From: Candidatus Aenigmatarchaeota archaeon
GTDB lineage: Archaea; Aenigmatarchaeota; Aenigmatarchaeia; GW2011-AR5
Direction of reading: 5' to 3'
NCBI GenBank assembly: GCA_016180925.1
Contig: JACPAH010000002.1
Coordinates: forward strand, 1-59,818
Length of the DNA stretch: 59,818 bases
In this document: in pieces, positions 1-59,818 of the stretch
Layout of the letters: every line of letters begins with the position of its first letter
Numbering within the stretch: position 1 is the first letter of the stretch
The notes under the pieces: model-generated
Told to the model about the DNA's origin: nothing
The model's database searches: none
What the model saw: the letters and a program-made list of their open reading frames with translations, nothing else
Position numbers and translations under genes: made by a program

Positions 1-3
1 CTG

Positions 4-47
4 CGGAAGACAAAGTCTTCCGAGATGCCAAAAAGCTTCGCTTTTTG
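4..47. repeat. two short tandem hairpins (CGGAAGAC-aaa-GTCTTCCG and CAAAAAGC-ttc-GCTTTTTG) joined by AGATGC; member of the window-wide hairpin family
   Basis: inverted repeats read directly; linker and CAAAAG/CTTTTG stem base resemble 15544-15593 and 58316-58362. Confidence 0.5.
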
Positions 48-54
48 AGCATAT

Positions 55-172
55 GTGAAGCAAATAAGCATATCGGGATTCTTTATTTGCTTCACTATAA
101 AGAAAAGTCTTGGTGTCTGCAAAGAGCAAAGCTCTTTGAGACCTCAAAAACCCTTAAAGAGGTTTTTGCAGG
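55..172. repeat. divergent copy of the composite hairpin repeat: long hairpin GTGAAGCAAATAA..TTATTTGCTTCAC, then TCTGCAAAGAGC-aaa-GCTCTTTG, AGACCT, CAAAAACC..GGTTTTTG, CAGG
   Basis: same order of modules as 15497-15593 and 58268-58362; stems differ but remain complementary. Confidence 0.5.
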
Positions 173-193
173 AACCCCAAAGAAATAAATTAA

Positions 194-433
194 TTACTTC
201 GTCTTCCTTCCCATGTACACCGTCTTGACCTTCTGGTGTTTTCCGGGGATGGTCCTGCGGTTCCGGCTGTTTGCATGCTTCCATCTCCAGCTTTCCTTCC
301 TCATCTTAGGCCTGGGAAAACCGCACGCGCTGCACTTCTCCAGGCGCTTGTGGTAGGAATGCCGGCCGCACCTTCGGCAGCGTATATGGACTACCTTGTT
401 GTGCTTTCCGAATGAAGGAGTACCCTTTGACAT
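194..433 (-). CDS. rpl37e: 50S ribosomal protein L37e (eL37)
   Basis: [32 protein letters not shown] zinc-ribbon pattern typical of eL37; adjacent to an Sm gene as in many archaea. Confidence 0.9.
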
Positions 434-435
434 CT

Positions 436-660
436 CTACTCACTTTTCTCAGGAGAAACATAAAGTATGTTGTCGCCGCGGACAAGCAGGGTGCCGAGCC
501 TGGTCTTCTCGCCGTCGCTGTTCTGCTCGGCGCTCTCAAGCCACATGTTGAGATGCAGGTCCATTGCCTGTAATATACCTGATATCTCGGCCCCTTTCTT
601 GAGCTTTATCAGGACCCTCTTCCCTTTTGCATTGTTCAATACGTCTATCGGTCGTTCCAT
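436..660 (-). CDS. Sm-like (LSm/SmAP) RNA-binding protein
   Basis: Sm1/Sm2-like sequence ([27 protein letters not shown]...[11 protein letters not shown]); start moved to the ATG at 660, which has a GGAGG about 8 nt upstream (alternative start 684). Confidence 0.85.
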
Positions 661-786
661 TGAAAACCCTCCAAATTCCTTCAAAGACTGAAATAGTCTT
701 ATTAGAACGCATACTTTTATATACGCAATTCCGAGCCCGCCAATGGTTTTTTAAACATGCATGCGACAAGAAGATGAGGGAAACAG

Positions 787-1164
787 ATGACGAAATGGCA
801 GATAAAGTCCGGAAGAAAGGTCACGGGAGGCCTCCTGAGGAGGCACATGAAGAAGAAGCGATACCAGCGCGGGATGGACTTCGTACCCGTGCATGTGGCC
901 GAGACGAGGAAGCGCAAGCTGCGGACCATGGGCGGCAACATGAAGATATCGCTTATAGCGGCCAACGTCGCGAATGTCCTTGATTCCGGGAAATACAAGA
1001 AGGCGAAGATAGTGACGGTTCTCGAGAACAAGGCCGACCCCCAGTATGTGAGGCGTAACATAATAACCAAGGGCGCGGTAATACAGACCGAGCTGGGGAA
1101 TGCGCGCGTTACATCGAGGCCGGGCCAGGACGGCGTCATAAACGCAATTCTTCTGAAGAAATAA
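787..1164 (+). CDS. rps8e: 30S ribosomal protein S8e (eS8)
   Basis: KSGRKVTGG..RR..KKKRY..G motif and C-terminal ARVTSRPGQDG..NAILL typical of eS8. Confidence 0.9.
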   Translation: MTKWQIKSGRKVTGGLLRRHMKKKRYQRGMDFVPVHVAETRKRKLRTMGGNMKISLIAANVANVLDSGKYKKAKIVTVLENKADPQYVRRNIITKGAVIQTELGNARVTSRPGQDGVINAILLKK

Positions 1165-1170
1165 GGTGTC

Positions 1171-1362
1171 ATGATGAGACTTGTCATGCACGATGAAACA
1201 GGGCCGAAGGAGATAAAGACAGAGCATGGCGACTCCGTGTGGGTGTGCATGTGCGGCATCAGCAGGAACAAGCCCCTTTGTGACGGCTCCCACAAGAAAA
1301 CGAAGGACGAAGTTCCGGGCAAAACGTACATATACGAAGGCGATGCGAGAAAGGAAGTTTGA
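1171..1362 (+). CDS. CDGSH-type iron-sulfur domain protein
   Basis: literal C-x-C...CDGSH motif (VCMCGISRNKPLCDGSHKK). Confidence 0.8.
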   Translation: MMRLVMHDETGPKEIKTEHGDSVWVCMCGISRNKPLCDGSHKKTKDEVPGKTYIYEGDARKEV

Positions 1363-1480
1363 TTCTCTGCAAAGAGTATAATTATGACTAAAACTGATGC
1401 TTTTTAGGGCCAAAGTATTCCGCCGAGGATGTTATGATTGTACCAAAAACTGTATTTATAGGGCATACCCACTTCTTATC

Positions 1481-1594
1481 ATGCGGTGCATAGTGTGCAA
1501 TTCCGCCCCTGCCATGACAAAGTGCATGGGGGATGTGTGCGCCTCGTTCTGTTCCGACCACTGGGAAAAACTTAAATCCTTCGGAAACGATTGA
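1481..1594 (+). CDS. small Cys/His-rich protein (37 aa), possible zinc finger
   Basis: internal ATG of ORF 1397..1594 lies about 22 nt downstream of TATA-like TGTATTTATAGG (1451-1462); MRCIVCNS..C..C..C..H pattern. Confidence 0.3.
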   Translation: MRCIVCNSAPAMTKCMGDVCASFCSDHWEKLKSFGND

Positions 1595-1680
1595 TTATCA
1601 GGTGAGTCAATGAAAAATCTTATCCCGATATACTCATCTCGACACTGTCCTTCAACAGAAGAAAGAGCCAGAAGCTTTTC

Positions 1681-1878
1681 ATGGTCTCCATGGCATTCTT
1701 CATATTCACCCTGAAAAGCGTGTCCGACGTGATTTTCAACCACTTCATAGGAGGCTATTATCTTCTGGGCGTGCTGACCCAGGGAATGGAGCTTCTGGTC
1801 CTCCTGATATTCTCGTCCGTTCTTCTTTTCAGGAACGAGCCTGCGGCGGAGCAGGGGGCGGCCAGGAAAAAGAAGTGA
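1681..1878 (+). CDS. small hydrophobic (two-TM) protein
   Basis: ORF track; hydrophobic segments; ends 1 nt before the wHTH regulator gene; competes with antisense ORF 1456..2004. Confidence 0.3.
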   Translation: MVSMAFFIFTLKSVSDVIFNHFIGGYYLLGVLTQGMELLVLLIFSSVLLFRNEPAAEQGAARKKK

Positions 1879-1879
1879 G

Positions 1880-2419
1880 TTGCGTGAAATGGAAAATCCA
1901 GAAAGGTTCCTTAACCTGGAGATAAGGAGAAGGATATACGACTGCATAGACGGCTCCCCTGGCATCCATTTTCGCGAGATACAGAGGAGAGTCGTCATCG
2001 CCACGGGTTCCCTCGACTACCATCTCCATTTCCTCCACAAGAACGGGCTCCTGAGGACCGAAAAGGAGGGGAAGTATCTCAGGTATTACCCCGTTACGAA
2101 GAACTTTGACGCCGAGGAGAAGCAGATACTATCCCTCCTGAGAAACGACAAGATAAGGCACATACTCATCTATCTCATAGAGAACAAGAGGTCGCTCCCG
2201 ACCAGGATGGCGGAATACCTCGGCGTGTCAAACTCGACGCTTTCATGGTACCTGAAAAACCTCGAGGAAAAGGGCGTGATAGCCCAGACGAAGAAGGGGA
2301 GATTCCGCATATACCGCGTGAAAGAGCCGGAAAAAATCGTCAAGTACATAATAATCCACAAGAACAGCTTCCTTGACGAGATAGTCGACAGGTTCGCCGA
2401 CGCATGGGAGTCCGTGTGA
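1880..2419 (+). CDS. winged-helix (ArsR-like) transcriptional regulator with two wHTH-like segments
   Basis: RRRIYDCIDGSPGIHFREIQRR...GSLDYHLHFLHKNGLL and a second MAEYLGVSNSTLSWYLKNLEEKGVI segment; start may be the ATG at 1889. Confidence 0.75.
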   Translation: MREMENPERFLNLEIRRRIYDCIDGSPGIHFREIQRRVVIATGSLDYHLHFLHKNGLLRTEKEGKYLRYYPVTKNFDAEEKQILSLLRNDKIRHILIYLIENKRSLPTRMAEYLGVSNSTLSWYLKNLEEKGVIAQTKKGRFRIYRVKEPEKIVKYIIIHKNSFLDEIVDRFADAWESV

Positions 2420-2546
2420 AAACTTTTTATTCCTGCCCGTGCAGAAAGTAATAATGCCGCCGAAGAAAACCAAGAAGAAAAAGAACGTTTGCGAGTTCTG
2501 CTGAATCTCTAACGTATATATACCGTTTCCGTGAAGTATCTTTATA

Positions 2547-3263
2547 ATGAAATACTTTATGCTGGCGCTTGTGTTTCTGGCAGCCGTTTCCTTTGCCCAT
2601 CTCGGCGAAGAAGTGGAAGAGCATGAGGAATGCTACGGCGATTCATGCTTTGTGCACGAATCGGTGGACTACAACATAATTGCCGCGGAAGCGGGACTTG
2701 GCCTTCTGGTAGCATCTTCTGTCCTGTCCGTGGCTGCGGGAAAGAGGCTGAAAAGGCTCCACAGGAAGGCGATATTCGTTTTCATGGCCGGCGTAATAAT
2801 AGCGGCCACCGGATTCATAGCTGTCAATACCATAAGCGCCAATTATCTTTCTGCGACAGGCGGGCCTGTCCACTGGCACGCGGACTATGAGATATGGATA
2901 TGCGGGGAGAGGATGGAACTGCAGGAATCTGAAGGCCTTGAGAATAAAGTCGGAACTTCGGCTTTCCATCACCACAACGACGACAGGATACACGTAGAGG
3001 GAGTGGTGATGAAGCTGGAGGACGTGTCCCTCGGCAGGTTCTTCGAGGCGACAGGAGGCAGCCTGACGAACGAATATATGAAAATAGCGCTGGCCGATGA
3101 TTCAGCAGTGGAGGCAAGGAACGGGGACCTGTGCAACGGCGCGCCGGGAAGGCTGAGGCTCTTCATTGACGGCGAGGAGAACTTCGATTTCGACAAATTC
3201 ATACTGGCGCCTTACAGCACGGTGCCGCCGGGGAATTTCATAAACATAACGTTTGGTGATTAG
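2547..3263 (+). CDS. membrane-anchored extracytoplasmic protein of unknown function, His-rich (HWHADYE, HHHNDD)
   Basis: N-terminal signal/TM and two further TM segments; directly upstream of the CcdA-like gene; TATA-like GTATATATA at 2514-2522. Confidence 0.6.
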   Translation: MKYFMLALVFLAAVSFAHLGEEVEEHEECYGDSCFVHESVDYNIIAAEAGLGLLVASSVLSVAAGKRLKRLHRKAIFVFMAGVIIAATGFIAVNTISANYLSATGGPVHWHADYEIWICGERMELQESEGLENKVGTSAFHHHNDDRIHVEGVVMKLEDVSLGRFFEATGGSLTNEYMKIALADDSAVEARNGDLCNGAPGRLRLFIDGEENFDFDKFILAPYSTVPPGNFINITFGD

Positions 3264-3276
3264 ATGAAAAGGTGTT

Positions 3277-3993
3277 TTGAAAATGGCAGTTGAAGCAGCT
3301 TTGCCGGCGATAGGAACCGTACTGTTTACTGCGGCAATCGATTCCATAAACCCCTGCGCCATAGGGGTGCTCATACTTCTCATATCCACGATGGTCGCCA
3401 ATTCCAAGAGAAGGGGCAGGATGCTTGTCCTCGGGTTTGCATACGTATTCGCGGTGTTCATCACTTATCTTGTTGCAGGCCTCGGCCTGATAACTTTCCT
3501 GACCGCAATACCCCTCGTGGTGACGCAATACATATCAATAATAGTGGGTGTCCTGATAGCCGGCATGGGGATAGTGGAAATAAAGGAGTATTTCTGGTAT
3601 GGCAGAGGATTCAGCCTTGCCATATCGCCCAAGATGGCCAAGGCGATACACAAGAGGCTGCAGAACATAAGCGTGGCCGGTGTCATGCTCCTGGGCGCTT
3701 TCGTGTCAGCCGTGGAGCTTCCGTGCACAGGAGGCCCTTACCTGGCGATAACTCTTATGCTCGCCCAGAACTTCAACCTCATGGCATTTGCCCTGCTGGT
3801 GGTGTACAACATTATCTTTGTCCTGCCGCTCATCGTCATACTGCTCCTGGTGGCCGGAGGGATGAAGATAACCACGATAAAGAAGTGGAAGCATGCAAAC
3901 AGGTCGTATATGAGGCTGGCCACGGGCATACTGCTCGTGTTCCTGTCATGGCTCCTTATACTGATGGCGAACGGCTCGATAAACCTGGGATGA
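3277..3993 (+). CDS. CcdA/DsbD-family transmembrane thiol-disulfide oxidoreductase
   Basis: polytopic membrane protein with one Cys in each of two TM segments (DSINPCAIGVL and VELPCTGGPYL), as in the DsbD/CcdA family. Confidence 0.8.
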   Translation: MKMAVEAALPAIGTVLFTAAIDSINPCAIGVLILLISTMVANSKRRGRMLVLGFAYVFAVFITYLVAGLGLITFLTAIPLVVTQYISIIVGVLIAGMGIVEIKEYFWYGRGFSLAISPKMAKAIHKRLQNISVAGVMLLGAFVSAVELPCTGGPYLAITLMLAQNFNLMAFALLVVYNIIFVLPLIVILLLVAGGMKITTIKKWKHANRSYMRLATGILLVFLSWLLILMANGSINLG

Positions 3994-3997
3994 TATT

Positions 3998-4276
3998 ATG
4001 AAAATTATGAAATGCGTTGTGAAAAGAAAGGGACATGAAGAGAGGTTCAGCGAGAGGAAGCTCTACAGGAGCTGCTACTGCGCGTGCAAGAGCGCGCACC
4101 TGAAGACGAAGGAATGCGCGAAGATAGCCAGGAGCGTGACGTCAGAGGTGAAAAAGAGCGCGGGCTCCAGGAAATGCGTCACCTCAGCCTACATACACAA
4201 GGCGGCTTCGAAGGCATTGAAGAGACGCAACAGGGACGCCGGCTTCATGTACGAGACCCACAGGGACATCAGCTAA
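3998..4276 (+). CDS. ATP-cone domain protein
   Basis: VVKRKGHEERFSERKLYRS pattern typical of an ATP-cone N-terminus; no catalytic domain attached. Confidence 0.6.
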   Translation: MKIMKCVVKRKGHEERFSERKLYRSCYCACKSAHLKTKECAKIARSVTSEVKKSAGSRKCVTSAYIHKAASKALKRRNRDAGFMYETHRDIS

Positions 4277-4307
4277 AAATTTATACCTTCCGGAGCAATA
4301 ATTACGC

Positions 4308-4505
4308 ATGGCCACGTTCGACGATGCCAGGAAAAAGTACCTTGACGTGCTGTACCTCTTCGACAAGAAGCGCGGCACTTCCCACCACAAGCTCTCTCTG
4401 GACATGATATCCGATGAGCTGGAGGTCGCGAAGAACAATTCCAATCTCGTGGACTTCGACGGGATAATGAAGAGGCTTGAGGAGATAGAATCCGGCCTGA
4501 ATTAA
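4308..4505 (+). CDS. hypothetical 65-aa protein
   Basis: ORF track; TATA-like AAATTTATACC about 25 nt upstream of the ATG. Confidence 0.4.
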   Translation: MATFDDARKKYLDVLYLFDKKRGTSHHKLSLDMISDELEVAKNNSNLVDFDGIMKRLEEIESGLN

Positions 4506-4506
4506 C

Positions 4507-4515
4507 TTTATATAT
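4507..4515 (+). promoter_or_regulatory. TATA box (TTTATATAT) for the 4538 gene; implies a leaderless or near-leaderless mRNA
   Basis: archaeal TATA consensus 23-31 nt upstream of the ATG at 4538. Confidence 0.45.
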
Positions 4516-4537
4516 CGCCTTCTGACATTGATTTATA

Positions 4538-7500
4538 ATGCGTGCTGCATACGTAATTCTTGCAGTTGCAATACTTACATCTATTGCCGTTGCCCAGGAC
4601 AACGGAACGCAGCAACCCTATTGCCCGACAGCAAGCTGTGGTCAAAGCTCGCAGACGTGCGCCGACGGCTTCGTCGCGACATGCCAGCAGAGCTGCGACG
4701 AGGCTTCGCGTTCATGCCAGGCGTGCACGCCTTCATGCGCCGGCCATGAACAGGTTCAGGCATGTTCAACGACTTCGGACGGCGTCTGCCCGTCAGGATG
4801 CGCAGCTGGCTCTGACGCTGACTGCTGCACGAATGCCGGCAAGAAGTGGTATTCAGGATACGGATGTTATGACGCCAGCGCTCCTGCTCCAGCGACATGT
4901 TCTGTGACATCCGATGGCATATGCCCAGGAAACTGCGCAGCCGGTTCCGATTATGATTGCTGCACCAATTCAGGAAAATACTGGTATGACAATGGATGCT
5001 TCAGCACGCCAAAACAGACTTCAACTTCCACAGGCTCCTCATCGAATACATCAACTGCGACGACTTCGTGCCCCGCAGCGCCTTCGGCTCCTGCATGCGG
5101 AAAGGAGCAGTTTTTAGATACAAAATACGATTCGAACAGGTGTATAACAGGTTATGAATGCAAAGATTCTTCACGACCCCAGACCTCATGTCCTGCAGCC
5201 CCTTCACCCCCGGCATGCAATGGCTTCCTGGAAAACAGGTTTGACAACAACGGCTGCGTTGTCGGCTACGAATGCAGGACATCTACCAACGTAAACCAGC
5301 AATGCGTTCCAGGGACGATATCTGCCAGGGACGGGGCCGGAAACTGCCAGAATTTCCCCAATTCATGCCTGCCTCCGGGATGGAGCCGCGTTGACAGCTG
5401 CGACAGGTTCCAGGCGCCGTTCTGCGGCGACGGCAGGTGCGACATAGGCGAGAACCCGAATACATGCTCTTCCGACTGCAGCGGCAGCGTGCAGACGCGA
5501 ACGACACAGACATGCCCCGACGGCTCGCAGATACAGTGCAAGCAGGATGCCGACGGGCGCACGTTCTGCGACCAGTGCCCTGTCCAGAACCTGCCTCAGG
5601 GATGCCATCAGGAAAAAGATGACAAAGGCTTCGTGAGAGTCGTGTGCGAATCCAAGAGGACATGCCCAGAAATTTCGCAGGAAGTGAGGCTCAAATGCGT
5701 CGACCAGAAAGGCATTCCGGTCTTCAAGAAAGACCCTTCCGGGTGCGAACAATTCTCGTGTCAGTTTGGCAACGAAGTATCGAACCCGTTCAGCGGCTAC
5801 AACCAGTGCCCTCAGAAGGAGCAGATAGATGCTGAAATGAACAAGTGCGGTTCCCTCGGCCTGAGAGGCGCGATAGTGTTCGAAGGAGGATGCCAGATTG
5901 CGAGGTGCGTCGAGGAAAGGAGAGAGGAGCAGTGCCCGCATGTTTCATCGCAGGAAAAGGAAAAGATAAACAGCGAATGCCTGGCAAAGGGATTCCAGGG
6001 AATAAGAAACCGCTTCGAGGGATGCCGGGAAATCATAGAATGTGCTTCAAGCGACCAAGGCCAATATTCATGCCCAAGGGACGTGCCGCCTGAGGCTTAC
6101 CAGATGTGCGGCGAGAAGGGCGGCGAGCTTATAGTGCAGAGAAACCAGAATGGCTGCGTACAGTTCTCAAGGTGCGTAGCTCCCGGAGATGCGTCCAACG
6201 TTTATGTTGAAAGATCTTCAAGGATACTTGAAAGCTCCGAGCTTCTTTCCCTTGCGTTCAAGCTTGAGTCCCTCAATGTGGAGCTTGACAAGCTTGCAAA
6301 GCAGACCAATGACATAGCCGAATACTACAAATCAACGGGCTCTGCGGACGAAGGGAGATTCAGGCGCGTCTCGGACATGTTTGTTTCTGCAAAGGAAGAG
6401 TCTAGTGGAATAAAGGACAAGATACGAAGCAAAATTGACTCGCTCACTGAAGACGACATGCTCGAGATAAAACGCGACCTGAAATACCTCAAAGATGTGA
6501 TGATAAAGGACATACTCTACGTTATGCTCAGCAGCAATGAAGACGTTGAAGGCTTCTCAGCCACATCTGAAAAATCCGAAAATGACTGCGGCACAGACGG
6601 CGGGTGCTTTGATGAGGCGTTCAGGTTGTGCAAACCAATAACATTCGAGCCCGACAGAGAGGTCACGGTCAGTATAGCCGGTCTTGATGGCGACAACTGC
6701 ATACTGAAGGCAAGGATGAAGGAAGGGAAAGGGCCTCCAGCGGGCGTGATACAGGGAGTGAATCCGCCTTATGAAATGACATGCAAGATAAAGAATTACG
6801 CCCTTGGCATGAAAGGTCCTGAGGACATAATGCCTTTCTGTGAGGGCTCCATGGTCAAGCTCATGGAACAATTCGGGCCGAACGGCGAGAATGCACCGGG
6901 AGTTCCTGGCAAGTGCAGCGGCGATGAGTGCAGGGATTACTGCGGCAGAGGACAGACGGAAGCGAAGGAATGCCTCGAGAATCTCGGGCAATACCTGCCG
7001 CCTGAGGCGAAGCAGGGCCTTGAGATGCTTGCTTCGGGCAAAGGCGGTTTCGGACAGCAAAGGTTTGACCAGGGATTTGAAGGCCAGAGCTTCCAGCAGC
7101 AGGGCTACAGGCCGCAACAGACGATACGTCCAGAGCAGTGCGAATTTACGGACATGAGCGACGAAGAATGTGTTGACTACATACAAAAAAATCTCGGGCC
7201 CCCTTCAGAATGCAAGGGCCTCACGGACGCGCAGTGCAGGAAATTCCTGCTGAGGAAATGGGAAAACCAGAAGCAGCAGCCCGTCCAATCATATGGAGGG
7301 CCGCAGCAATTCCAGCAGAGAGGACAGCAATTTGACCAAGGCGGCTTCCAGGGACAGCAACAGTTTAAAGGACAACAGGATTTTAACCAGCCGGTTCAGC
7401 AATATGGCCAGCAGCAATTTGGAGGGCAGCAGGACTTCGGACAACAACAGTTTCCACAGCAGCAGTATGGGCATGGCGGATTCAACCAGCCTGTCCAGCA

Positions 7501-7657
7501 GTTTATTGAACAAGACTATGGAAGATATGAAGGCGGGGCCCAGGGACAGCAGCAGTATGGTGGTCAGCCTCAGCAGTATTATGGCGGCGCACAGCCGATC
7601 CAACAGACTGAGCCCACATCCCAGCAAACAGTGGCTTCAGGCGGCGGACAGGGGTAG
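4538..7657 (+). CDS. large secreted cysteine-rich protein with duplicated Cys modules, a central coiled-coil-like region and a Q-rich C-terminal tail
   Basis: signal peptide MRAAYVILAVAILTSIAVAQ; duplicated TSDG.CP..CAAGSD.DCCTN.GK.WY and SCPAAPS.PAC modules; tail of QQF/GQQ repeats. Confidence 0.8.
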   Translation: MRAAYVILAVAILTSIAVAQDNGTQQPYCPTASCGQSSQTCADGFVATCQQSCDEASRSCQACTPSCAGHEQVQACSTTSDGVCPSGCAAGSDADCCTNAGKKWYSGYGCYDASAPAPATCSVTSDGICPGNCAAGSDYDCCTNSGKYWYDNGCFSTPKQTSTSTGSSSNTSTATTSCPAAPSAPACGKEQFLDTKYDSNRCITGYECKDSSRPQTSCPAAPSPPACNGFLENRFDNNGCVVGYECRTSTNVNQQCVPGTISARDGAGNCQNFPNSCLPPGWSRVDSCDRFQAPFCGDGRCDIGENPNTCSSDCSGSVQTRTTQTCPDGSQIQCKQDADGRTFCDQCPVQNLPQGCHQEKDDKGFVRVVCESKRTCPEISQEVRLKCVDQKGIPVFKKDPSGCEQFSCQFGNEVSNPFSGYNQCPQKEQIDAEMNKCGSLGLRGAIVFEGGCQIARCVEERREEQCPHVSSQEKEKINSECLAKGFQGIRNRFEGCREIIECASSDQGQYSCPRDVPPEAYQMCGEKGGELIVQRNQNGCVQFSRCVAPGDASNVYVERSSRILESSELLSLAFKLESLNVELDKLAKQTNDIAEYYKSTGSADEGRFRRVSDMFVSAKEESSGIKDKIRSKIDSLTEDDMLEIKRDLKYLKDVMIKDILYVMLSSNEDVEGFSATSEKSENDCGTDGGCFDEAFRLCKPITFEPDREVTVSIAGLDGDNCILKARMKEGKGPPAGVIQGVNPPYEMTCKIKNYALGMKGPEDIMPFCEGSMVKLMEQFGPNGENAPGVPGKCSGDECRDYCGRGQTEAKECLENLGQYLPPEAKQGLEMLASGKGGFGQQRFDQGFEGQSFQQQGYRPQQTIRPEQCEFTDMSDEECVDYIQKNLGPPSECKGLTDAQCRKFLLRKWENQKQQPVQSYGGPQQFQQRGQQFDQGGFQGQQQFKGQQDFNQPVQQYGQQQFGGQQDFGQQQFPQQQYGHGGFNQPVQQFIEQDYGRYEGGAQGQQQYGGQPQQYYGGAQPIQQTEPTSQQTVASGGGQG

Positions 7658-7858
7658 GTGAAATATATGAACAAGAAAGCGATGATATTGGTATTCTTGG
7701 TTATGGCGTCGATGGTCTTTGTCAGCGGCTGCACTTCGCAGACACAGCTTGGCGACGTGAAGTCGCAGGAAGACGTGCAGAAGACCGTGACGGATGTCAG
7801 CACCAGCATTGACAACGTTGAATCAACGCTGAAGGACATAGACTCGAAGCTTGGATAG
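7658..7858 (+). CDS. small lipoprotein-like secreted protein
   Basis: hydrophobic leader ending in the lipobox-like VSGC; GTG start abutting the upstream stop (alternative ATG at 7667). Confidence 0.55.
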   Translation: MKYMNKKAMILVFLVMASMVFVSGCTSQTQLGDVKSQEDVQKTVTDVSTSIDNVESTLKDIDSKLG

Positions 7859-7874
7859 GTTTTTTTCCTTTTCC
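7859..7874 (+). terminator. oligo-T tract (GTTTTTTTCCTTTT), archaeal-type terminator candidate
   Basis: T-run immediately after the stop at 7858. Confidence 0.35.
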
Positions 7875-7887
7875 ACTAAATAATGTC

Positions 7888-8541
7888 ATGCAGAAAGACG
7901 AGCTTTTCAGGGAACTGCTCCTGCAGGGCGTCCGTGAAGGAGTAATAAACGCCATGAAGAAGGTGCCCAGGGAGGACTTCGTCCTGCCCGAGGACGCCGA
8001 CAAGGCATACTGCAACTACCCCCTTCTTCTCCATGAAGGCCAGACCATATCACAACCATTAACTGTCGCGCTGATGACAGAATGGCTGGACGTAAGAGCG
8101 GGCCACAAAGTGCTTGAGGTCGGCGCCGGAAGCGGCTACCAGGCTGCAATATTATCCGTCCTTGCCGGCCCGGAAGGCGGTGTCGTCACGTGCGAAGTCC
8201 GGAAAAGGCTTTACGAATTCGCAAGAAAGAATCTTGAAAGATACGGAAATGTCAAGGTAGTCCATGCGGACGGCTCGAAAGGCTATGTTGAGAGGAATTC
8301 TTTGACTTCCTCTAACATCTCAAAGGAACTCCGTTCCTTTGCAGATGACGGCAAGTTCGACAGGATAATTCTCACAGCCTCGGCAAAAAAGATGCCTGAA
8401 GCCCTCCTCGGCCACCTGAAGGAAGGCGGCATGGCCGTGCTGCCCGTAGGCGACGAGATGTATCTTGTGGAAAGACGCAACAAAAACAAATTCCTAAAGG
8501 AGATGAAAGGTTACTTCGCTTTCGTGCCGCTCGTGGAATAG
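7888..8541 (+). CDS. pcm: protein-L-isoaspartate O-methyltransferase, carrying a 19-codon repeat-derived insert
   Basis: GQTISQP, VLEVGAGSGYQAA, DRIILTA and VLPVG motifs of the Pcm family. Confidence 0.9.
   Translation: MQKDELFRELLLQGVREGVINAMKKVPREDFVLPEDADKAYCNYPLLLHEGQTISQPLTVALMTEWLDVRAGHKVLEVGAGSGYQAAILSVLAGPEGGVVTCEVRKRLYEFARKNLERYGNVKVVHADGSKGYVERNSLTSSNISKELRSFADDGKFDRIILTASAKKMPEALLGHLKEGGMAVLPVGDEMYLVERRNKNKFLKEMKGYFAFVPLVE
8290..8346. repeat. double-hairpin repeat unit inside pcm (AGAGGAA..TTCCTCT, AACATCT, CAAAGGAAC-tcc-GTTCCTTTG, CAGAT)
   Basis: same unit as the intergenic copies; exactly 57 nt, in frame. Confidence 0.7.
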
Positions 8542-8542
8542 G

Positions 8543-8794
8543 TCACTTATAGATATTCTTCCTGTGACCAATCTCTATGATCAATATCGTCATTATTTCG
8601 TTATTTATGTCTATAATAATCCTGTAATCCCCGACACGAAGCCTGAAATATTTATAACCAGAAAGCTTTTTCACAAAATCATACGGCCTTGTTTTGACCC
8701 TCTCCAAAACGACCAGTATGCGTTCTTGAACACTTCTATCGAGTTTTTTTAATTGGTCTTCTGATTTTGAGGTAAATTGTATCTTATACATCAT
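8543..8794 (-). CDS. RelE/ParE-family type II toxin
   Basis: F.A..QLKKLD...RI...L...P......KL.G....YRLRVGDYRII..I pattern; 4-nt overlap with the upstream small gene. Confidence 0.8.
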   Translation of the reverse strand: MMYKIQFTSKSEDQLKKLDRSVQERILVVLERVKTRPYDFVKKLSGYKYFRLRVGDYRIIIDINNEIMTILIIEIGHRKNIYK

Positions 8795-9009
8795 AAGCCG
8801 AGTTCCTTCTTTATTTGTTCAAGGGATTTTGTTTTACCTTCTTTGGCCTGTTTTTCTGAATCTAGTATGTTTCTTTTTGTCTCTTCGGAAAGCTCCATAG
8901 AATCCTCTATCAAGTCCCATATCACCTCTTCATAGCTTTCGTTTTCGTATAGCTTTCTTTTCTTCAGGCTCTGCTGAAGATTTTCACTTATTTGTATAGA
9001 CGTTACCAT
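8791..9009 (-). CDS. putative antitoxin of the RelE-family toxin
   Basis: small acidic protein overlapping the toxin start; paralogous to 24334..24510 (..SYEEVIWDLI.. versus ..TYDDIIRNMM..). Confidence 0.6.
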   Translation of the reverse strand: MVTSIQISENLQQSLKKRKLYENESYEEVIWDLIEDSMELSEETKRNILDSEKQAKEGKTKSLEQIKKELGL

Positions 9010-9034
9010 AGTATTCTATAGATAGCTATAGTAT

Positions 9035-9439
9035 TTAAAGCCGACGCCTGAAGAACCTGACTTCGTTCCCGTATATTGACGGCACGCTTCCCAAATCATG
9101 TTCATAGACGTGGCCGAAGCCCCACTTCAGCCTCACTCTCCCGTCGCCGACATAAATCCCGACATTCTGCCCGGTCGCCATGTTCACATATATCACTACA
9201 TCGCCTTCCTCGGGCTCGGCGGCCTCTTCATGCCCTTCAAGCCCTTTCACCGGTCCGTACCTTTCCCAGAATTCCGCTTCAAAGAAGTACCTGTCGCCGA
9301 AAAAGCAGTTTCTCGCGTCCGCCTCCACATCCCTTTTTTCATACAGCATAACGCCCGGCAAATCCCCTATCCTGTCGAATTCTCCGCCGTGAAACAGCCT
9401 GTCTATATCCCTTCGGGTGGGAGTGGATGGGATTTGCAT
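9035..9439 (-). CDS. hypothetical protein; GDVVIY...VGIYVGDG resembles the C-terminal part of NlpC/P60-type domains
   Basis: ORF 9035..9484; start moved to the ATG at 9439, which lies 22 nt from the palindromic TATA box at 9461-9468. Confidence 0.5.
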   Translation of the reverse strand: MQIPSTPTRRDIDRLFHGGEFDRIGDLPGVMLYEKRDVEADARNCFFGDRYFFEAEFWERYGPVKGLEGHEEAAEPEEGDVVIYVNMATGQNVGIYVGDGRVRLKWGFGHVYEHDLGSVPSIYGNEVRFFRRRL

Positions 9440-9460
9440 GGATAAATGAGAGCGCCAACT

Positions 9461-9468
9461 TTTATAAA
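9461..9468. promoter_or_regulatory. palindromic TATA box TTTATAAA shared by divergent genes
   Basis: equidistant (22 nt) from the ATG at 9439 (-) and the ATG at 9490 (+). Confidence 0.45.
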
Positions 9469-9489
9469 CTGTTCTATGATTCATTAGAT

Positions 9490-10245
9490 ATGCACGGAAT
9501 GGACTCCCACTGCCACCTGGAGAAGATGCCGGACGGAACGGCGGAAGAGGCGAAGAAGCACATCAACGGCATCGTCACGATATGCGCCGACATAGAGGAT
9601 GCGAAGAAAACGCTCGGCTTGATAGACGGCAAGTTCGTCTTCGGAGCCCTTGGCCTGCATCCGGAAAGCGCGGATAAATATCCGCCGAAGGCGCTCGACG
9701 ACTACATACAGTTCATATTTTCCAGCAGGAAAAAACTCTCTGCGATAGGCGAGGTCGGCGTCGACTACATATGGCATAAGAAGAAGGAGGAGCAGGAAAA
9801 TGACGAGGAAATATTCCGACAGTTCATAGAATTGTCAAAAGAGCTGAAGCTGCCACTTGTCGTGCACAGCAGGGGTGACAATGCAGTCCATGACGTGATA
9901 AGAATTCTGACAGGAGAGGACTGCAGAGGCTCTATATTACATTTCTTCTCGGGCACCGAGCAGGAACTGAAAGACGCCTTGGAGCTTGGTTATTGGATAG
10001 CCTACAACACAGTGATATGCAAGAGCAAGAAATATGAAATGCTGATACAGAAAACGCCTATTGGAAGCGTGCTTCTTGAGACGGACGCGCCGTGGTGCAG
10101 TCCGTTCCCTGACGAAAAAGGGCAGGAGAATGTCCCGTGGAACATCCACGAGAGCGCGAAGAAGATTGGCGGGATACTTGGGATGCCGAAGGAAGACGTC
10201 CTGAAAAAGACAGAGGAGAACGCGAGAAAGGCTTACAGAATATAG
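9490..10245 (+). CDS. tatD: TatD-family metal-dependent hydrolase/DNase
   Basis: MDSHCHL at the N-terminus, IGEVGVDY, PLVVHSR, ETDAPW motifs. Confidence 0.85.
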   Translation: MHGMDSHCHLEKMPDGTAEEAKKHINGIVTICADIEDAKKTLGLIDGKFVFGALGLHPESADKYPPKALDDYIQFIFSSRKKLSAIGEVGVDYIWHKKKEEQENDEEIFRQFIELSKELKLPLVVHSRGDNAVHDVIRILTGEDCRGSILHFFSGTEQELKDALELGYWIAYNTVICKSKKYEMLIQKTPIGSVLLETDAPWCSPFPDEKGQENVPWNIHESAKKIGGILGMPKEDVLKKTEENARKAYRI

Positions 10246-10275
10246 CATTTTAACCATAGCTGCACATTTCTTATA

Positions 10276-10719
10276 ATGAAGTACCACAGGCAGGAAACGA
10301 AGGACACATGCGGCCCCGCGTGCATGAGGATGGTGCTGGGACTTCTTGGAATAAAAAAACCCGAGAAAAGTCTGGCGAGGCTCCTGAAAACGGACAACGT
10401 ACATGGAACGCTTAACAAGAACTTCCCTCTCGTTGCAAAAAAATACAAATTGCGCTACAAGTCTGCCGGCGAGGCTTCAGTAAAGGAACTGAGAAATCTC
10501 ATAAAACAGGGATACGTGGTCATAGTCTGCTATTTCATCAGAAAGGAGAGGGAATACCACTACGCTGTCGTGAGGAAGATAGGAGCAAGGCATATACATC
10601 TTTACGATCCGTGGTTCGGACCAGGGCATTCGTATACCACACGGCATTTCACGAAAATATGGAAGGGCAACCGCAGCCTGAAGGAGGCCGACAGGTGGCT
10701 CTTTGCGGTGAAGAAATGA
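10276..10719 (+). CDS. stand-alone peptidase C39-like (papain-fold) cysteine protease domain
   Basis: Q..TKDTCGPACMRMVL catalytic-Cys context and a downstream YHYAVV His; no ABC transporter domain. Confidence 0.6.
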   Translation: MKYHRQETKDTCGPACMRMVLGLLGIKKPEKSLARLLKTDNVHGTLNKNFPLVAKKYKLRYKSAGEASVKELRNLIKQGYVVIVCYFIRKEREYHYAVVRKIGARHIHLYDPWFGPGHSYTTRHFTKIWKGNRSLKEADRWLFAVKK

Positions 10720-10728
10720 ACAGGATGC

Positions 10729-11274
10729 CTAGCCCCTTATGGACTGCCCGAATCTTTTCTGGTATCCCCAGTAAGGCAGCTTGAATTTGTTCGGGAGACT
10801 ATTGACGTGTTTTGTCCTGAACGTCAAGAACTGCCATTTATGCTGCTGGAAGCACCCAATGCAGCCGACATCCCATATTGGCGGCACTAGCAATGTGACA
10901 TTCCTTGACACCCTTCTTAGTTCTTCATAAAATTTATCAGGATCTTCTGTATGCTCCATTGTGTGAGAGCATATGACGTTTTCAAATTCCTTGTCCTTGA
11001 ACAGCAGTTTGTATATATCCTTGAGCAGAACAAAATTCGGCACGTTTCTTCCGACTATGTCAGCATTGATGCGGCCGCCATCTGTGTTGCCGCAGCAAAT
11101 ATTAAGGCCCCATTTGCGCTTCCTACAATAGTATCTCTTCAAAATCCTGTAGTCAATGATATTTGCTATCGCAACGTATACGAGAAGCGGCAGGTACAGA
11201 ATTCCAATGATTATTATGACAACTGACTCTTGCAAACCAGGAACATAATCTCTGGGCTTCATTAAACTTATCAC
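10729..11274 (-). CDS. class I SAM-dependent methyltransferase with an N-terminal TM helix
   Basis: LNICCGN glycine-rich motif, DI....NV, ICSHTMEHTEDP typical of Methyltransf_11-like enzymes. Confidence 0.6.
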   Translation of the reverse strand: MISLMKPRDYVPGLQESVVIIIIGILYLPLLVYVAIANIIDYRILKRYYCRKRKWGLNICCGNTDGGRINADIVGRNVPNFVLLKDIYKLLFKDKEFENVICSHTMEHTEDPDKFYEELRRVSRNVTLLVPPIWDVGCIGCFQQHKWQFLTFRTKHVNSLPNKFKLPYWGYQKRFGQSIRG

Positions 11275-11277
11275 TCA

Positions 11278-12474
11278 TCAGATATTATACCTCAACAACG
11301 CGCCGACGCCGCCCAGATATAAGAACTGCTGGCCCTCACGGGTGTCGGATGACACGGTTTCGAGCCTGGTGCCGAATCCCTTCACCTTTTCCTCGAAGGA
11401 CTCTATAACCTCGCGCTCGCCCAGCACCTTCATCGTCTGCTGGCACTGCTCGCACTTCTGCGCCTTCCTGTCGGAGAAGACGAACTTCTTCTGGAGGCCG
11501 TGCTGGGAGCATTCGTATTCAACTTCCTTCATGTCGAGGCCCTCGCTTACAATGACGGTATCGACGGCCCCCATCTCCAATGCGTTTATGACTTCCCTCA
11601 CACCGTAGGCGACGAGGCCGTGCGGCTTGTGCAGCTCGTCAAAGAACCTCTGGAGAAGCTTCTTCTCCTTTATTACAGAGCTTTCCTTCAGGAGGTCCCC
11701 GCTTTTCTCCACCGTTTCATGGAGGCCGAATTCGCCCGTATAGCTGGTGTCGACAGTCCCGATGACGCGTTGGCTCACTTCGGCATGCATGTAATTGTCA
11801 CGGATGAAAAATTCTTTCACCGGCCCGGAGCCTGATATTATTATGCCTATGACTTCCTTGTGCTCCCCGAAGAGCTTGTTCGCAGCCTCGGCCACCTTCT
11901 TGAGCCAGTCCTGGAGCATGCCCTCGCGGACGCGGGCGAAACGAAGACTGCTCTGTCCTCCAGCACGACTTTTCCCCGGCACTATGGAATCGAAATGGAC
12001 CATCGGCAGGATTTTCTTCCCGCTGAGTATTGCTATGTCGGCCTCGCTCTTGTCGAGGCATATTATGCCGTAGACCTCCTTCTCCTTTATCATCTCCTCG
12101 AGCGGCTCAAGGACGAACTTCTGGTCGCACCAGTAAAGTTTTGTCTTTATGGGCTCGGGCGGCTCAACGGGAAAAAGCTGTATGTCGGCGGCGCCTTCCT
12201 TCTCCGACACGTTGCCGCAGAAAAGCGCCAGGCCGTGCTCAGGCGTCTTCTTGTACAGCTGAATGTGCCTTATTATCTTCTCAAGCGACGAAACGACATT
12301 TTTGCGGACGGGTTTCGACTTGATGTTCTCGGCCGTGCCCTGCTCGCTCTTCAGCTGGGTGCTTACCTCATGGAGGCTGTAGCCGGCCGGCACATACACC
12401 GTGACGAGCTCGGTATGCCTGCCCCTGATGCTTCCAAGCTGCTTAACGAGTTTTTTCAGCGCGATTTCGCTCAT
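11278..12474 (-). CDS. prf1: peptide chain release factor aRF1
   Basis: NIKS motif (TAENIKSK) and GGQ motif (RAGGQS). Confidence 0.92.
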   Translation of the reverse strand: MSEIALKKLVKQLGSIRGRHTELVTVYVPAGYSLHEVSTQLKSEQGTAENIKSKPVRKNVVSSLEKIIRHIQLYKKTPEHGLALFCGNVSEKEGAADIQLFPVEPPEPIKTKLYWCDQKFVLEPLEEMIKEKEVYGIICLDKSEADIAILSGKKILPMVHFDSIVPGKSRAGGQSSLRFARVREGMLQDWLKKVAEAANKLFGEHKEVIGIIISGSGPVKEFFIRDNYMHAEVSQRVIGTVDTSYTGEFGLHETVEKSGDLLKESSVIKEKKLLQRFFDELHKPHGLVAYGVREVINALEMGAVDTVIVSEGLDMKEVEYECSQHGLQKKFVFSDRKAQKCEQCQQTMKVLGEREVIESFEEKVKGFGTRLETVSSDTREGQQFLYLGGVGALLRYNI

Positions 12475-12559
12475 TTCAACACCTATTCAAGTCCAAGAAC
12501 CAGATTGTCACAACTTTAGGGACATTAATGAATAATTGGAAAGGAGCGAATTTAAAGCT

Positions 12560-13081
12560 CTATACCGAAATTCTTTCGAGAATTTTTCTAATCAAACCAG
12601 CCTTACCCCACGCGAAATCATCCGGAACGCTGTCTTTGCCGAATGTTACGACTTCGCTGACAGGGCTCCCGCGGTTTCCGGGTTCCGGAATCTTATCGAC
12701 TTCAGCAATAATAAAAGGGATGACAGACCACTGTCTTATCTTCTTCCCGCCAGACTCTTCCATGAGAACCGTTCTCAAATCCACTACCTTATAGTCCGTG
12801 ACATTTACCTCTGACTGCTCCTTGACGATTCTTTTTACGCACTGCTCCACGGATTCGCCGTATCTGATAAGGTTATGACAAAGAAAAAGAAGACCTTCCG
12901 GATGATCTTTTATTTCAGGCGGGTTCTCATGGCCCGGGATGTTTTTCCTTCTTAATGCGATATATTTGTTCCCTTTCTTCAGCAGAATGTCAAAGGTGAT
13001 GTGCGTTCCGCCGTCCGTTTCCTTGTTCACAGGACGCCCGAAATTTGCTTCACTGTCTTGCCATCTGTATTCAAATCCCAT
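12560..13081 (-). CDS. hypothetical protein, weak Nudix-like box (YGESVEQCVKRIVKEQSEV)
   Basis: ORF track; the degenerate Nudix signature is the only hint, so the product name is uncertain. Confidence 0.45.
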   Translation of the reverse strand: MGFEYRWQDSEANFGRPVNKETDGGTHITFDILLKKGNKYIALRRKNIPGHENPPEIKDHPEGLLFLCHNLIRYGESVEQCVKRIVKEQSEVNVTDYKVVDLRTVLMEESGGKKIRQWSVIPFIIAEVDKIPEPGNRGSPVSEVVTFGKDSVPDDFAWGKAGLIRKILERISV

Positions 13082-13087
13082 TATGCT

Positions 13088-15460
13088 TCACAGCTCCACC
13101 TTCAACTCGCCGTAATCCGGCCTTTCCACGCCATGCGTGTACACTATGTCCTTCTCCACGCCCTTCAGGTTCTCTGGCATGACGAGCCTGCTAACCTTGG
13201 CTTTCAGCGAAAGTCCCGCATCTTTCTTCGCCTTCCACACGGCGCTGTTCAGCTCTTCCACGTCCTTGGATGAGAACGGCACTTCATACAGCACATTCGG
13301 CTCCGGGAACTTCTCTTTGTGGATGTCGTCACCCCTCATTTTCAGATAAAGCTCGTATGTGACGAAAGGCACTATCGGGGCAAGGAGCTTCAGGAGCACG
13401 TCGACGCAGTAGTGTAATGTATAGAGCGCCGATTCCTGCTGCTTCCTGGTGAAGGCCCCGGCCTGGTTGTATGCCCGGTTCTTCACGAGCTCAATATAAT
13501 GCGAGGCGAAGGTCTCCCACAGGAAATGCTTCAGCCTCGTTGCAGGCTCATGAAAATCGTATATTTCGTACCTCTGCCGGCAGAAATCGGCCAGCAGGTT
13601 GAGCTCGTTCAGTATCCACTTGTCGAGCTCCTCAAGATGCGATGCCGTCTCTGTCCTCTCGAACATCGACACGAAGCGGCATACATTCCACAGCTTCGTT
13701 ATCGTCTTCGAAGCGCCCTCTATGCGCTCGAACGAGCATTTCAGGTCCCCTTCGGAAATATTTCCTTCCGTGGCGCACCACAGCCTGAACGGCTCGGCGC
13801 CGTATTTTTCCAGGATTTTGTGAGGGTCTATTACGTTGCCGACGCTCTTTGACATCTTCTTTCCGGCCTCGTCGACTATGTGGTGATGTATCCAGACATC
13901 GTCAAATATTATCCTGTCCGTCAGCACGTAAGACTTCAGAAGCGTGTAGTAAAGCCATGTCCGCACTATCTCCTTCCCCTGCGGCCTCAAAGTGCACGAA
14001 TGCTGCCTGTTGAAGAACTCCCTGTCCGAATGCCATTTTAGTATGTAGAGCGGCGACGAAGAGGAGTCGAACCACGTGTCGAAGACCCGCTCCTCGCCCC
14101 TAAAGTCAGCGGAACCGCACTCGGGGCACCTGCCGACCGGGCATTTTTCCTTCCATGGCGTGTAGTACCTGCCTTTCTCCGGCACGAGCACGTGGCCGTT
14201 GCTGCAGTACCACAGCGGAATCTCGGTCGCATAGTAGCGCCTTCTGGAAATCGGCCAGTCTATGCTCACGCTGTCGAGCCAGTCAAGGAGGATTTGCCTG
14301 CTCTTTGGCGAATAGAAGCTTATGGCGTCCGAAGCGCTCCTCAAGGTTTCCTTCAGTTCGGTCTGCTTCATGTAGAATTCCTTCATCTCTATGAACTCGA
14401 CCGGATGCTTTGAGCGCTCGCATATCGGCGTCCTGTGGACGACTTCTTTGCTGGAGGCGAGAAGCCCGTTCTTTTTCAATTCTTCAATCATCTTTGTCCT
14501 TGCCTCTTCCACTTTCAAGCTCCGGAGGAATCCGGCGTTGTCGTTCATCCTTCCGTCGGTTCCTATGCTTATCACGGGCTCAAGATGCATCTCCCTGAAG
14601 AACCTTATGTCCGTCTGGTCGCCTGCCGAGCACATCATGGCAAGGCCCGTGCCCTTCCCCATGTCAGCGAAAGGATGGGCCTTGAGCGGGACTTCCTTCC
14701 CGAACAGCGGCGTAATTGCGGTCTTTCCGTCGAGTTCCGCATACCTTTTGTCCTCCGGGTTGAATATCACCATGCCGCATGAAGGGATGAGTTCGGGCCG
14801 TGTCGTCCCTATCACGATATTCTCGCCGGTTTCCTTGACCCTGAACTTGACTTCGTTGAACAGGGTATTCATGTCCTTGTAATCGATTTCGGCATCCGCT
14901 ATGCTCGTCCTGCAGCCGGGGCAGTAGTTGTTGATTCGCGTGTCCTCGTAGATGTATCCCATGTGCCACAGCTCTATGAACGTCTCCTGCGTCATGGCCC
15001 TGTACTCATACGAATCCGTGAAATAAACGCTTCCCGGCTTTTCGCCGGGTTCCCATGAGTTGAAGCTTATGCCAAGGCGCAGGAAGGAATCCATGCTTTC
15101 AGTGCTGCTTTCCTCCAGGACCTGCCTGCACATCCTGACGAACTCCTCCCTTGGGACGTCTGACATGCGCTTGCTGAACTTCTTCTCCGCCGCCATCTCT
15201 ATAGGAAGCCCGTTCCTGTCGAGCCCCAGAGGGAACAGGACGTTGTATCCCGTCATCCTCCGGAAGCGGGCGAACATGTCCATGAGCGTGTACGTCGCGG
15301 CATGGCCTATGTGAACAGGAGTGTTGACGTAAGGGGGCGGCGTGTCTATGCTGAACGTCGGTTTCGGGGATTTTGCATCAAAACCGTATTCGCCCGAGAG
15401 CTTCCATTTCTGGCGGATTTCCTTCTCCATCTCCTTGTCCCATCTTGATGGCATGTCCAT
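13088..15460 (-). CDS. valS: class I aminoacyl-tRNA synthetase, most likely valyl-tRNA synthetase (compact, 790 aa)
   Basis: FSIDTPPPYVN..HIGH, YNVLFPLG.D..GLP, DWPISRRR and KMSKS motifs; the FxIDTPPP pattern favours ValRS over Ile/LeuRS. Confidence 0.75.
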   Translation of the reverse strand: MDMPSRWDKEMEKEIRQKWKLSGEYGFDAKSPKPTFSIDTPPPYVNTPVHIGHAATYTLMDMFARFRRMTGYNVLFPLGLDRNGLPIEMAAEKKFSKRMSDVPREEFVRMCRQVLEESSTESMDSFLRLGISFNSWEPGEKPGSVYFTDSYEYRAMTQETFIELWHMGYIYEDTRINNYCPGCRTSIADAEIDYKDMNTLFNEVKFRVKETGENIVIGTTRPELIPSCGMVIFNPEDKRYAELDGKTAITPLFGKEVPLKAHPFADMGKGTGLAMMCSAGDQTDIRFFREMHLEPVISIGTDGRMNDNAGFLRSLKVEEARTKMIEELKKNGLLASSKEVVHRTPICERSKHPVEFIEMKEFYMKQTELKETLRSASDAISFYSPKSRQILLDWLDSVSIDWPISRRRYYATEIPLWYCSNGHVLVPEKGRYYTPWKEKCPVGRCPECGSADFRGEERVFDTWFDSSSSPLYILKWHSDREFFNRQHSCTLRPQGKEIVRTWLYYTLLKSYVLTDRIIFDDVWIHHHIVDEAGKKMSKSVGNVIDPHKILEKYGAEPFRLWCATEGNISEGDLKCSFERIEGASKTITKLWNVCRFVSMFERTETASHLEELDKWILNELNLLADFCRQRYEIYDFHEPATRLKHFLWETFASHYIELVKNRAYNQAGAFTRKQQESALYTLHYCVDVLLKLLAPIVPFVTYELYLKMRGDDIHKEKFPEPNVLYEVPFSSKDVEELNSAVWKAKKDAGLSLKAKVSRLVMPENLKGVEKDIVYTHGVERPDYGELKVEL

Positions 15461-15496
15461 GAATATAACAATGGATTTCAGGTTTTAATAATTATA

Positions 15497-15640
15497 GTGA
15501 AACCAGAAAAGAATCCGAACATGAATTCTGGTTTCACATATCTGCAGAAAGCATAGCTTTCTGACATCTCAAAAGACTCTGTCTTTTGCAGATAGTGCAC
15601 AAGGAAAATAATATCTTATTTCTTTCCTTGTAGCACTATA
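15497..15640. repeat. composite hairpin repeat, copy B: GTGAAACCAGAA..TTCTGGTTTCAC, CAGAAAGC-ata-GCTTTCTG, ACATCT, CAAAAGAC-tct-GTCTTTTG, CAGAT, GTGCACAAGGAAA..TTTCCTTGTAGCAC
   Basis: near-identical by eye to 58268-58415 over about 145 nt; differences inside the stems are largely compensated. Confidence 0.75.
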
Positions 15641-15687
15641 GATGCGACACGACAGTAAAACCCGAACGACATAAATCTTGAAGTCTA

Positions 15688-16515
15688 TTATAGGTCGTCC
15701 TGAGTGGCATTCCCTGAAAGAATCTTGTCGATGTCGACCTGCATGAAGTCGTCGGCGTGTATCACCTGGACGCCTGTGGCATCCTTCATTATCTTCTCCT
15801 GCTTCCACAGGTTCGCCCTGAGCATCCACAGGGAGAAATGCTGCAGTATGACGAGCTTCGGCTTCTTCTTCATGCCCCGTATGAATTTTATGGCCTCGTC
15901 GACGCTCATGTGCTTTTTCTCCTCGGGCTCCACTCCTTTCGGCACCAGAACGTTCATTATGAGGATATTGCAGCCCTCGTACCGGCTTTCCTGGCCCGGA
16001 TAATGCCTTCCGTCCGACGTGCAGCCTATCCTGAATTTGTCGGTTGAAATTATGAAGCCCACCGTGGGCCCGTAGTGCTCTGACTTCACAGCCTCGAACC
16101 TTATGCCTTTCATCTTCACGACGCCCCTGTCCCTGACCGCATGGAGCTTCCCGACTCTTTTCCTCTGGTAGGGGCTTACGCACGGATAATAATCGTAATC
16201 TTTCTCCCCGAGCTCTGCCTTGTCCATGACGCAGTGTTCCTCGGCTATCAGAAAAGGCTTTTCAAGGCCGTCAAGCCACACGTTCGCGTCGGTGGAATGG
16301 TCTATGTGGTGGTGCGACAGGACGACGCCCTCCACGCCCTCCGCCTTTAGCTTCGCGCTCCTTGCGTTCACCAGAGAACCTGGCCCGGGGTCCATGACGA
16401 ATTTGAGGCCGTTCTTATCATCACCGAGCTCGAAGTACATGCCGCCGGTCTTCCGGAGCTGGGAGAACATCATGTGGCGGCCGCCTCCTGTCCCGAGAAA
16501 AACAATCCTGTTCAT
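15688..16515 (-). CDS. metallo-beta-lactamase-fold hydrolase
   Basis: LSHHHIDH motif plus downstream His/Asp ligands. Confidence 0.8.
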   Translation of the reverse strand: MNRIVFLGTGGGRHMMFSQLRKTGGMYFELGDDKNGLKFVMDPGPGSLVNARSAKLKAEGVEGVVLSHHHIDHSTDANVWLDGLEKPFLIAEEHCVMDKAELGEKDYDYYPCVSPYQRKRVGKLHAVRDRGVVKMKGIRFEAVKSEHYGPTVGFIISTDKFRIGCTSDGRHYPGQESRYEGCNILIMNVLVPKGVEPEEKKHMSVDEAIKFIRGMKKKPKLVILQHFSLWMLRANLWKQEKIMKDATGVQVIHADDFMQVDIDKILSGNATQDDL

Positions 16516-16536
16516 TTAATCACTCACTCATGAATA

Positions 16537-17718
16537 TCATTTCCTTAACCATAAAAGGCTTTCCCTCAATGTGCCCACCTTCTCGCTCCTGTTCTCCAGC
16601 GCGAACCTCTTGTTGAGCACGATTATCTTTTCCAGGGAAAACCCGAGCTGCTCCGCCATATACGCAAGGACGACGTCGCTGTCCACGACTCCACTCACGT
16701 CTGTGGAGAACGTGCGTTCTCCAAGATCTCCGGGAAGCCTCCGGCTACCCGGCAGATAGCCGTTGCCGACGACAAGCGCGACATTGGCGCCGGGGACGCA
16801 GACGCGATACAGTTCGCCAAGGACCTTTTCCATGTCCTTGAAATACGATACCGCGGCTTGGGGCAGCCCCAGGAACCCATCCTCCGATATCCTTGAGCCG
16901 ATATAAGAGCGCATTGGAGGCAGTCCCTTCGGGCGTATGAAGAACTCCTCTATCGCATAAACTTTCGTGTAGTCTATGTTGTTCAGGTAGGGGGGAGATG
17001 TTATGATGGAACCCACACTTTCGTCCTCCAGCTCGAGCCTCCTTGCGTCGCACAGTGCGACGCCAGTCCTGCAGTCCCTGAAGCTGAGCCTCTTCACGTC
17101 CTTCGCCATCTTCTTCACGACGTTCCTGAACATTATCCTCAGCGGGGCCGCCTGGCGCTTCCTTATCTTCAGCGAGCCGCCGTCTTTCCTGGCATAGCTG
17201 CACCTGATGGAGGCGTTTATCAGGGCGAGGATGAAGAAGTCCCTGTACTTCTCGTCTTCTATTTTCATTATGTCCCTCATGAGAAATGCGATGTCCTCGA
17301 GGGCGAATTTGCTGAAAGCCCGCTTCATAAGCGGCGGATATTCGGAAGGCAGCTTTTCGAACTTCCTCCTGAACCCGGAATATATCTCCCTTACCGTTGC
17401 CGTGTCGTAGTCCTTCGCCTTGACCGAGGACGCAAAAATCGAGACAGGCAGCACGTCAAGGCCCACGGAGTCTATCCCAAGCTCCCTGCATGCAAGGAGA
17501 GTCGTGCCGGAACCACAGAACGGGTCAAGGACAGGCAGCGAGACGTCATGCTGAAACATGTCCAGTATCTTGAGCACGAGTTCCCTCGAGAAGCCTTCCT
17601 TGTAGTAGAACCAGTTGTATACCGGCGTCTTCTTGTTGGGCACGAACGTCGCAAGCTCCGCCCATTCCAGCTTTTCCTCTATCTTTCCTATAATACTATG
17701 CGCATATTCCTTGAACAT
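16537..17718 (-). CDS. SAM-dependent N6-adenine/N4-cytosine-type methyltransferase (DNA methylase-like), no adjacent endonuclease recognised
   Basis: DPFCGSGTT (motif I) near the N-terminus and TSPPY (motif IV) about 175 aa later. Confidence 0.7.
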   Translation of the reverse strand: MFKEYAHSIIGKIEEKLEWAELATFVPNKKTPVYNWFYYKEGFSRELVLKILDMFQHDVSLPVLDPFCGSGTTLLACRELGIDSVGLDVLPVSIFASSVKAKDYDTATVREIYSGFRRKFEKLPSEYPPLMKRAFSKFALEDIAFLMRDIMKIEDEKYRDFFILALINASIRCSYARKDGGSLKIRKRQAAPLRIMFRNVVKKMAKDVKRLSFRDCRTGVALCDARRLELEDESVGSIITSPPYLNNIDYTKVYAIEEFFIRPKGLPPMRSYIGSRISEDGFLGLPQAAVSYFKDMEKVLGELYRVCVPGANVALVVGNGYLPGSRRLPGDLGERTFSTDVSGVVDSDVVLAYMAEQLGFSLEKIIVLNKRFALENRSEKVGTLRESLLWLRK

Positions 17719-17777
17719 AATCAGATTCTGCCGAAACAGTTAAAAGATGAGAGCCCCTTATAAGCCTTTTTTCAACT

Positions 17778-17975
17778 GTGAATAGCAGAGAAAGATACCC
17801 TGAATTCTACAGAAGGCTTGACAGAAACCATGACGGCTCGGTGAGCCAGCACGAAATCGCGGAATACCAAAAAACATTCAGTGACGCAACCGGAAAATAT
17901 CCCGAGGGCGACATGGATTCAGTTGTGAGGGAGTTCCTGAGAAGGACGGAAGACAAATTCGGCCCTTTCAGGTAA
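17778..17975 (+). CDS. 65-aa protein with one canonical EF-hand loop
   Basis: DRNHDGSVSQHE fits D-x-N-x-D-G-x-V-x-x-x-E; GTG start. Confidence 0.55.
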   Translation: MNSRERYPEFYRRLDRNHDGSVSQHEIAEYQKTFSDATGKYPEGDMDSVVREFLRRTEDKFGPFR

Positions 17976-18000
17976 AGGCGATAACTTACTTGCAGCCAAT

Positions 18001-18016
18001 AAAAAAGTATATATAC
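18001..18016 (+). promoter_or_regulatory. A-rich BRE-like tract plus TATA box (AAAAAAGTATATATAC)
   Basis: 24-31 nt upstream of the ATG at 18039. Confidence 0.45.
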
Positions 18017-18038
18017 TAGGACAAAACATGAAATAATA

Positions 18039-18458
18039 ATGGATGGTTCTCTGAAGAGTTCTCATGCTAGGAAAAATTTCTTACTTATTGGGTTGCTCTT
18101 TGCATTCGTCTTCGCGATGGCGGCGCCTTCGCAGGCAGCTTTGATGAATATCACGGTGGTGCAGGAAATAAGAAACCTCAGTTATTATACCATAAGCGAC
18201 CCGGTAAACGCTTCCAATATCACATTTGTCCAGCCTGAACTCAAGATAAATGTCACGGGCAACATAACCACCGTCTATAATTTCACGCTCACCGTTGATG
18301 GTGTCGAGGGACAATCATACAACATCACGAACAACACTGCTGTATATGTTAATATTTCAACCAGGCTTGCCAACGGGACGCACACCGTCTGTCATAAACG
18401 TGAGCGCCGGCACCGGAGCAACCACGAACGCCACCAATACAACGGACACCACGCCTGA
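18039..18458 (+). CDS. N-terminal fragment (signal peptide plus first repeat) of the large surface glycoprotein, in a different frame from the main body
   Basis: signal peptide LLIGLLFAFVFAMAAPSQA; NxS/T-rich repeat like the downstream repeats up to ..ANGTHTV, then nonsense (CHKRERRHR..). Confidence 0.6.
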   Translation: MDGSLKSSHARKNFLLIGLLFAFVFAMAAPSQAALMNITVVQEIRNLSYYTISDPVNASNITFVQPELKINVTGNITTVYNFTLTVDGVEGQSYNITNNTAVYVNISTRLANGTHTVCHKRERRHRSNHERHQYNGHHA

Positions 18459-21219
18459 AATACTGTTCAACCTGACTGACAATGCTGAAACGGACCAGAT
18501 AAACGTCAGCGTATACGTGGGATTCACAGGAGGAACCCTAAGCTATGACGGCAGCAAATTAATCACTAACAATACTATCGGCAGGTTCAATCTCTCGGCA
18601 AGGGCAAATGGCACTTTCCTAGTGAGATTTGAGGCAAATGATTCAGCGCGCAACCTTGCAAACGCCTCCCTGCTTACTATAACTGTCGACGACACAGCGC
18701 CGGTTTTTCAGGCGTTCACAGGCTCCGGCGGCACAGGAGCCACCCTCAATGCCACCAACACGACGGATACGACGCCTGAAGTACTTTTCAACCTCACCGA
18801 CAACGCCGAGACTGACCAGATAAATGTCAGTGTCTATATTGGCGGCACTTATGACAACTCATTTCTCTTCACTAATAACACGATAGGAAGATACAACCTG
18901 TCGGCAAGGGCAAACGGCACTTTCAGCGTTCGATTCGAGGCAAATGATTCCGCAGGAAACCTCGCCAATGCCTCCCTGTTCACAATATATGTTGACGACA
19001 CGAAGCCTTCATTCCAGTCGTTTAACTCGACTACTGGAACTACCAACAATGCCACAAACTTCACTGACACGACACCTGAAATAATAGTTAATTTCACTGA
19101 CGCCGGCGGCAGCTTCACCTTGATAAATGTTAGCCTCTATATCGGCAGCACGTTTGACCATACAGAGCTTCTCGCAAACAACACCCTTGCGAGAATAAAC
19201 GTGACTTCAGCAAGGGCTAACGGGACATTTATCTTAAGGCTGGAATCCAATGATTCTGCGGGCAATTTAGCAAACGCTTCACTGCTCACGATAACAGTTG
19301 ACGACACCAAGCCTGTATTCCAGCCGTTCAATCCTGGCAACAGCACCTCTACGAATGCCACAAATACCACGGATACAACCCCCGAGATAGCAGTCAACCT
19401 GACAGATAACGGCTTCACCACGATAAACGTCAGCGTTTATATTGACAGCACGTTCATGCAGACGTTCCTGTTCACGAATAACACGATAAACAGGGTCAAC
19501 CTTACAGCTAGGGCAAACGGCACGTTCTGGATAAGGTTTGAAGCCAATGACTCTTCAGCGAATCTTGCCAATGCAAGCCTCCTGACAATAACTGTCGACG
19601 ACACGAAGCCCGCATTCAATACATTCGACGCGTCAAATGGCGCCACTGACAATGCCACAAATACCACGGACACGACGCCGGAAATTCTGGTCAACCTGAC
19701 AGACAACGGATTTACCTCGATAAACATCAGCGCTTACATAGACGGCACATTTACCCAGACTTACCTGATAACGAACAACACTATCACGCGCATAAATCTC
19801 TCAATGGCTGGAAACAACACACCTGCAAACGGCACCCATATCGTGCGCTTCGAGGCAAATGACTCCTCCGGGAACCTGGCAAACGCGTCGCTGTTCACGA
19901 TAACCACCGATGCCGAGGCGCCTTACATAACGATATCCTCGCCTGTGAACAACACCAACACGACGGACCTCACCCCGGCATTCCAGTTCACGCTCATTGA
20001 CAATTCGTCTGCGTTCCTCAACGTGCTGAACTGGACGATATGGGTGGACGGCGCAGTCAACGGCCAGACGGGTCTTGCGGCCAACAACACACTGGTTAAC
20101 GTTTCGCTCAATGTGCTTTCAAATGTCACGCATAATATTACTATACAGGTCGGCGACTTCCTCAACAACACGAGAAACCTCACAAGATGGCATGTTTCAA
20201 CAGATGCCGTTGCACCTGTCCTCACGATATCACATTCGCCTACAACTATCTATCAGGGCAATGTGGTCACGGTCTCATGCACCATAGCCGAGAACCTGCT
20301 TACAGTTGCATCCAAGTTGACTGTAACGAAGCCGAACAGCCAGGTCACGACTCTCTCTGGCTGCGGTGCTGAATTCGGCGACACGACTGCCGTCGGCACA
20401 TATACAATCACGCTCACAGCAAATGACACAGCGGGCAATGGCGCCACGTCAACCAAGACATTTGCCGTAAGCGACTCCGGCGGCTCTTCCTCCAGCAGCA
20501 GCGGGGGCGGCGGAAGCAGCAGCGCAGCGGCGTCCACGCCAAGCACGACAGCCTCGAAGACCCTGATAGTCGATTCATTCGTTCCTGACAAGCCGAACGT
20601 GGTCAAGCTTACGAGCGAGAACATAGGCTTCAAGGAAATAAGCGTTGACATCACAAACAAGGTCAATGCCGTCGAGATAAAGGTGGTGAAGACGGACTCA
20701 GCGCCTGCTGAAGTGACAAAGGCTGTTGAAGGCAAAGTCTACCAGTACATAGAAATAAAGCACGACAAGCTGAAGGATGATAATATAAAGAGTGCAAAAG
20801 TCAAGTTCACTGTTACAAACAAATGGGCAACTGACAACGGCGTTGCAAAGGAAAATGTAGTCCTGAAGAGGTTCAAGGAAGGCTCGTGGACGGACATGAA
20901 AACAACGCTTTCAAGCGAAAGCTCAACAGAGACAACTTACGAGGCCGAGCTTCCAGGTCTTTCGGTGTTCGCAATAGGCGAAGCCGTGCCGACTGCCGCA
21001 GCCCAGCAGCCTGCCGAACAGCCTTCACAACAAACTGGACAGCAGCCTGCGCAACAACCTGCAACGCCTTCAGCTCCGGAGCAGCCTTCGGCGCAACAAC
21101 CAACTGCGGCATATTCAAATGAAACGATGTACTACGTTGCCGGCGGCGTCATACTGGTCCTTATAATCGCTTACTTCTGGGTGAAAGCCAGGAAGATAGG
21201 CAAGACTAAGAAGAAATAA
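18295..21219 (+). CDS. large sequon-rich surface glycoprotein (S-layer-like): about 6-7 tandem repeats of about 100 aa, Ser/Gly linker, PGF-pre-PGF-like domain, Q/P-rich stalk, C-terminal TM anchor
   Basis: repeats TNATNTTDTTPE...ARANGTF.VRFEANDS.GNLANASL.TITVDDTKP; ..YEAELPGLSVFAIG; final hydrophobic helix plus KARKIGKTKKK. The true 5' end is probably supplied by 18039..about 18390. Confidence 0.8.
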   Translation: MMVSRDNHTTSRTTLLYMLIFQPGLPTGRTPSVINVSAGTGATTNATNTTDTTPEILFNLTDNAETDQINVSVYVGFTGGTLSYDGSKLITNNTIGRFNLSARANGTFLVRFEANDSARNLANASLLTITVDDTAPVFQAFTGSGGTGATLNATNTTDTTPEVLFNLTDNAETDQINVSVYIGGTYDNSFLFTNNTIGRYNLSARANGTFSVRFEANDSAGNLANASLFTIYVDDTKPSFQSFNSTTGTTNNATNFTDTTPEIIVNFTDAGGSFTLINVSLYIGSTFDHTELLANNTLARINVTSARANGTFILRLESNDSAGNLANASLLTITVDDTKPVFQPFNPGNSTSTNATNTTDTTPEIAVNLTDNGFTTINVSVYIDSTFMQTFLFTNNTINRVNLTARANGTFWIRFEANDSSANLANASLLTITVDDTKPAFNTFDASNGATDNATNTTDTTPEILVNLTDNGFTSINISAYIDGTFTQTYLITNNTITRINLSMAGNNTPANGTHIVRFEANDSSGNLANASLFTITTDAEAPYITISSPVNNTNTTDLTPAFQFTLIDNSSAFLNVLNWTIWVDGAVNGQTGLAANNTLVNVSLNVLSNVTHNITIQVGDFLNNTRNLTRWHVSTDAVAPVLTISHSPTTIYQGNVVTVSCTIAENLLTVASKLTVTKPNSQVTTLSGCGAEFGDTTAVGTYTITLTANDTAGNGATSTKTFAVSDSGGSSSSSSGGGGSSSAAASTPSTTASKTLIVDSFVPDKPNVVKLTSENIGFKEISVDITNKVNAVEIKVVKTDSAPAEVTKAVEGKVYQYIEIKHDKLKDDNIKSAKVKFTVTNKWATDNGVAKENVVLKRFKEGSWTDMKTTLSSESSTETTYEAELPGLSVFAIGEAVPTAAAQQPAEQPSQQTGQQPAQQPATPSAPEQPSAQQPTAAYSNETMYYVAGGVILVLIIAYFWVKARKIGKTKKK

Positions 21220-21281
21220 GGCGGATTTTTTCCATTTTAAATCCCTGAACTTAAGTATTACTTCTGTCAATATTTGAGAAA

Positions 21282-21369
21282 GGGCTGGTAGATCAACTGG
21301 AAGATCGCTTGCATGGCATATCTTGCGAGCCAAGGCAAGAGGCTACGGGTTCGAGTCCCGTCCAGTCCA
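21282..21369 (+). tRNA. tRNA-Ala(GGC) with an intron of about 15 nt (21319-21333) in the anticodon loop
   Basis: manual cloverleaf: acceptor GGGCTGG/CCAGTCC with G3:U70, D arm GATC-AACTGGAA-GATC, anticodon stem CTTGC/GCAAG enclosing 22 nt, variable AGGCT, T arm ACGGG-TTCGAGT-CCCGT, discriminator A; CCA not encoded. Confidence 0.8.
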
Positions 21370-21370
21370 T

Positions 21371-21420
21371 AAGCCCCTTTTCTTTTCAAAAAAGAAAAGG
21401 CCCTTGGGTTCAAAAGAAAA
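21371..21420 (+). repeat. trailer module AAGCCCC-[11-bp hairpin]-GGCCCTTGGGTTCAA.., homologous to the 5' part of the tRNA-Cys intron (58491-58540)
   Basis: by-eye alignment; hairpin arms CCTTTTCTTTT/AAAAGAAAAGG here versus CCTTCTTTCTT/AAGAAAGAAGG there, changed on both arms. Confidence 0.6.
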
Positions 21421-21453
21421 TAATATATTTTAAGAGAAGAGGAGGTTGATAAG

Positions 21454-21563
21454 TCTGCAACGGAATAAGATTCCGTTGAGATGCTAATGGCATTGAAGAA
21501 TGCCATTCAGCAGATGAGAACTCTGCAAAGAATTCTCTCAGAATTCTTTGAGATCTCAGAGAG
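21454..21563. repeat. array of three family hairpins (CAACGGAAT-aag-ATTCCGTTG; AATGGCATT-gaag-AATGCCATT; CAAAGAATTCT-ctc-AGAATTCTTTG) with TCTGCA / AGATGC / CAGCAGAT / AGATCTC linkers
   Basis: inverted repeats read directly. Confidence 0.6.
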
Positions 21564-21576
21564 CCGTGGGTTCTGT

Positions 21577-22137
21577 TCAAATCCCCCCGTGTCCACTTTT
21601 CATCTTCTTGATTATCATATCGACGATTTGCTCCGGCTCCTTGTCCGACGTGTCCACCACGATATCGGCCTCGTTCTCCTGCGAGAAAGTGTCGAAGCCG
21701 TATATATGGAGGAAGCTCTGCCTCTCTATCCTGTCCCTCTCCTTCACGGCTCTCAGTGCGTCCTTTTCAGGCATGCCGTCCCTGCCGGAGATGCGCCTGG
21801 CCCTGACCTCGTCCGGCGCCTTGAGCCATACAGATACGCTGTACAAGCCCGAAAGAAGGCGTATGGAAAGCTTGCCGTCTATGACTATATTCCCGGCTCT
21901 TGCAAGCTCTTTCTGAAGGTCGTCGATGTTGACGTGAAAATCCCTCCTGGAGCCCTTCTTTGTAAGGAGGAACTCAGTTGCCCGCCTTGTTTCACCCTCA
22001 TTTACGCCGCTCTCAATGGCTTTTTGCTTGAAGAAATCCCCGGCCGAGAAATGCTTCAGCCCCAGACGCTTTGCCAGAAGCTTGGCGACGGTCGACGAGC
22101 CCGCTCCCGGCATTCCGGAAACGACTATGACTGTCAT
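21577..22137 (-). CDS. cmk: archaeal-type cytidylate (CMP) kinase
   Basis: P-loop SGMPGAGSSTVAKLLAKRLGLKHFSAGDFF and overall layout of archaeal Cmk; adenylate-kinase-like alternatives not excluded. Confidence 0.75.
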   Translation of the reverse strand: MTVIVVSGMPGAGSSTVAKLLAKRLGLKHFSAGDFFKQKAIESGVNEGETRRATEFLLTKKGSRRDFHVNIDDLQKELARAGNIVIDGKLSIRLLSGLYSVSVWLKAPDEVRARRISGRDGMPEKDALRAVKERDRIERQSFLHIYGFDTFSQENEADIVVDTSDKEPEQIVDMIIKKMKSGHGGI

Positions 22138-22187
22138 AGAAGTGTATTGCTAGTCAAATAGATAAATATGACGTATTTGGCAGCAAT

Positions 22188-22245
22188 GTACAAAAGACAA
22201 AGCCTTTTGACATGCCAAAGAACTTTCAGTTCTTTGCGCATATGC
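22188..22245. repeat. double hairpin unit (CAAAAG-acaaagc-CTTTTG, ACATGC, CAAAGAAC-tttca-GTTCTTTG, CGCAT)
   Basis: inverted repeats read directly. Confidence 0.55.
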
Positions 22246-22337
22246 TAACCAACGTATTAATGTCTTGAATATTAAGTTGGTTAACTATTTTGCAGGAACA
22301 ATGTTAAATACCCTTCGCCACCTATTCTGTTATGGCA

Positions 22338-22446
22338 ATCTGCAAATGTGCGAAAACCGAAGGATTTCGACATCCCAAAGGAATTCTATTCCTTTGCGGA
22401 AAGCTTCGCTCTTTGAGATCTCAAAGGAGGGACCTCCTTTGAAGAT
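22338..22446. repeat. array of four family hairpins (ATCTGCA.., CGAAAACC-gaa-GGATTTCG, ACATCC, CAAAGGAAT-tct-ATTCCTTTG, .., GAGATCT, CAAAGGAG-ggac-CTCCTTTG, AAGAT)
   Basis: read directly; 22369-22400 is nearly identical to 24983-25014. Confidence 0.6.
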
Positions 22447-22480
22447 ACGGAAACGCCGAAAAAAGAAGAATTATCCCCGG

Positions 22481-23311
22481 GTGCTTCTAGTCGCGAAGCA
22501 GAACAAGGCTGGCTTAAGGCACATAAAGAAGCTGGAGAAGATGCTGCGCAAATACACCGACGAAATACACTTCGACCACTCGACCGCGATAAGGCTCAGG
22601 AAACGCGGTTATTCCATAAGAAAATTCACCGGCGATTTCATAATAACTGTCGGCGGCGACGGCACCTTCCTGTGGACGGCCCACAAGGCCAACGTTCCCA
22701 TACTTCCGGTGAGGATAGAGGGACAGGGTTTTTTGTGCACAATAGACTTCAGGCATCTCGAGAAGCACATAAAAGACCTGGTGCGCAAGAACTACAAGAT
22801 AATGGAGAGGATGAGGCTCGTATGCACGAGGGCCAAGACCCGCCGCATAGAGAAATACATGGAGAAGATACTGAGCAACGAGTACCCCCTTGCGCTGAAT
22901 GAGATAGCTTTCGGCAGGAAAAGGCCGTCCAAGGTCCTTTACGTATCCTTCGTCATAGACGGCGTCAGGTTTGAATCCGTCGGCGACGGTGTGATGTTTT
23001 CCACCCCCTCCGGAAGCACCGCATACAACTCGTCAGCCGGCGGCTCCATAATAGACCCGAAGCTCAATGCGATAAGCATAACCCCATTATACCCATTCTA
23101 CTCCAAGGTCAAGCCGATGGTGATATCTGGCGACAAGAAGATACTCGTGGAAGTGAGCGGCGGCGAATGTGCGGTCGTCATCGACGGGCATGGCGGCGAA
23201 TACGTCAAATCCGGAACAAAGTTCGTCATAGAAAAGGCGAGGCCGGCCAAGGTGATAACATTCAGCGAGCAAAACGTCTTCGAGAAGCTGAAGAGCAACC
23301 TCATCGACTGA
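22481..23311 (+). CDS. nadK: NAD kinase
   Basis: GGDGTFL motif, ..NEIAF.., STPSGSTAYN..AGGSI; the ORF starts at 22265 but its first 72 codons are the hairpin array, so the start is set to the GTG at 22481 (alternative ATG at 22541). Confidence 0.8.
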   Translation: MLLVAKQNKAGLRHIKKLEKMLRKYTDEIHFDHSTAIRLRKRGYSIRKFTGDFIITVGGDGTFLWTAHKANVPILPVRIEGQGFLCTIDFRHLEKHIKDLVRKNYKIMERMRLVCTRAKTRRIEKYMEKILSNEYPLALNEIAFGRKRPSKVLYVSFVIDGVRFESVGDGVMFSTPSGSTAYNSSAGGSIIDPKLNAISITPLYPFYSKVKPMVISGDKKILVEVSGGECAVVIDGHGGEYVKSGTKFVIEKARPAKVITFSEQNVFEKLKSNLID

Positions 23312-23416
23312 TTCTTTATATTGTCTGCAATGGCATTATGAATAAATGGCGCTGAGATGATAAAGATGGCGGCAAATGCTATCTTTAATCATTTTGCCGA
23401 ATCTAATAGAAACATG

Positions 23417-23553
23417 GGCAGGTAGCTTAGCCTGGTAGAGCACCTGACTGATATCGCAGAAAGCGCAGCTTTCTGGGAGCTTGGAAAGAAGGAAACACTG
23501 AAGTTCTTTCCCAATCATCAGGAGGTCGAGAGTTCAAATCTCTTCCTGCCCAT
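23417..23553 (+). tRNA. tRNA-Ile(GAU) with a 63-nt anticodon-loop intron (23455-23517)
   Basis: manual cloverleaf: acceptor GGGCAGG/CCTGCCC, D arm GCTT-AGCCTGGTA-GAGC, anticodon stem CCTGA/TCAGG, loop CTGATA+A, variable AGGTC, T arm GAGAG-TTCAAAT-CTCTT, discriminator A. Confidence 0.85.
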
Positions 23554-24226
23554 TGCACATGCATTTACCGTCTTTTCTTGTCTTTACAGTTTCAAATTTG
23601 TTGCCGAAGAAATCAAAACTCGCCAGCCCTTCCAGAGGCTTCTCCCCAACCAGATATTTTATGGCTTCTATCGCCGACAACGTTCCGACGAAGGCGGCAA
23701 CAGGCGACAGGATGCCGTCTTTTTCGCATGAGTCGTTTGCAGCCTTTCCTGAAAAGACGCATCGCAGGCACGGCCTTCCCGGCAGCCAGAACATGAATGA
23801 GGATTCGGCGCGTATGGCCGCGGCGTACGTGAACGGCTTTTTCTTTTTTATACAATAATCATTGACAACAAAACGCGCCTCGAAATTGTCCGTCCCGTCC
23901 AGGATTATACCGGCTTTCTGCAGGAATTTGTCTATATTATATGAAGAAAGCATTTCAGCGTGCGTTTCCACATTCACGAAAGGGGAAAGCCTTTCCTTCA
24001 TGACAACCACCTTCAGACGGCCTATATCATCAATCCCGTATGCCTGCCTGCCAAGATTGCATCTTTCGACGACGTCATTGTCCACTAGTATGAGCTTTAT
24101 GCCTGCGCGCGCAAGATATTCGGCAGCCGCATGACCGGTGCCGCCGAGGCCGACTACGGCAATGGTGCTTTTTTCCAGGATTTCCTGTTTTTCCTTTCCT
24201 ATGAAGGCCTGCTGGCGGGAGCGCAT
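23534..24226 (-). CDS. ThiF/MoeB/HesA-family E1-like adenylyltransferase
   Basis: VVGLGGTGHAAAEYLARAGI..LVDND.V...NL.RQ Rossmann motif and CLRC; its 3' end overlaps the tRNA-Ile 3' end on the opposite strand by about 20 nt. Confidence 0.8.
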   Translation of the reverse strand: MRSRQQAFIGKEKQEILEKSTIAVVGLGGTGHAAAEYLARAGIKLILVDNDVVERCNLGRQAYGIDDIGRLKVVVMKERLSPFVNVETHAEMLSSYNIDKFLQKAGIILDGTDNFEARFVVNDYCIKKKKPFTYAAAIRAESSFMFWLPGRPCLRCVFSGKAANDSCEKDGILSPVAAFVGTLSAIEAIKYLVGEKPLEGLASFDFFGNKFETVKTRKDGKCMCNGQEEI

Positions 24227-24333
24227 GTTTTACATCAGTATGGTTTTCTTTTAAATATGCGGACCGGCTGCAGCGGCACTGTTGGGCAAAACTATAAATA
24301 CTATAATGATTATAGATATTATAGGTGTTATAG

Positions 24334-24510
24334 ATGGCAACGACGATAGCGGTAAGCGATGAAACAAAAGAAATGCTTAAAACCCTCGGGACAAAGGACG
24401 AGACATACGACGATATAATCAGGAACATGATGATAGCATATGAAGAATTCCTGAACAGACAGTACAAAAGGCTTGAAGAAAGAAATAAATTCAAAAAGAT
24501 GGTTTTCTAG
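24334..24510 (+). CDS. putative antitoxin (58 aa; below the ORF-track size cut-off)
   Basis: hand translation MATTIAVSDETKEMLKTLGTKDETYDDIIRNMMIAYEEFLNRQYKRLEERNKFKKMVF; the stop abuts the toxin ATG; paralogue of 8791..9009. Confidence 0.55.
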   Translation: MATTIAVSDETKEMLKTLGTKDETYDDIIRNMMIAYEEFLNRQYKRLEERNKFKKMVF

Positions 24511-24774
24511 ATGGATGTATTTCTGCACAATCAGGCAGAAAAATTTCTGAACACTCTTGATAGAAAAATACAACCATCGATAAAAGAGCATCTGAAAACC
24601 CTCTCAAAAGAGCCGTATTCAAAGCTGCTTGACATAAAAAAACTGAAAGGCATGGGCAGAAAACCTGACATTTTTCGGCTTCGTGTCGGGGAATACAGGA
24701 TAATATACTTTATTCAAGGAAATGAAATACTTGTTACCGACATAATCAGAAGAGAAGCCGGATATAATCTGTGA
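24511..24774 (+). CDS. RelE/ParE-family type II toxin (second copy)
   Basis: ..A.KFL..LD......I...L..L...P.....KKL.G....FRLRVGEYRIIY.I pattern, paralogous to 8543..8794. Confidence 0.8.
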   Translation: MDVFLHNQAEKFLNTLDRKIQPSIKEHLKTLSKEPYSKLLDIKKLKGMGRKPDIFRLRVGEYRIIYFIQGNEILVTDIIRREAGYNL

Positions 24775-25024
24775 AAACCGGACTTCGACTTCAAATTCAG
24801 ATTTAAATAGCTTATCACCGAATTAAAGTAAGCTCTCACGTACTCGGAAAGGCATAGTTTTGTCTTTCGCCGCGTTCTACGTACAGGCAATTGACGCCTC
24901 CGGCGCCGGTCTGGTTGGGCGAGGGCCAGTCCTCAGAGAGAACTGGTTCGCTGACAAAGGAATTTCATATTTACTCAAATAACATCCCAAAGGAATAGAA
25001 TTCCTTTGCGGAGAGGAATGGAGA
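24775..25024 (+). promoter_or_regulatory. non-coding leader of about 250 nt upstream of rpl3, with a GC-rich structured core and a terminal family hairpin (24983-25014)
   Basis: no credible ORF; CGCCGCGT..ACGCCTCCGGCG, palindrome CCGGCGCCGG, CCAGT..ACTGG, then ACATCC-CAAAGGAAT-aga-ATTCCTTTG-CGGAGAGG just before the ATG. Confidence 0.4.
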
Positions 25025-25981
25025 ATGCCGCACAGAAACAGACCGAGACGGGGAACACTGCAGTACTGGCCTAGAAAGAGAGCCAAGAGAATATATCCCA
25101 GGACGAGCTTCTGGCCCGAATCCGCCGAAACGAAGCCGCTCGGCTTTGCCGGATGGAAGGCCGGGATGACGCACGTCCAGGCGGTCGACAATAATTCCAA
25201 GTCACCAACGTACGGCAAAATCATCTCAAGGCCTGTCACGGTCATTGATGCTCCTTCTCTGTTCGTTTGCGGTTTCCGCGCTTATAAAAAAACCGGCTCC
25301 GGCATGAAATGCATCGGCGAAAAATGGTCCGGCAGCATACCAAAGGAAGTTCATATTGAAAAAAAGACCGTCCCCGGAAAGAAGGCGCCGGAGATGAAAG
25401 ATTTCTCCGACATAAGGCTGATAGTTGCAACCCAGCCGGCCAAGAGCGGCATGCACAAGTCGAAGCCTGAAGTCTTCGAGATAGGCATAGGCGGCGGCAA
25501 GAAGCTGGAATATGCTGAAAGCGTCCTGGGCAGGGAGATAGGAATGAAGGACGCCTTCAAGCCCGGCGAGTTTGTCGACGTTTCCGCAGTCACCCAGGGC
25601 TACGGATACACAGGCCCGGTGAAGAGGTTCAACATACGCATACAGACCAGGAAGGACAAGCAGATGCACCGCCACGTCGGCAGCATAGGCTCCACAACCC
25701 CAAGGAAAGTCGACTGGCGTGTGCCGCAGGCAGGGCAGCACGGCTTCCATGCCAGGACGGAGTTCACGAAGAGGATAATGATGTTTGACGATGACGCCAC
25801 CAAGGTGATACCCGATGGGGGGTTTGTCGGCTACGGCATTCCAAAATCTTTCATACTGATTGAAGGCTCGGTGCCGGGCCCGAGGAAGCGCCTGATAAGG
25901 CTCAGGAAGGCAGTGAGGAAGAACAGCCCCGTCCCGGTGGAGATAAAATTCATATCAAGGGAGAGCAAGCAGGGCAGGTAA
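25025..25981 (+). CDS. rpl3: 50S ribosomal protein L3 (uL3)
   Basis: PRRGTLQYWPRKRA.. N-terminus, FAGWKAGMTHV; first gene of the conserved archaeal cluster. Confidence 0.93.
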   Translation: MPHRNRPRRGTLQYWPRKRAKRIYPRTSFWPESAETKPLGFAGWKAGMTHVQAVDNNSKSPTYGKIISRPVTVIDAPSLFVCGFRAYKKTGSGMKCIGEKWSGSIPKEVHIEKKTVPGKKAPEMKDFSDIRLIVATQPAKSGMHKSKPEVFEIGIGGGKKLEYAESVLGREIGMKDAFKPGEFVDVSAVTQGYGYTGPVKRFNIRIQTRKDKQMHRHVGSIGSTTPRKVDWRVPQAGQHGFHARTEFTKRIMMFDDDATKVIPDGGFVGYGIPKSFILIEGSVPGPRKRLIRLRKAVRKNSPVPVEIKFISRESKQGR

Positions 25982-26778
25982 TGATGAAAGCAAAAGTCTA
26001 TGACATGTCGGGCAAGGAAGCCGGCAGCGTAGAGCTGCCGCGAGTCTTTTCAACGCCTTACAGGCCGGACGTCATACGGAGAGCTGTCCTGTCGCAGCAG
26101 AGCAAGGGAAGGCAGAAATACGGGACAGACCCGCTGGCAGGAAAGCGCACTTCAGCGCACTACCACGGCCGCCGGAAATACAGGTTCACCATGATGAACA
26201 AGGAGCTCTCAAGGATACCCAGGATACACGGGAAGGGCGCGGGCATGTACGCCTACCGGGCGCGGTTCGCGCCGCATGCGGTAAAAGGCAGGATGGCGCA
26301 TCCCCCGAAGGCCGACAAGAACTGGGCCCAGGGAATAAACGACAAGGAGCGCAGGCTTGCCATAAAGTCCGGCATAGCCGCGTCCGCGGTCAAGGAGCTC
26401 CTGGAAAGAAGAAGCCATCTGGCGCTCCAGTCGCCTTATATTTTCACGGACGAGTTCGAGGGGCTCAAGAAATCGAAGCAGGTGAAGGAGCTCCTGGAAA
26501 AGGTCATGCCAGAGGAGCTTGAAAGGTCGGAGAAGAAAAAGCTCAGGGCAGGCCGCGGGAAGATGCGCAACAGGAAGTACGCCAAGAGGAAAGGGCCGCT
26601 CGTGGTCGTTTCATCCAACAGCGACGTGATAAAGGCCGCGAGGAACGTTCCCGGCATTGACGCCGTGTCGGTGCAGAACCTGAACGCAGAGCTTCTCGCG
26701 CCAGGGACGCATGCCGGAAGGGTGATGGTAATCACGAAGGCCGGGCTTTTGAAGATGAAGGAGATATTCGGTGAATAA
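25981..26778 (+). CDS. rpl4: 50S ribosomal protein L4 (uL4)
   Basis: cluster position; ..PDVIRRAVLSQQSKGRQKYGTDPLAGKRTSA.. typical of archaeal L4. Confidence 0.9.
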   Translation: MMKAKVYDMSGKEAGSVELPRVFSTPYRPDVIRRAVLSQQSKGRQKYGTDPLAGKRTSAHYHGRRKYRFTMMNKELSRIPRIHGKGAGMYAYRARFAPHAVKGRMAHPPKADKNWAQGINDKERRLAIKSGIAASAVKELLERRSHLALQSPYIFTDEFEGLKKSKQVKELLEKVMPEELERSEKKKLRAGRGKMRNRKYAKRKGPLVVVSSNSDVIKAARNVPGIDAVSVQNLNAELLAPGTHAGRVMVITKAGLLKMKEIFGE

Positions 26779-26779
26779 A

Positions 26780-27133
26780 ATGGCTGAAGAAAAGAAAAGC
26801 GCCGCGAAATCCGTGAAACAGGTGACGAAAAAGCCGAAGAAGGAAGAGAAGAAAGGGGAATTCAAGTTTGACGGCCAGCCTTACGAGACGATAAAGTTCG
26901 TCCTCATGACGGAAAAGGCCGTGCGCTTCATAGAGACGCAGAACAGGCTGATTTTCGTCGTGGACAGGAAAGCCGGAAAGGACGAAATAAAGGGAGCGGT
27001 GCAGGCGGCATTCCAGTCGAAGGTCAGCGACGTCAACGTGCTGATAGACCAGAAAGGACGGAAGAGGGCTTTCGTGAAGTTCGAAAAGCCCGGAGAGGCG
27101 GGGGAAATAGCAATACGCCTCGGAATCATATGA
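26780..27133 (+). CDS. rpl23: 50S ribosomal protein L23 (uL23) with a Lys-rich N-terminal extension
   Basis: ..LMTEKAVRFIE..N.LIFVVD..A.K.EIK.AV...F..KV..VN motif; ATG preceded by GGTGA (alternative GTG at 26771). Confidence 0.88.
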   Translation: MAEEKKSAAKSVKQVTKKPKKEEKKGEFKFDGQPYETIKFVLMTEKAVRFIETQNRLIFVVDRKAGKDEIKGAVQAAFQSKVSDVNVLIDQKGRKRAFVKFEKPGEAGEIAIRLGII

Positions 27134-27143
27134 TGGTGTTCAA

Positions 27144-27830
27144 ATGGGAAAAAATCTAAGGCAGCAGAGGAGAGGGAAGGCGAATCCCAGGTACACGTCG
27201 CCGGGCCACAGGTACATGGGAGACGTGAGCTACAGGAAGTTCTCTCTTGGCGAGGTCGTGGACATAGTCCATGCTCCAGGAAGAAGGTCGCCCCTGGCTG
27301 TCGTTGATTCCGGCGGGCAGAAGTCCCTTTTCCTTGCGACGGACGGGATGCAGGTGGGCCAGAAAATAGGACACGACTTCGCGCAGGGAAACCTGGTCGA
27401 ACTTTCCAATATACCGGAAGGCACGAAGATATGCAATATTGAGCTTAATCCCGGAGACGGCGGAAAATTATGCAGGGCGTCAGGCGCATTCGCGATGCTG
27501 GTGACGAAGGACGGCAACAGGTGCACCCTTCTTATGCCTTCGAAGAAGAAGAAGGTTGTTTCGGCAAGATGCCGCGCCACAGTCGGCACTGTAGCGTCTT
27601 CCGGACGGACAGAGAAGCCCTTCATGAAGGCGGGCACGAAGCACCATGCCATGATGGCTCTCGGAAGAGTGTACCCGCACACGGCCGGGGTGAGCATGAA
27701 CGCGGTGGACCATCCATTCGGCGGCCAGACAAGGCCCGGCAAGGTCAAGACCGTTTCGAGGAACATGCCGCCCGGTAAGAAGGTAGGAAGCATATCTCCT
27801 TCGAGGACGGGAAAGAAGAAGAGGAAGTAA
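27144..27830 (+). CDS. rpl2: 50S ribosomal protein L2 (uL2)
   Basis: ..GGKLCRASGAFA.., MNAVDHPFGG motifs. Confidence 0.93.
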   Translation: MGKNLRQQRRGKANPRYTSPGHRYMGDVSYRKFSLGEVVDIVHAPGRRSPLAVVDSGGQKSLFLATDGMQVGQKIGHDFAQGNLVELSNIPEGTKICNIELNPGDGGKLCRASGAFAMLVTKDGNRCTLLMPSKKKKVVSARCRATVGTVASSGRTEKPFMKAGTKHHAMMALGRVYPHTAGVSMNAVDHPFGGQTRPGKVKTVSRNMPPGKKVGSISPSRTGKKKRK

Positions 27831-27850
27831 AATGGCAAATGAAACAAATT

Positions 27851-27915
27851 TCATTTCAATTGCTCAAAGACCGAAGGTCTTTGGCATCTCAAAAGGGCAA
27901 AGCTCTTTTGCAGAT
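27851..27915. repeat. family double hairpin in the L2-S19 spacer (TCATTTCAATTGCT, CAAAGACC-gaa-GGTCTTTG, GCATCT, CAAAAGGGC-aaa-GCTCTTTTG, CAGAT)
   Basis: read directly; homologous flank-to-flank with 29047-29111. Confidence 0.7.
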
Positions 27916-27947
27916 TCAAAAACAGAAATCTGTGTGGTGTCTTAGAA

Positions 27948-28337
27948 ATGGCAAAGAAATTCATGCTGCGAGGCAAGACGCTTGAGGAGCTCAACGAGAT
28001 GAACCTCGAGGAGCTGTCAAAGCTCTTCACCGCGCGCGAAAGGCGCGCCCTCAAGAGGGGAATGCCGGAAATCCACAAGAAGCTCCTTGAAAAGATACGC
28101 AGCTCAAGGGGCAAGGACAAGCTCATAAGGACGCACGCAAGGGACATGGTAATCCTGCCGGAAATGGTGGGAGCCAAGCTCGGCATCCACAGCGGCGGCG
28201 AGTTCCAGATGGTAATAGTAAACGAGAGCATGATAGGGCACAGGCTCGGCGAGTTCGTGATGACACGAAAGCGCGTCAAGCACTCGTCGCCCGGGCTCGG
28301 AGCAACCAGGTCCAGCAAGTTCGTGCCTCTCAAGTGA
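27948..28337 (+). CDS. rps19: 30S ribosomal protein S19 (uS19)
   Basis: ..RRALKRG...H.KLL.K.R......IRTH.RDM.ILPEMVG..LGIH.G..F..V. Confidence 0.92.
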   Translation: MAKKFMLRGKTLEELNEMNLEELSKLFTARERRALKRGMPEIHKKLLEKIRSSRGKDKLIRTHARDMVILPEMVGAKLGIHSGGEFQMVIVNESMIGHRLGEFVMTRKRVKHSSPGLGATRSSKFVPLK

Positions 28338-28349
28338 TGTGCTCTTAAT

Positions 28350-28580
28350 ATGAACGACGTAAGAATCGAAAGAACCGGAAAGGATTCATTCAGGGTAGGC
28401 GACAGGGAAGTCAGGACGCTGAAAGTAGGCTCGGACATATTTCCCGTGAGGACATATGTCTTTGACATGAAAACAGAGGAGTATCTGGGAGAATTTTACG
28501 GAAGCCCGCTACCGTCATTTCCGGAGCTGGATATGGAGTTCAGAGAAGGCTTGATAAGAGTAGTATACGGAAGAGAGTGA
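28350..28580 (+). CDS. 76-aa protein of unknown function inserted between rps19 and rpl22
   Basis: ORF track; 12-nt and 4-nt spacers to its neighbours; no motif recognised. Confidence 0.5.
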   Translation: MNDVRIERTGKDSFRVGDREVRTLKVGSDIFPVRTYVFDMKTEEYLGEFYGSPLPSFPELDMEFREGLIRVVYGRE

Positions 28581-28584
28581 CAAT

Positions 28585-29031
28585 ATGCCATACACGTTCA
28601 ATCCCGAGGAAAAGCACGCGAAAGCGTACAGCACCCTCCCGATATCGGTCAAGTCGGCCGAGCTGTTGTGCAGGGTGATACGCAAGAAGCCTCTCAGGAG
28701 GGTGAAAAGGCTGCTTTCCGATCTGGAGTCGCGGAGAAGGAGCCTGGGAGGCAAGTACCACTCCAACGCAGTGTCCAACATCAAGAAGCTCGTGGAGAGC
28801 TGCGAAAAGAACGCCGAGTTCCTCGGCCTTGACAACGAGAGGCTCATGGTGCACGCGTCCGCCCACGAAGGCATGAGGATAAGGAGAAGGAGGAGAAAAG
28901 GGAAGTTCGGAAACAGGATGAAGCGGGCCAACATCGAGGTCATGCTGATAGAAAGCGGCAGGAGCGACAGGGTGCCCAGGGAGAAGCTCAAGAAACAGAT
29001 GGAAGCGAAGAAAGAGGATGAGAAGAAATGA
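28585..29031 (+). CDS. rpl22: 50S ribosomal protein L22 (uL22)
   Basis: cluster position and ..ISVKSAELLCRVIRKKPL..V..LL.. pattern. Confidence 0.9.
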   Translation: MPYTFNPEEKHAKAYSTLPISVKSAELLCRVIRKKPLRRVKRLLSDLESRRRSLGGKYHSNAVSNIKKLVESCEKNAEFLGLDNERLMVHASAHEGMRIRRRRRKGKFGNRMKRANIEVMLIESGRSDRVPREKLKKQMEAKKEDEKK

Positions 29032-29046
29032 GAAACGGAATAATAT

Positions 29047-29111
29047 TCCATTTCATTGCCCAGAGAACTCCTGTTCTCTGGCATCTCAAAAGAGACACCT
29101 CTTTTGCAGAT
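29047..29111. repeat. family double hairpin in the L22-S3 spacer (TCCATTTCATTGC, CCAGAGAAC-tcct-GTTCTCTGG, CATCT, CAAAAGAG-acac-CTCTTTTG, CAGAT)
   Basis: read directly; homologous to 27851-27915. Confidence 0.7.
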
Positions 29112-29143
29112 TTCGAAACGAAAGACTCGAAGGTGTTTCAAAA

Positions 29144-29812
29144 ATGAAGGAACGGATATTCATACAGAAAGCGAAGGAGCAGATAGAACTTGAGGAGTTC
29201 ATACGCTCCCAGTTCAGGCAGGCGAAGGTCGGGGACATCGAGATACAGCACACGCCTGTCGTCACCAGGATAGTGCTCTACACCACGACTCCCGGCCTCA
29301 TCATAGGCAGCGGCGGGGAGCGCATAAAGGAAATGGCGGAAACCATAAAGAGCAAATACAAGATAGACAACCCGCAGATAGATGTCCAGAAGATAGAGGA
29401 CGCCGACCTGGACCCGGTGATATCCGCTCAGTCCATAGCAAACCAGATAGAGGGCGGCGTCAACTACAAGAGGCTGGGAAATTATTATCTCGACAGGATA
29501 ATGCAGGCAGGGGCCACTGGATGCGAAATCATAATAACAGGAAAGCTTTCCGGCGAGAGGTCCAGAAGGGAGAGGTTCTACGCCGGATACCTGAAGAAGT
29601 GCGGCGAGCCCGCAAGAAGGGAGGTCATGAAGGGCTTCGCCCTCGCCAACCCCAAACTGGGGAATATAGGGATAACGGTGAAGATAATGACGACGCGCCC
29701 GGACAATATCATGAGCATAAGAGAGCCGCAGCCTCGCAACGAAGAGGCCAGACAACAGGAGAAGACGAAAGATGGCAATACTCAGGATGAAGAAAATAAG
29801 GGAAATGAGTGA
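29144..29812 (+). CDS. rps3: 30S ribosomal protein S3 (uS3)
   Basis: KH-domain GLIIGSGGERIKE and GCEIIITGKLSGERSR motifs; the ORF begins at 29018 but its first 42 codons are the hairpin spacer, so the start is set at MKERIF. Confidence 0.9.
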   Translation: MKERIFIQKAKEQIELEEFIRSQFRQAKVGDIEIQHTPVVTRIVLYTTTPGLIIGSGGERIKEMAETIKSKYKIDNPQIDVQKIEDADLDPVISAQSIANQIEGGVNYKRLGNYYLDRIMQAGATGCEIIITGKLSGERSRRERFYAGYLKKCGEPARREVMKGFALANPKLGNIGITVKIMTTRPDNIMSIREPQPRNEEARQQEKTKDGNTQDEENKGNE

Positions 29813-29996
29813 GAAAGAACTCGAAGAGAAGAGAGGGGAACTGATGCTGGAGAAGTCAAAGGAGACAGCGTCGGCAGAGATAGGCGGCACCGTGAAGAAT
29901 CCGGGCAGGATACGCGAGATAAAGAGGACAATTGCCAGGATGAAGACACACGCCTCCGCGAAAGCCGGCGAAAAGCCAAGAGGTGAGCGCAAGTAA
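29772..29996 (+). CDS. rpl29: 50S ribosomal protein L29 (uL29)
   Basis: MAILRMKKIREMSEKELEEK..EL N-terminus typical of L29; overlaps the S3 tail by 41 nt. Confidence 0.88.
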   Translation: MAILRMKKIREMSEKELEEKRGELMLEKSKETASAEIGGTVKNPGRIREIKRTIARMKTHASAKAGEKPRGERK

Positions 29997-30298
29997 TGGT
30001 ATGCCCCAAGTGCGGCCTCCCGGAGGAACTTTGCGTTTGCGAGGTCATAGCAAAGGAAGTCCAGAAAATAAAGATAACCTTCACGCAGAAAAGGTACGGA
30101 AAGTACGTTACCATCATAAGGGGCATCGACCCGAAAAAGATAGACCTGAAGGAGCTCATGAGGAAGCTGAAGTCGAAGCTTGCATGCGGAGGCACATACA
30201 AGAACGGCGAAATAGAGCTCCAGGGCGACCACAGGGAAAGGGTGAAGAAAATACTGATAGAGGAAGGCTTCCAGAAGGACATAATCGAGGTGGCATGA
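29996..30298 (+). CDS. translation initiation factor aSUI1 (eIF1 homologue)
   Basis: N-terminal CPKCG..C.C zinc motif plus the SUI1 fold pattern ..RYGK.VTII.GID....DLKEL.RKLKSKLACGGT...G.IELQGDHRE.V. Confidence 0.88.
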   Translation: MVCPKCGLPEELCVCEVIAKEVQKIKITFTQKRYGKYVTIIRGIDPKKIDLKELMRKLKSKLACGGTYKNGEIELQGDHRERVKKILIEEGFQKDIIEVA

Positions 30299-30573
30299 TG
30301 AGGACGCCCGAGAACATACTGATGCACGAGCTCATAGGGCTCAGGTGCGAGGTCGTGGCGTCCCTCAACAGGTCCCAGACCGGGATTTCCGGAAGCATCG
30401 TCGACGAGACGATGAAAAGCATCGTCATCGAGACCGCGGCCGGGAGGAAGACGGTGCTGAAAAGCGGCACGATATTCCGCGTCTCGTCGGGCTCATGGAA
30501 GGCCGACATCGACGGCAGCGCGATATTGGCAAGAAGCGAGGACAGGATAAAGAAAAGGATTTCAAGATGGTGA
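30295..30573 (+). CDS. rnp1: RNase P protein component 1 (Rpp29/Pop4 homologue)
   Basis: ..HELIGL...VV.S.N....GISG.IVDETMKSIVIET......V.K....F pattern; conserved position between SUI1 and S17; start at the ATGATG overlapping the SUI1 stop. Confidence 0.85.
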   Translation: MMRTPENILMHELIGLRCEVVASLNRSQTGISGSIVDETMKSIVIETAAGRKTVLKSGTIFRVSSGSWKADIDGSAILARSEDRIKKRISRW

Positions 30574-30580
30574 AGAAAAT

Positions 30581-30607
30581 TGCAAATGGAATACAATTCC
30601 ATTTGAT
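30581..30607. repeat. single family hairpin TG-CAAATGGAAT-aca-ATTCCATTTG-AT in the Rpp29-S17 spacer
   Basis: read directly. Confidence 0.5.
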
Positions 30608-30639
30608 TTTTGAAAAAGAAATTTAAGAGGTTTTCAGAA

Positions 30640-30972
30640 ATGAAAAAGAAAAAAGTCAATGATATCGGGCTCGAGGCCAAGGCTCCGGCCGGCGTCTGCG
30701 ACGGCGAGAAGTGCCCGTGGCACGGGCGGCTGAAGATACGCGGCAGGATATTCGAGGGAAAAATCGTCTCAAGCAAGCCGGCCAACACCGCCATAATCTC
30801 GTGGAACTACTACAAGTACGTGCCGAAATACGAGAGATACGAGAGGAGAAAGACGAAGATAGAGTCCCACAACCCGAAGTGCATAGACGCCAGGGCCGGC
30901 GACATGGTGAGGATAGGGGAATGCAGGCCGATTTCCAAGTCGAAAAGATTCGTGGTATTTGAAAAATTGTGA
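30640..30972 (+). CDS. rps17: 30S ribosomal protein S17 (uS17)
   Basis: ..C.D..CPWHG.LKIRGR.F.G.VVS.K...T..I....Y.YV.KYERYE.R..K..HNP.C; start set at the second ATG. Confidence 0.9.
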   Translation: MKKKKVNDIGLEAKAPAGVCDGEKCPWHGRLKIRGRIFEGKIVSSKPANTAIISWNYYKYVPKYERYERRKTKIESHNPKCIDARAGDMVRIGECRPISKSKRFVVFEKL

Positions 30973-31045
30973 TAGAAATGACAATAAATTTTTCGAATAT
31001 ACAGGATGAAAACATCCTGAAAATACCTGAGAAGGTGCCGGAAGA

Positions 31046-31447
31046 ATGAAAGCGATAACATCGAATATTGTGAAAGGAATACCCCTAGGGTCAAGGCTGG
31101 TATGCGCCGACAATTCCGGAGCAAAGGAGCTCGAGCTGATAGCCGTAAAAGGATACAAGGGAAGGCTGCGAAGGCTCCCGAAGGCCGGGGTGGGCGACGT
31201 CATAATATGCAGCGTCAAGAAGGGCAAGGAAAAGATAAGGAAGACTGTCGTTTATGCCGTCGTAGTAAGGCAGAAAAAGGAGTACATGCGCATGGACGGC
31301 TCGAGGGTGAAATTCGAGGACAACGCGGCGATACTCGTGAACCCCAAGACATTCGAGCCGCAGGGCACTGAAATAAGGACGGTCATAGCGAAGGAGGCAG
31401 TTGAAAGGTTCTCTGCCATAGGGAAGATAGCCAGCGTGGTGCTGTGA
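31046..31447 (+). CDS. rpl14: 50S ribosomal protein L14 (uL14)
   Basis: ..L.CADNSGAKEL..I.V.GY.G...R.P.AGVGD... Confidence 0.93.
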   Translation: MKAITSNIVKGIPLGSRLVCADNSGAKELELIAVKGYKGRLRRLPKAGVGDVIICSVKKGKEKIRKTVVYAVVVRQKKEYMRMDGSRVKFEDNAAILVNPKTFEPQGTEIRTVIAKEAVERFSAIGKIASVVL

Positions 31448-31452
31448 TAATC

Positions 31453-31848
31453 ATGAAGAAAAAATACTCTCCTGCATGGAAGAGCAGCGTCCAGAGAAGG
31501 AAGCAGAGGAAATACAGGTACAACGCCCCGCTCCATGCAAGGCACAAGATGCTGTCGGCACATCTCAGCAGGGAACTGCGCAAGGATTTCGGCTTCCGCT
31601 CAATGGCACTGAGGAAGGGCGATGAAGTGACAGTGATGAACGGCGAGAACAGGAAAATGAAGGGGAGCGTGACAAGGGTCGACATGAAGAGCCTGAAGGT
31701 TTATGTTGATGGAATAAAGAAAAGGAAGGTTTCGGGGCAGGAAGTCGAGATTCCCATCGACCCCAGCAACCTCAAGATAACGAAGCTCAACCTCGAGGAC
31801 CCGAAAAGGAAGAAGATTGCCGAGAGGAAAAAAGGAGCGGCCAAATAG
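31453..31848 (+). CDS. rpl24: 50S ribosomal protein L24 (uL24)
   Basis: KOW motif ..LRKGDEV.VM.G...G..G.V..VD; ATG chosen over the overlapping GTG at 31444. Confidence 0.88.
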   Translation: MKKKYSPAWKSSVQRRKQRKYRYNAPLHARHKMLSAHLSRELRKDFGFRSMALRKGDEVTVMNGENRKMKGSVTRVDMKSLKVYVDGIKKRKVSGQEVEIPIDPSNLKITKLNLEDPKRKKIAERKKGAAK

Positions 31849-31902
31849 AGGTGTTTGAATGGTTCAGCTAAAAATTCAAGACGAAAAGGGTTCCGCTTTA
31901 TG

Positions 31903-32016
31903 TGCAACGGCATTGAAAACCTCTGTCTTTAGACAGAGAATGAAACACAATGCCGTTGACATGACAAAGATGTTAGAAACCGGCATCTTTAGATGCCGGA
32001 GATATAAACATCTTTG
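31903..32016. repeat. enlarged family unit: two long outer stems (CAACGGCATTG/CAATGCCGTTG; CAAAGATGTT/AACATCTTTG), each enclosing an inner hairpin, joined by ACATGA
   Basis: read directly; lies in the 198-nt L24-S4e spacer. Confidence 0.65.
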
Positions 32017-32046
32017 CTCATTTTTAGCTTTGCATGAGGTGCTAGA

Positions 32047-32742
32047 ATGACTCAGCTAAAAAGGCTAAAGGCGCCAAGCTTCTGGCCTGTGGAGAGAAAG
32101 AACAGGAAATACATAGTCCCGCCCGTGCCGGGCGCCCATTCCGTCCAGAACTCCATGCCGCTCGGGGTCGTCCTGAGGGACGTGCTCAAATGCGCAAAGA
32201 CGATGAAGGAGGCAAGATACATACTCAACAGGGGGCTTGTCAGCATAGACGGCGCCAGGAAGAAGGACAAGAACTTCGGCGCCGGCGTCATGGACGTCCT
32301 GAAGGTCGGTGACGACTCTTACAGGATAATACCCGGCAAGGCCGGATTCAGGTTCCAGAAAGTGAGCGGCGGCGAGGCCACGTTCAAGCTCATGAGGGTA
32401 AGGAACAAGAAAACCCTGCGAAAGGGCAGGACGCAGATAAACTTCCATGACGGCAGGAACATGATAGTCAGCAAAGACGAATTCAGGACCGGCGACGTCG
32501 TCGTCTTCGACTTCCAGAAGAAGGAGATAAAGCAAAAAATAAAATTCGAGGAAGGCTCGACCATAGTCGTCATGAAGGGACGCAGCCGCGGGGCCGTCGG
32601 GAAGATAGACGGGATAAAAACAACGAAAGGCTCCAAGCCGAACGAGGTCACGGTGAGCATAGGCTCCGGCAGCATAGTGCTCCCGAAGGATTACGTCTTC
32701 GTAATAGGGCCCGACAAGCCCGTCATCACGATGGGTGAGTAA
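32047..32742 (+). CDS. rps4e: 30S ribosomal protein S4e (eS4)
   Basis: LKRL.AP..WP..RK..K....P.PG.H....S.PL..VLRD.L. Confidence 0.92.
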   Translation: MTQLKRLKAPSFWPVERKNRKYIVPPVPGAHSVQNSMPLGVVLRDVLKCAKTMKEARYILNRGLVSIDGARKKDKNFGAGVMDVLKVGDDSYRIIPGKAGFRFQKVSGGEATFKLMRVRNKKTLRKGRTQINFHDGRNMIVSKDEFRTGDVVVFDFQKKEIKQKIKFEEGSTIVVMKGRSRGAVGKIDGIKTTKGSKPNEVTVSIGSGSIVLPKDYVFVIGPDKPVITMGE

Positions 32743-32745
32743 GGA

Positions 32746-33240
32746 ATGAACAAAATGATCGATATAAGGATAGAGAAAATAACGCTGAACATAGGCTGCG
32801 GAACGGACACTCCGGTGAACGTCGCCAGGCAGGTCCTCGAGAGGATAACGGGGAAAAAGGTCGTGATAACGAGAACCAAGAAGAGGACGACCTTCAATGT
32901 CCCGAAGGACAAGGACATAGGCTGCAAGACGACGATACGCAGCGGCTCCGAGGAGTTCCTCAGAAGGATGCTGGATGCAGTGGACAACAGGCTGAAGGAG
33001 AACAGCTTCGACAGCACGGGAAACTTCTCCTTCGGCATAAAGGGCTACATAGACATACCGCAGATGGAATACGACCCCAAGATAGGCGTACTGGGGCTGG
33101 ACGTATGCGTGACGCTGGAGAGGCCCGGCTACAGGGTGAAGAGGAAGAAGCTGTCGAAGAAACTAGGGAAATCCCACGTCATAAAAAAGCCTGACGCGGT
33201 TGACTACATGAGGAACAAATTCGGGGTTGCAATAACGTGA
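32746..33240 (+). CDS. rpl5: 50S ribosomal protein L5 (uL5)
   Basis: ..I.IEKI.LN.G.G......A..VLE.ITG.K.V.T...K....F. Confidence 0.92.
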
Positions 33241-33250
33241 CGGTGATGGA

Positions 33251-33412
33251 ATGGTCAGAACGAAAGCGATAAAAAGAAAGTATGGAAAAGGCTCAAAGAA
33301 GTGCGTGAAGTGTGGGAGCATGAAGGGCATAATACGCAAGTATAACCTCGCATACTGCAGGCGGTGCTTCAGGGAGGTCGCGCCGCAAATCGGGTTCAGG
33401 AAATACAGGTGA
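33251..33412 (+). CDS. rps14: 30S ribosomal protein S14 (uS14, zinc type; 53 aa, below the ORF-track cut-off)
   Basis: hand translation [53 protein letters not shown] with the C..C...C..C zinc motif. Confidence 0.88.
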
Positions 33413-33418
33413 CGAAAA

Positions 33419-33778
33419 ATGGCAAAGATAATGGTCGTAGAGGATGAGGAACGATATATGGCGCAGATAGCGGAGATAGCGGAACGTGCAGGACACAGCG
33501 TTGTGAAATGTTATTATGGAGGAAGTGCGGCTGATGTTTACGACAGAGAAGTCCCGGATATGGTAGTCACTGATTTTTCATGCGGAATTACAACAGGCGT
33601 TGATGTAACAAGGCAAATAAGAGAAAGAGGAAGTGAAGTTCCTGTTTATATCCAGTCCATGCGGTCTATACCGGGTGGGCTCGTTGCAAGAAGCGGTGCA
33701 AACGGTTTCATCTTAAAGGGTAATCTTGATGCAGAACTCCCCCCTGTAATAAGAAAGCATTTTGGTGGTAGAGAATGA
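33419..33778 (+). CDS. stand-alone CheY-like response-regulator receiver domain
   Basis: KIMVVEDEE acidic pocket, MVVTDFS phospho-acceptor Asp context, ..VYIQSMRS.. Ser/Thr position, ANGFILKG Lys position; ATGA overlap with the rps8 start. Confidence 0.75.
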   Translation: MAKIMVVEDEERYMAQIAEIAERAGHSVVKCYYGGSAADVYDREVPDMVVTDFSCGITTGVDVTRQIRERGSEVPVYIQSMRSIPGGLVARSGANGFILKGNLDAELPPVIRKHFGGRE

Positions 33779-34161
33779 GGCATGACATACTTTCGGACGT
33801 GCTGTACGTGATGAACAATGCGGAAAAGATAGGCAGGGCTACCTGCACCATTCCGGCGTCGAACCTGGTGAAGAACGTCCTGAAAGTGCTGCAGAAGGAG
33901 AACTACATAGGGAGCTTCGAGTTTGCCGACGACGGCAAGTCCGGCCATTTTGCTGTCGAGCTCATAGGGAAGATAAACTTCTCGAGGTCCATAAAGCCCA
34001 GGTTCTTCGTCAAGAAGGACGACTACGAGAAGTGGGAGAAGAGGTACCTCCCTGCAAAGGGCTACGGCGTCATGATAGTCTCGACGTCGAAGGGCGTGAT
34101 GAGCCAGAAGGAGGCGGAAAAGCTCGGCATAGGAGGCCGCCTGCTCGGGTGTGTTTATTAA
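33775..34161 (+). CDS. rps8: 30S ribosomal protein S8 (uS8)
   Basis: D.LSD.L..MNNAE..G.......PAS.L....L.VL.KE.YI..FE. Confidence 0.92.
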   Translation: MRHDILSDVLYVMNNAEKIGRATCTIPASNLVKNVLKVLQKENYIGSFEFADDGKSGHFAVELIGKINFSRSIKPRFFVKKDDYEKWEKRYLPAKGYGVMIVSTSKGVMSQKEAEKLGIGGRLLGCVY

Positions 34162-34167
34162 ATCAAA

Positions 34168-34737
34168 ATGGAGAGACGAATAAAAATGGAGTACACAGCG
34201 CAGATTCCGGACGGAGTACAGGTTTCAGTCAGCGGAACCGCTGTCTCGGTGAAGGGGCCGCGCGGCGGTCTGGACAGGGATTTCGGCGACCCCAGGTACG
34301 ACACGGAGCTGGTGATGTCGGTTTCCGGGGACAAGTTCTCCGTGAAGACCGATTCCAAGAAGAGGAAGATATTCGCAATGGCAGGCACCATAGCGGGCCA
34401 CGTCAAGAATATGTGCATTGGCGTCACGAAGGGATACATGTACACGATGAAAATAGTCTACACCCACTTCCCGATAACGCTGTCCCTGAAGGACGGGCAT
34501 GTCGAGGTGAAGAACTTCCTCAGCGAGAAGGGCGTGAGGAGGGGGAAGATAATGGGCGACTGCGAAGTGAAGTTCGACAAGGAGTCCGTGACAGTGACGG
34601 GAAACGACCTGGAGAACGTCAGCCAGACGGCCGCCAACATAGAGCAGTCCTGCAGGCTGTCAGGGCGGGACAGGAGAATCTTCATAGACGGCATATATGT
34701 GTCCGGAAAGATGCTGGCCACGGGCGAGAAAATATAG
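34168..34737 (+). CDS. rpl6: 50S ribosomal protein L6 (uL6)
   Basis: ..IP.GV.V.V.G..V.VKGP.G.L.R.F.... pattern; alternative start at 34186. Confidence 0.9.
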   Translation: MERRIKMEYTAQIPDGVQVSVSGTAVSVKGPRGGLDRDFGDPRYDTELVMSVSGDKFSVKTDSKKRKIFAMAGTIAGHVKNMCIGVTKGYMYTMKIVYTHFPITLSLKDGHVEVKNFLSEKGVRRGKIMGDCEVKFDKESVTVTGNDLENVSQTAANIEQSCRLSGRDRRIFIDGIYVSGKMLATGEKI

Positions 34738-34747
34738 GGTGATTATA

Positions 34748-35230
34748 ATGAGCAAAAGATTCAAGTCGCAGGATTATTTCAGGTATCCTCGCCTCGGCAT
34801 CAAATGGAGAAGGCCGAAAGGCCTCCAGAGCAAGCTCCGGCTGAAGATAGGCGGCGCCGGAAAGCTCGTTGCTGTAGGATACGGCACCAGCAGAGAGAGG
34901 AGGAATACGATAAACGGCGTCAGGTATGCCGTGGTTTCAAATGCGGAGCAGCTCGGACAGACCGATTCCAGGACCGTCATAATATCATCCGCGACCGGCT
35001 CAAAGAAGGCCCTTGAGATATCCGAGAAGGCTGCGGGCCTCGGGATAAAGATACTCAACATGAAAAAAGTCAGGAAGTCGCGCGCCATACTGAAGAAGCT
35101 CCGGGACAAAAAGACGGCGCCTTCAAAGGACGCGGGGAAAAAGGAGGACGCCAAAAAGAAAGAAGAGGCCCTCCCAGAAGAAGAAAAGCCGCGCGAGAAG
35201 ACAAAAGCGCCTGCGGAGGCAAAGAAATAA
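34748..35230 (+). CDS. rpl32e: 50S ribosomal protein L32e (eL32) with a Lys/Glu-rich C-terminal tail
   Basis: ..F..QD..RY.RLG.KWRRP.G.QSK.R... motif; start moved to MSKRFKSQ. Confidence 0.88.
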   Translation: MSKRFKSQDYFRYPRLGIKWRRPKGLQSKLRLKIGGAGKLVAVGYGTSRERRNTINGVRYAVVSNAEQLGQTDSRTVIISSATGSKKALEISEKAAGLGIKILNMKKVRKSRAILKKLRDKKTAPSKDAGKKEDAKKKEEALPEEEKPREKTKAPAEAKK

Positions 35231-35394
35231 TGTTCATAGTGTTCGGAAGCGGAAAATGCCCGCTGTGCGGGGACTTCGGGACTGAAATCTCGGAAGAAAT
35301 ATACAAATGCGAGAAGTGCCTTGTCGCGTTCAACAACTTCGGCATATCCTCGCAGTCCGGGGCAAGGCAGGCGGAAACGAAATACTGGAACTGA
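35230..35394 (+). CDS. 54-aa zinc-ribbon-like protein inserted between rpl32e and rpl19e (below the ORF-track cut-off)
   Basis: hand translation MFIVFGSGKCPLCGDFGTEISEEIYKCEKCLVAFNNFGISSQSGARQAETKYWN; CPLC..CEKC; TAATG overlap upstream, stop 1 nt before the rpl19e ATG. Confidence 0.45.
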   Translation: MFIVFGSGKCPLCGDFGTEISEEIYKCEKCLVAFNNFGISSQSGARQAETKYWN

Positions 35395-35395
35395 G

Positions 35396-35878
35396 ATGTG
35401 GAACGACATGGACCTGAAATCACAGAAAAACATGGCATCAAAAGTCATGAAATGCGGGAAAAGCAGGGTATGGATAGACCCGGCCAGGATAGCCGACGCC
35501 TCGGACGCCATAACACTTGCCGACATAAGGAAGCTGATATCCGACGGCGTCATAAAAAAGCTTCCTGAAAAGGGGCAGGGCAGTTTCAGGGCGAAGAAGA
35601 CGGCGTCCCAGAAGAAGAAAGGCAGGCGGAAGGGCAGGGGCTCCAGAAAAGGTTCCGCGAAGACCAGGCTCCCAAAGAAAAAGACATGGATGAAGAAGAT
35701 ACGGGCCATCAGAAAACTCATAAAGCACCTGAAGAGCGAAGGAAAAATCGACAACAGGAGCTACAGGGATGTGTATGTCAAATCGAAGAGCGGCTTTTTC
35801 AGGAGCAAGTCGCACGTCATGATTTATCTTGAAAGGAACAACCTGCTGAAAGACCCGGGCAAGAAAGAGGAGAAATAA
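35396..35878 (+). CDS. rpl19e: 50S ribosomal protein L19e (eL19)
   Basis: DLKSQK..ASKVMKCGKSRVWIDP motif; alternative start at 35408. Confidence 0.9.
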   Translation: MWNDMDLKSQKNMASKVMKCGKSRVWIDPARIADASDAITLADIRKLISDGVIKKLPEKGQGSFRAKKTASQKKKGRRKGRGSRKGSAKTRLPKKKTWMKKIRAIRKLIKHLKSEGKIDNRSYRDVYVKSKSGFFRSKSHVMIYLERNNLLKDPGKKEEK

Positions 35879-36463
35879 ATGAACCAATACATAATGTTCA
35901 GGCGCAGAAGGGAGAAAAAGACCGACTACAGGCAGAGGCTGGCCCTCCTGAAGTCGAAGAAGACCAGGATGATAATAAGGCGCTCCCTGAAAGGGGTAAG
36001 GATACAGTTCACCAACTCCGGCCCTTCGGGCGATGTCGTCGTTGTCGAGAGGACATCGAAGAACCTTTCGGAGCTGGGGTGGAGCTGCCACAGCGCGAAT
36101 CTTCCGGCATCCTATCTCACGGGATTTCTGGCCGGCGCTGAAGCCCTCTCGAAAGGCGTCAAGGATGCCATAGTCGACATAGGGCTCCAGAATTCAGCCA
36201 GGTCATCCGGCCTTTATTGCGCCGCCGCCGGTGCCAGGGACGCAGGGGTCGCCGTAAACATCGGAGAGGAAGCGATACCGCCGAAGGACAGGATAAGCGG
36301 GAAGCACATAGCAGATTACGCGGCGAAGATAAAAAACAGCCCCGCATACCAGAGGCAATTCTCGTCATATTTAAAGAAAGGAATCAATCCTGAAAAAATA
36401 AACGAGATATTCAGCCACGTAAAGACCGAAATCGCCGCCAAATACGGCATAAAGGAAAGATGA
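35879..36463 (+). CDS. rpl18: 50S ribosomal protein L18 (uL18)
   Basis: ..FRRRREKKTDYRQRL.LL.S...R...R.S pattern. Confidence 0.9.
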   Translation: MNQYIMFRRRREKKTDYRQRLALLKSKKTRMIIRRSLKGVRIQFTNSGPSGDVVVVERTSKNLSELGWSCHSANLPASYLTGFLAGAEALSKGVKDAIVDIGLQNSARSSGLYCAAAGARDAGVAVNIGEEAIPPKDRISGKHIADYAAKIKNSPAYQRQFSSYLKKGINPEKINEIFSHVKTEIAAKYGIKER

Positions 36464-37194
36464 TAATGACAGAGTGGAAACCAAGAACCGAGCTGGGCAA
36501 GCAGGTCGCGGCCGGGACAATAACCCTGGAAGAAATATTCAGCACCGGGAAGAAGATAAAGGAGTCGGAGATAATAGACATGCTTCTCCCGGCTTTGCAG
36601 AGCGAGATAATCTTCATAGGAGGCTCTCCGGGGAAGGGCGGGGGCATAAAGAGGACGCCCACGAAAAGGACCGCGAGGATGCACCGCTCCGGAAGGCGGT
36701 ACAGGGTGTCAGCCCTTGCGGTCGTGGGCGACGGCAACGGATACATAGGAGTCGGCGCCTCGCATTCAAAGGAGCACAAGGATGCCGTTGACAAGGCCAT
36801 ACATAATGCCAAATTAAATGTCATAACGGTCAAGAGGGGCTGCGGCTCGTGGGAATGCAGCTGCGGCGGTAACCATTCCATACCCATAAGGATAACAGGC
36901 GGTGAGGGCTCCAACCGCGTCATGCTCATACCTGCGCCGAAGGGCATCGGACTCTGCATAAACGACGAAGCGAAAAAGGTACTGAAGCTTGCCGGCATCC
37001 GCGACGTATGGTCCAAGTCGTTCGGGGAGAGCAGGACCAGGTCAAATTACACGCTCTCCATATTCGACGCGTTCAGGCAAATGAACAGGATGAAGACGGA
37101 GGCCGTCGTGAAAAGGCCGAAGCCGGACGGCTCGCATGATTATCCGGACGAGGACGAAAAGTCCCGAAGAAAAAAGAAGGGCGATGACGAATGA
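36460..37194 (+). CDS. rps5: 30S ribosomal protein S5 (uS5) with an acidic/basic C-terminal extension
   Basis: W.P.T.LG..V..G.I...EEI...G..I.E.EI.D.L.P.L..E.......Q..T..G.R.RF.A.VV.GD..G..G.G. Confidence 0.9.
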   Translation: MIMTEWKPRTELGKQVAAGTITLEEIFSTGKKIKESEIIDMLLPALQSEIIFIGGSPGKGGGIKRTPTKRTARMHRSGRRYRVSALAVVGDGNGYIGVGASHSKEHKDAVDKAIHNAKLNVITVKRGCGSWECSCGGNHSIPIRITGGEGSNRVMLIPAPKGIGLCINDEAKKVLKLAGIRDVWSKSFGESRTRSNYTLSIFDAFRQMNRMKTEAVVKRPKPDGSHDYPDEDEKSRRKKKGDDE

Positions 37195-37517
37195 TGGCAG
37201 CCATAAGATTGCGCGGTTCGATAAAGGTCGGGAAGGCCATACTTGACACCATGAGGATACTGAAGCTTGACAGGGTGAATACGCTGAGCATTGTGGACGA
37301 CAGCCCTTCCGTAAAAGGGATGATAAAGAAAGTGGAGAATTTCATAACTTGGGGGGAAATTTCCGAGGACGCCGCGAAGAAGCTCGGCGGGAAGAAAGTT
37401 GTCCGCCTCCATCCGCTCAGGGGCGGGATGAGGTCGGTAAAGAAGAAGTATCCGAAAGGCGACCTCGGCTACAGAGGAGCCGGAATAAACGAGCTGATAG
37501 AGAAGATGATACAATGA
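37191..37517 (+). CDS. rpl30: 50S ribosomal protein L30 (uL30)
   Basis: ..IRLRGS......I.DT...L.L.R.N....V.D.P...GM..KV pattern and cluster position. Confidence 0.85.
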   Translation: MMAAIRLRGSIKVGKAILDTMRILKLDRVNTLSIVDDSPSVKGMIKKVENFITWGEISEDAAKKLGGKKVVRLHPLRGGMRSVKKKYPKGDLGYRGAGINELIEKMIQ

Positions 37518-37963
37518 GCGTAAGATTCAGGAAAAAGATAACGAGGCAGCGCGGAAGCAGCACGCACGGCTGGGGCTCCAAGAAAAAGCACCGCGGCGGC
37601 GGCTCCCTTGGCGGACGCGGCATGTCCGGATACCACAAGCACAAATTCTCTTTCGTTGTCAGCAAGGATCCGGAGCATTTCGGCTACAAGGGCTTCACTT
37701 CAATCGAAAAAAAGGACAAAACAATCAACATCGATGACATGAAAAGGCTTATGAATAAATCCGCGATTCCTTCAGGCTCTCAGAAGATTTCATCCTCTGC
37801 AGAGCTTATGAAGGACGGCGCTGTAGACCTGGTTTCCATGGGATACGGAAAGCTTCTGTCGAGGGGAAAAATAGACAAGGCCGTCACGGTCAGGGTAAGA
37901 AAGTTTTCGGCCAAAGCCAAGGAAAAGATAGAAGCAGCCGGCGGAAACATAGTATCCGAATAG
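37514..37963 (+). CDS. rpl15: 50S ribosomal protein L15 (uL15)
   Basis: ..R.K..RQRGS.THGWG.KK.HRG.G..GG.G..G..KH.. motif; start at the ATG overlapping the L30 stop. Confidence 0.9.
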   Translation: MSVRFRKKITRQRGSSTHGWGSKKKHRGGGSLGGRGMSGYHKHKFSFVVSKDPEHFGYKGFTSIEKKDKTINIDDMKRLMNKSAIPSGSQKISSSAELMKDGAVDLVSMGYGKLLSRGKIDKAVTVRVRKFSAKAKEKIEAAGGNIVSE

Positions 37964-37978
37964 CTTCAAGAGGAAAGG

Positions 37979-39496
37979 GTGAAAATGAATTTTGTTTCGA
38001 TTGCGTCAAGGCTTCCGGGCATAGAGGAGCCCAAGGTCCATCTCAATTTCAAGGCGAGGCTTAAGTGGACCGTTATAATACTCCTGCTTTTCATAATACT
38101 CTCGCACATAACTCTTTTCGGCGTGTCGCCAGAGGAGCGCCAGAGGTTCCAGTTCTTCGAGCTCATACTTGGCTCCTCCATCGGCACTCTGATGACGCTG
38201 GGCATAGGGCCTATCGTGACGGCATCCATAATACTCCAGCTTCTGGTCGGTTCCAAGATAATACCGTGGAACCTCAGGGACCCGGAAGGCAAGAGGAAGT
38301 TCCAGTCGGCGCAAAAACTCATGGTCATATTCTTCTGCGTGTTCGAGGCCTTCGCTTATGTGAGCTTCGGCGCGATAAAATCGTCTTCACCCGACTTCAC
38401 ACTGGTGCTTATAGCGCAGATAGCCTTCGGCGGCTACCTCGTGCTGCTCATGGACGAGGTGATTTCCAAGTGGGGCATAGGCTCCGGCGTCTCGCTCTTC
38501 ATAGCGGAGAACGTGTCGAGGACGATATTCGTCCGCGCATTGAATCCCCTGACACCGCTTGGCGAAACCATACCGTCCGGCCTCATACCGCAGTCCATCT
38601 CGTTCATAGGGCTGGGCGACATGTTCCAGGCCGCGATAGCATGGGTTCCGATAATCGCAACCGTGATAGTATTCCTGACTGTCGTCTACATACAGGCCAT
38701 GAAGGTGGAGATACCGCTCGCGTTCGGCAGCATACGCGGCTTCAGCCGGAGATGGCCCCTTAACATGATATACACGAGCAACATGCCCGTCATTCTTATC
38801 GCCGCTTTGCTTGCAAACCTCCAGCTCGTGGGCACGATGGTTGCAAGGCAGACCGAGGAAGGCCTCCGCTGCGGATTCCTCGGATGCTTCGACAGCAACA
38901 ACATCGCCATAAGCGGGATAGTGCAGTTCTTCCAGCCTGTCGCCTCGCTTCCGGTGCAGATATTCTTCCTCACGATACTTTCCATAGTGTTCATAACGGC
39001 TTTCGCTTCGTTCTACTTCAAGTTCAGGCACGGCCCCAGGATGGTACTGGCGGCAGGGACTGCCAGCGTCATGCTGGCTATTCTCATATCATCAGCTACG
39101 GTAGGCATGCCGACATGGGATGAATTCCTCCGCGCCGGCGTTTATTCTCTCCTGCTCATAGCCGGCTCTGTCATGTTCTCCGTTTTCTGGGTGTCGACAA
39201 GCGGAATGGACGCCAGGAGCGTCGCCGAGCAGATAGAAGGCCTCGGCATGCAGATACCTGGATTCCGCCGCGACCCAAGGATAATCGAGCAGGTCCTCAA
39301 CCGCTACATACCGACGCTTGCCATAATATCCGGCCTGTTCATCGGCACGCTGGCGGCAGTGGCCGACTTCACCGGCGCCCTCGGCACCGGCACAGGAATA
39401 CTGCTCATGGTGATGATAATCTACAATCTCTACGAGAATATAGCCAACAGGTACATGGAAGACATGCACCCGGCCATGAGGAAGTTCTTCAGGTAG
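37979..39496 (+). CDS. secY: preprotein translocase subunit SecY
   Basis: 10-TM pattern; ..LGIGPIVTASIILQLL.. plug/TM2 region; closes the cluster as usual. Confidence 0.93.
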   Translation: MKMNFVSIASRLPGIEEPKVHLNFKARLKWTVIILLLFIILSHITLFGVSPEERQRFQFFELILGSSIGTLMTLGIGPIVTASIILQLLVGSKIIPWNLRDPEGKRKFQSAQKLMVIFFCVFEAFAYVSFGAIKSSSPDFTLVLIAQIAFGGYLVLLMDEVISKWGIGSGVSLFIAENVSRTIFVRALNPLTPLGETIPSGLIPQSISFIGLGDMFQAAIAWVPIIATVIVFLTVVYIQAMKVEIPLAFGSIRGFSRRWPLNMIYTSNMPVILIAALLANLQLVGTMVARQTEEGLRCGFLGCFDSNNIAISGIVQFFQPVASLPVQIFFLTILSIVFITAFASFYFKFRHGPRMVLAAGTASVMLAILISSATVGMPTWDEFLRAGVYSLLLIAGSVMFSVFWVSTSGMDARSVAEQIEGLGMQIPGFRRDPRIIEQVLNRYIPTLAIISGLFIGTLAAVADFTGALGTGTGILLMVMIIYNLYENIANRYMEDMHPAMRKFFR

Positions 39497-39541
39497 AACT
39501 TCCTCATCGAAAACAGCGCCCGCAAGAACATAACAATCAGA

Positions 39542-39796
39542 TTATTTTTTGCCTTTGGCTTTGTTTCTTATAACCTCTTTCGTTTCAGTGTCGAGCACCA
39601 TTTTGACGTGATTCACGCCTCTTCCGGGTTTTTCGTAATCAGCCACCTTGTAGATGAATACAGGATTGTCATCGGGGTTGTACAGATAAGTGCCCGCATA
39701 ACTTCCTACGCGCACTTCAATCACCTTGAAACTCAATTTCCAGTCCTCGATGCGGCCGTAGCCATTATCTATCCGCGCCTCAAACATCATGGCCAT
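39542..39796 (-). CDS. hypothetical 84-aa protein
   Basis: ORF track only. Confidence 0.4.
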   Translation of the reverse strand: MAMMFEARIDNGYGRIEDWKLSFKVIEVRVGSYAGTYLYNPDDNPVFIYKVADYEKPGRGVNHVKMVLDTETKEVIRNKAKGKK

Positions 39797-39847
39797 GCAG
39801 AAGGTTTTCCTGAAAATTATTTATACCAATGACTTCATGTAATAGGA

Positions 39848-40210
39848 ATGCGCCGGATGTACAAACTCGGCATATCCATGTCGACATTCGTTTTCATCAT
39901 ACTTCTGGGCACCATCGCTTACCATAATCTCGAGAGATGGAATTACGTGGACTCGTTTTATTTTTCGGGAATAACGGTGATGACGGTGGGATACGGCGAC
40001 CTGCATCCGACAACGCCGGAGTCAAAAATATTCACTGTGTTCTTTGCGGCTGCGGGCATCGCCGTCGGCCTTGTTACCCTGACTTTTCTCGGCCAGCTCA
40101 TAATAGAAGGCAGGCGGCGCGCCGGAAGAAGATTCAATACCGCAGTCAGGAACCATCACAGGAGAATCAGAAAGTCGAAACGTGAAATCATCAAGGGCAG
40201 CAGGTTCTAA
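39848..40210 (+). CDS. minimal two-TM potassium channel (KcsA-like pore only)
   Basis: selectivity filter TVGYGD between two hydrophobic helices; basic C-terminal tail, no RCK domain. Confidence 0.8.
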   Translation: MRRMYKLGISMSTFVFIILLGTIAYHNLERWNYVDSFYFSGITVMTVGYGDLHPTTPESKIFTVFFAAAGIAVGLVTLTFLGQLIIEGRRRAGRRFNTAVRNHHRRIRKSKREIIKGSRF

Positions 40211-40235
40211 TACCGGCAGGATAATTATCATACTT

Positions 40236-40550
40236 ATGTACGACTTCCAGTACATCATAAGCACGCTGGCATTTTCCTTTGACGTCGTGGGCGCCATAAT
40301 ACTGACGCTTGCCGGCATAATCATCCTTTTCAGGATTTTCGACGCCGAGTTCATCTCGAGAAAAAGGAACTCGCACCGGGCATTGAGAAGGAATTTCACG
40401 CACCACATAAACTTCGCGCTTGAATTCTTCATCGCGGGCGACATACTGCGCACCGTGATAGCCCCCGACATCCAGAGCATAATGAAGCTAGGCGCCATAG
40501 TGGCGATAAGGGTTGTCCTCGGATACGTTCTTTCAAGGGAGTCAGAATAG
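40236..40550 (+). CDS. DUF1622-like small membrane protein
   Basis: ..LEFFIAGDILRTV..P......L.AIV.IR..L pattern; start moved downstream of the channel stop. Confidence 0.55.
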   Translation: MYDFQYIISTLAFSFDVVGAIILTLAGIIILFRIFDAEFISRKRNSHRALRRNFTHHINFALEFFIAGDILRTVIAPDIQSIMKLGAIVAIRVVLGYVLSRESE

Positions 40551-40609
40551 GCCGATTGCCGTAATGGATAACCTTAAATAGATATCAAAATAATATCAAA
40601 CTGATATGG

Positions 40610-40846
40610 GTGATAATTAAGGGTAAGGAAGTGACCTATACTTATCATCTTTATGAGAGGCTTTACAGAGTAAAGGACATTGACGTTGTGAATGAGACAT
40701 TGCTGACGGGCGAATGGAACGCCTTCGGCAAAGACATGTTCAAGGTGTCAAGGAAATTCAAGAAAAGAAAAATAACTCTGGTGGTCAAGGAACTGCCGGA
40801 CAGATTTAAAGTGATAACAGTAGAAGGCGATAAACATGAAATGTGA
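40610..40846 (+). CDS. small protein, possible toxin partner (weak DUF4258-like YHLYERLYRV.. segment)
   Basis: GTG start; 11-nt overlap with the downstream AbrB/zinc-ribbon gene. Confidence 0.4.
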   Translation: MIIKGKEVTYTYHLYERLYRVKDIDVVNETLLTGEWNAFGKDMFKVSRKFKKRKITLVVKELPDRFKVITVEGDKHEM

Positions 40847-41138
40847 ATGCGGGAGCGAAATGAAAATAGAAAAAGTGGAGGTTTTTCCCGGCTTGTTTAG
40901 CGAGGGGTACAAATGCCAGAAATGCGGCGAAATAGAGTTCAATGAGGAGCAGATGAGGAAAGCCTTGCTTGTGAAAGAAAAGGCAATAAAAATCATGGTC
41001 AAAAGAAAGCTTGGAAAGCTTGGCGAATCACTGATTCTTAGAATACCGAAATCCGTCGAAGAGTCATTGAACCTGAAATCGGGCGAGGACGTGAAGATAA
41101 TTGTCGAGAGAAATAAAATGATAATAGAATCCGACTAA
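40836..41138 (+). CDS. zinc-ribbon plus AbrB/MazE/SpoVT-like domain protein (antitoxin-like)
   Basis: MKCECG...CQKCG ribbon; LILRIPKSVEESLNLKSGEDVKI swapped-hairpin motif. Confidence 0.6.
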   Translation: MKCECGSEMKIEKVEVFPGLFSEGYKCQKCGEIEFNEEQMRKALLVKEKAIKIMVKRKLGKLGESLILRIPKSVEESLNLKSGEDVKIIVERNKMIIESD

Positions 41139-41208
41139 TGGAAATTTTCTTATCCTACATCATATCCAAAGCGCCTAAGCATCGGCGTGGCAATTCCCGC
41201 TGATTTTG

Positions 41209-41916
41209 TCAGAATAGCCTGACCACAATGAACGCAAAAAGCAGCATGCTTGCGAAGTCGGCGAGCGACGTCGTTATCGGCACGAGGAAGTTGTTCGGGT
41301 CCTCCTTCTTCCTGTATATGTAGATGCCGGCCGCGAGCGATGCCAGGAATATTATTCCAACGAGTATCATGGTGCACAAAACCGAGACAGCCATGACCTT
41401 CAGGAACACTGACGGGTCGAACGGGAAGCCGCCGTAATATGCCATGCCATATGATACCGCCCCGATGTACAGCGACGTTATCAGGGCGACGGCAAGAAGC
41501 GTCGCCATAAGCTTCCTAAGCCCAGGAGATTTCATCACGCCTGCCCTGATGCTTATCTTCCCTGTATAGAGCATGGCAGTGAACTTCGACGAGACTATGG
41601 TGCCGTAATCCCCTATCATGTCGTTCAGTGCCGGGAGCATTATCAGCAGCGGAATTATGGTGACGAGCTTTTCCTTCACGTTCTCAAGGCCCACGCCGCC
41701 TACCGAGCTTATGATGGCCGCTATTATAAGGATTTTCATGCTTTCCTTCATGATGACGGAAGCGATATGTGACCTCGTCCCGTATTCCTTCATGTAGAAG
41801 AGCGTCATGTAGGATATCCTGTGTTTCTTGTGCATTGAATGGATGACAGGGTGGTGCTTATGGCGCTTTATGCCGTGCAGCTTCGCGAATTTCTTGTCAA
41901 TCTTCAAAGGAGGCAC
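41209..41916 (-). CDS. MgtE-type divalent-cation transporter membrane domain protein
   Basis: ..IIPLLIMLPALNDMIGDYGTIVSSKF.. and five TM helices; the GTG start lies inside a repeat hairpin, so the true start may be further downstream. Confidence 0.7.
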   Translation of the reverse strand: MPPLKIDKKFAKLHGIKRHKHHPVIHSMHKKHRISYMTLFYMKEYGTRSHIASVIMKESMKILIIAAIISSVGGVGLENVKEKLVTIIPLLIMLPALNDMIGDYGTIVSSKFTAMLYTGKISIRAGVMKSPGLRKLMATLLAVALITSLYIGAVSYGMAYYGGFPFDPSVFLKVMAVSVLCTMILVGIIFLASLAAGIYIYRKKEDPNNFLVPITTSLADFASMLLFAFIVVRLF

Positions 41917-41954
41917 CTCCTTTGATATCTCAAAAAACTTCGTTCTTTGCAGAG
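41903..41954. repeat. family double hairpin between the two MgtE-domain genes (CAAAGGAG-gcac-CTCCTTTG, ATATCT, CAAAAAAC-ttc-GTTCTTTG, CAGAG)
   Basis: read directly; reads as the same consensus on either strand. Confidence 0.65.
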
Positions 41955-41956
41955 CT

Positions 41957-42487
41957 TCATGCGACCACCACTATTGCTATCATGAACGACACGACGCTCA
42001 TGACGTCTCCCAGGGTAGTTATATAGGGCCCCATGATGTTGTTCGGGTCGTGCCCTTTCCTGAACACCCAGAACGTCGTATACACTGTCAACGGCGCCAT
42101 GAGTATCGAAACCATGCCTGCGATGACTGAAATGAAAATTATCTTCATATTTTCAATCCCGAAGAACCAGCTGCTGGCGAGATAGGCGAAGATGCCCAGT
42201 ATGACGCTTGATATCATTATAAGGGAAGCCGTGGCCAGCATGTTGCTCTTGGCCGTCCTGTCGTTCATCTTCGGCCTGACGACACCAAGGAAAAGGCCTG
42301 AGCTGAGGCGTGCCGCCATGGAGCCGCCAAGGCTGCCGCGCATCTCGAGGAAGCCCGGTATAAGTATGAACAGGCCTGGTATGAGATATATCTGGTTTGT
42401 CATGGAAGCGAGAACCACGCCGGCGAGCAGCCCGCCCGACACCGATATGAGCTCCACGGCGAGGATTTCCCTGAAGTCATTTCCCAT
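41957..42487 (-). CDS. MgtE-type divalent-cation transporter membrane domain protein
   Basis: ..LIPGFLEMRGSLGGSMAARLSSGL..; start moved to MGNDFREIL because the ORF's 5' extension runs into the tRNA-Gly gene. Confidence 0.75.
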   Translation of the reverse strand: MGNDFREILAVELISVSGGLLAGVVLASMTNQIYLIPGLFILIPGFLEMRGSLGGSMAARLSSGLFLGVVRPKMNDRTAKSNMLATASLIMISSVILGIFAYLASSWFFGIENMKIIFISVIAGMVSILMAPLTVYTTFWVFRKGHDPNNIMGPYITTLGDVMSVVSFMIAIVVVA

Positions 42488-42553
42488 TATAAGATATTGG
42501 TTTGGGGTTAAAAAAGAGTTTTTTATAAGCTTATACAGCAATTTCTCAATAAA

Positions 42554-42684
42554 GCGCCTGTAGTCTAATGGTAGCTTGACGCTAAAGACGTCGTGCCAGT
42601 AAAGGACCACAGCCTTCCAAGCTGTTGACTGTAGCTAATAATTTGGCTCAGGCAGAAATCCGGGTTCGAATCCCGGCGGGCGCA
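42554..42684 (+). tRNA. tRNA-Gly(UCC) interrupted at three positions (about 42574-42585 D loop/stem, 42591-42608 at position 26/27, about 42626-42654 variable region)
   Basis: manual fold: acceptor GCGCCTG/CGGGCGC, GTCT-AATGGTA-[12 nt]-AGAC, G, [18 nt], ACAGC-CTTCCAA-GCTGT, [about 29 nt], GAAAT, CCGGG-TTCGAAT-CCCGG, discriminator A; TATA-like TTTTTATAAGC 24-34 nt upstream. Confidence 0.55.
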
Positions 42685-42687
42685 TTG

Positions 42688-43701
42688 ATGACGTGCAAAA
42701 AATATCTTCTGATAGCTGTCTTCCTGGCGGCTGCATCCGGATGTGTTTCTGAAAGCACCAGCATACCTACTGCACCTGATGCAGGAGAGGCGATTGCGGA
42801 AACGTTTTCTTATTCGGCAGCCGGTTACCCTGAAATGAGCGAAATTTCCATGGAGGCGGCAGGCTATCCGCTGCTTCTTGAAAATCCCATAATGGCACTT
42901 CCGATAAAATACTACATAAACGAAAGCACTATAAACTACAGCTACGCGGTCTTTTACCCTGAAATGGTTAACGACACCATAGAAGGCCTGAAGGAATGGG
43001 AGCGTGCCACGGGCGGTGCCGTGAGATTTGCAGAAGCCAGAGAGATGTCCGATGCCAGTGTCGTAATAAACTTCGTCAAGTTCTACAACATAACGTCCGT
43101 GACGTCCAGCGAATACGGCCTGTCGTGGACGAGCCAGCTCGGCGAAGGCGGACCCACGTCCATCGTCTCATACAGAGGGTTCAACCTCATAAACAGCTCG
43201 GTGATGTTCATCTTCCCGAACAGGAATGACAGGTGCGAGACGGTGCAGACAGCGGAGCACGAGTTCGGGCACGCGACAGGCCTCGACCACGACGGCATCC
43301 CGGACAGCATAATGTTTTCAAGCGCCAGAGGCACATGCCTGCAGAAATTCAAGCAGCCCACAACGGATGCCATAAAAAGCCTTTACAGTAACGCCAAACC
43401 GGACCTCAGGTTCGCCTATGTAAGGACGTCAGAGTCAAACGGGACTTTCGACATCGACATGAAAATCGAGAACGTCGGCCTCGCATATTCCGGCAGCGTG
43501 AGCCTGAAGCTCTACGACGGCTCGTTCTTCAGATGGGAAAGCACGACAAGGCCGCTGGGCCCGGGCGGCTCCGAAGTGTTCCTGATGAAAGGACTCAGAA
43601 TGTCGCCCGCGAACGGTTCCATCCAGGCTTTCATCGATATAGAATCGTCCCAGGAAGAGATATCCAGGGAAGACAACGAGATAACACTGAGAAAACGGTA
43701 A
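42688..43701 (+). CDS. secreted lipoprotein-like zinc metalloprotease (matrixin/M10-like) with a C-terminal beta-sandwich-like domain
   Basis: leader ..LIAVFLAAASGC; HEFGHATGLDHD = HExxHxxGxxH; start set after the tRNA. Confidence 0.75.
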   Translation: MTCKKYLLIAVFLAAASGCVSESTSIPTAPDAGEAIAETFSYSAAGYPEMSEISMEAAGYPLLLENPIMALPIKYYINESTINYSYAVFYPEMVNDTIEGLKEWERATGGAVRFAEAREMSDASVVINFVKFYNITSVTSSEYGLSWTSQLGEGGPTSIVSYRGFNLINSSVMFIFPNRNDRCETVQTAEHEFGHATGLDHDGIPDSIMFSSARGTCLQKFKQPTTDAIKSLYSNAKPDLRFAYVRTSESNGTFDIDMKIENVGLAYSGSVSLKLYDGSFFRWESTTRPLGPGGSEVFLMKGLRMSPANGSIQAFIDIESSQEEISREDNEITLRKR

Positions 43702-43893
43702 TCATTTCCTCAGCTCGTTCAGCATCATGGCGAGAAGCGAGAGAATGGAAACCGTGAGAAGGCCTGCGGCAATAGTGTACTGCTGCGCGTAGAATGCCAG
43801 GTCCATCAGTATAACCATAAGAAGGATGAATGACGGGAGCTTGTTTTTCATGACGGCGTTCTTCAGGTTCATTTTATCACCACGTTGTCCCAT
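43702..43893 (-). CDS. small two-TM membrane protein
   Basis: ORF track; hydrophobic. Confidence 0.35.
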   Translation of the reverse strand: MGQRGDKMNLKNAVMKNKLPSFILLMVILMDLAFYAQQYTIAAGLLTVSILSLLAMMLNELRK

Positions 43894-44165
43894 GTTTCTA
43901 TCTTCATGAACGGGCGTGCTTCCGACAGGTTCTTCCCCTCAAGCTGGAATTTTATGATGCCTTCCGCATCACCTTCCGATATCACGCCTTCCTTCAGGCC
44001 TTTCAGCTGCTCCTCCCTACCGAGGCATTTTATTGAAAAGCCGTTGCCGGCCGCGGCCGTAAATTCCACGAGGTCTGAATTCTTCTTCAATGCCGATATC
44101 TCCATGCCGACAAGAGACAGATAGTCATTGGGATATCGCAGCCTTTCCGAATCAAGCTCTACCAT
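43869..44165 (-). CDS. hypothetical 98-aa protein
   Basis: ORF track only. Confidence 0.4.
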   Translation of the reverse strand: MVELDSERLRYPNDYLSLVGMEISALKKNSDLVEFTAAAGNGFSIKCLGREEQLKGLKEGVISEGDAEGIIKFQLEGKNLSEARPFMKIETWDNVVIK

Positions 44166-44193
44166 AGAGAAGAAATGGAAGAAAACTTTATAT

Positions 44194-45792
44194 TCATTTA
44201 AATTCCGTCTTTACCGAAAGCGTCCTGCCGTCTATCTCCCTCCGGACGAAGCTGCCGTCAAGCCTGATTGGAGCGTCCTCGGAATCGAGCTCATGGAGCT
44301 GGAAGTATCTGGAGGCCGGGACGTACCTTGAGGCGAAGACCGAATTCAGAACTGCGTCCTTCACGCCGCGGAGCGAATCGACGACTTCTATGTCGCTTCC
44401 AAGGCGGATGTTCCGCTCGAAGACTGCCCGGTGCTTCCTGTCCTTTGTTATGAGCTTGTTTATGAGGAGCTTCTTCGTGTAGAAGGAGCTGCGCCCGCCG
44501 ACAGACGACAGATACGCCCTTGAAAGTATCATCTTCTTCGACGAAAGGTAATCCGCCGGGACCTCGTGGAAATTCCCCGATACTGACATGTTGCCCTTCT
44601 GGACAGACGCCGAGCAGTCGCCAAGCCATCCCGAAGTTATTATCCTGCCGCCGTCAACAGCCGAAATGCCCGAATCGACAAGCGATTTCCCTTTTGAAAA
44701 GACCTGGAAGACGCCGCCTTTCTTCATGTTGGCCGTGAAATAATAATCTCTCTTCGCGGCAACCATCCCGGATTCCGGAAAGTATTTTTCGAAGGGCTTC
44801 CCGTCGCACGGCAACACAGCCTTCGGCCTTTTCCTCGAGAAGTCCAGGTATGAGAGGAGGAATTCTATGACAAGATTGGGGAGGTATTTCTGGTCGACTG
44901 CCGCGGGCGACAATGCGTAACCGTTGCTCAGGCCCTTCAGCGTCCTGTCGGACATGGCCGCAGCCTCCCTGACATGCCCTGCAAGAAGCTCATATCCATG
45001 CGGGTGGAAATGTGTTGTATGGCGGCTTCCTATGACGCCGCCGTAGAAGCCGTTCGGGTAAATGAAGTATGATGAGAATTCTATGGCCTTCCTCGCACTC
45101 TCGAGGAACCTGGAATCCTTCGTGTCGCGGAAGGCCTTCGCAAGGAAGCTTATTGTCGTCGTAAGGTATCCCAGGTCGCACCCGTCATACTCAAGGAACC
45201 ACCCCTCGCCGGACTGCCTGTCCAGCGTTATCCTGAACTTCCTGTCGGCTGCCTTGAGGAGGCTTTCGTCCCCTGTCATGGAATGGAGTTTCTGCAGGCA
45301 GTATCCTGCTATGACCTGGTGATTCGTTATCTTTCCCGGCTCGTCACCTGCTGCGAGGAATCCGGCGGCCTTGGTTATCGACTCGAATATCCTGTCCTTT
45401 TCCCTCCCGTTCATTTCATCCTTGAGAAGCTCGTATGATTCGATAACTGCGTAGAGGGTCCAGGCGGCGGCGCCGAAGCTGTGCTCGTTTGGGTAGTGCT
45501 CGTCGAAGGAGCCGTCTTTCTTCTGTATGTCGCACCAGAAATCCATCCCTGCAACGGCCCAGTCAAGAATCTTTTTCCTTCCATGATAAGGACTTCCAGG
45601 GAACTTGTGCCTGTATACAAGCGCAAGAGGGAGGACGCACATCTGAGGATGCGCCGACGCGATGTCCGTTGCCTTGTCGTGCCAGAAAGGCCTGTAGAAG
45701 CATCCATATGTTGCTGAAGGCATGTTCCTGTCCATAACGCTGAGGATGCGCGGCACCTGCGATACGGCTTCGCGTGAGTAGATGTCCCTCAT
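44194..45792 (-). CDS. 533-aa protein of unknown function in the glycan cluster (possibly an alpha/alpha-toroid, heparinase/terpenoid-cyclase-like fold)
   Basis: start set at MRDIYS, where ATGA overlaps the GT2 stop; the longer ORF extension overlaps the GT2 gene; the fold guess is weak. Confidence 0.6.
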   Translation of the reverse strand: MRDIYSREAVSQVPRILSVMDRNMPSATYGCFYRPFWHDKATDIASAHPQMCVLPLALVYRHKFPGSPYHGRKKILDWAVAGMDFWCDIQKKDGSFDEHYPNEHSFGAAAWTLYAVIESYELLKDEMNGREKDRIFESITKAAGFLAAGDEPGKITNHQVIAGYCLQKLHSMTGDESLLKAADRKFRITLDRQSGEGWFLEYDGCDLGYLTTTISFLAKAFRDTKDSRFLESARKAIEFSSYFIYPNGFYGGVIGSRHTTHFHPHGYELLAGHVREAAAMSDRTLKGLSNGYALSPAAVDQKYLPNLVIEFLLSYLDFSRKRPKAVLPCDGKPFEKYFPESGMVAAKRDYYFTANMKKGGVFQVFSKGKSLVDSGISAVDGGRIITSGWLGDCSASVQKGNMSVSGNFHEVPADYLSSKKMILSRAYLSSVGGRSSFYTKKLLINKLITKDRKHRAVFERNIRLGSDIEVVDSLRGVKDAVLNSVFASRYVPASRYFQLHELDSEDAPIRLDGSFVRREIDGRTLSVKTEFK

Positions 45793-46709
45793 TTCTTGTC
45801 GACCCTGTTCTTTATCTCTATCATTATGCTGAGCATGAACCCGAAGAAGAACAGCAGCACGCCGAGGAGTATTAGAAGCGCCGTGAGGATGAGAGCGGGT
45901 ATGTGGTTGAATGTCCTGATTATGTTGAAGTTCTCTATCGCGAGCACGGAAAGCCCCACAATGAAGCCTGCCACGGTCAGAAGTATGCCGAGAAAAGTGA
46001 ACAGCATGGTGTGCCATCCTGCCCTGAGGAGGAGTATGGGCAGCGTCCACGCAAAATAGCGCTTCGCCGACGCAACGACCTTCGACCTGCCGAAGCTGCG
46101 CCTTTTCCACGCCGACGGCACTTCCTTTATGCGGAAGCCCTTCTTCGCGGCGTCTATGATGGTCTCCTGGACGTAGGTGTGAGTGCCTATCATCTCAAGG
46201 CTCTCGGCGACCTCGCGGCGCATTGCGCGGAATCCGGCCTGCGCGTCGGTTATCGGCAGCCTGGTTATCCTCCTGACCATCCACGAAAGGGACTTGTTGC
46301 CGAGCCTGTTCATCAGAGGCATGCGGTATTCCATCAGGGACTTGTCAAGAAACCGCGAACCTATGACCAGGTCGGCTTCCCCGCTCAGGACAGGGCTGAC
46401 GACGTTCGGTATTTCCTCCGGCTCTGTCTGCCCGTCGGCGTCTATGCTGACTATTATATCGGCATCCATCTCAGCGGCGGCCTTGAGGCCCCTGAACATG
46501 GCCGCTCCGAGCCCTTTCCCGTCGCCCCTCACCGCCCTGGCGCCCGCCTTTTCCGCCACTTCCATCGTTTTATCGCGGGAGTCGCTCACTACAAGGACCT
46601 TGAAATCAAGCTTGTGCTTCTTTCCGACGTCCTGTATCCGCTTCACCATGCCGCCTATGGTGTCCTGCTCGTTCTTCGCGGGTATGACAACAACTATCTT
46701 TTTGGCCAT
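45789..46709 (-). CDS. family-2 glycosyltransferase (dolichyl-phosphate sugar synthase-like) with C-terminal TM helices
   Basis: VVIPAKNE.., SDS.D.T, DADGQ motifs. Confidence 0.8.
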   Translation of the reverse strand: MAKKIVVVIPAKNEQDTIGGMVKRIQDVGKKHKLDFKVLVVSDSRDKTMEVAEKAGARAVRGDGKGLGAAMFRGLKAAAEMDADIIVSIDADGQTEPEEIPNVVSPVLSGEADLVIGSRFLDKSLMEYRMPLMNRLGNKSLSWMVRRITRLPITDAQAGFRAMRREVAESLEMIGTHTYVQETIIDAAKKGFRIKEVPSAWKRRSFGRSKVVASAKRYFAWTLPILLLRAGWHTMLFTFLGILLTVAGFIVGLSVLAIENFNIIRTFNHIPALILTALLILLGVLLFFFGFMLSIMIEIKNRVDKK

Positions 46710-46739
46710 AGTCCTAATCTCGCGGATAGATATAAAAAG

Positions 46740-47846
46740 TCAGAACTGGAGGTCGTAATTCTCGTGCCTTATGACGGCACATCTGCCGTAATCGTCCTCT
46801 GACGCCACCATGACGCCCAATTTGCTGGCGAGCTTCCCGAGCTGCGCTGATGGGATGTTGGGGTCATATATCTTTATTTCACAACCCTTCTCCTTCAGGA
46901 GCATTATGACGTCGATTACGGGCGAATCCCTGGTGTCGTGTATTTTTTCCTCGATAGGCTTCGAGGTGACGCCGTGGAAAAGCAGCGCCTTTCCCGGATG
47001 CTTCTCCGTGATGCGCTTCGCGCGGGCTTTGGCAAGCTGCATCCTCACATGCTCCGTCGCCTGAAGCAGGTGCGGCTCATGTCCTTTATCCTTTGCATGG
47101 CTTATCAACATCTTCGTGTCCTTCGGCAGGCAGTATCCGCCCCATATGCCGGGCTTCTTTATCCTCCTGTGAGGGTCGCCTTCGTTCGTTATGCGGAATA
47201 TCTCTTCAGGCTCGAAGCCGTGCAGGCGGGCGATTTCCCCGAGCTCGCCTGCGAGCGCGAATTCGGCCTGGCGGAACGCGTTGGAAAAGAGCTTGGCAAG
47301 CTCGGCCTTCTCAGGCGGCACGGCTTTTACGGTCCTGCATCCAAGCGACTCGAATATGGAAGAAATTCTGCGGAATAATTCTTCATCAAACGCCCCTATT
47401 ATGTGCGGAAATTCATGGAACTGCCTCACGACCTTCCCCTCGAACGTCCTGACAGGCACGAATGACAGCCTGATATTCCTGAACTTCTCCTGCATCCTTC
47501 GGGTGAAGCCCGGATAGACCGTTGACATTATGACGACATCCCCAGTGTAAAACCCGTCAAGGCTTTCAAGCGAGCTCTCTATGGCAGAAAAATCGCCTTG
47601 AGTGCTCGGAAGGGAGATGAAGACAATGCTGCAGCCTTTGAGCTCCCTTATATCAGAGGTCGCCGACATCTTTGCATTCCGGGACATCTCTTCAATGCCC
47701 TCCTCGGTGCACGAATAAGCGCCCCTGTTTATCGCGCCGACCTTGTCCTCATTGATGTCAACCCCCGTCACGTCGAACTTCTGCGCGAACATGACGGCGA
47801 GAGGATATCCGGCGAAGCCCAAACCTATGAAGCCCAATTTCATCAT
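46740..47846 (-). CDS. UDP-sugar 6-dehydrogenase family protein (UDP-glucose/UDP-ManNAc dehydrogenase-like)
   Basis: GFIGLGFAG Rossmann motif, GGYCLPKD catalytic-Cys motif; start moved to MMKLGF. Confidence 0.8.
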   Translation of the reverse strand: MMKLGFIGLGFAGYPLAVMFAQKFDVTGVDINEDKVGAINRGAYSCTEEGIEEMSRNAKMSATSDIRELKGCSIVFISLPSTQGDFSAIESSLESLDGFYTGDVVIMSTVYPGFTRRMQEKFRNIRLSFVPVRTFEGKVVRQFHEFPHIIGAFDEELFRRISSIFESLGCRTVKAVPPEKAELAKLFSNAFRQAEFALAGELGEIARLHGFEPEEIFRITNEGDPHRRIKKPGIWGGYCLPKDTKMLISHAKDKGHEPHLLQATEHVRMQLAKARAKRITEKHPGKALLFHGVTSKPIEEKIHDTRDSPVIDVIMLLKEKGCEIKIYDPNIPSAQLGKLASKLGVMVASEDDYGRCAVIRHENYDLQF

Positions 47847-47895
47847 GATACTCTTGAAAAAGTCTTTATAAATATAAATTAGAAGTACGTTTAGC

Positions 47896-48531
47896 ATGAT
47901 GAAAAAGGATGAAATTAACCGATATCCGGATATTCCAGGCTGGCTTGCTGACGAGGAAGGCGAACTGCTGTACAGGCTTGCCATGGAATGCAAGGATGGC
48001 GAGATAGTGGAGATAGGCTCGTGGAAAGGCAAGTCCACCGTCTGGCTTGCTGAAGGCTCGAGAGCTGGAAGGGGCCTGAAGATACACGCGATAGACCCTC
48101 ACAAAGGCTATGACGGCAAGTCCACGCTGAAAGAATTCAAGGACAATATCGCCAGGGCCGGTGTCGGCGGCATGATAATTCCGGTAGTGAAAACGTCAGA
48201 GGAAGCCGCAAAAGGATTCAGCAAGCCTGTCGGCCTCATATTCATCGACGGCTCGCACGAATACAATGACGTGAAGAAGGATTTTGAACTGTGGTTCCCC
48301 AGGCTCGTCGACGGGGGCGTGATGGCGTTCCACGACACTCTCGGCTACGACGGGCCCAGGAGGCTAGTGAACGAGCTCGTCTACAAATCGCGCAGCTTCA
48401 GGAATGTCAGGCTTGTGAACAACATAACATACGCGGTGAAGGCGGAGAACACCTTTCCAGACAGGCTCCGGAACAGGCTGTCGCTTCTTATCAAGAGGCT
48501 CCGCGAAATGGCGATAAGGAAGAAGGGCTGA
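47896..48531 (+). CDS. class I SAM-dependent methyltransferase (Methyltransf_24 / O-MTase-like)
   Basis: IVEIGSWKGKST.WLA, IFIDGSHEY..V..D, GG...FHD. Confidence 0.7.
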   Translation: MMKKDEINRYPDIPGWLADEEGELLYRLAMECKDGEIVEIGSWKGKSTVWLAEGSRAGRGLKIHAIDPHKGYDGKSTLKEFKDNIARAGVGGMIIPVVKTSEEAAKGFSKPVGLIFIDGSHEYNDVKKDFELWFPRLVDGGVMAFHDTLGYDGPRRLVNELVYKSRSFRNVRLVNNITYAVKAENTFPDRLRNRLSLLIKRLREMAIRKKG

Positions 48532-48634
48532 CGCATGAAAGAAATAGGCATTTAAGAACATTGAGAATACAACTATAATTAATATGCTCCCCGGTCTTGT
48601 ACTTTCTTCGGAAAGGCAACACCGGGTCTAATAT

Positions 48635-49180
48635 TTATTTCTTCATGAGATTCTTAACAATTTCATCAAGCAGGACAGACGAATCACACACGCTTCTCAG
48701 GAAGTCAGACCTGCTAACCGAGAAATACGCATTTTCGACCTTTTTGCCAAGCTTCTGGACCTTCTTTATGGCCGGTACAAAATCACCGTCTCCGCTTACA
48801 AGTATAGCAGTATCGTATACATTTTCATAGGCAAAGGAAAGCATATCAGTGGCCAGATATATGTCATCACCTTTCACGGCAAATTCAAACTTTCCGTCAG
48901 GCTTCTTTATTTTTCTCATGTCGCACAATACAACATGAAAGCCGGGTATCTTCCTCAATTCGGAGAAAAACTTCTGTTGTTTCCGGTAAATTTCGAAATT
49001 ATAACCCCTGTCAAGCGGGGCGTTGTAATAATAAACACCGATAAGTAAACGCTTGTTTTTCAGAACTTCTATCAGTTTCGCAAAATCCACCTGATTATCA
49101 TGTATCTGGAAAGTGCCTTTTACGCTGTGATAAAAATTGCTCCCGTCTATGAAGATTGCCGCGCGCTCAGTGCTCGGCAT
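48635..49180 (-). CDS. NYN (LabA-like) domain protein, putative RNase
   Basis: AIFIDGSNFYH..., ..ILVSGDGDF.P... acidic motifs. Confidence 0.7.
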   Translation of the reverse strand: MPSTERAAIFIDGSNFYHSVKGTFQIHDNQVDFAKLIEVLKNKRLLIGVYYYNAPLDRGYNFEIYRKQQKFFSELRKIPGFHVVLCDMRKIKKPDGKFEFAVKGDDIYLATDMLSFAYENVYDTAILVSGDGDFVPAIKKVQKLGKKVENAYFSVSRSDFLRSVCDSSVLLDEIVKNLMKK

Positions 49181-49246
49181 AAAGATATGATGGGACTATA
49201 TTGTTATTAAAGGATTGTTATCTTCGTAGTCAAAAGGTGAAACCTA

Positions 49247-49465
49247 ATGCAAAGATATACACCTGAGGAAAAAGAGGCATTTGACAGTGCGCTCCTTGAT
49301 TTGTTTTCCGACAACAGGCCGCGCTCGACAGCTGGAATTGGTATCGGCTTGTTGAGGGCAACACGTTATCAATACTCGGCGACTGCAGTTTCTTCATATG
49401 TTCATGATATGATTGATAGTAGAGTGCTGGAAGATAAAGGATTCGGAACTTATGCTATTTCTTGA
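49247..49465 (+). CDS. hypothetical 72-aa protein
   Basis: ORF track only. Confidence 0.35.
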   Translation: MQRYTPEEKEAFDSALLDLFSDNRPRSTAGIGIGLLRATRYQYSATAVSSYVHDMIDSRVLEDKGFGTYAIS

Positions 49466-49479
49466 AGGTATATGCCTAA

Positions 49480-50406
49480 TCATTTGATTCCTTTGTATGC
49501 GTCTATTATCATGTCCACGTTGCCGTATTCCGGCTTCCACTTGAGGAGGCGCTTGGCCTTCGAGTTGTCCAGGATGAACGTCTTGTCCATGAGGAGGTAA
49601 TGCTCCGGCGTCAGCGGCGACACGTGAAGGAAGTGGCCTGCGCGGAAAATATTCCTGAAAAGCGTTGTGTTGAGAGTTATGAGCCTTGACTTTGAGCCTG
49701 TCATGGAGAACACGGCTTCGAACATTTCCCTGAGCTCGGGCACGTTGTCGGAGCCGATGTTCATTATTTCGCCTGCGGCCTTGCACTTTTCGGCCTTCAT
49801 GCACGCATCAGCCATGTCATGCACGCTTATCATCTGCATGCGGTTCTTTCCGGAGCCCAGTATCGGTATGGGACGGCCCTTCTTTATCCATCGGAGGCAC
49901 ATGTCGAATATCCCGTATATGCCGGGGCCGACCATCGTCATCGGCCTGAGCCCGACGACATCGAGCCCCTTGGCATGATATTGGAGCATGAGCTCTTCAG
50001 CCTCAAGCTTGCTCTTTCCGTACATCCCCAGCGGGGCTTTCGGGTCATCCTCGGCATAAGGGACTTTCTTCGGCTGCCCGAAGACCGACGAGCTTGATAC
50101 GTGGACGACCTTTGTCCCTGCACCGAGAGCGCACGAAAATACGTTCCCGGAGCCTGCAACTATCACGTCCCGGACGTCTTTGCCTGAGGCGCCTGACTGC
50201 GGCAGAAGGGAAGCAAGATGGAAGACGGTGTCGCATCCTTTCAGGGCTTTTTTCACGTCGTCCACGGCCCTTACATCGCCTTTTACGAATTCCGCATCCC
50301 CGGCTTTGGGCTCCTTTATGTCAAGTACCCTGACGTCATCCTTCTTGAGGAGTTCCTCCACCAGGAACGAGCCGAAAAAGCCTGAGCCGCCTGTCACGAG
50401 CTTCAT
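49480..50406 (-). CDS. NAD-dependent nucleotide-sugar epimerase/dehydratase (extended SDR)
   Basis: VTGGSGFFGS motif, YGKSK catalytic motif. Confidence 0.85.
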   Translation of the reverse strand: MKLVTGGSGFFGSFLVEELLKKDDVRVLDIKEPKAGDAEFVKGDVRAVDDVKKALKGCDTVFHLASLLPQSGASGKDVRDVIVAGSGNVFSCALGAGTKVVHVSSSSVFGQPKKVPYAEDDPKAPLGMYGKSKLEAEELMLQYHAKGLDVVGLRPMTMVGPGIYGIFDMCLRWIKKGRPIPILGSGKNRMQMISVHDMADACMKAEKCKAAGEIMNIGSDNVPELREMFEAVFSMTGSKSRLITLNTTLFRNIFRAGHFLHVSPLTPEHYLLMDKTFILDNSKAKRLLKWKPEYGNVDMIIDAYKGIK

Positions 50407-50456
50407 CGTTAGACTATGGGAGAAACCTTTTTTAGCTTAGTAATTTCACTACATAT

Positions 50457-51929
50457 ATGCCTCTTGGAAAGCACTATGCGGCAATCCTATGCCTCCTTCT
50501 TGCATCTGTATCCGTCATATATTACTTCAACACACAGTACCTGCACCCTCCCGGAAAAGTGCCGGTGATAGGCTCCGACGAAGTCGTATGGATGGATTCT
50601 GCAAAGGCCGTTTTATGGGATTTCAGGAACCCGTTCTTCTTCAACGAAGGCCGCATATTCCACGACCCGTTCCCGGGCTCGCCGTATATAATGGCGTTCA
50701 TAGGCGTCGTCTTTTACGTGACTGCCGTGGACCCGGCAACAATACTTATCGCGCTGAAATTCGTGTTCCTGTTCCTGCTATTCGCGGCCGCCTACGAAAT
50801 CATGCGCCATTTCTTTCCCGAGAGTGGCCAGAGAAACGCCGCTTTCCTGCTCTACGCCACGCTTGGCGGGATAGGAGGGCTTGCATATATCATATTCTTC
50901 GCGGTGAACGGGAGCGTTCCAGGCCTGTACGAGGGCGTCATGCTGTTTACAGGCATAACGAAACCCGATTCGGCTATATACCATGTCGTGTCGCTCTTCT
51001 TCGGCTTCGCTTCGGTGCTCATGATGCTCAAAAGGAAGCATTTCATCCTCATAGGCCTCGGCCTCGGGATGTCTGCGCTCATATACCCAATATTCGGCGC
51101 GGCGTTCTTTCTCGCGGCGCTTATTCACGGCGCAATTATCAAGGACAGGAAATGCGTTCCGGCACTCATTACCGGCCTCCTTGTGGCATTGCCGTGGGCG
51201 ATAAGCTACATCCAGTATCCTGATATTATAGAGAGCATCGGGGCGCAGAAAAACTACATCAACCCCGCCGCGCTCCTGCTGCAGGGATTCTTTATAATAA
51301 CGCTGTCCGCCGCTTACCTGATAAAGCGCCCGAAGATGGACTCCAGCACCCGCTTCATGGCGATTTTCGCCGTTCTGCTGGCACTCGCATCGATGATACC
51401 GCCCCAAGTGAACCCTGTCACGAACGCGCAGAGATTCATATGGATAATCTTCCTACCCTTCGCGATACTGGGGACGAAGGGCATGTACTCCCTCTTCAAG
51501 AAGGACACCGCGAGGAAAATTTCCGCCGCAATAATCATAATATCCTCGCTCACGTTTTTCGCGGGAAATGCAAGGATAATAACCGCAGAGCCGCTCCGCA
51601 TCCAGCAGAACGAGTATGACGCGGTAAAATTCCTGAGAATGCAGGAATTCGGCAACGTCCTCACAACAGAAAGCCTTGGCGATTACGTGCCTTACATCGC
51701 GGAAAAGCGCTCGCACCACACCCTTTTCTACAGGGAAAACGGCTTCTTCCCTAAACTCAGGCAGGCAAGGGACGGCATGGATGCCTCGCTCATGGCGGAC
51801 ATGGTGGCGGAATACGATATAGCGTACATAATTGCACCCGAAGGCGATGCCCTGGACTCGATGGCATTCAGCATGGGTTACAAAATTATTTATGACGAAG
51901 GCGGGTTCAGAATTTTTTCAACGGCCTGA
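50457..51929 (+). CDS. polytopic membrane protein (more than 10 TM), candidate GT-C-type glycosyltransferase
   Basis: hydrophobicity pattern and context only. Confidence 0.45.
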   Translation: MPLGKHYAAILCLLLASVSVIYYFNTQYLHPPGKVPVIGSDEVVWMDSAKAVLWDFRNPFFFNEGRIFHDPFPGSPYIMAFIGVVFYVTAVDPATILIALKFVFLFLLFAAAYEIMRHFFPESGQRNAAFLLYATLGGIGGLAYIIFFAVNGSVPGLYEGVMLFTGITKPDSAIYHVVSLFFGFASVLMMLKRKHFILIGLGLGMSALIYPIFGAAFFLAALIHGAIIKDRKCVPALITGLLVALPWAISYIQYPDIIESIGAQKNYINPAALLLQGFFIITLSAAYLIKRPKMDSSTRFMAIFAVLLALASMIPPQVNPVTNAQRFIWIIFLPFAILGTKGMYSLFKKDTARKISAAIIIISSLTFFAGNARIITAEPLRIQQNEYDAVKFLRMQEFGNVLTTESLGDYVPYIAEKRSHHTLFYRENGFFPKLRQARDGMDASLMADMVAEYDIAYIIAPEGDALDSMAFSMGYKIIYDEGGFRIFSTA

Positions 51930-53772
51930 GGCCCCCGCTTTCGATGAATGTCCTGTGCCACAGCTCGAACGTTATGAGAGCCCAGAGCTGCCTCTCGCGG
52001 ATGAGCTTCGAGTTCCTGTAGTCGCCGAGCATTTTTTCTATAAAGGATTTCCTGAAAAACTCGCTCTCATGCAGTATGCTGCACATGTCGAGCAGCTGCC
52101 TTTCGCCCCAGAAGTGCACAGGCGTGATAAAAGTTCTTTTCTTTCGATTCACTATCTGCGGAGGCAGCATCCCGCGAAGGGCTCTTCTCAGCACGTACTT
52201 GTCGCCTGTCCTGAGGCCTGGCGGCAGCTTGGATGCAAATTCCACCAGTCTGTAGTCAAGGAACGGCGCCCTTCCTTCGATTGAATTCGCCATCGTCATC
52301 CTGTCAAGGCGCGGCAGGATGTAATTGGGCAGCCACACGTTCGCGTCGACGAGAAGCATTTTGTTCGACAGGTTTGTGCCGGCGCCGAAAAAAGGCCTGA
52401 ACAGGCTTTCCGCCGGACTGCCGGAGAATTTGCAAAGCTCCTTTTTCTCGCCGTCATCGAAGGCGCTCACGAGGCTTGAGTACATCGCGGGCTCGTTTCC
52501 CATGTTCCTTACGTATTCGGCAAGCCTTTCCCTCCCCTTGCCGCCCATCGACGCAGGATACTCGAAGAACCTGTTTAGTAGCGGGAGAGGAAGCCGCTTC
52601 ACGGCCCCTGACGCAAGCCTCCTTGAAAACATGATATTTTTCATCCTTTGCGTCGCCAGCATCGCCTTTTCGTGCGCATATCCAGAGAAGAGCTCGTCGC
52701 TCCCCTCCCCCGTGAGGACTACGGTGACATGCTTCCTGGCGAGCTGCGAGATGAGGTAAGTCGGGACGTTTGTTATGTCCGCGAGCGGCTCGTCAAGGTG
52801 CCACACGAGTTTCGGGAGGAGCTTCGTCAGGTCAGTGCCTTCAACCACGAACTCCCTGTGGTTTGTGCCGTAGAATCCCGAGGCAATGCGGGCGTAGCCG
52901 GTTTCGTCGGATTCGAGCCCGAAGCCTATCGAGAAGGTGTTGATATCCGGAGCGCTCTCTTTCATGAGGGCAACAATTGCGGTTGAGTCAAGGCCGCCCG
53001 AAAGGTAGACGCCGAGCGGAACCTCGCTTATGAGCCTTTTCCTGACGGAATCCTGCAGGAGGGACTTCAGGCCTTCAAGATAGAAATCCCTGCCTTCGGC
53101 ATTTTCATCGCGGAACTTGACGTCCCAGTATCTCTTTATCGAGGACTTGCCCCTGCTGTATGCCATCACGCGGCCCGGCAGCAGCTTGTAAATCCCGCTG
53201 AGCATCGTCTCGCCGCCGGGGCAGTACCTGAGTGAAAGGTAGTTGTGCAGGGCTTTTTTGTTCACGCTTCGCTTCACCCCGTCGTGGAGCAGGAGAGCCT
53301 TCATCTCCGAAGCAAACAAGAGATTTCTTCCGAGCATCGTGTAATAAAGCGGCTTCTTCCCCAGCCTATCCCTTGCCAGGACAAGCGTTTTCTTCCCCGA
53401 ATCCCACAGGGCTATCGCGAACATGCCGTTCAGCTTTTCCGGGAAGCGAAGGCCGTACTCCTCGTAGGCATGGACGATGCACTCCGTGTCGCTGCTTGTA
53501 TAGAACTTGTGCCCCTTCTTCTCCAGCTCCTGCCGAAGCTCCCTGTAGTTGTATATCTCGCCGTTGAAGACCGCCAGCACGTCGCGTTTTTCGTTGTGAA
53601 CCGGCTGCTTCCCGCCCTTCACGTCTATTATGCTGAGCCTCCTCATCCCGAGCCCTATTCCATCGTCGGTGAAGTAGCCGTCGTCATCAGGACCCCTGTA
53701 GCTGAGCAGGCGCCCCATCTTCCTGAGAAGGGCCCTGTCGGAGAAGCCCGCCATGCCAAATATCCCGCACAT
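51907..53772 (-). CDS. asnB: asparagine synthase (glutamine-hydrolysing) family amidotransferase
   Basis: MCGI N-terminal nucleophile, ..YLSGGLDS.. PP-loop. Confidence 0.88.
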   Translation of the reverse strand: MCGIFGMAGFSDRALLRKMGRLLSYRGPDDDGYFTDDGIGLGMRRLSIIDVKGGKQPVHNEKRDVLAVFNGEIYNYRELRQELEKKGHKFYTSSDTECIVHAYEEYGLRFPEKLNGMFAIALWDSGKKTLVLARDRLGKKPLYYTMLGRNLLFASEMKALLLHDGVKRSVNKKALHNYLSLRYCPGGETMLSGIYKLLPGRVMAYSRGKSSIKRYWDVKFRDENAEGRDFYLEGLKSLLQDSVRKRLISEVPLGVYLSGGLDSTAIVALMKESAPDINTFSIGFGLESDETGYARIASGFYGTNHREFVVEGTDLTKLLPKLVWHLDEPLADITNVPTYLISQLARKHVTVVLTGEGSDELFSGYAHEKAMLATQRMKNIMFSRRLASGAVKRLPLPLLNRFFEYPASMGGKGRERLAEYVRNMGNEPAMYSSLVSAFDDGEKKELCKFSGSPAESLFRPFFGAGTNLSNKMLLVDANVWLPNYILPRLDRMTMANSIEGRAPFLDYRLVEFASKLPPGLRTGDKYVLRRALRGMLPPQIVNRKKRTFITPVHFWGERQLLDMCSILHESEFFRKSFIEKMLGDYRNSKLIRERQLWALITFELWHRTFIESGGLRPLKKF

Positions 53773-53803
53773 GATAATTTTTCTTTACACAACGGTTAAA
53801 TGC

Positions 53804-55159
53804 CTAAAAAACCCCCAAAACACGAAGGATTGCCATGAGGCTTACAACGCCTATTATGTCGGCAGAGCTTGCGATAAGGGGCAGCGTGGTGTTGTCCGGG
53901 TCGAGGTTGAACCTGAAGGACATTATTGACATGAAAAATGCTATCGCTATCACGGCAGTCGTCAGAACAATGCCCGATATTATAATGGATTCCGTTATGA
54001 TGACGAGGTCTATCCCTCCTATCCCGATAACGGAGCCTGCCGCGAATGTCAGCAGAGCCAGGAGCGGGAACAATATGAAAGAGAATATGTACGAGTTGAT
54101 AATATCCTCCCTGGAGCCTTCGATGGAAAATTTCGGCTCCATGGCTCCCAGGTGAAGCTTCGTCGAGAGCCTTGATGCCAGTATGTTGCCTATGTTCCCG
54201 CCCTGCTCAAGGAAGCCAGGAATCAGAAGCAGCACCACAGGGAGCATGGCAATATTCTCCATGTTCGACTGGAGTATCATGCCGGCGAAGGAGTCCAGCA
54301 GGATGCCTGCAAAAAGGATTGGCGAGCTCTGCCTCACTATCTCGGCAAAATACGCCTTCCCGGCTTTTGCCATTCGGAAGGCGCATGCAATGAAAATAAC
54401 AAGGATGATTATTGCCGCAGGAAGGACAAGCTGCTGGAACGAGAGGATAAAAAATGCGGCGAGGAGGAGGGAGGGTATGGTGAACATGTCGCCCAGCGCG
54501 GTTATTATCGGGGACGATATGTTGTCCGGATTCCATCCCCTCCTGAACGAGGCGAACGCGATGATGAAAGTCATTGCCAGAAGTATGGCTCCCGATATGA
54601 TTCCGCCCATGAAGGATATCACGACAAGCGAAAGGAGCGTTATGCTTTCTATGCCGAACGCAAGAAGGATGACCCTTGCGATGAACGCCAGAAGCACGGA
54701 GAAAATGACGGACAGGACCACCGACGAATATATGTTGCTCCTGATTATGTGGTTGTCCTTCGAGAAGCCTTTTACGGTGCCGAGGTGCAGCGCGGAGCCG
54801 AGCCTCGAGCCAAGCGATGAAAATATGTTGCCTCTCATGCCTATCGCGGCCGGAACAAGGACAATGAGGCCGGGCAGTGCTATCAGCATTTCATTGTAAT
54901 GTCCCAGGAATATCCCGGCAAACAGCCCTGCAAGGATGCTTATGGCGTACGCAACCGAGCTCTGCCTGAAGAATGAAGAGTTCCTCCTCATGTGCTTCGC
55001 GAAGCGCCTTGCAGAATCAGCAAGGCTGTCGCCAACAGTGACATCCCTTCCAAGCGGCTCAGACGCAGGCCTGTGATATTCGTAGCTCTGTTCCTCAGAA
55101 ACGAACATCCTCTTCAGGAGGCGCCTTGCCTTGTCCCTTTTCCGGGCTTGTTTCATCAT
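53804..55159 (-). CDS. tandem (fused double) MgtE-type divalent-cation transporter membrane domains
   Basis: two copies of the P(A/G).......G.....LASRLS..LHLG pattern (VPAAIGMRGNIFSSLGSRLGSALHLG; IPGFLEQGGNIGNILASRLSTKLHLG). Confidence 0.8.
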   Translation of the reverse strand: MMKQARKRDKARRLLKRMFVSEEQSYEYHRPASEPLGRDVTVGDSLADSARRFAKHMRRNSSFFRQSSVAYAISILAGLFAGIFLGHYNEMLIALPGLIVLVPAAIGMRGNIFSSLGSRLGSALHLGTVKGFSKDNHIIRSNIYSSVVLSVIFSVLLAFIARVILLAFGIESITLLSLVVISFMGGIISGAILLAMTFIIAFASFRRGWNPDNISSPIITALGDMFTIPSLLLAAFFILSFQQLVLPAAIIILVIFIACAFRMAKAGKAYFAEIVRQSSPILFAGILLDSFAGMILQSNMENIAMLPVVLLLIPGFLEQGGNIGNILASRLSTKLHLGAMEPKFSIEGSREDIINSYIFSFILFPLLALLTFAAGSVIGIGGIDLVIITESIIISGIVLTTAVIAIAFFMSIMSFRFNLDPDNTTLPLIASSADIIGVVSLMAILRVLGVF

Positions 55160-55173
55160 CGCACCCCATCATT

Positions 55174-55746
55174 TCAGCGCCTCCCTTCAGCCATACGACG
55201 GAGCTTCTTGCAGCTTGCCTTCGGACCGATCCCTATCAGTATGTCGTTCTTCGCGAGCCTGGTCTCCTTCCTCGGGTTGAATATCCACTTCGGGCCGCGC
55301 CTTATGGCTATTATATGTATTCCGGTCTCGGTGCGCAGGCGCAGGTCGCCTATCGTCCGGTTCGCAAGGGGCGATATTCCGGATATCACGGTGCGCGCTA
55401 TCCCTTCGTCGCTTTCCTTCAGAGCCTCCTTTATTATCGGATGCAGTTCCTTGTTGTCAAGCACGAGCTGGCTCATGTTGCGCGCGGCGCCGGCAACGCG
55501 CTTTGCGCTTTCCACCACTTCAAGGACGCTTATAAGCTTCTTCGCGAGATGGGGCTCGCGGGACGCGGACAGAAGGTGTATGGTTATCTTCTCTTCCATT
55601 GACTCTATCCTGTCATAAAGCTCCACCACTTCGGAAGCGATGTCCTTGCTCGTGAAAAAGACCGAAGAGTAGGACAGGTCGAGCATCAGACTCGAAAGGT
55701 TCTTCATTTCCTCAAGCAAGTCCTTGACGTTCTCCTGCATAAGCAT
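55174..55746 (-). CDS. PhoU-like helical domain fused to a TrkA-C (RCK C-terminal) domain; likely regulator of the adjacent transporter
   Basis: ..LANRTIGDLRLRTETGIHIIAIRRG.....P....RL...D.L...G TrkA-C pattern; start set at MLMQENVK. Confidence 0.65.
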   Translation of the reverse strand: MLMQENVKDLLEEMKNLSSLMLDLSYSSVFFTSKDIASEVVELYDRIESMEEKITIHLLSASREPHLAKKLISVLEVVESAKRVAGAARNMSQLVLDNKELHPIIKEALKESDEGIARTVISGISPLANRTIGDLRLRTETGIHIIAIRRGPKWIFNPRKETRLAKNDILIGIGPKASCKKLRRMAEGRR

Positions 55747-55915
55747 CACCTGAATAGACTTCCCACCCGAAGATTTAAAACGATTTGGGACATCAATTAA
55801 TAATGAATCTGCACAGTGCAGAAAGAACACACGAGCTCGATATGGCCCTCATAGAGCAATACGTCAGGGAACTGCTTGAAGGCCCGGAGCGCGCGCCTCT
55901 GGCAAGGGTGGAGAT

Positions 55916-56239
55916 GTGACAATGCAGCCGACAATAATAGCATACCTGAAGCCGCACTGCGGATGGAGCGCCGGCGTGAGAGCGATAATGAAGAAGTACG
56001 GGCTTGAATACGAGGACAGGGACATAATCAACGACCCCTTCCAGTTCCAGGAGATGGCGAGGAAATCAGGGCAAACTTTGTCGCCGTGCGTGGAGATTGA
56101 CGGGAAGCTCCTGCCGGACGTATCCGGGGAAGAGGTCGAGAATTATCTTGTTGAAAATGGATACGTCGAAAGAAAAGGCGACGAGCCTGAAGTGCCGATT
56201 GATTCTGCGTGCGGCGACGAGCATGTGCACGGAAATTGA
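55916..56239 (+). CDS. glutaredoxin-fold protein with a monothiol CGWS site (CGFS-type-like)
   Basis: IIAYLKPHCGWSAGVRAIMKKYGLEYE..DI.... resembles the K.xPxCGFS context; GTG start (alternative ATG at 55922). Confidence 0.55.
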   Translation: MTMQPTIIAYLKPHCGWSAGVRAIMKKYGLEYEDRDIINDPFQFQEMARKSGQTLSPCVEIDGKLLPDVSGEEVENYLVENGYVERKGDEPEVPIDSACGDEHVHGN

Positions 56240-56287
56240 ATGCGTTCTACTTCGTGGGAATGAGCCGCTTTAATTCTTTCCCTGTCT

Positions 56288-57265
56288 ATGCTGTTTGGTA
56301 TGCCCGACATATACGAATTCGAGCTGATAACGCCGGAGAAGAAGGACGAGCTGCTCGACGAAATAAACGGCAGGAAAATAAACATAGAGAAGGCGTACAT
56401 ACACGGGATGTGCATAGAGCTCATCACGGACAGCAAGGAGTTCAAGGAGTTCTGGCAGGACAACTTCCACCACATCTCGGAGCACATAAGGCCCCATGGC
56501 CGCGTGATAGCGATGCAGCATCCTGGATACGGGAAGCCTGAGTTCCTCTACGAGCCCATGTCCAAGACGTGCTTCGTCATGAACTGCGACTATTACGGGT
56601 ACGTGAAGAGCATCGCGCTTGCGGTGGCGGCCGACTTCCTCGAGGACTACCATTCGCTTACGAACAGGTACTCGATACACGGCTCCTGCATAGACATAAA
56701 CGGGCAGGGGCTTGTCCTGATAGCCCCGTCGAACACCGGAAAGACGACCCACAGCTTCGGGCTGCTTCTTTACAGGAACGCCAGCCTTGTCAGCGATGAC
56801 TGGCTGTTCGTCCGGATGAAGAAGGACACTGCTATCGCATACTCGTCGGAGCGCAACAGCTACATACGCGACGACATTGGCAAGAACTGGAAAATCTTCC
56901 AGCCGCTTGTCGACAACGCAATGCTCGACAAGAAAGGCCGCGGCATCGCCAGTGTCCAGGACGTCATAGGGATGGACAGAACGAGGGAGACAACTACCAT
57001 AAGAAGCGTATTCATACTCAAGAGGGACGCCTCGGACAGCAGGATAATATATAGACTGCCGCCTGACGAAGCCGTGGAATACATATCGAAGCACTATTAC
57101 TGCAATCCCTACCAGCTTGTCATGGACGAAAGGAAGATACGCCTGCGCACTGCGTTCTTCATGCAGCTTTTCTCCATGCTGGACGTCTACATGGTCAACA
57201 CCGTGAAGCCGCCGGAAGAGACGCAGGCTGAAATCCGCAGGCTTGTGGATGAAATATTCAAGTGA
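56288..57265 (+). CDS. P-loop protein resembling the HPr kinase/phosphorylase C-terminal (PEPCK-like) fold
   Basis: HGSCIDINGQGLVLIAPSNTGKTTHS resembles HG....V.G.GVL..G.SG.GKS; function not assignable. Confidence 0.45.
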   Translation: MLFGMPDIYEFELITPEKKDELLDEINGRKINIEKAYIHGMCIELITDSKEFKEFWQDNFHHISEHIRPHGRVIAMQHPGYGKPEFLYEPMSKTCFVMNCDYYGYVKSIALAVAADFLEDYHSLTNRYSIHGSCIDINGQGLVLIAPSNTGKTTHSFGLLLYRNASLVSDDWLFVRMKKDTAIAYSSERNSYIRDDIGKNWKIFQPLVDNAMLDKKGRGIASVQDVIGMDRTRETTTIRSVFILKRDASDSRIIYRLPPDEAVEYISKHYYCNPYQLVMDERKIRLRTAFFMQLFSMLDVYMVNTVKPPEETQAEIRRLVDEIFK

Positions 57266-57326
57266 ATCCCGGGCCGCCGCGAAGACAGGCAAAAAACTTT
57301 ATCTTGTCGCGTCCTGATAATTTCTT

Positions 57327-58253
57327 ATGCTGCTGCCCGCCATCCTTCTCATTGCCGGTTTCGTCGTCCTGCTGAAGGCAAGCGACTACACAGTGAGGCA
57401 CTCGATTGCCCTGTCGCGCCAGTCGGGAATAAGCGAAATCATAATAGGATTCGTCCTTGTTGCGATAGGAACTTCGGTGCCTGAGATGTCCATAGCCGTG
57501 ATATCGTCGCTTCACGGGAACGGCTCGCTGAGCTTCGGCAACCTCATAGGCGCCAACGTGGCGCTTCTTACCCTGATATTCGGCGTGATGGCGCTCATCG
57601 GCTTCAAGATACAGAAGGAGCGCCTGATGGAGATAAACCAGGCTGTGATATTTACCGCAATAATCGCTGTGTTCCTCATATACCTGATGAAGGTGGATAT
57701 TGCATTCGGGCTCTTCTCCATAATCCTTTTCTACGCATTCCTGAAGAACATATACAGCGAGGAGAAACGGTTCGAGCGCAAAAGGCACCCGAAAGACAGG
57801 AAAAAGACGGCAAAAATTCTCCTGTACCTTCTTGCGTCGATAGCCCTTGTCGTGGCCGGGGCCGAGATGATAACAAAATCCGCCACGGAAATCTCCGCCC
57901 TGTTCGGCCTCGGCAATACCGTTATAGGAGCCACGCTGCTTGCCGTAGGAACGACGATACCGGAATTCAGCGTCAATATAATGGCGCTGAGAAGGAAGGA
58001 CATAAACTTGGCTATAGGCGACAGCATAGGAAGCATAGTCACCAACATAACCCTGGTGCTGGGCATAGCGTCCATAATAAGCCCCATATACATAGACGCT
58101 TCAGGGAGACTGGCCCTGGTGACGATGCTTGTCGCGAGCGGCATATTCCTCTACTTTGCGACGCACCTCAAGCTGAAAAAGGAGCAGGGGCTGATACTAA
58201 TCGCCTCATACATAATTTTCCTCTACCTTATGCTCTCCGGCGCGGCCGTATAG
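57327..58253 (+). CDS. CaCA-family sodium/calcium exchanger (YrbG/NCX_Mj-like)
   Basis: two alpha-repeats GTSVPEMS and GTTIPEFS; about 10 TM. Confidence 0.85.
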   Translation: MLLPAILLIAGFVVLLKASDYTVRHSIALSRQSGISEIIIGFVLVAIGTSVPEMSIAVISSLHGNGSLSFGNLIGANVALLTLIFGVMALIGFKIQKERLMEINQAVIFTAIIAVFLIYLMKVDIAFGLFSIILFYAFLKNIYSEEKRFERKRHPKDRKKTAKILLYLLASIALVVAGAEMITKSATEISALFGLGNTVIGATLLAVGTTIPEFSVNIMALRRKDINLAIGDSIGSIVTNITLVLGIASIISPIYIDASGRLALVTMLVASGIFLYFATHLKLKKEQGLILIASYIIFLYLMLSGAAV

Positions 58254-58267
58254 TTTCGCGATTTATA

Positions 58268-58415
58268 GTGAAGCCAGAAAAGAATCCGGACATGAATTCC
58301 GGTTTCACATATGCTCAAAAGCGAAGCTTTTGGCATCTCAAAAGACTCTGTCTTTTGCAGATAGTGCACAAGGAAAATAAATATATTGTTTCTTTCTTTG
58401 CATGACTATAAATGT
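58268..58415. repeat. composite hairpin repeat, copy C; its 3' part carries the TATA-like ACTATAAATG (58405-58414) about 25 nt upstream of tRNA-Cys
   Basis: near-identical by eye to 15497-15640. Confidence 0.75.
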
Positions 58416-58437
58416 ATTCCAGACAATTTCTAAGAGT

Positions 58438-58620
58438 GCTGGCGTGACAGAACGGCCATCTGCAAAGACCGTAGATGTGACCGCCTGCAGAAGCCCCTTC
58501 TTTCTTCAAAAGAAAGAAGGCCCTTGGGTTCAAGAAAGAATAAGCAAAATTATTATGAATATTCTTGAATCCTGCAGAAGCAGCAAGCGGTATAACCCGG
58601 TTCAACTCCGGGCGCCAGCT
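58438..58620 (+). tRNA. tRNA-Cys(GCA) with a 15-nt D-arm insertion (58461-58475) and a 95-nt anticodon-loop intron (58491-58585)
   Basis: manual fold after removing both: acceptor GCTGGCG/CGCCAGC, TG, D stem ACAG/CTGT, loop AACGGCCAT, G26, anticodon stem ACCGC/GCGGT, loop CTGCAG+A, variable ATAA, T arm CCCGG-TTCAACT-CCGGG, discriminator U (Cys identity). Confidence 0.7.
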
Positions 58621-58624
58621 CTCG

Positions 58625-58843
58625 ATGATGACGATAAAAGTAAGGGTAACCACCAATGCAAAAAGGAGCGAGGTTGCCGAAGGAGAAGGCATGATGAGGG
58701 TCAGGCTGAAGGCGAAGCCTGAGGACGGCAGGGCGAATGCCGAGCTGATAAGAGTCCTCTCGGCGCATTTTGGCGTGGAAAAAAATTGCGTGAAGATTCT
58801 GAAAGGGCTGAAGTCGCGCGATAAAACAGTCCTGACAGGATGA
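58625..58843 (+). CDS. DUF167 (YggU-like) protein
   Basis: ..V.V...AK.S.V.......V.L.A.P.DG.AN.ELI..L...FGV.K..V.I..G..SR.K pattern; start moved to MMTIKV just after the tRNA. Confidence 0.7.
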   Translation: MMTIKVRVTTNAKRSEVAEGEGMMRVRLKAKPEDGRANAELIRVLSAHFGVEKNCVKILKGLKSRDKTVLTG

Positions 58844-58849
58844 GAAAAA

Positions 58850-59302
58850 TCACCGGCGAGCCTCGAAATCGCTTATTTTTGCGAGCCTTCTTCCGTGACG
58901 TTCTTCGCCCGTGAAAGGAGTTCCCAGCCACAATCCGACGGCTTTTATCGCGCTCTCTTCGCCGACGAAGCGGGCGCCTATGGACAGCACGTTCGAGTTG
59001 TTGTGCTCCCTGGACAGGAGGATTATCTCGTCAGGCCCGCCGTAAAAGACTGCGGCCCTCACGCCTTTCACCTTGTTGGCGGCTATCGCTTCGCCCTGGC
59101 CGGAGCCGCCGAAGATTATGCCCCTGTTTCCGGGATGCAAAGCCGTTTTTTCCGCCGCCGGAATTACGAAATCCGGGTAATCATCATCCTTGTCGTAAGA
59201 ATGCGGACCCATGTCGGCGAACCCGAGGTTTTTTTCCGCAAGAAATCTTTTCACTGCCTCCTTCAGCCCGTATCCGGCATGGTCGGAAGCCAGATATATC
59301 AT
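58850..59302 (-). CDS. rpiB: ribose-5-phosphate isomerase B (RpiB/LacA/LacB family)
   Basis: MIYLASDHAGYGLK N-terminus, ..GIIFGGSGQGEAIAANK.. Confidence 0.88.
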   Translation of the reverse strand: MIYLASDHAGYGLKEAVKRFLAEKNLGFADMGPHSYDKDDDYPDFVIPAAEKTALHPGNRGIIFGGSGQGEAIAANKVKGVRAAVFYGGPDEIILLSREHNNSNVLSIGARFVGEESAIKAVGLWLGTPFTGEERHGRRLAKISDFEARR

Positions 59303-59391
59303 GTTTTACCATCTCCTTCAAAATTTTTACACACAAAAATCTTTATATATTACCGTCCAGCATAATTACCTTAACAGAGTGGAGTGGTTTA

Positions 59392-59818
59392 ATGCGTAAT
59401 TTCGCGGTAATTGTCACAATCCTGTCATTTTTCGTATTTGCTTCCACGGTTATTGCTGCCTATCAGGTTTATTCAGATGCCACTGTCATCGCCGGTCAGC
59501 CGTTTTACGTGAAAGGCAACATAAGCGGAACAACCCAATACAACATGAGCGTGAACATAACCGGCAACAACGCGAACAACTCGTTTTCATCCGGCGGCGG
59601 ATATTTCCACGTCAATGTTTCAGCCCCCACGGTTGTCGGTGAATACAATGTCACCGTCATAAGCGTCAATGACACGTCCAACAACAAGACGATAAGGATA
59701 TACGTCACGAACATCTCGTCTAACTTCTCCACCATAACATTCACCAGAAACAAGCCTACTTTTTCGGCAGGCGCCTCATTCACCATAAACGTGTCGATGA
59801 AGAACACCACAAACAGCT
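59392..59818 (+). CDS. 5' part of another secreted, sequon-rich surface protein (runs off the window end)
   Basis: hand translation MRNFAVIVTILSFFVFASTVIAAYQV...NISGT..NMSVNITGNNANNS..NVTVISVNDTSNNKT; open to the last base. Confidence 0.6.
   Translation, partial: MRNFAVIVTILSFFVFASTVIAAYQVYSDATVIAGQPFYVKGNISGTTQYNMSVNITGNNANNSFSSGGGYFHVNVSAPTVVGEYNVTVISVNDTSNNKTIRIYVTNISSNFSTITFTRNKPTFSAGASFTINVSMKNTTNS

Follow-up and report, generated by a model that had tools for sequence, protein, structure and literature searches.

Bulged hairpin modules in an Aenigmatarchaeota genome as the probable core of small, non-autonomous DNA repeats

A stretch of 59,818 nt from an Aenigmatarchaeota genome (the whole of it is henceforth called the window) carries hairpins of one plan in gene spacers, in a tRNA intron and inside coding sequences, raising the question of whether these are RNA structures kept by selection or mobile DNA. 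The original prediction, which had listed the loci and named both options, was right about the hairpins, which were found where it had placed them (Table 1). The window has about 27 hairpin units, which are spread over 17 loci and make up about 2.5% of its length. Each unit has a lower stem of 3–4 bp, a one-base bulge (5' G/T or 3' C/A), an upper stem of 8–11 bp, which usually begins with CAAAG and has purine-rich/pyrimidine-rich arms, and a loop of 3–4 nt; units are mostly paired as mirror images in the frame ATCTG...AGATCT/GCATCT...CAGAT. The plan originally described was correct as given but incomplete, as the lower stem and the single bulged base had been omitted.

Table 1. Hairpin-bearing features of the window (E, E-value of covariance-model match)
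Coordinates	Strand	Feature	Details
1..98	-	MITE copy 3	reverse orientation, cut by window start; end CACTATA; pair 4-22, 29-47 (E=4e-9, 7e-4); long GTGAAGC..GCTTCAC at 55-95
114..174	.	hairpin pair	3' of L37e gene; 120-138, 5'-bulge form GTCT-G-..-AGAC (E=7e-8); 145-168, 3'-bulge form CCT..C-AGG (E=1e-4)
8287..8346	+	pcm insert	exactly 60 nt, 20 codons, in frame; peptide VERNSLTSSNISKELRSFAD; hairpins 8291-8313, 8321-8341
15493..15640	.	MITE copy 1	TA-TAGTG..CACTA-TA; between metallo-beta-lactamase and class I aaRS genes; long terminal hairpins, central pair 15545-15563, 15570-15588
16699..16758	-	hairpin pair in DNA-methylase CDS	18-19 codon in-frame insert, peptide GSRRLPGDLGERTFSTDVS; TATCTG-[CCGGGTAGCC..GGCTTCCCGG]-AGATCT-[TGGAGAAC..GTTCTCCA]-CAGAC
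21454..21563	.	three tandem hairpins	downstream of tRNA-Ala; 21458-21478, 21486-21507, 21526-21550 (third unit E=0.05)
22185..22245	.	hairpin pair	lower stems ATGC/GCAT; E=2e-5, 5e-6
22338..22447	.	four tandem units	last unit 22421-22442
23356..23393	+	variant single unit	TAAAGATGGC..GCTATCTTTA, one G·T pair; upstream of tRNA-Ile; E=0.016
23454..23516	+	tRNA-Ile(GAU) intron	63 nt; hairpin 1 at 23457-23475
24983..25014	+	single 3'-bulge unit	ATCC-CAAAGGAAT..ATTCCTTTG-C-GGA; upstream of L3 gene
27840..27945	+	E1, 106 nt	between L2 and S19 genes; hairpins 27837-27856, 27865-27883, 27890-27910
29032..29141	+	E2, 110 nt	between L22 and S3 genes; hairpins 29060-29081, 29087-29106
30583..30605	.	solitary perfect 10-bp hairpin	CAAATGGAAT-aca-ATTCCATTTG; between Rpp29 and S17 genes
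31875..32036	+	E3	long hairpins, smaller ones nested in loops; between L24 and S4e genes
37776..37805	+	possible single unit in L15 CDS	CTCT-CAGAAGAT..ATCCTCTG-C-AGAG; one A·C mismatch; weak, E=0.03
41899..41953	.	hairpin pair	junction of two MgtE-like genes on minus strand
58264..58410	.	MITE copy 2	architecture as 15493-15640; pair 58316-58332, 58339-58357

The enrichment of such hairpins in the window was estimated against 100 dinucleotide shuffles. Perfect hairpins numbered 50 at a stem of at least 7 bp (22.7 ± 4.9 in shuffles) and 30 at a stem of at least 8 bp (5.7 ± 2.3), and those with a CA[AG]A[AG] stem base numbered 18, with 0.34 ± 0.57 expected and a maximum of 3. When 172 perfect hairpins from the window and related loci were inspected, 88 had the bulged lower stem, compared with 10.3 ± 3.1 (maximum 22) after the 3' flanks had been exchanged among them, and the complementary lower-stem sequences were of more than 25 different, covarying types. 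A covariance model was seeded with 34 same-length units (4 from the window), whose arms share a conserved purine-rich consensus. Run unfiltered over the window, it recovered 13 of the 15 loci listed there at E ≤ 1 (12 at E < 0.1); 24983-25014, which looks like a remnant of an E-type element, matched weakly (E=0.6), and there was no match to the long nested hairpins of 31903-32016 or to 30581-30607, where membership of the perfect hairpin in the family is doubtful because it lacks the flanking frame. Further units were found in the DNA-methylase gene (16699-16758) and, weakly, in the L15 gene (37776-37805).

The distribution across lineages was determined by scanning 185,579 species genomes for a framework pattern, a search that returned at least 112 stretches. 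Among the matches listed, about 27 were in MAGs of Aenigmatarchaeota, uncultured archaea, Woesearchaeota or Bathyarchaeota, the remaining ones being single matches in bacteria; true hairpins among them numbered 42 in 192 kb of archaeal loci versus 1 in 639 kb of bacterial loci, and the first 100 loci gave 49 archaeal versus 2 bacterial covariance-model matches. Among the matches listed, the hairpin plan is found again in many Aenigmatarchaeota MAGs and is all but absent from bacteria.

Insertion is seen for a 146-nt composite that contains a hairpin pair, has TAGTG...CACTA ends and is flanked by a TA duplication; it is a classic, bona fide MITE carrying the module. Three copies are present in the window, three in JACPJX and one in JACPJV. 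The orthologous site of copy 1 is empty in L146 (methylase 91% identical in amino acids) and L142, reading ATC-TA-ATTATT instead of ATC-TA-[TAGTG..CACTA]-TA-ATTATT. Empty sites were likewise found for E1 and E2, which are homologous over their entire length, including outside the hairpins: in the closest relative, L121 (74–84% amino acid identity), nothing separates the L2 and S19 genes, and those of L22 and S3 overlap (ATGA). The comparison of orthologous loci suggested in the original prediction gave sites empty in L121, L146 and L142 and filled in the window. E1 is flanked by a 10-nt duplication (AAATGGCAAA, 27830-27839 and 27946-27955, 10/10 identical) and E2 by AAATGA on both sides. The direct repeat around E3 is imperfect, 26 nt long (31849-31874 and 32037-32062) and takes in the Shine-Dalgarno sequence, ATG and first codons of S4e; ACGTATT is repeated on either flank of 22185-22245 (22171, 22252), and AGCTTC..GCGA on both flanks of 41899-41953. 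As the target duplications vary in length (3, 6, 7, 10 and about 26 nt) and flanking direct repeats of at least 8 nt were not significantly enriched globally (9 of 55 clusters versus 5.6 ± 2.1 in controls), a single classical cut-and-paste mode is unestablished for the bare pairs and E-type elements. In other species, modules lie in different spacers of the ribosomal-protein operon (L19e–L18, L14–L24, L4–L23, upstream of Rpp29), and the 5S rRNA gene of another Aenigmatarchaeota MAG holds a hairpin-bearing insertion flanked by direct repeats.

Two coding sequences contain the module. That it sits in frame in pcm was confirmed; the insert is absent from the homologues P0002 (89% identical) and P0003 (82% identical) and is present in that of L002 (69% identical), with 57 of 60 nt identical versus 68% in the flanks and 48% at third codon positions of the host gene (P=5e-7); of its three differences, one is a compensated pair. 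The L002 genome also has an intergenic sister copy in the same TATGTTG/AACATCT frame, flanked by AATTATG repeats. The methylase insert, the second case, is lacking in the closest homologues and patchily distributed at one site, with homologous peptides in 53–75% identical proteins and perfect hairpins of differing sequence in the window and P0129. It looks ancient, and perfect hairpins in so old an insert would imply that the structure is maintained or that insertion recurred at one site, both of them uncommon in selfish DNA that is decaying.

Taken together, the modules are, in our judgement, probably the shared core of lineage-specific, small, non-autonomous, hairpin-forming DNA repeats of Aenigmatarchaeota (DPANN archaea). 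The chief alternative to weigh is that they are selected cis-acting RNA elements of polycistronic transcripts, i.e., processing or stability determinants or controls of translation initiation that sequester the Shine-Dalgarno sequence, in which case they would have spread through function and not as selfish mobile DNA. In the window, every copy has a presumably transcribed setting, whether a junction of co-directional genes, the intron or coding sequence; GGTG lies 10 nt ahead of the downstream ATG in E1 and E2, and two units pair GGAGG with CCTCC and have an in-frame TTG 6–7 nt downstream (unit 22421-22442, whose TTG is the probable NAD kinase start, and hairpin 1 of 41899-41953, with GGAGGTG on the coding strand). 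The conservation of the pcm insert far above its host gene and the hairpin potential kept by the methylase insert of distant homologues also fit a function in RNA. We nevertheless consider this reading rather unlikely, given that the closest relatives lack copies at the same junctions, other species use other spacers, one operon has both unit orientations (L048), and units also occur within rRNA insertions and TA-duplicating MITEs. In the inner 11 pairs of 82 distinct model matches, 253 cells had changed on both sides, with 9 other mismatches and 6 G·U cells (0.7%, a count biased downwards by the choice of seed units with perfect Watson-Crick stems); G·T/G·U pairs were no commoner than other mismatches, bulged units had perfect stems in 88 cases versus one mismatch in 11, and the few wobbles (1 sense, 2 antisense) had no sense-strand bias. 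Near-pure Watson-Crick stems, positions that differ between species and the presence of both orientations thus speak for palindromic repeats mobile at the DNA level (REP/MITE/RPE-like) and against conserved RNA motifs; between the two options originally named, the empty orthologous sites, target duplications, MITE and scattered spacers favour the DNA element as well.

Alternatively, the hairpins could have been made locally rather than copied from masters, by a palindrome-forming DNA process beside a short conserved motif (fold-back or template-switch synthesis at a break, or hairpin-templated repair, giving new perfect inverted repeats). Stems that are perfect yet highly diverse would be expected from this, as would the variable length of flanking duplications; moreover, TATCTGCCGGG, which makes up the 5' lower stem and the first part of the 5' arm in the methylase, is already present in the 'empty' allele P0122, the insert adding its inverted complement, and the lower stem of P0129 shows covariation with the host Tyr-Val codons. 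It appears improbable, however, in view of the E1–E2 homology beyond the hairpins, the near-identical copies across loci and genomes, the conserved purine-rich arm consensus, and the composite with its clear TA target duplication and terminal inverted repeats, all of which indicate that pre-existing elements were copied. Least probable by far is that the units are bulge-helix-bulge-like substrates of the tRNA-splicing endonuclease, excised from tRNA, mRNA and rRNA, although the specificity of this enzyme is relaxed in DPANN archaea, the tRNA-Ile intron contains a unit, and another lies within a 200-nt insertion in the classical intron region of a relative's 23S rRNA. The proposal that the module forms the tRNA-Ile intron held for hairpin 1 (CAGAAAGC-gca-GCTTTCTG), a typical unit (E=0.003); hairpin 2 was imperfect, atypical and a weak match (E=0.3), and the intron lacks both the linker and a closing CAGAT. 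Endonuclease processing, also raised originally, is unsupported because no bulge-helix-bulge motif can be drawn: each unit has a single 1-nt bulge instead of two 3-nt bulges 4 bp apart, and minimum-free-energy folds of pre-tRNA-Ile and the pcm insert had no canonical motif at the junctions. The inserts in coding sequences keep the reading frame and have no stop codon, which fits their being translated, and the tRNA introns of relatives have unrelated hairpins.

In the favoured reading, copied DNA repeats, the basic unit is the bulged hairpin, two mirror-oriented units giving a quasi-palindromic pair that occurs bare (pcm, methylase gene), within elements of about 106–110 nt (E1, E2) or within the 146-nt MITE. 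Copies would be inserted at the DNA level and, the genome being very compact, would persist only where tolerated, i.e., at co-directional gene junctions, in tRNA and rRNA genes (as part of an intron or insertion), and at surface-loop positions of proteins if in frame and stop-free. Because their geometry is conserved and their sequence is not, a trans-acting structure-specific enzyme would probably recognise the units in folded, single-stranded form, by analogy with HUH/Y1 transposases and the hairpins of REP and IS200/IS605. Perfect arm complementarity would be kept if hairpins must be intact to propagate, if a mismatch in an extruded hairpin is corrected from the opposite arm, or through the two combined. 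Some copies were apparently co-opted, so that the gene downstream now takes its Shine-Dalgarno sequence and start codon from them.

REP/BIME elements of enterobacteria and pseudomonads are mobilised by RAYT, a Y1/HUH transposase. They resemble the window units in being short imperfect palindromes with an orientation set by stem asymmetry, in their alternating orientation and short conserved linkers, in their abundance between co-directional genes, and in recognition by structure, which for the window units is only presumed. REP sequences, however, are conserved within a genome and have a GTAG-type 5' tetranucleotide, whereas the window units vary in sequence and conserve geometry, occur also in coding sequences and introns, and belong to an archaeal host; no RAYT was found. 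In IS200/IS605-derived palindrome-associated elements (PATEs), a dimeric Y1 transposase reads subterminal hairpins as single-stranded DNA, and these hairpins likewise have an extrahelical base. IS200/IS605 elements differ in making no target duplication and having both hairpins in the same orientation, as opposed to the duplications and mirrored hairpins seen here. No TnpA was identified, and the original observation that the window lacks a transposase was borne out when its genes were looked through for transposase/HUH enzymes; outside the window, no such enzyme could be tied to the modules, the only candidate seen being an IS605-family TnpB gene in a related genome, 2.5 kb from the methylase locus.

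RPE of Rickettsia and the MJRE repeats of M. jannaschii (Ogata 2000, 2002; Suyama 2005, as summarised in PMC2229807) are also palindromic, intergenic, present in structural RNA genes and in frame in conserved protein genes without disruption. They are single long stem-loops of 100–150 nt in recognisable sequence families, whereas the window unit is a 30-nt bulged hairpin, modular, paired or nested in larger elements, with near-perfect Watson-Crick stems. With MITEs of the IS630/Tc1-mariner type, which have TA target duplications (general properties in PMC2229807), the 146-nt composite shares 5'-TA-3' termini, short terminal inverted repeats (TAGTG/CACTA), extensive secondary structure, multiple copies and empty sites in relatives. 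Neither terminal inverted repeats nor the TA duplication is present in bare pairs or in E1/E2, so the MITE is one vehicle of the module and not the entire family. The repeats would be a known kind of selfish DNA in an undescribed, structurally unusual version.

The hairpins named in the original prediction were confirmed where it had placed them in the window, and perfect hairpins are more frequent there than expected from composition: stems of at least 7 bp occur 50 times (dinucleotide shuffles, 22.7 ± 4.9), stems of at least 8 bp 30 times (shuffles, 5.7 ± 2.3), and hairpins with the stem base CA[AG]A[AG] 18 times (shuffles, 0.34 ± 0.57). The predicted hairpin plan was correct as far as given; it omitted a 1-nt bulge and a lower stem, both visible in the flanks, so that a complete unit comprises an upper stem of 8–11 bp, one unpaired base outside it, and then a lower stem of 3–4 bp. 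This feature is independent of how the hairpins were picked, and a lower stem of at least 3 bp across a 1-nt bulge was present in 88 of 172 perfect hairpins from the window and related archaeal loci, compared with 10.3 ± 3.1 (maximum 22) when the 3′ flanks were swapped among the same 172 hairpins. Lower stems exist in more than 25 complementary versions (e.g., ATCT/AGAT, TGC/GCA, TACA/TGTA, ATGC/GCAT, TCC/GGA, ACTC/GAGT), and the bulged base is G, T, or A on the 5′ side or C, A, or T on the 3′ side. Units are mostly paired, with the bulge 5′ in the first unit and 3′ in the second, and the pair therefore reads alike on both strands within the frame ATCTG-hairpin-AGATCT/ACATCT/GCATCT-hairpin-CAGAT. 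A covariance model built from 34 units of equal length recovered 13 of the 15 predicted loci at E ≤ 1 (12 of these at E < 0.1) and added a pair inside the DNA methylase gene as well as a weak unit inside the L15 gene. Combined, the elements amount to ~1.49 kb or 2.5% of the window, the G+C content of which is ~0.51. Relaxing the hairpin search to admit G·T pairs and one mismatch gave too much noise, and its output was set aside.

For the distribution of the family, bacterial and archaeal genomes, one for each species, were scanned with the frame CATCTCAAAR-N7-17-YTTTGCAGAT, which matched at least 112 stretches. Among the matches listed, ~27 were from MAGs of Aenigmatarchaeota, uncultured archaea, Woesearchaeota, or Bathyarchaeota, nine of them from the single genome JACPJX, and the remaining ones were single matches in unrelated bacteria. 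Real hairpins among these listed matches are confined to the archaeal ones: family hairpins numbered 42 in 192 kb of archaeal sequence versus 1 in 639 kb of bacterial sequence at the listed loci, and the covariance model returned 49 archaeal versus 2 bacterial matches in the first 100 of them. The pair cTTGCT-hairpin-GGCATCT-hairpin-CAGATa was found again in several species, and sub-families with other frames (TGTACA, TGCACA) were observed. The five frame matches on viral contigs are a chance-level number, and the one inspected (L004) is not a hairpin; there was no sign of a viral origin. Literature searches turned up no earlier account of these elements in Aenigmatarchaeota or DPANN archaea.

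One pair is enclosed in a 146-nt composite with the ends TATAGTG...CACTATA and the terminal inverted repeats TAGTG..CACTA, which has copies in the window (see the table) and in the related MAGs JACPJX (contigs L026, L029, and L112) and JACPJV (L079). At the locus of the first copy in the table, the closest relative (L146, methylase 91% identical at the amino acid level) has the same two genes 31 nt apart. The empty site in L142 reads ATC-TA-ATTATTAAAG and the filled site in the window ATC-TA-(TAGTG...CACTA)-TA-ATTATTAAAA, i.e., the composite is a MITE with TA duplication. Contig L143 carries a copy at this same site and L147 probably does too, with both contigs ending at or near the element.

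Orthologous loci were also compared for the ribosomal-protein operon, which has a typical archaeal order in the window (L3-L4-L23-L2-S19-L22-S3-Rpp29-S17-L14-L24-S4e-L5-...-SecY), in keeping with the archaeal origin of the window. Two junctions that are element-free in L121, the closest available relative for the operon (74–84% amino acid identity), are filled in the window: in L121, L2 ends as TAA-A-ATG at the S19 start and L22 and S3 overlap in ATGA, whereas the window has a 106-nt element (E1) at L2/S19 and a 110-nt element (E2) at L22/S3. Both elements are homologous from end to end (GAAAC..ATTTCA-TTGCY-hairpin-GGCATCT-hairpin-CAGATT..GGTGTYT) and place GGTG 10 nt 5′ of the downstream start codons (S19 and S3). 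The target is duplicated perfectly over 10 nt on either side of E1 (AAATGGCAAA), and AAATGA, a 6-nt duplication, brackets E2; a third element at L24/S4e (E3) is flanked by a 26-nt imperfect repeat including the Shine-Dalgarno sequence, ATG, and first codons of S4e. Across 55 hairpin clusters, a global test for flanking direct repeats yielded weak, non-significant enrichment, and hence only sites with an empty orthologue were relied on for duplications. Hairpin clusters of other species occupy other spacers of the same operon, i.e., L19e/L18 (L048), L14/L24 (L136), upstream of Rpp29 (L138), and between L4 and L23 (L141).

Several further observations were made in the operon. Element insertions create ORFs of 38 codons (E1) and 63 codons (E3), which begin at the duplicated S19 and S4e start codons, and S3 gains an open N-terminal extension in the same way; automated annotation would get these regions wrong. 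A response-regulator receiver-domain gene lies between L5/S14 and S8 in the window and a REC-like ORF (KRVLLVDD...) between L3 and L4 in L121, so its position within the operon differs among relatives. The S19-L22 spacer of ~230–245 nt in both genomes seems to encode a small protein without assigned identity (window, MNDVRIERTG...), and a perfect 13-bp hairpin that is not a family member overlaps the secY 3′ end opposite a convergent gene.

Two conserved enzymes, whose best named matches are in Candidatus Aenigmarchaeota/Aenigmatarchaeota MAGs, carry pairs in frame. In pcm, the in-frame module that had been predicted corresponds to a 20-residue insert (VERNSLTSSNISKELRSFAD) in a protein of 217 amino acids, which neither of the two nearest homologues has (89% and 82% identical, gap excluded) and which a JACPJX protein of 69% identity matches at 19/20 residues. 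Only one public contig, a 9.8-kb Logan assembly contig, encodes the pcm protein of the window exactly. At the DNA level, insert identity to JACPJX is 57/60, compared with 68% for the rest of the gene and 48% at third codon positions (binomial P = 5e-7), and one of the three differences between the inserts replaces A-T by G-C in both arms of hairpin 1. A further copy with this frame (TATGTTG-hairpin-AACATCT-hairpin-CAGAT) occupies an intergenic position on L043 of JACPJX, flanked by AATTATG repeats. The DNA methylase insert of 18–19 residues (GSRRLPGDLGERTFSTDVS) follows GNGYLP; homologues of 91%, 85%, 74%, 72%, and 56% identity lack it, and five others of 53–75% identity carry it at this position. 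Its DNA in the window is a textbook pair (TATCTG-(CCGGGTAGCC..GGCTTCCCGG)-AGATCT-(TGGAGAAC..GTTCTCCA)-CAGAC), and in homologue P0129 (55% identical) the insert likewise forms a perfect pair, from quite different stems; there the lower stem (ACGT/ACGT) agrees with the altered host codons.

Structural RNA genes were entered as well. The window holds three intron-containing tRNA genes, detected with Rfam and with ARAGORN in intron-search mode, whereas ARAGORN in default mode reported none. That the module forms the tRNA-Ile intron holds for hairpin 1, a typical unit with a stem identical to that of common units (CAGAAAGC/GCTTTCTG; E = 0.003) in the GAU isoacceptor, and not for hairpin 2, the linker, and the closure, which are atypical. 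The 15-nt tRNA-Ala intron is not module-like, tRNA-Ile(UAU) introns of relatives form unrelated hairpins, and in silico deletion of the modules at 21454–21563 revealed no hidden tRNA. The third tRNA is interrupted twice at non-canonical positions, by introns of ~31 nt each in its D-loop and variable region, neither of them module-like; Rfam alignment yields the anticodon UCC (Gly) and the ARAGORN intron search Asn(gtt) with a single intron. In the JACPJW 23S rRNA gene, a canonical pair lies inside an insertion of ~200 nt; the gene spans 5.7 kb versus a 2,987-nt model and therefore contains ~2.8 kb of insertions. The helix III/loop C region of the JACPDL 5S rRNA gene is interrupted by a hairpin-containing insertion of ~73 nt between direct repeats (CGAAAC/CGAAAAC). 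A second conserved hairpin family (AAGCC-CCTTTTCTTTT-caa-AAAAGAAAAGG-CCCTTGGGTTCAA), in which differences between copies are compensated, may be a tRNA trailer, terminator, or processing element; the first window copy begins 7 nt past the tRNA-Ala 3′ end, and upstream of the copy at 58496–58520 no tRNA was detectable.

Coordinates of elements and other features (window unless a contig of a related genome is named)
Feature	Location	Remark
MITE composite	15493-15640; 58264-58410; 1-98	third copy truncated
tRNA-Ile(GAU) intron	23454-23516	
Third tRNA	42554-42684	
23S rRNA gene, JACPJW	L077 275-6038	
5S rRNA gene, JACPDL	L106 1255-1445	
Second hairpin family, window	21376-21400; 58496-58520	
Second hairpin family, relatives	L077 3744-3763, 3864-3885; L106 1634-1654, 2151-2171; L068 277-297; L104 1538-1558; L050 852-876; L048 5864-5886	
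GGAGG hairpins	22421-22442; 41904-41925	TCAAAGGAG-nnnn-CTCCTTTGA
ORF created by E1	27832-27948	38 codons
ORF created by E3	31859-32050	63 codons
N-terminal extension of S3	29018-29131	
Receiver-domain gene	33419-33778	
REC-like ORF	L121 ~110-447	
S19-L22 spacer	28340-28585; L121 2770-2990	
Hairpin at secY 3′ end	39476-39507	ATGAGGAAGTTCT-tcaggt-AGAACTTCCTCAT
TnpB gene	L144 1-318	OrfB_IS605 / Cas12f-like
ORF of 1,039 aa	4538-7657	
ParE-toxin and MazE-like genes	8543-9009; 24334-24774; 40836-41138	

The original prediction had left open whether the preserved pairing reflects a selected RNA structure or a REP/MITE-like DNA element. Distal stems differ greatly among copies, yet their arms are still complementary. 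In a selected RNA helix, G·U pairs are normally tolerated far better than other mismatches. Across the 11 inner pairs of 82 distinct model hits, 253 cells were changed on both sides, 6 were G·U, and 9 were other mismatches, the G·U count being biased downwards by a model seed made up of units with perfect stems. Among the bulged units, 88 stems were perfect and 11 had one mismatch, which was G·T or A·C in four; of these four informative cases, a codon-usage strand predictor placed one in sense and two in antisense orientation, the strand of the last being unknown, so that no sense-strand bias is visible in a number too small for a decision. Copies lack positional conservation between species, and in L048 both unit orientations occur within one operon. 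Few G·U pairs, both orientations, the lack of positional conservation, and carriage in a TA-duplicating MITE, together with the empty sites, support the DNA element, and we conclude that arm complementarity is fixed at the DNA level. Processing of the units by the tRNA-splicing endonuclease, which had also been proposed, was not supported: units carry one 1-nt bulge and not the two 3-nt bulges around a 4-bp helix of a bulge-helix-bulge motif, and minimum-free-energy folds of pre-tRNA-Ile and the pcm insert gave no canonical bulge-helix-bulge at splice sites or insert boundaries. An exon-exon helix seen in the fold around the pcm insert was not kept in L002. The simplest reading is that introns are tolerated landing sites, like the operon spacers. 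Intrinsic terminators were dismissed for want of T-runs 3′ of the hairpins, double-stranded DNA operator sites because spacing is variable and the interior complementary, and CRISPR and integron attC sites on anatomy.

For complementarity fixed in DNA, a structure-reading enzyme might propagate only copies with intact hairpins, which would keep the arms matched; alternatively, mismatches in extruded hairpins might be repaired against the opposite arm, and such hairpin-templated repair would suit the compensated difference between pcm inserts that are otherwise almost the same. Two observations, the pcm inserts that are nearly identical in two diverged lineages and the patchy occurrence of the methylase insert, would be in line with a hairpin-specific system, in which a putative enzyme would read the bulged DNA hairpin by shape rather than by sequence, as an archaeal counterpart of REP/RAYT or attC/integrase recognition, and pairs would be inserted repeatedly at identical sites, including in essential genes. 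That Aenigmatarchaeota harbour such a hitherto unrecognised mobility or maintenance system, with arms kept complementary by hairpin-templated repair, is a speculative proposal to which we assign a low probability. In agreement with the original prediction, Pfam scans of the 60-kb window detected no transposase, HUH enzyme, integrase, or RAYT. The one IS200/IS605-family gene seen is a TnpB gene of a related MAG, located ~2.5 kb away from the methylase locus there, and elements of this family are therefore present in the lineage.

Among known systems, REP/BIME elements are likewise asymmetric imperfect palindromes (20–40 nt) in alternating orientation, comparable to the bulged mirror pairs with conserved linkers described here. 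They differ in having a GTAG-type 5′ foot and high within-genome conservation, whereas the foot here is ATCT, TGC, TACA, etc. and distal stems vary. REP-bearing genomes also encode a RAYT (Y1/HUH), as a rule from a gene flanked by REPs; the Pfam scans of the 60-kb window detected none. MITE-like properties, i.e., small size, non-coding sequence, and terminal inverted repeats, apply to the composite only and not to bare pairs or E1 and E2, and filled/empty comparison yielded target duplications of TA (composite), 10 nt (E1), and 6 nt (E2). A MITE would also be expected to have a related autonomous insertion sequence with corresponding ends; the window encodes no transposase. In Rickettsia (RPE) and Methanocaldococcus jannaschii (MJRE), protein-coding palindromic repeats have inserted into both protein and RNA genes (PMC2229807). 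Here too, one repeat family is found both between genes and in frame within conserved genes (pcm, DNA methylase), and in structural RNA genes (tRNA-Ile intron, 23S rRNA, 5S rRNA). PATEs derived from IS200/IS605 lack a target duplication, their two end hairpins point the same way, and their genome encodes a Y1 TnpA; observed here were duplications, mirrored hairpins, and a TnpB in a relative. The family behaves like REP/BIME, TA-type MITEs, and RPE/MJRE, yet judged by sequence it belongs to none of them. It is distinguished by a bulged-hairpin module of 30 nt whose shape, and not its sequence, is conserved and whose stems are nearly pure Watson-Crick, by modular use (bare, in elements of ~106–110 nt, or in a MITE) and spread across a phylum of DPANN archaea, and by phylogenetically patchy, same-site inserts in two conserved enzymes.

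Consequences for the host extend to translation. Two units contain GGAGG, paired with CCUCC, followed 6–7 nt on by an in-frame TTG; these TTGs are likely the present starts of the NAD kinase gene and of the second MgtE-like gene, and the hairpins may exert translational control through sequestering of the ribosome-binding site. Elsewhere in the window, an ORF of 1,039 amino acids has no Pfam match and 75% identity in the JACPJX MAG, and two genes for ParE toxins, both preceded by a small partner ORF, together with a MazE-like antitoxin gene represent a high toxin-antitoxin density for so small a genome.

DPANN archaeal genomes are among the smallest and most compact known, yet structured repeat DNA makes up ~2.5% of this window. 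The repeats break assemblies (contigs L143 and L147 end inside copies), mislead gene callers (S3 and NAD kinase are given spurious N-terminal extensions), and hide intron-containing tRNAs. They have remodelled an essential ribosomal-protein operon with new spacers, short ORFs, and translation start regions, reached a tRNA intron as well as rRNA genes of relatives, and lengthened two conserved enzymes by 18–20 residues. The family is a phylum-wide marker for recent genome change and a natural experiment on how far in-frame insertion is tolerated, and its shape-conserved, sequence-variable, almost purely Watson-Crick hairpins point to a putative structure-reading DNA enzyme in archaea.

Follow-up and report, generated by a model that had tools for sequence, protein, structure and literature searches.

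A double-hairpin repeat lying in frame within the pcm gene of an Aenigmatarchaeota archaeon is probably a translated, MITE-like insertion

Rickettsia palindromic elements (RPEs) are palindromic repeats lying in frame within protein genes, where they are present in some and absent from other orthologues of related genomes (PMC10969869). Of the MITEs of archaea, some 11% are reported to lie within genes, and DPANN genomes rank with the most MITE-dense (PMC11602168). Archaeal mRNA splicing via bulge-helix-bulge structures is known for cbf5, the intron of which is patchily distributed among archaeal orthologues (PMC2738675).

The repeat family described here was analyzed in a 59,818-nucleotide stretch of an Aenigmatarchaeota genome (contig JACPAH010000002.1, positions 1 to 59,818; hereafter, the window). 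Compared by features, it resembles RPEs in that it consists of short dispersed hairpin repeats, mostly intergenic, which occur also in frame and without stops inside conserved genes, at positions predicted to be compatible with the fold; 60 kb contain two such RPE-like coding insertions, one in pcm and one in a DNA methylase gene. RPEs, however, are ~100-150 bp long, bacterial, and encode a family-specific conserved peptide, whereas the units of this family are 50-61 nt long, archaeal (DPANN), and show neither 3n nor coding bias; besides, they are composed of two hairpins whose inner stems undergo compensatory changes, the stem bases, the linker and the tail being fixed. Like prokaryotic MITEs, the family is small, non-coding, multi-copy and mostly intergenic, with an apparent short terminal inverted symmetry (ATCTGCAAAG...CTTTGCAGAT) and near-identical copies in unrelated contexts. 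Unlike typical MITEs, it is at the bottom of the size range, lacks a clear target-site duplication and a partner transposase in the window, and comprises several double-hairpin sub-variants, each conserved across species. With the REP/BIME repeats (RAYT) and the IS200/IS605-derived PATEs of haloarchaea it shares imperfect palindromes of 20-40 nt, often paired and located in operon spacers, and, as in REP/BIME, recognition would involve a hairpin instead of long inverted repeats. Insertion of the REP/IS200/IS605 type, without target duplication, would fit a double-hairpin repeat. REPs, however, are extragenic by definition, whereas in this family two copies lie in coding sequence and one in an insertion of the 23S rRNA gene of a relative (L088), and REP/BIME systems have RAYT or TnpA, neither of which was found in the window. 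As to the bulge-helix-bulge introns, these are likewise small structured patchy inserts in conserved genes, and hairpins resembling the family are found in a tRNA intron and the 23S insertion; in contrast to such introns, the pcm insert keeps the frame and has no junction motif in a scan that missed its controls, and the family occurs in both orientations and is mainly intergenic.

The gene hosting the insert encodes a protein-L-isoaspartate O-methyltransferase (PF01135, E = 1.7e-46; Pcm homologues in PDB with E down to 3e-33), and its sequence was independently assembled in two Logan runs (SRR12113431, SRR12113390). The initial annotation had placed a 57-nt, 19-codon double hairpin at 8290-8346, and the letters are as given there: the unit begins at codon position 1 of pcm, since 8290 - 7888 = 402, and encodes the peptide ERNSLTSSNISKELRSFAD without a stop. 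The in-frame, stop-free unit thus stands, while the size of the indel does not: alignment with the closest orthologues (GSKGY-NGKF) makes it 60 nt, or 20 codons. The ends of the insertion may be moved by up to 3 nt because ATG is present at both junctions (8285-8287 and 8345-8347). The features of the locus are as follows.

7888..8541, + strand: pcm, host of the insert, protein-L-isoaspartate O-methyltransferase of 217 aa (ORF list, Pfam, PDB homologues, AlphaFold)
8287..8346, + strand: insertion of 60 nt (20 codons) as compared with the nearest orthologues, residues 134-153, VERNSLTSSNISKELRSFAD (protein and DNA alignments; empty in L002 and L003, filled in L001)
8286..8317, + strand: hairpin 1, outer stem TGTT/AACA with bulged G8290, inner stem AGAGGAA (8291-8297) / TTCCTCT (8307-8313), 9-nt loop (sequence, hairpin scan, RNAfold)
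8317..8346, + strand: hairpin 2, outer stem ATCT/AGAT with bulged C8342, inner stem CAAAGGAAC (8321-8329) / GTTCCTTTG (8333-8341), loop TCC (sequence, scan, RNAfold, family consensus and covariation)

The region of hairpin 2 includes the conserved linker ACATCT and the tail CAGAT. A covariance model of the family matches the insert at 8283-8350 (55.5 bits, E = 1.2e-13), the 64-nt stretch has a folding energy of -25.1 kcal/mol (z = -6.5), and the expected number of matches to hairpin 2 with its tail is 0 (100 shuffles). Chance or codon-driven origin of the hairpins is ruled out by the shuffles, the E-values of the model and the covariation.

The proposal of the initial annotation that the pcm unit is the same as four intergenic units agrees with the covariance model, which gives these copies 52-65 bits. 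In total, about 15 copies were found in the window, including those outside the training set of the model.

1..177, no strand assigned: two units, 1-58 and 115-177, where the window begins (41.9 and 57.2 bits with the covariance model; sequence)
15540..15597, + strand: copy between class-I aminoacyl-tRNA synthetase and metallo-beta-lactamase-fold genes (covariance model, 64.6 bits), belonging to a ~150-nt module duplicated at 58261-58410 (repeat families D14/D16, blastn)
16699..16761, + strand: second coding copy, in the DNA methyltransferase gene 16537-17718 of the minus strand (covariance model, 28 bits, E = 6.6e-6; outside the training set)
21453..21586, + strand: two units in the gap separating a tRNA gene from the 3' end of a cytidylate-kinase-like gene, 21453-21519 and 21517-21586 (covariance model, 30.7 and 36.3 bits; sequence)
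22186..22450, + strand: three units between cytidylate-kinase-like and NAD kinase genes, one at 22186-22245 and a tandem pair at 22346-22405 and 22396-22450 (covariance model, 62.5, 59.3 and 29.1 bits; Pfam)
24967..25017, + strand: partial or degenerate copy directly upstream of the L3 start codon at 25025 (covariance model, 33.2 bits, outside the training set; Pfam)
27860..27919, + strand: copy in the L2/S19 spacer of the ribosomal-protein operon (covariance model, 57.5 bits; Pfam on flanking ORFs)
29056..29115, + strand: copy in the L22/S3 spacer (covariance model, 52.1 bits; Pfam)
41896..41958, strand ambiguous: copy between two MgtE-like genes (covariance model, 47.2 bits on the - and 46.8 bits on the + strand; Pfam)
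58309..58366, + strand: intergenic copy downstream of a Na/Ca exchanger gene (covariance model, 53.4 bits)

A weak model match in L15 (37735-37808) was not counted as an insertion, the PDB alignment differing there by ~5 residues only, and another one in L32e (34983-35048) was left out of the copy count. Several ORFs of the window are artificially extended across family copies. Most copies of the window are co-oriented with the neighbouring genes, which could suggest a role at the RNA level.

Outside the window, dozens more copies (36-62 bits) are present in at least nine assemblies assigned to Aenigmatarchaeota (DPANN) or 'uncultured archaeon', and the model finds the family in ~22 JGI metagenome contigs as well. 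Sixteen viral, bacterial and other-archaeal loci matching half of the pattern were used as controls and scored no more than 28.6 bits with the full model; hence the half-pattern hits in viral contigs and non-Aenigmatarchaeota genomes are regarded as chance matches. Among 33 copies, all 23 stem pairs vary on both sides in a compensatory manner, and 92.6% of the cells are paired versus 74% in shuffles, none of the 500 shuffles reaching the observed value (slid controls, at most 49%). G-U pairs occupy few cells (18 of 742); in a 13-copy alignment the non-Watson-Crick cells of the G-U type (~10) and of the A-C/C-A type (~9) are about equally frequent, which gives no sign of selection on one RNA strand. 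Fixed in the unit are CAAAG/CTTTG at the stem bases, GCATCT as the linker and CAGAT as the tail. The length is a multiple of three in 10 of the 33 copies, and ~60% of the frames are open. An Rfam scan of the window at the gathering threshold returned three tRNAs only, none overlapping the repeats, and literature searches found nothing on the double-hairpin family. Given the lack of an Rfam match and of any mention in the literature searched, the family is previously uncatalogued.

Copies that are 94-97% identical occur in different genomes, while their flanks (+/-1.5 kb) show no similarity by blastn or tblastx. Since near-identical copies thus stand in non-homologous contexts, the family behaves as a mobile, MITE-like element. 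Which ribosomal-operon spacers are occupied differs among the window and two related genomes (L051 and L130), and for this reason a conserved regulatory leader of the ribosomal operon was rejected. Although inverted, the termini ATCTGCAAAG and CTTTGCAGAT fall on the hairpin bases, and the ATG at both pcm junctions may be element sequence, AT/ATG being present also at the family consensus ends; neither a target-site duplication nor a terminal structure could be delimited cleanly. A Pfam scan of 58 ORFs of the window (60 kb) detected no transposase and, in particular, no match to RAYT/TnpA (Y1 HUH transposase).

According to the initial annotation, the segment is extra in comparison with known Pcm enzymes, and the alignments bear this out. 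The solved structures 2yxe, 4l7v and 4o29 have a gap of 18-21 residues exactly at the insert, which is absent from 118 of the 120 best Pcm homologues; in the 114 of these 120 that allowed both motifs to be placed, the spacing from EVGxG to FDRI measures 57-65 residues, except for two with 80. The nearest orthologues, L003 (87% identical at the nucleotide level) and L002 (80%), lack the segment and possess a clean empty site, GGCTACAACGGC, and hence the segment is an insertion. The more distant Pcm of L001 (68% identical) has the same insert at the same codon, unlike what is predicted for random insertion of a MITE. The two inserts are identical at 57 of 60 positions versus 402 of 591 in the rest of the gene (P = 3.6e-7), and at 19 of 20 third codon positions versus 47.7% outside (P = 8.6e-6); even between the window and L003, only 75% of the pcm third positions are identical. 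All 12 loop nucleotides are unchanged between the inserts of the window and L001. Mismatches appear in the flanks already at -5 and +6, and identity is 75-80% within 40 nt on each side. Because the identity to L001 is far higher within the insert than outside it, the pcm insert appears to be young or newly acquired. At the protein level the two inserts differ in a single residue, and this change, E to R, is non-conservative. The closing A-T pair of hairpin 1 in the window is G-C in L001, a single compensatory change, which hints that the hairpin may still be under selection.

For the copy in L001, a second acquisition at this site is the most likely origin, be it through target preference combined with a strong survivorship filter or by lateral transfer. 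That the shared insert stems from an assembly chimera was rejected, as the L001 copy has three differences of its own and its own flanks up to the junction, and a gene-conversion tract from a related allele is unsupported, identity dropping to 75-80% within 40 nt. The only intergenic paralogue of the pcm sub-variant that was found (in L046) is similar but not identical. An exact search for pcm hairpin 2 in JGI metagenomes yielded 0 matches, and the search with the duplicated insert peptide gave no match, missing the window's own protein as well.

The AlphaFold model of Pcm (pLDDT 88.7, pTM 0.88) superimposes on solved Pcm structures with TM of 0.84-0.88, i.e., the predicted fold is intact. The insert follows strand 4 (residues 122-125), precedes strand 5 (156-162) and is alone among the internal stretches in being of low confidence: mean pLDDT is 51 and 59 in the two 10-residue blocks covering 131-150, while the remainder exceeds 88. 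The insert would probably form an extra, flexible surface loop of 20 residues.

The second coding copy is a 19-aa in-frame insertion within GNGYLPGSRRLPGDLGERTFSTDVSG of the DNA methyltransferase, antisense to its gene; the segment is absent from 17 homologues. In a relative (L127) this copy has a 9-nt in-frame deletion that breaks the hairpins, and such in-frame decay argues for translation and not for an excised element. It represents an older coding copy, decaying in frame. Both coding copies are 3n long and stop-free, despite the absence of such a bias in the family as a whole.

Taken together, we consider it likely that the pcm insert is a translated MITE-like repeat insertion akin to the Rickettsia palindromic elements and tolerated by the enzyme. 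This was one of the two readings of the initial annotation (an insertion tolerated as a surface loop), and it accords with membership in the family, absence from the nearest orthologues, position in frame and the intact predicted fold. We suppose that a small mobile double-hairpin repeat, spread in a clade of Aenigmatarchaeota, would have entered pcm as DNA, between the codon of Tyr133 and the next Asp/Asn codon, in the short connection between strands 4 and 5. Since the copy is 3n long and has no stop in the sense frame, pcm would have stayed open, and the insert would be translated into a 20-residue, probably flexible surface excursion that Pcm tolerates. The hairpins would play no part in pcm expression and would still be intact because the insertion is young. 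Translation, (near-)neutrality and the mode of transposition of the insert are what we infer here.

The same site and orientation in two lineages would be explained most simply by one event, namely a single entry in the lineage ancestral to the window, L003, L002 and L001, retention by selection at the nucleotide level and precise deletion in L002 and L003, the insert being still translated. The ATG repeats at the junctions would permit slippage to delete exactly 60 nt across the hairpin-forming segment; a compensatory pair separates the pcm copies of the window and L001; and the 94-97% conservation of the variants between species implies that something constrains or refreshes their sequence. 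Yet this history needs three events versus two, and it has to account for 12 unchanged loop nucleotides and 19 of 20 unchanged third positions in a gene where the rest retains 48% (75% even in comparison with L003), for flanks diverging right up to the junctions, and for the decay of the methylase copy at a normal rate; we therefore deem it unlikely. Conservation of sub-variants between species and the intact state of the pcm copy in two lineages would also be expected if the repeat were recruited by the host, the hairpins serving as a protein-binding or RNA-processing/stability signal, as the intergenic copies may do between cistrons, or the loop as a new interaction surface, and the operon-spacer copies that shortly precede start codons (before L3, L2/S19, L22/S3) are in line with such a role. 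Against it stand the different sets of spacers occupied in related genomes, the occurrence of copies in both orientations, including one antisense inside the rRNA insertion, the absence of the insert from the closest relatives, the non-conservative E to R change as the lone residue difference, and the low confidence with which the loop is predicted, so that we regard a recruited function as very improbable.

Removal at the RNA level, the other reading of the initial annotation, supposes that the hairpins are recognized in the transcript by a splicing endonuclease or by an RNase and a ligase, and that a canonical 197-aa Pcm is restored, the family being intron-like. Besides the cbf5 precedent and the co-orientation of most window copies with neighbouring genes, it may draw on a weak exon-exon helix closing both pcm hairpins (RNAfold), on the family copy within a 220-nt insertion of the L088 23S rRNA gene, and on a hairpin in the tRNA-Ile intron of the window that shares a stem with the copy at 15545 and weakly matches the family model (15.1 bits, E = 0.03). 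A more general link to tRNA introns was rejected, as only this tRNA-Ile intron resembles the family (15 bits) and the long-intron tRNAs of L023 and L082 belong to another isoacceptor and their introns are unrelated. A strict scan for the bulge-helix-bulge, with its two 3-nt bulges on either side of a 4-bp helix, gave no motif that would remove 57 or 60 nt, but it missed the tRNA-intron and rRNA-insertion controls too and therefore carries little weight. Excision gains no support from the coding copies: it does not require both of them to be 3n long and stop-free (prior ~0.2 per copy), and the methylase copy, besides decaying in frame, is antisense, as is the 23S copy of L088 with respect to the rRNA; the rarity of G-U pairs likewise shows no sign of RNA-strand selection. 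Excision from the pcm transcript is accordingly very improbable in our estimation, and hardly more can be said for the broader version, in which the family is an intron-like site-specific element excised from pcm mRNA, the tRNA-Ile precursor and the 23S insertion and capable of homing-like re-entry. If true, a homing-like intron would explain why a 95%-identical copy resides at the same codon in two Pcm while closer relatives are empty, and it would represent a DPANN intron of a protein-coding gene whose mode of recognition relies on a new structure.

If the pcm insert is a translated repeat insertion, selfish palindromic DNA in protein genes, best known from Rickettsia, would extend to DPANN archaea. 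In the very small genomes of groundwater archaea, the family is scattered over operon spacers, a 23S insertion and no fewer than two coding genes, and this spread makes it a source of protein length variation as well as of gene-calling errors. The insert shared at one codon by two Pcm could reveal target-specific transposition, lateral exchange among populations that occur together or, least likely, excision at the RNA level.

The pcm gene of the window carries a copy of a double-hairpin repeat within its reading frame:

7888-8541, +: pcm ORF, protein-L-isoaspartate O-methyltransferase of 217 aa (Pfam PF01135, E = 1.7e-46)
insert hairpin 1: AGAGGAA / TTCCTCT closing a 9-nt loop; beyond a bulged G the stem continues as TGTT / AACA
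insert hairpin 2: CAAAGGAAC / GTTCCTTTG closing the loop TCC; beyond a bulged C the stem continues as ATCT / AGAT

The segment 8290-8346 starts at codon position 1 (8290 - 7888 = 402) and encodes ERNSLTSSNISKELRSFAD without a stop, exactly as the initial annotation had read it. Its folding energy is -25.1 kcal/mol (z = -6.5 vs shuffles), and hairpin 2 with its tail has zero chance expectation in window shuffles. Only two of the six frames of this copy are open, one of them being the frame used by pcm.

A covariance model, built from an alignment of 13 copies, gives the pcm copy 55.5 bits in the window (E about 1e-13) and places in the same family, at 52-65 bits, the four intergenic copies that had been likened to it. 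The model also identified the following copies in the window:

1-58, 115-177, 21453-21586, 22186-22450 and 41896-41958: further family copies
24967-25017: copy outside the training set, before the ribosomal protein L3 gene
16699-16761: copy outside the training set, in frame in a DNA methyltransferase gene (PF01555; 16537-17718, -) and antisense to it

The family consensus is (A/T)TGC-T-CAAAGnnn-loop-nnnCTTTG-GCATCT-CAAAGnnn-loop-nnnCTTTG-CAGAT, and no match to it was found in Rfam. Across 33 copies, drawn both from the window and from related genomes, standard pairs make up 92.6% of pair cells, against 74% in column shuffles (0/500 as high) and 34-49% in slid controls; all 23 pairs exhibit changes on both sides, including the outer TGC/GCA to TGT/ACA. 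G-U pairs are rare, and mismatches of the G-U and A-C types occur at about the same frequency, so no single RNA strand is marked out. The units are 50-61 nt long without preference for multiples of three (10/33), and, counting all six frames, about 60% are open.

Comparison with orthologues identifies the pcm copy as an insertion. Alignments with solved Pcm structures continue on either side of it and show a gap of 18-21 residues in between. The EVGxG-to-FDRI spacing is 57-65 residues in all but two of 114 Pcm homologues (those of the 120 best that allowed both motifs to be placed), the exceptions, of 80 residues each, being P0001, a strain variant of the window protein, and P0004. The latter is encoded by L001 (NCBI JACPJX010000031), where the insert occupies the same codon as in the window, while in the related loci L003 and L002 the site is cleanly empty (...AAAGGCTACAACGGC..., GSKGY-NGKF). 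From nucleotide identities calculated without the insert, the gene tree is ((window, L003 87%), L002 80%), L001 68%. The proposed unit of 57 nt and 19 codons thus holds as an in-frame extra segment but not in its size, as the indel relative to the empty sites comprises 60 nt, or 20 codons (8287-8346, residues 134-153); the ATG present at either junction leaves up to 3 nt of freedom in placing its ends.

The initial annotation had offered two readings, a tolerated in-frame repeat insertion and removal at the RNA level. The former is well supported by family membership, the empty-site orthologues, the preserved frame and the Pcm fold, which is intact in an AlphaFold2 model (16 homologues used; pLDDT 88.7, pTM 0.88). 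The model superposes on solved Pcm structures with TM 0.84-0.88, and the insert, located between the strands 122-125 and 156-162, is its only internal low-confidence stretch. As for splicing, the second coding copy is instructive. It coincides with a 19-residue insertion in the methyltransferase (within ...GNGYLPGSRRLPGDLGERTFSTDVSG...), absent from 17 homologues; in the related locus L127 its version has undergone a 9-nt in-frame deletion and substitutions, which destroyed both hairpins and left the frame intact. Such decay is expected for translated, weakly constrained sequence, not for an element that needs recognition and excision, and the splicing reading is left without support. A strict bulge-helix-bulge scan found nothing excising 57 or 60 nt, although it also missed the tRNA introns of the window and the rRNA insertion, so that this negative weighs little; no feature that defines a bulge-helix-bulge intron was seen in the family. 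Three intron-bearing tRNA genes were found in the window by Rfam and none by ARAGORN; none fits the strict template:

23416-23552: tRNA-Ile(GAU), ~63-nt two-hairpin intron, its first stem (CAGAAAGC/GCTTTCTG) being that of the 15545 repeat copy
42554-42684: second intron-bearing tRNA, two ~31-nt insertions at non-canonical positions (D-loop; before the T-arm)
21282-21369: tRNA-Ala, ~15-nt intron

In L079 (4873-4932, -; JACPJX MAG) the 5' end of an HD-domain (AF1432-like) gene directly adjoins a family copy that is read in the frame used in pcm (...DISKNFQFFADFI|HELGMLKRV). The 3' end of this copy encodes the beginning of the conserved N-terminal helix, so it may provide the start codon and first residues of the gene.

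Between the window and L001, 57/60 positions are identical inside the insert vs 402/591 outside (P = 3.6e-7), and 19/20 third codon positions vs 47.7% (P = 8.6e-6), which argues that the common ancestor of the two inserts is younger than the host genes. Third positions of the window and L003 are only 75% identical, and this ancestor is apparently younger than the split between these two as well. The inserts differ at three positions, a bulge base and the two members of a compensatory change from A-T to G-C in the closing pair of hairpin 1. Within 40 nt of the insert, flank identity has fallen to 75-80% on both sides; positions -5 and +6 are mismatched, and no homologous-recombination tract is visible around the insert in this alignment. 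Since family variants are generally conserved across species, near-identity is a property of the family, and the unusual feature of the two pcm inserts is the shared site. We favor two acquisitions, either through target preference and survivorship or through lateral spread. A single old insertion followed by two precise losses seems less likely to us, though the ATG repeats flanking the hairpin would ease precise deletion by slippage.

The names carried by the Pcm homologues put the window in the Aenigmarchaeota/Aenigmatarchaeota, a lineage of DPANN archaea. When one genome per GTDB species was scanned with a sequence pattern, Aenigmatarchaeota assemblies gave multiple matches and bacteria scattered singletons, the latter expected by chance with 18 bases specified. 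With the full model, those archaeal loci and about 22 JGI metagenome contigs reach 36-62 bits, and bacterial, viral and other archaeal loci with a half-pattern match at most 28.6 bits. The sub-variant TTCTTGCT-CAGAAAGC...GCTTTCTG-GCATCT-CAAAGAGC...GCTCTTTG-CAGAT is 94-97% identical between different assemblies, and neither blastn nor tblastx found similarity in its flanks (+/-1.5 kb). Occupied spacers of the ribosomal-protein operon are as follows:

window: before L3 (24967-25017); L2/S19 (27860-27919); L22/S3 (29056-29115)
L051, related locus: between L19e and L18, three copies
L130, related locus: between L32e and L19e

Near-identical copies in unrelated flanks and differing operon spacers are the behavior of a mobile, MITE-like element; the latter also rule out a conserved leader of the operon. 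No transposase genes were found in the window. As called, the ORFs for S3 (29018) and NAD kinase (22265) include artificial upstream extensions that cross repeat copies. In L088 (JACPJW010000001, a related MAG) the 23S rRNA gene (275-6038, -) extends over 5.76 kb, against 2,987 nt in the model, and contains an insertion of about 924 nt close to model position 755 and another of 220 nt close to 2050; the 220-nt one holds a copy of the 94-97% sub-variant (2367-2425), antisense to the rRNA, and another family copy (158-216) lies in the 3' trailer. A module of ~150 nt, consisting of a 12-bp hairpin (GTGAAACCAGAA...TTCTGGTTTCAC), the double hairpin and AGTGCACAAGGAAAATAA, is duplicated in the window (15492-15640 and 58261-58410, 94-96% identity), with about 77%-identical copies on two JACPJX MAG contigs (L024, L028); this module may represent either a small RNA gene or a composite element of larger size. 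A separate hairpin outside the family (CCCCTTTTCTTTTCAAAAAAGAAAAGG...GGGTTCAAAAGAAAATAA) recurs at 21368-21423, directly after the tRNA-Ala gene, and at 58488-58543 (82% identity).

Other features of the window are listed below:

8543-8794, -: ParE-family toxin gene of a three-gene cassette (8543-9484) between pcm and the TatD gene
8791-9009, -: putative antitoxin gene of the cassette
149-aa ORF, -: third member of the cassette
4538-7657, +: 1,039-aa Cys-rich protein with a Q/G-rich C-terminal tail, no Pfam match
18295-21219, +: 974-aa protein containing Ig-like repeats of ~100 aa, five or six in tandem (DNA period 297-321 nt)

The window, L002 and L003 have the cassette, which L001 lacks; at the nucleotide level, pcm itself is 68-71% identical between the window and L001, and the neighboring genes 77-85%. 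The two very large proteins are probably secreted.

By type, the family is a MITE-like element of very small size; DPANN genomes are reported to have high MITE densities, and the intragenic fraction in archaea is reported as about 11% (PMC11602168). It does not qualify as a REP proper, since it is not confined to extragenic DNA and no RAYT was seen in the window. The closest analogue in behavior is the Rickettsia palindromic elements, palindromic repeats in frame inside conserved genes (review PMC10969869), from which the family differs in its length of 50-61 nt, domain of life, lack of coding bias, and two hairpins with fixed stem bases and linkers and freely co-varying inner stems. The phenomenon of a repeat inside a conserved gene is of a known kind, while the repeat family itself is new.

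Follow-up and report, generated by a model that had tools for sequence, protein, structure and literature searches.

A TA-flanked two-hairpin repeat of groundwater Aenigmarchaeota, probably a MITE, occupies existing promoters

Two nearly identical sequences of 143-144 nt, composed of successive hairpins, lie beside an aminoacyl-tRNA synthetase gene and a tRNA gene of a Candidatus Aenigmatarchaeota archaeon, raising the question of what kind of element they are and how they came to be there. We analysed a window of 59,818 nt, the whole stretch of DNA under study, which contains intron-containing tRNAs and leaderless-type promoters. The original prediction offered three identities: a small non-coding RNA gene, a mobile promoter or leader cassette, or a MITE. 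Comparison with related sequences strongly favours the last option, as the repeat appears to be a mobile insertion with TA duplication, i.e. a non-autonomous DNA transposon (MITE). The promoter option holds in part, whereas the RNA-gene option was not borne out. The family of this probable MITE is abundant in the genomes of groundwater Ca. Aenigmarchaeota (DPANN). An exact-pattern scan of GTDB genomes located the first hairpin of the element in groundwater metagenome-assembled genomes (MAGs) of Ca. Aenigmatarchaeota and of 'uncultured archaeon', and the public runs containing the element sequence were groundwater DNA metagenomes only, with no RNA runs among them. We found no description of this Aenigmarchaeota family in the literature.

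The two long copies, here called B and C, are identical in 128 of 146 columns upon global alignment of the exact elements, in agreement with the near-identity initially noticed. A repeat search of the window returned them as two blocks, 15492-15541 against 58263-58312 (94%) and 15559-15611 against 58328-58380 (96%). Their module order is as first described, and the hairpin originally numbered 1 is indeed replaced between the copies while pairing in both, with CAGAAAGC/GCTTTCTG in one and CAAAAGC/GCTTTTG in the other. The copies placed at 15497-15640 and 58268-58415 are real but their limits are not, the exact TA-flanked elements being 15495-15638 and 58266-58408 (Table 1). A third co-linear copy had been assigned to 55-172; instead, positions 1-97 are a reverse-complement copy (A') and 117-171 an independent mini-element, which was misread because the palindromic first hairpin is alike on either strand. 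Copy A' agrees with copy C in 80 of 104 aligned columns. It was recovered as inverted repeats (43-101 against 58262-58320, 80%; 1-33 against 58328-58360) and as a minus-strand match of the covariance model R1, described below, at 26-95 with 51.8 bits. As DNA, the composite element is predicted to fold into four successive hairpins with -37.9 kcal/mol (z = -9.5 against dinucleotide shuffles).

Table 1. Coordinates of the repeat copies, their probable target-site duplications and the adjoining genes in the window
Feature	Position	Strand	Description
Class I aminoacyl-tRNA synthetase gene	13088..15460	-	Pfam tRNA-synt_1 and Anticodon_1; ATG at 15460
Copy B, left target-site-duplication TA	15493..15494	.	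Single TA in the L135/L136 empty site (CGCATC-TA-ATTATT)
Copy B, composite element (probable MITE)	15495..15638	+	144 nt; termini TAGTG...CACTA; covariance model R1 60.2 bits
Copy B, core hairpin 1	15497..15537	+	12-bp stem GTGAAACCAGAA/TTCTGGTTTCAC, conserved loop AAGAATCCGAACATGAA
Copy B, nested double-hairpin mini-element	15542..15591	+	50 nt; termini CTGCAG...CTGCAG; AT at 15540-15541 and 15592-15593
Copy B, core hairpin 2	15593..15638	+	TAGTGC-A-CAAGGAAA ... TTTCCTTG-TA-GCACTA
Copy B, right target-site-duplication TA	15639..15640	.	TA on both sides of the insert in the window
Copy C, left target-site-duplication TA	58264..58265	.	L141/L142 empty site GCGATT-TA-AATGTATTCC
Copy C, composite element (probable MITE) in the tRNA-Cys TATA box	58266..58408	+	143 nt; covariance model R1 46.6 bits
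Copy C, nested double-hairpin mini-element	58313..58360	+	48 nt; AT at 58311-58312 and 58361-58362; core position as in B and A'
Copy C, right target-site-duplication TA	58409..58410	.	With the element end forms CTATAAAT, 27 nt before the tRNA
tRNA-Cys(GCA), two introns	58438..58620	+	ARAGORN calls tRNA-Cys only with both introns removed
Copy A', inverted, cut by the window edge	1..97	-	Hairpin 1 and nested mini-element; TA at 98-99
Separate double-hairpin mini-element beyond the end of copy A'	117..171	+	CTGCAAAG...TTTTGCAG

We found sites lacking the element through homologues of the flanking proteins, the MBL protein for copy B and the exchanger for copy C; the related loci derived from the sequence pattern gave exact duplicates only and no empty sites. 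In the loci L135 and L136, the MBL protein is 87% identical and synteny is complete, with a spacer of 82 nt compared with 227 nt in the window. There, ...CGCATC-TA-ATTATTAAAACC corresponds to ...CGCATC-TA-[144 nt]-TA-ATTATTAAAACC in the window, the junctions being CGCATC-TA-ATTATTAAAACCTGG and CGCATC-TA-[TAGTGCTAC...GGTTTCACTA]-TA-ATTATTAAAACCTGA, respectively. Copy B is also missing from the MBL-synthetase spacer of the more distant L137 (76%) and L138 (57% protein identity). Likewise, copy C is missing from L141 and L142, two separate assemblies with an exchanger 94% identical, in which GCGATT-TA-AATGTATTCC takes the place of GCGATT-TA-[143 nt]-TA-AATGTATTCC. The empty sites thus read ..CATC-TA-ATTATT.. 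and ..GATT-TA-AATG.., and the filled ones ..TA-[TAGTG...CACTA]-TA... Since one TA in the empty sites corresponds to TA-element-TA in the window, copies B and C can be read as insertions with TA duplication, even though a 2-nt overlap at the junctions by itself fits both a true duplication and a duplication-free insertion beside TA. Together with the many further copies having like flanks, these orthologous sites are what speaks for the MITE among the three identities.

A 600-nt spacer at the locus of copy C shows how variable the occupancy is. It is empty in L141, holds the composite in the window, and differs again in L139 and L143. L139 (89%) carries, at the same TA as copy C, a core-only element from another subfamily and also has a second, inverted copy before a DUF167 gene; in L143 (83%), a copy lies within the DUF167 ORF. 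L139 is the more distant relative, yet it is filled at a TA left vacant in the closer L141, which counts against the MITE reading and implies either two independent hits on one dinucleotide or precise loss.

The mobile core of the family comprises two adjacent hairpins of approximately 92-93 nt with the termini TAG...CTA; the matched stretch between GTG and CTA measures 89-92 nt, to which the terminal TA is added. Its consensus, drawn from related genomes and metagenome contigs, is TA-GTGAAnnnnnnn-[AAGAATCCrGAcATG..]-nnnnnnnTTCAC-AtA-TAGnnC-n-CAAGGAAr-[..ATATCCAGAATG]-TTTCCTTG-nA-GnnCTA. The original prediction had proposed a genome-wide copy census with flank analysis and a covariation test. 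Covariance model R1, trained on 13 core-only copies, recovered 51 distinct copies from related Aenigmarchaeota loci totalling about 320 kb, the lowest listed score being 32.6 bits; many of these copies did not fit the initial search pattern. Copies can be dense: R1 found five in 10.6 kb of L029 and three in 1.1 kb of L053, some relatives have one copy per 2-3 kb, and the element has approximately ten times the depth of its flanks in metagenome contigs. TA..TA flanks were present in 46 of the 51 copies, including those found with R1 and not just those from the pattern that forced TATA; T precedes the TA in 38 and A follows it in 39, so that the target consensus is the palindrome T-TA-A. Copy B has TAGTG.../...CACTA as its terminal inverted repeat, and almost every copy has TAG...CTA; the repeat extends to about 15 nt (TATAGYTRACCAAST) in one subfamily and is short in most copies.

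The stems of the core vary while remaining paired. In an alignment fitted to the covariance model, 96.9% of the stem cells are paired and both sides have changed in 11 of 26 pairs, although many changes are common to subfamilies, making the independent events fewer than the cells; partners slid by 1-3 columns pair at 37-49%. Helix 1 is paired in 95.8% of its cells with six pairs changed on both sides, and helix 2 in 97.9% with five. Examples are CCCACAA/TTGTGGG, ACCAGAA/TTCTGGT, GCAAATA/TATTTGC, TAGTGC/GCACTA, TAGTTC/GAACTA, TAGCGC/GCGCTA and TTGTTC/GAACAA. The loops AAGAATCCrGAcATG and ATATCCAGAATG are more conserved than the stems across diverged lineages. Structure-preserving stem changes therefore exist, as the covariation test had been expected to reveal, yet do not by themselves imply an RNA.

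The composite arose by nesting. Core-only copies, without the central hairpin pair, read CACATATAGTGCAC, and metagenome contigs from three runs lack precisely the 52 nt of 15540-15591, the junction being ambiguous by 2 nt; the gap defines a 50-nt insert that has the termini CTGCAG...CTGCAG and duplicated AT. Other lineages have a comparable hairpin pair either in the linker or within the hairpin-2 loop, some in both places, and the nest of L051 reaches 312 nt. Composites with the mini-element at one and the same core position are copies A', B and C and a copy in L009, from a related MAG. This common position indicates that the composite originated a single time and was subsequently propagated whole.

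Both long copies sit where a promoter is expected. Copy B is located between the stop codon of the MBL-fold gene and the start of the minus-strand class I aminoacyl-tRNA synthetase gene, and copy C between the Na/Ca-exchanger gene and tRNA-Cys(GCA), whose orthologue in L143 has no introns. The TATA-like end of copy C that had been judged correctly spaced for tRNA-Cys is CTATAAAT, at -32..-25 of the tRNA. For copy B, no gene had been recognised downstream, which is correct for the plus strand, but its other end adjoins the promoter of the minus-strand synthetase. The 'TATA' at each end of the element is made of its own terminal TA and the duplicated TA. Element-free promoters in the window have TATA approximately 26-35 nt before the start codons. 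The targets before insertion, as preserved in the empty sites, are themselves TATA boxes: TAATTATTAAAA for the synthetase, the edge of which was the target of copy B when the upstream region is compared with the empty site, and TTTAAAT for tRNA-Cys. The boxes after insertion, CACTATAATTATT and GACTATAAAT, keep the former distance from the synthetase and tRNA-Cys starts. From these positions, the element ends very probably serve as TATA boxes of the adjoining genes. Because the empty sites already had a TATA box, the sequence comparison indicates that the element inserted into existing promoters and did not bring a promoter where none was. The idea of a mobile promoter is right about the ends, which lie at the TATA positions of the neighbouring genes, and fails on the origin of the promoter; the association can be attributed to a target preference combined with the rebuilding of the box by insertion.

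We propose that the core of about 92-93 nt would insert at TA, preferably T-TA-A, and duplicate the TA. Earlier in this lineage, a mini-element of 48-50 nt probably entered the core linker, and the resulting 143-144-nt composite would then have spread. The movement would depend on a transposase acting in trans, the most likely candidate being a DDE enzyme from the IS630/Tc1-mariner group, which duplicates TA, as suggested by the TA duplication, the palindromic target and the TA-initial termini; by this analogy, we give an IS630-like mobilising enzyme an even chance. A preference for T-TA-A would make archaeal TATA boxes (TTTAAA/TTATAA) frequent targets. Insertions into promoters might be tolerated because each end regains a TATA-like box from the terminal and the duplicated TA, and the element end would afterwards act as part of the promoter of the adjoining gene. 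The perfect yet variable stems could be kept at the DNA level, either because transposition needs the hairpin or through hairpin-templated palindrome correction, rather than by selection on an RNA. Palindrome correction by intrastrand template switching is a known mutational process. The composite is in keeping with a MITE in its size (143-144 nt, below ~300 bp), its hairpins over the whole length and its absence of coding capacity, as well as in its terminal inverted repeats, the TA duplication at two loci and the dispersed copies variable in presence and absence. Two features of the element itself count against the MITE reading. The terminal repeat is short and the symmetry resides mostly within the single hairpins, an uncommon arrangement for a MITE derived by deletion, and the loops outconserve the stems, for which a purely selfish element has no obvious need. 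Also against it, we detected no transposase and no longer element with the same termini in the window or between the paired termini in ten loci, where the intervals encode housekeeping proteins (CCA-adding enzyme, methyltransferase, UPP synthase, Fic, HtpX and RNR), and no transposase domain in the annotated neighbourhoods of the fetched homologous contigs.

The same hairpins could serve a different type of mobility, in which an IS200/IS605-type PATE or a REP/BIME-like element moves as a single strand, with a Y1 HUH transposase recognising subterminal hairpins and inserting beside a TA-containing target without true duplication. The core consists of exactly two subterminal hairpins, many mini-hairpins have a 1-nt bulge near the foot, and variable but perfectly paired stems with conserved loops would be expected if folded DNA were the substrate. 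Like REP/BIME elements with their RAYT and the PATEs, our elements include short intergenic hairpins with variable stems, conserved feet and inverted pairs, the last being the arrangement of mini-hairpins in BIMEs, and the 2-nt overlap is formally compatible with this route. We nevertheless consider it unlikely. The symmetric flanks (T-TA / TAG...CTA / TA-A) and the palindromic target fit a dimeric cut-and-paste enzyme better than an IS200/IS605 enzyme inserting 3' of its one-sided target, the empty sites have one TA, and the two hairpins are unlike each other in most subfamilies. In contrast to REP/BIME and PATEs, the element has symmetric TA duplications and also occurs inside ORFs and introns, and neither a Y1 transposase nor a TnpB gene turned up in the annotated or scanned neighbourhoods of these incomplete genomes. 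There is a similarly small chance of something further afield, either a structure-dependent mobility system new to archaea or promoter-embedded, protein-binding hairpins recruited by the host to couple many promoters to one factor. We entertain it because the loop motif ATCCrGAnATG of the two hairpins is conserved across diverged Aenigmarchaeota, the paired stems drift, TATA boxes are hit repeatedly, the tRNA-Cys promoter on two independent occasions, and no transposase was found in these very small genomes.

A cassette maintained by selection, whose outward CTATAA ends drive the flanking genes and whose hairpins isolate transcription units, would account for ..CTATAA facing outwards at both ends, for the loop motifs conserved across lineages and for the gene context of some copies. 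An ATG-started ORF begins 20-37 nt outside the hairpin-1 end in 10 of the 51 copies (11 with one TTG start; L107 is a clear example), tRNA genes follow at 19-31 nt from the opposite end in the window, L033 and L060, and the gap from the element to the gene starts is too small for another TATA box. Such a portable promoter or insulator is improbable, as the empty sites possess functional-looking TATA boxes at the same distance, to which the element adds nothing obvious, and the same genes in close relatives manage without it. Many copies face the 3' ends of genes or are located in an intron (L001) or an ORF (L143), and in L122 the gap between the end and the tRNA shrinks to about 9 nt. A reading in which the hairpins are the functional product, whether of a structured small RNA gene in many copies or of a cis-acting RNA leader, is very hard to reconcile with the data despite the strong predicted structure, the conserved loops and the compensatory changes in both core helices, where 64 cells have changed on both sides and the observed covariation score was reached in 0 of 500 shuffles. 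This covariation is largely between subfamilies and comprises few events. With the loop-closing pair excluded, A:C cells (10) in the stems are no rarer than G:T cells (7), and neither strand is favoured as an RNA. Moreover, the element is missing from orthologous loci in genomes whose flanking proteins are 87-94% identical, has no consistent partner gene or strand and no conserved upstream promoter besides the TA flanks. Searches of Rfam 15 with both copies and seven related loci gave no match at the gathering score or at E <= 10, and nothing near the gathering score.

Several other candidates were set aside. By eye, we found no C/D boxes, pseudouridylation pocket or tandem G-A pairs that would indicate C/D box, H/ACA or K-turn RNAs. 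Replication-origin ORB boxes, integron attC sites and DGR template/variable repeats were likewise rejected by eye in view of the housekeeping context, the lack of arrays, the non-coding sequence and the double-hairpin, TA-flanked anatomy. Two pattern scans of IMG/VR for a viral source gave chance matches only and no true copies. The ORFs running through elements in L014, L030, L037, L063 and L004 are over-extended calls, in which any Pfam domain starts after the element.

As a probable MITE, the repeat has well-described bacterial counterparts. Bacterial MITEs shorter than 200 bp have terminal inverted repeats, terminal TA and target-site duplications, and those flanked by TA are linked to IS630/Tc1-mariner-type enzymes (PMC2229807). 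Archaeal MITEs are known as well, and some DPANN genomes are reported to contain them at high density (PMC11602168). The closest TA-flanked MITEs are Correia/NEMIS of Neisseria and RUP, which is linked to IS630-Spn1. With these, the Aenigmarchaeota element shares a length below 200 bp, non-coding sequence, TA-initial terminal repeats, target-site duplication, many intergenic copies and strong hairpin potential. Correia elements are the best match: they exist in two lengths, 107 and 155 bp, set apart by an internal 50-bp piece (PMC2229807), as the short and long forms of our element (~92-93 and 143-144 nt) also differ by an internal piece of ~50 bp, and their ends act as promoters (PMC10969869), as those of the Aenigmarchaeota element probably do. 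Unlike Correia elements, ours resides in an archaeal (DPANN) host, where insertion restores a TATA box of the archaeal type and not a sigma-70 -10 box. Its true terminal repeat comprises only a few bases and its body consists of two independent, loop-conserved hairpins instead of one long foldback, and its internal piece can be shown to be a mobile mini-element in its own right, having a separate 2-nt duplication. Stowaway MITEs of the Tc1/mariner-IS630 group combine a TA target and its duplication with small size and an AT-rich, gene-proximal preference. Our element resembles Stowaway and Tc1/mariner-IS630 in these traits, the TA duplication being directly visible in the present data, but no related transposase or autonomous copy was identified. 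The family is of a known MITE kind, and unusual in its two-hairpin body with conserved loops, the targeting of TATA boxes, nesting and very high density.

These elements account for much of the 'structured' intergenic DNA, odd leaders, in-frame inserts and intron content in Aenigmarchaeota MAGs, and they will break assemblies and mislead callers of RNA genes and ORFs. Given how small and streamlined DPANN genomes are, a copy per 2-3 kb in some relatives raises the questions of what mobilises the element and why it is tolerated. The filled and empty alleles constitute a natural set of promoter variants for studies of archaeal transcription initiation, and the pattern of presence and absence is a fine-scale marker for tracking strains in groundwater metagenomes.

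Mini-elements similar to the nested one also entered other sites. Compared with L135, the window has gained them at three places: the PCMT gene, the NAD kinase gene and 22132-22287. The PCMT insert of 60 nt adds 20 codons in frame, in a region without residues in the solved PCMT structures. The NAD-kinase insert directly follows the ancestral ATG and is not a multiple of three, so that this ATG is now out of frame and the start is displaced. Bulge-helix-bulge introns were considered for these hairpins and rejected, since the hairpins have a 1-nt bulge and not two 3-nt bulges around a 4-bp helix, and the in-frame PCMT insert together with the TA and AT duplications fits insertion of DNA better. 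As summarised in PMC2229807, palindromic repeats with coding potential occur in Methanocaldococcus jannaschii (Suyama et al. 2005, as cited therein). Like these repeats and the Rickettsia palindromic elements (RPE), the family of the nested mini-element is found both between genes and in frame within a gene. The likeness to RPE concerns the mini-element family and not the 144-nt composite, with PCMT as its one in-frame case, the NAD-kinase insert not being a multiple of three. A near-identical hairpin is also present in the intron of tRNA-Ile in the window, where it was noticed by likeness.

At the TA within the TATA box of the tRNA-Cys gene, elements of different subfamilies are found in the window (copy C, a composite MITE at 58266-58408) and in the related locus L139 (5930-6020), and the same TA is empty in a third relative that stands nearer to the window than L139 does. 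Because two subfamilies occupy one TA and the closer relative is empty, this distribution requires either a hotspot that was hit twice or the precise loss of an element. The tRNA-Cys(GCA) gene itself, for which ARAGORN made no call and Rfam none at gathering score, has two introns: the one in the D arm measures about 17 nt, the one at 37/38 about 95 nt. Its orthologue in the relative L143 is intron-less, and the first intron is longer in L139 than in the window.

Elements and hairpins also lie in the introns of other tRNA genes. The intron hairpin of tRNA-Ile(GAU) differs only slightly from hairpin 1 of the small element nested in copy B, the other composite MITE of the window; the orthologue in L135, a close relative without copy B, has different intron content and an additional D-loop intron. 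In L001, from a related MAG, a full element with its nested pair is located within one intron of a multi-intron tRNA gene. A third repeat family, consisting of the hairpin CCCCTTyTCTTyC..GAAAGAAGG followed by CCCTTGGGTTCAA, occurs in the window directly past one tRNA and within the long intron of tRNA-Cys, and in L135 within the D-loop intron of tRNA-Ile. This family may be a mobile intron-associated module.

Small hairpin mini-elements, similar to those nested in the composite MITEs, were also identified in or beside protein-coding genes. The PCMT insert is missing from the L135 orthologue (196 aa versus 217 aa in the window), and its position corresponds to a stretch without residues in solved PCMT structures. 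In the NAD kinase gene, the ATG at 22332, the ancestral start codon, is no longer in frame and a stop comes after it; translation probably begins either at a TTG within the final hairpin arm or by read-through from an ATG farther upstream. At 22132-22300, the degenerate hairpin (GCTAACCAAC..AAGTTGGTTAAC) accompanies a mini-element and is weakly matched at 22213-22285 by R1, the covariance model of the MITE core; L135 lacks the mini-element and the hairpin alike. Additional CATCT-CAAAG..CTTTG-C-AGAT-type hairpins are intergenic, some of them within the ribosomal-protein cluster. Two stretches of SecY match its Pfam model; the 3' end of the gene holds a palindrome with a 13-bp stem (39476-39507), which may be another insertion.

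Coordinates of elements, hairpins and genes
Feature	Locus	Position	Strand
In-frame double-hairpin mini-element in PCMT gene, 60 nt (20 codons)	window	8286-8345	
Third repeat family	window	21368-21423; 58488-58543	
Third repeat family	L135	tRNA-Ile D-loop intron	
Third repeat family	L126/L029		
Mini-element (22189-22243) with degenerate single core-type hairpin	window	22132-22300	
Triple-hairpin mini-element immediately 3' of ancestral NAD kinase ATG	window	22340-22444	
Hairpin in tRNA-Ile(GAU) intron	window	23448-23480	
CATCT-CAAAG..CTTTG-C-AGAT-type hairpins	window	24982-25015; 27863-27919; 29060-29106; 30583-30605; 41900-41950	
SecY, 505 aa	window	37979-39496	
tRNA-Cys(GCA), two introns	window	58438-58620	
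Full element with nested pair	L001	390-700	minus

The window also encodes a probable surface protein of 974 aa (18295-21219), composed of Ig-like repeats of about 100 aa each with a period of about 300 nt in the DNA; its orthologue in L135 has 904 aa. The 5.3-kb contig MHFY01000100.1, titled Omnitrophica WOR_2 bacterium, is probably mis-binned, because it carries a typical copy of the archaeal element.
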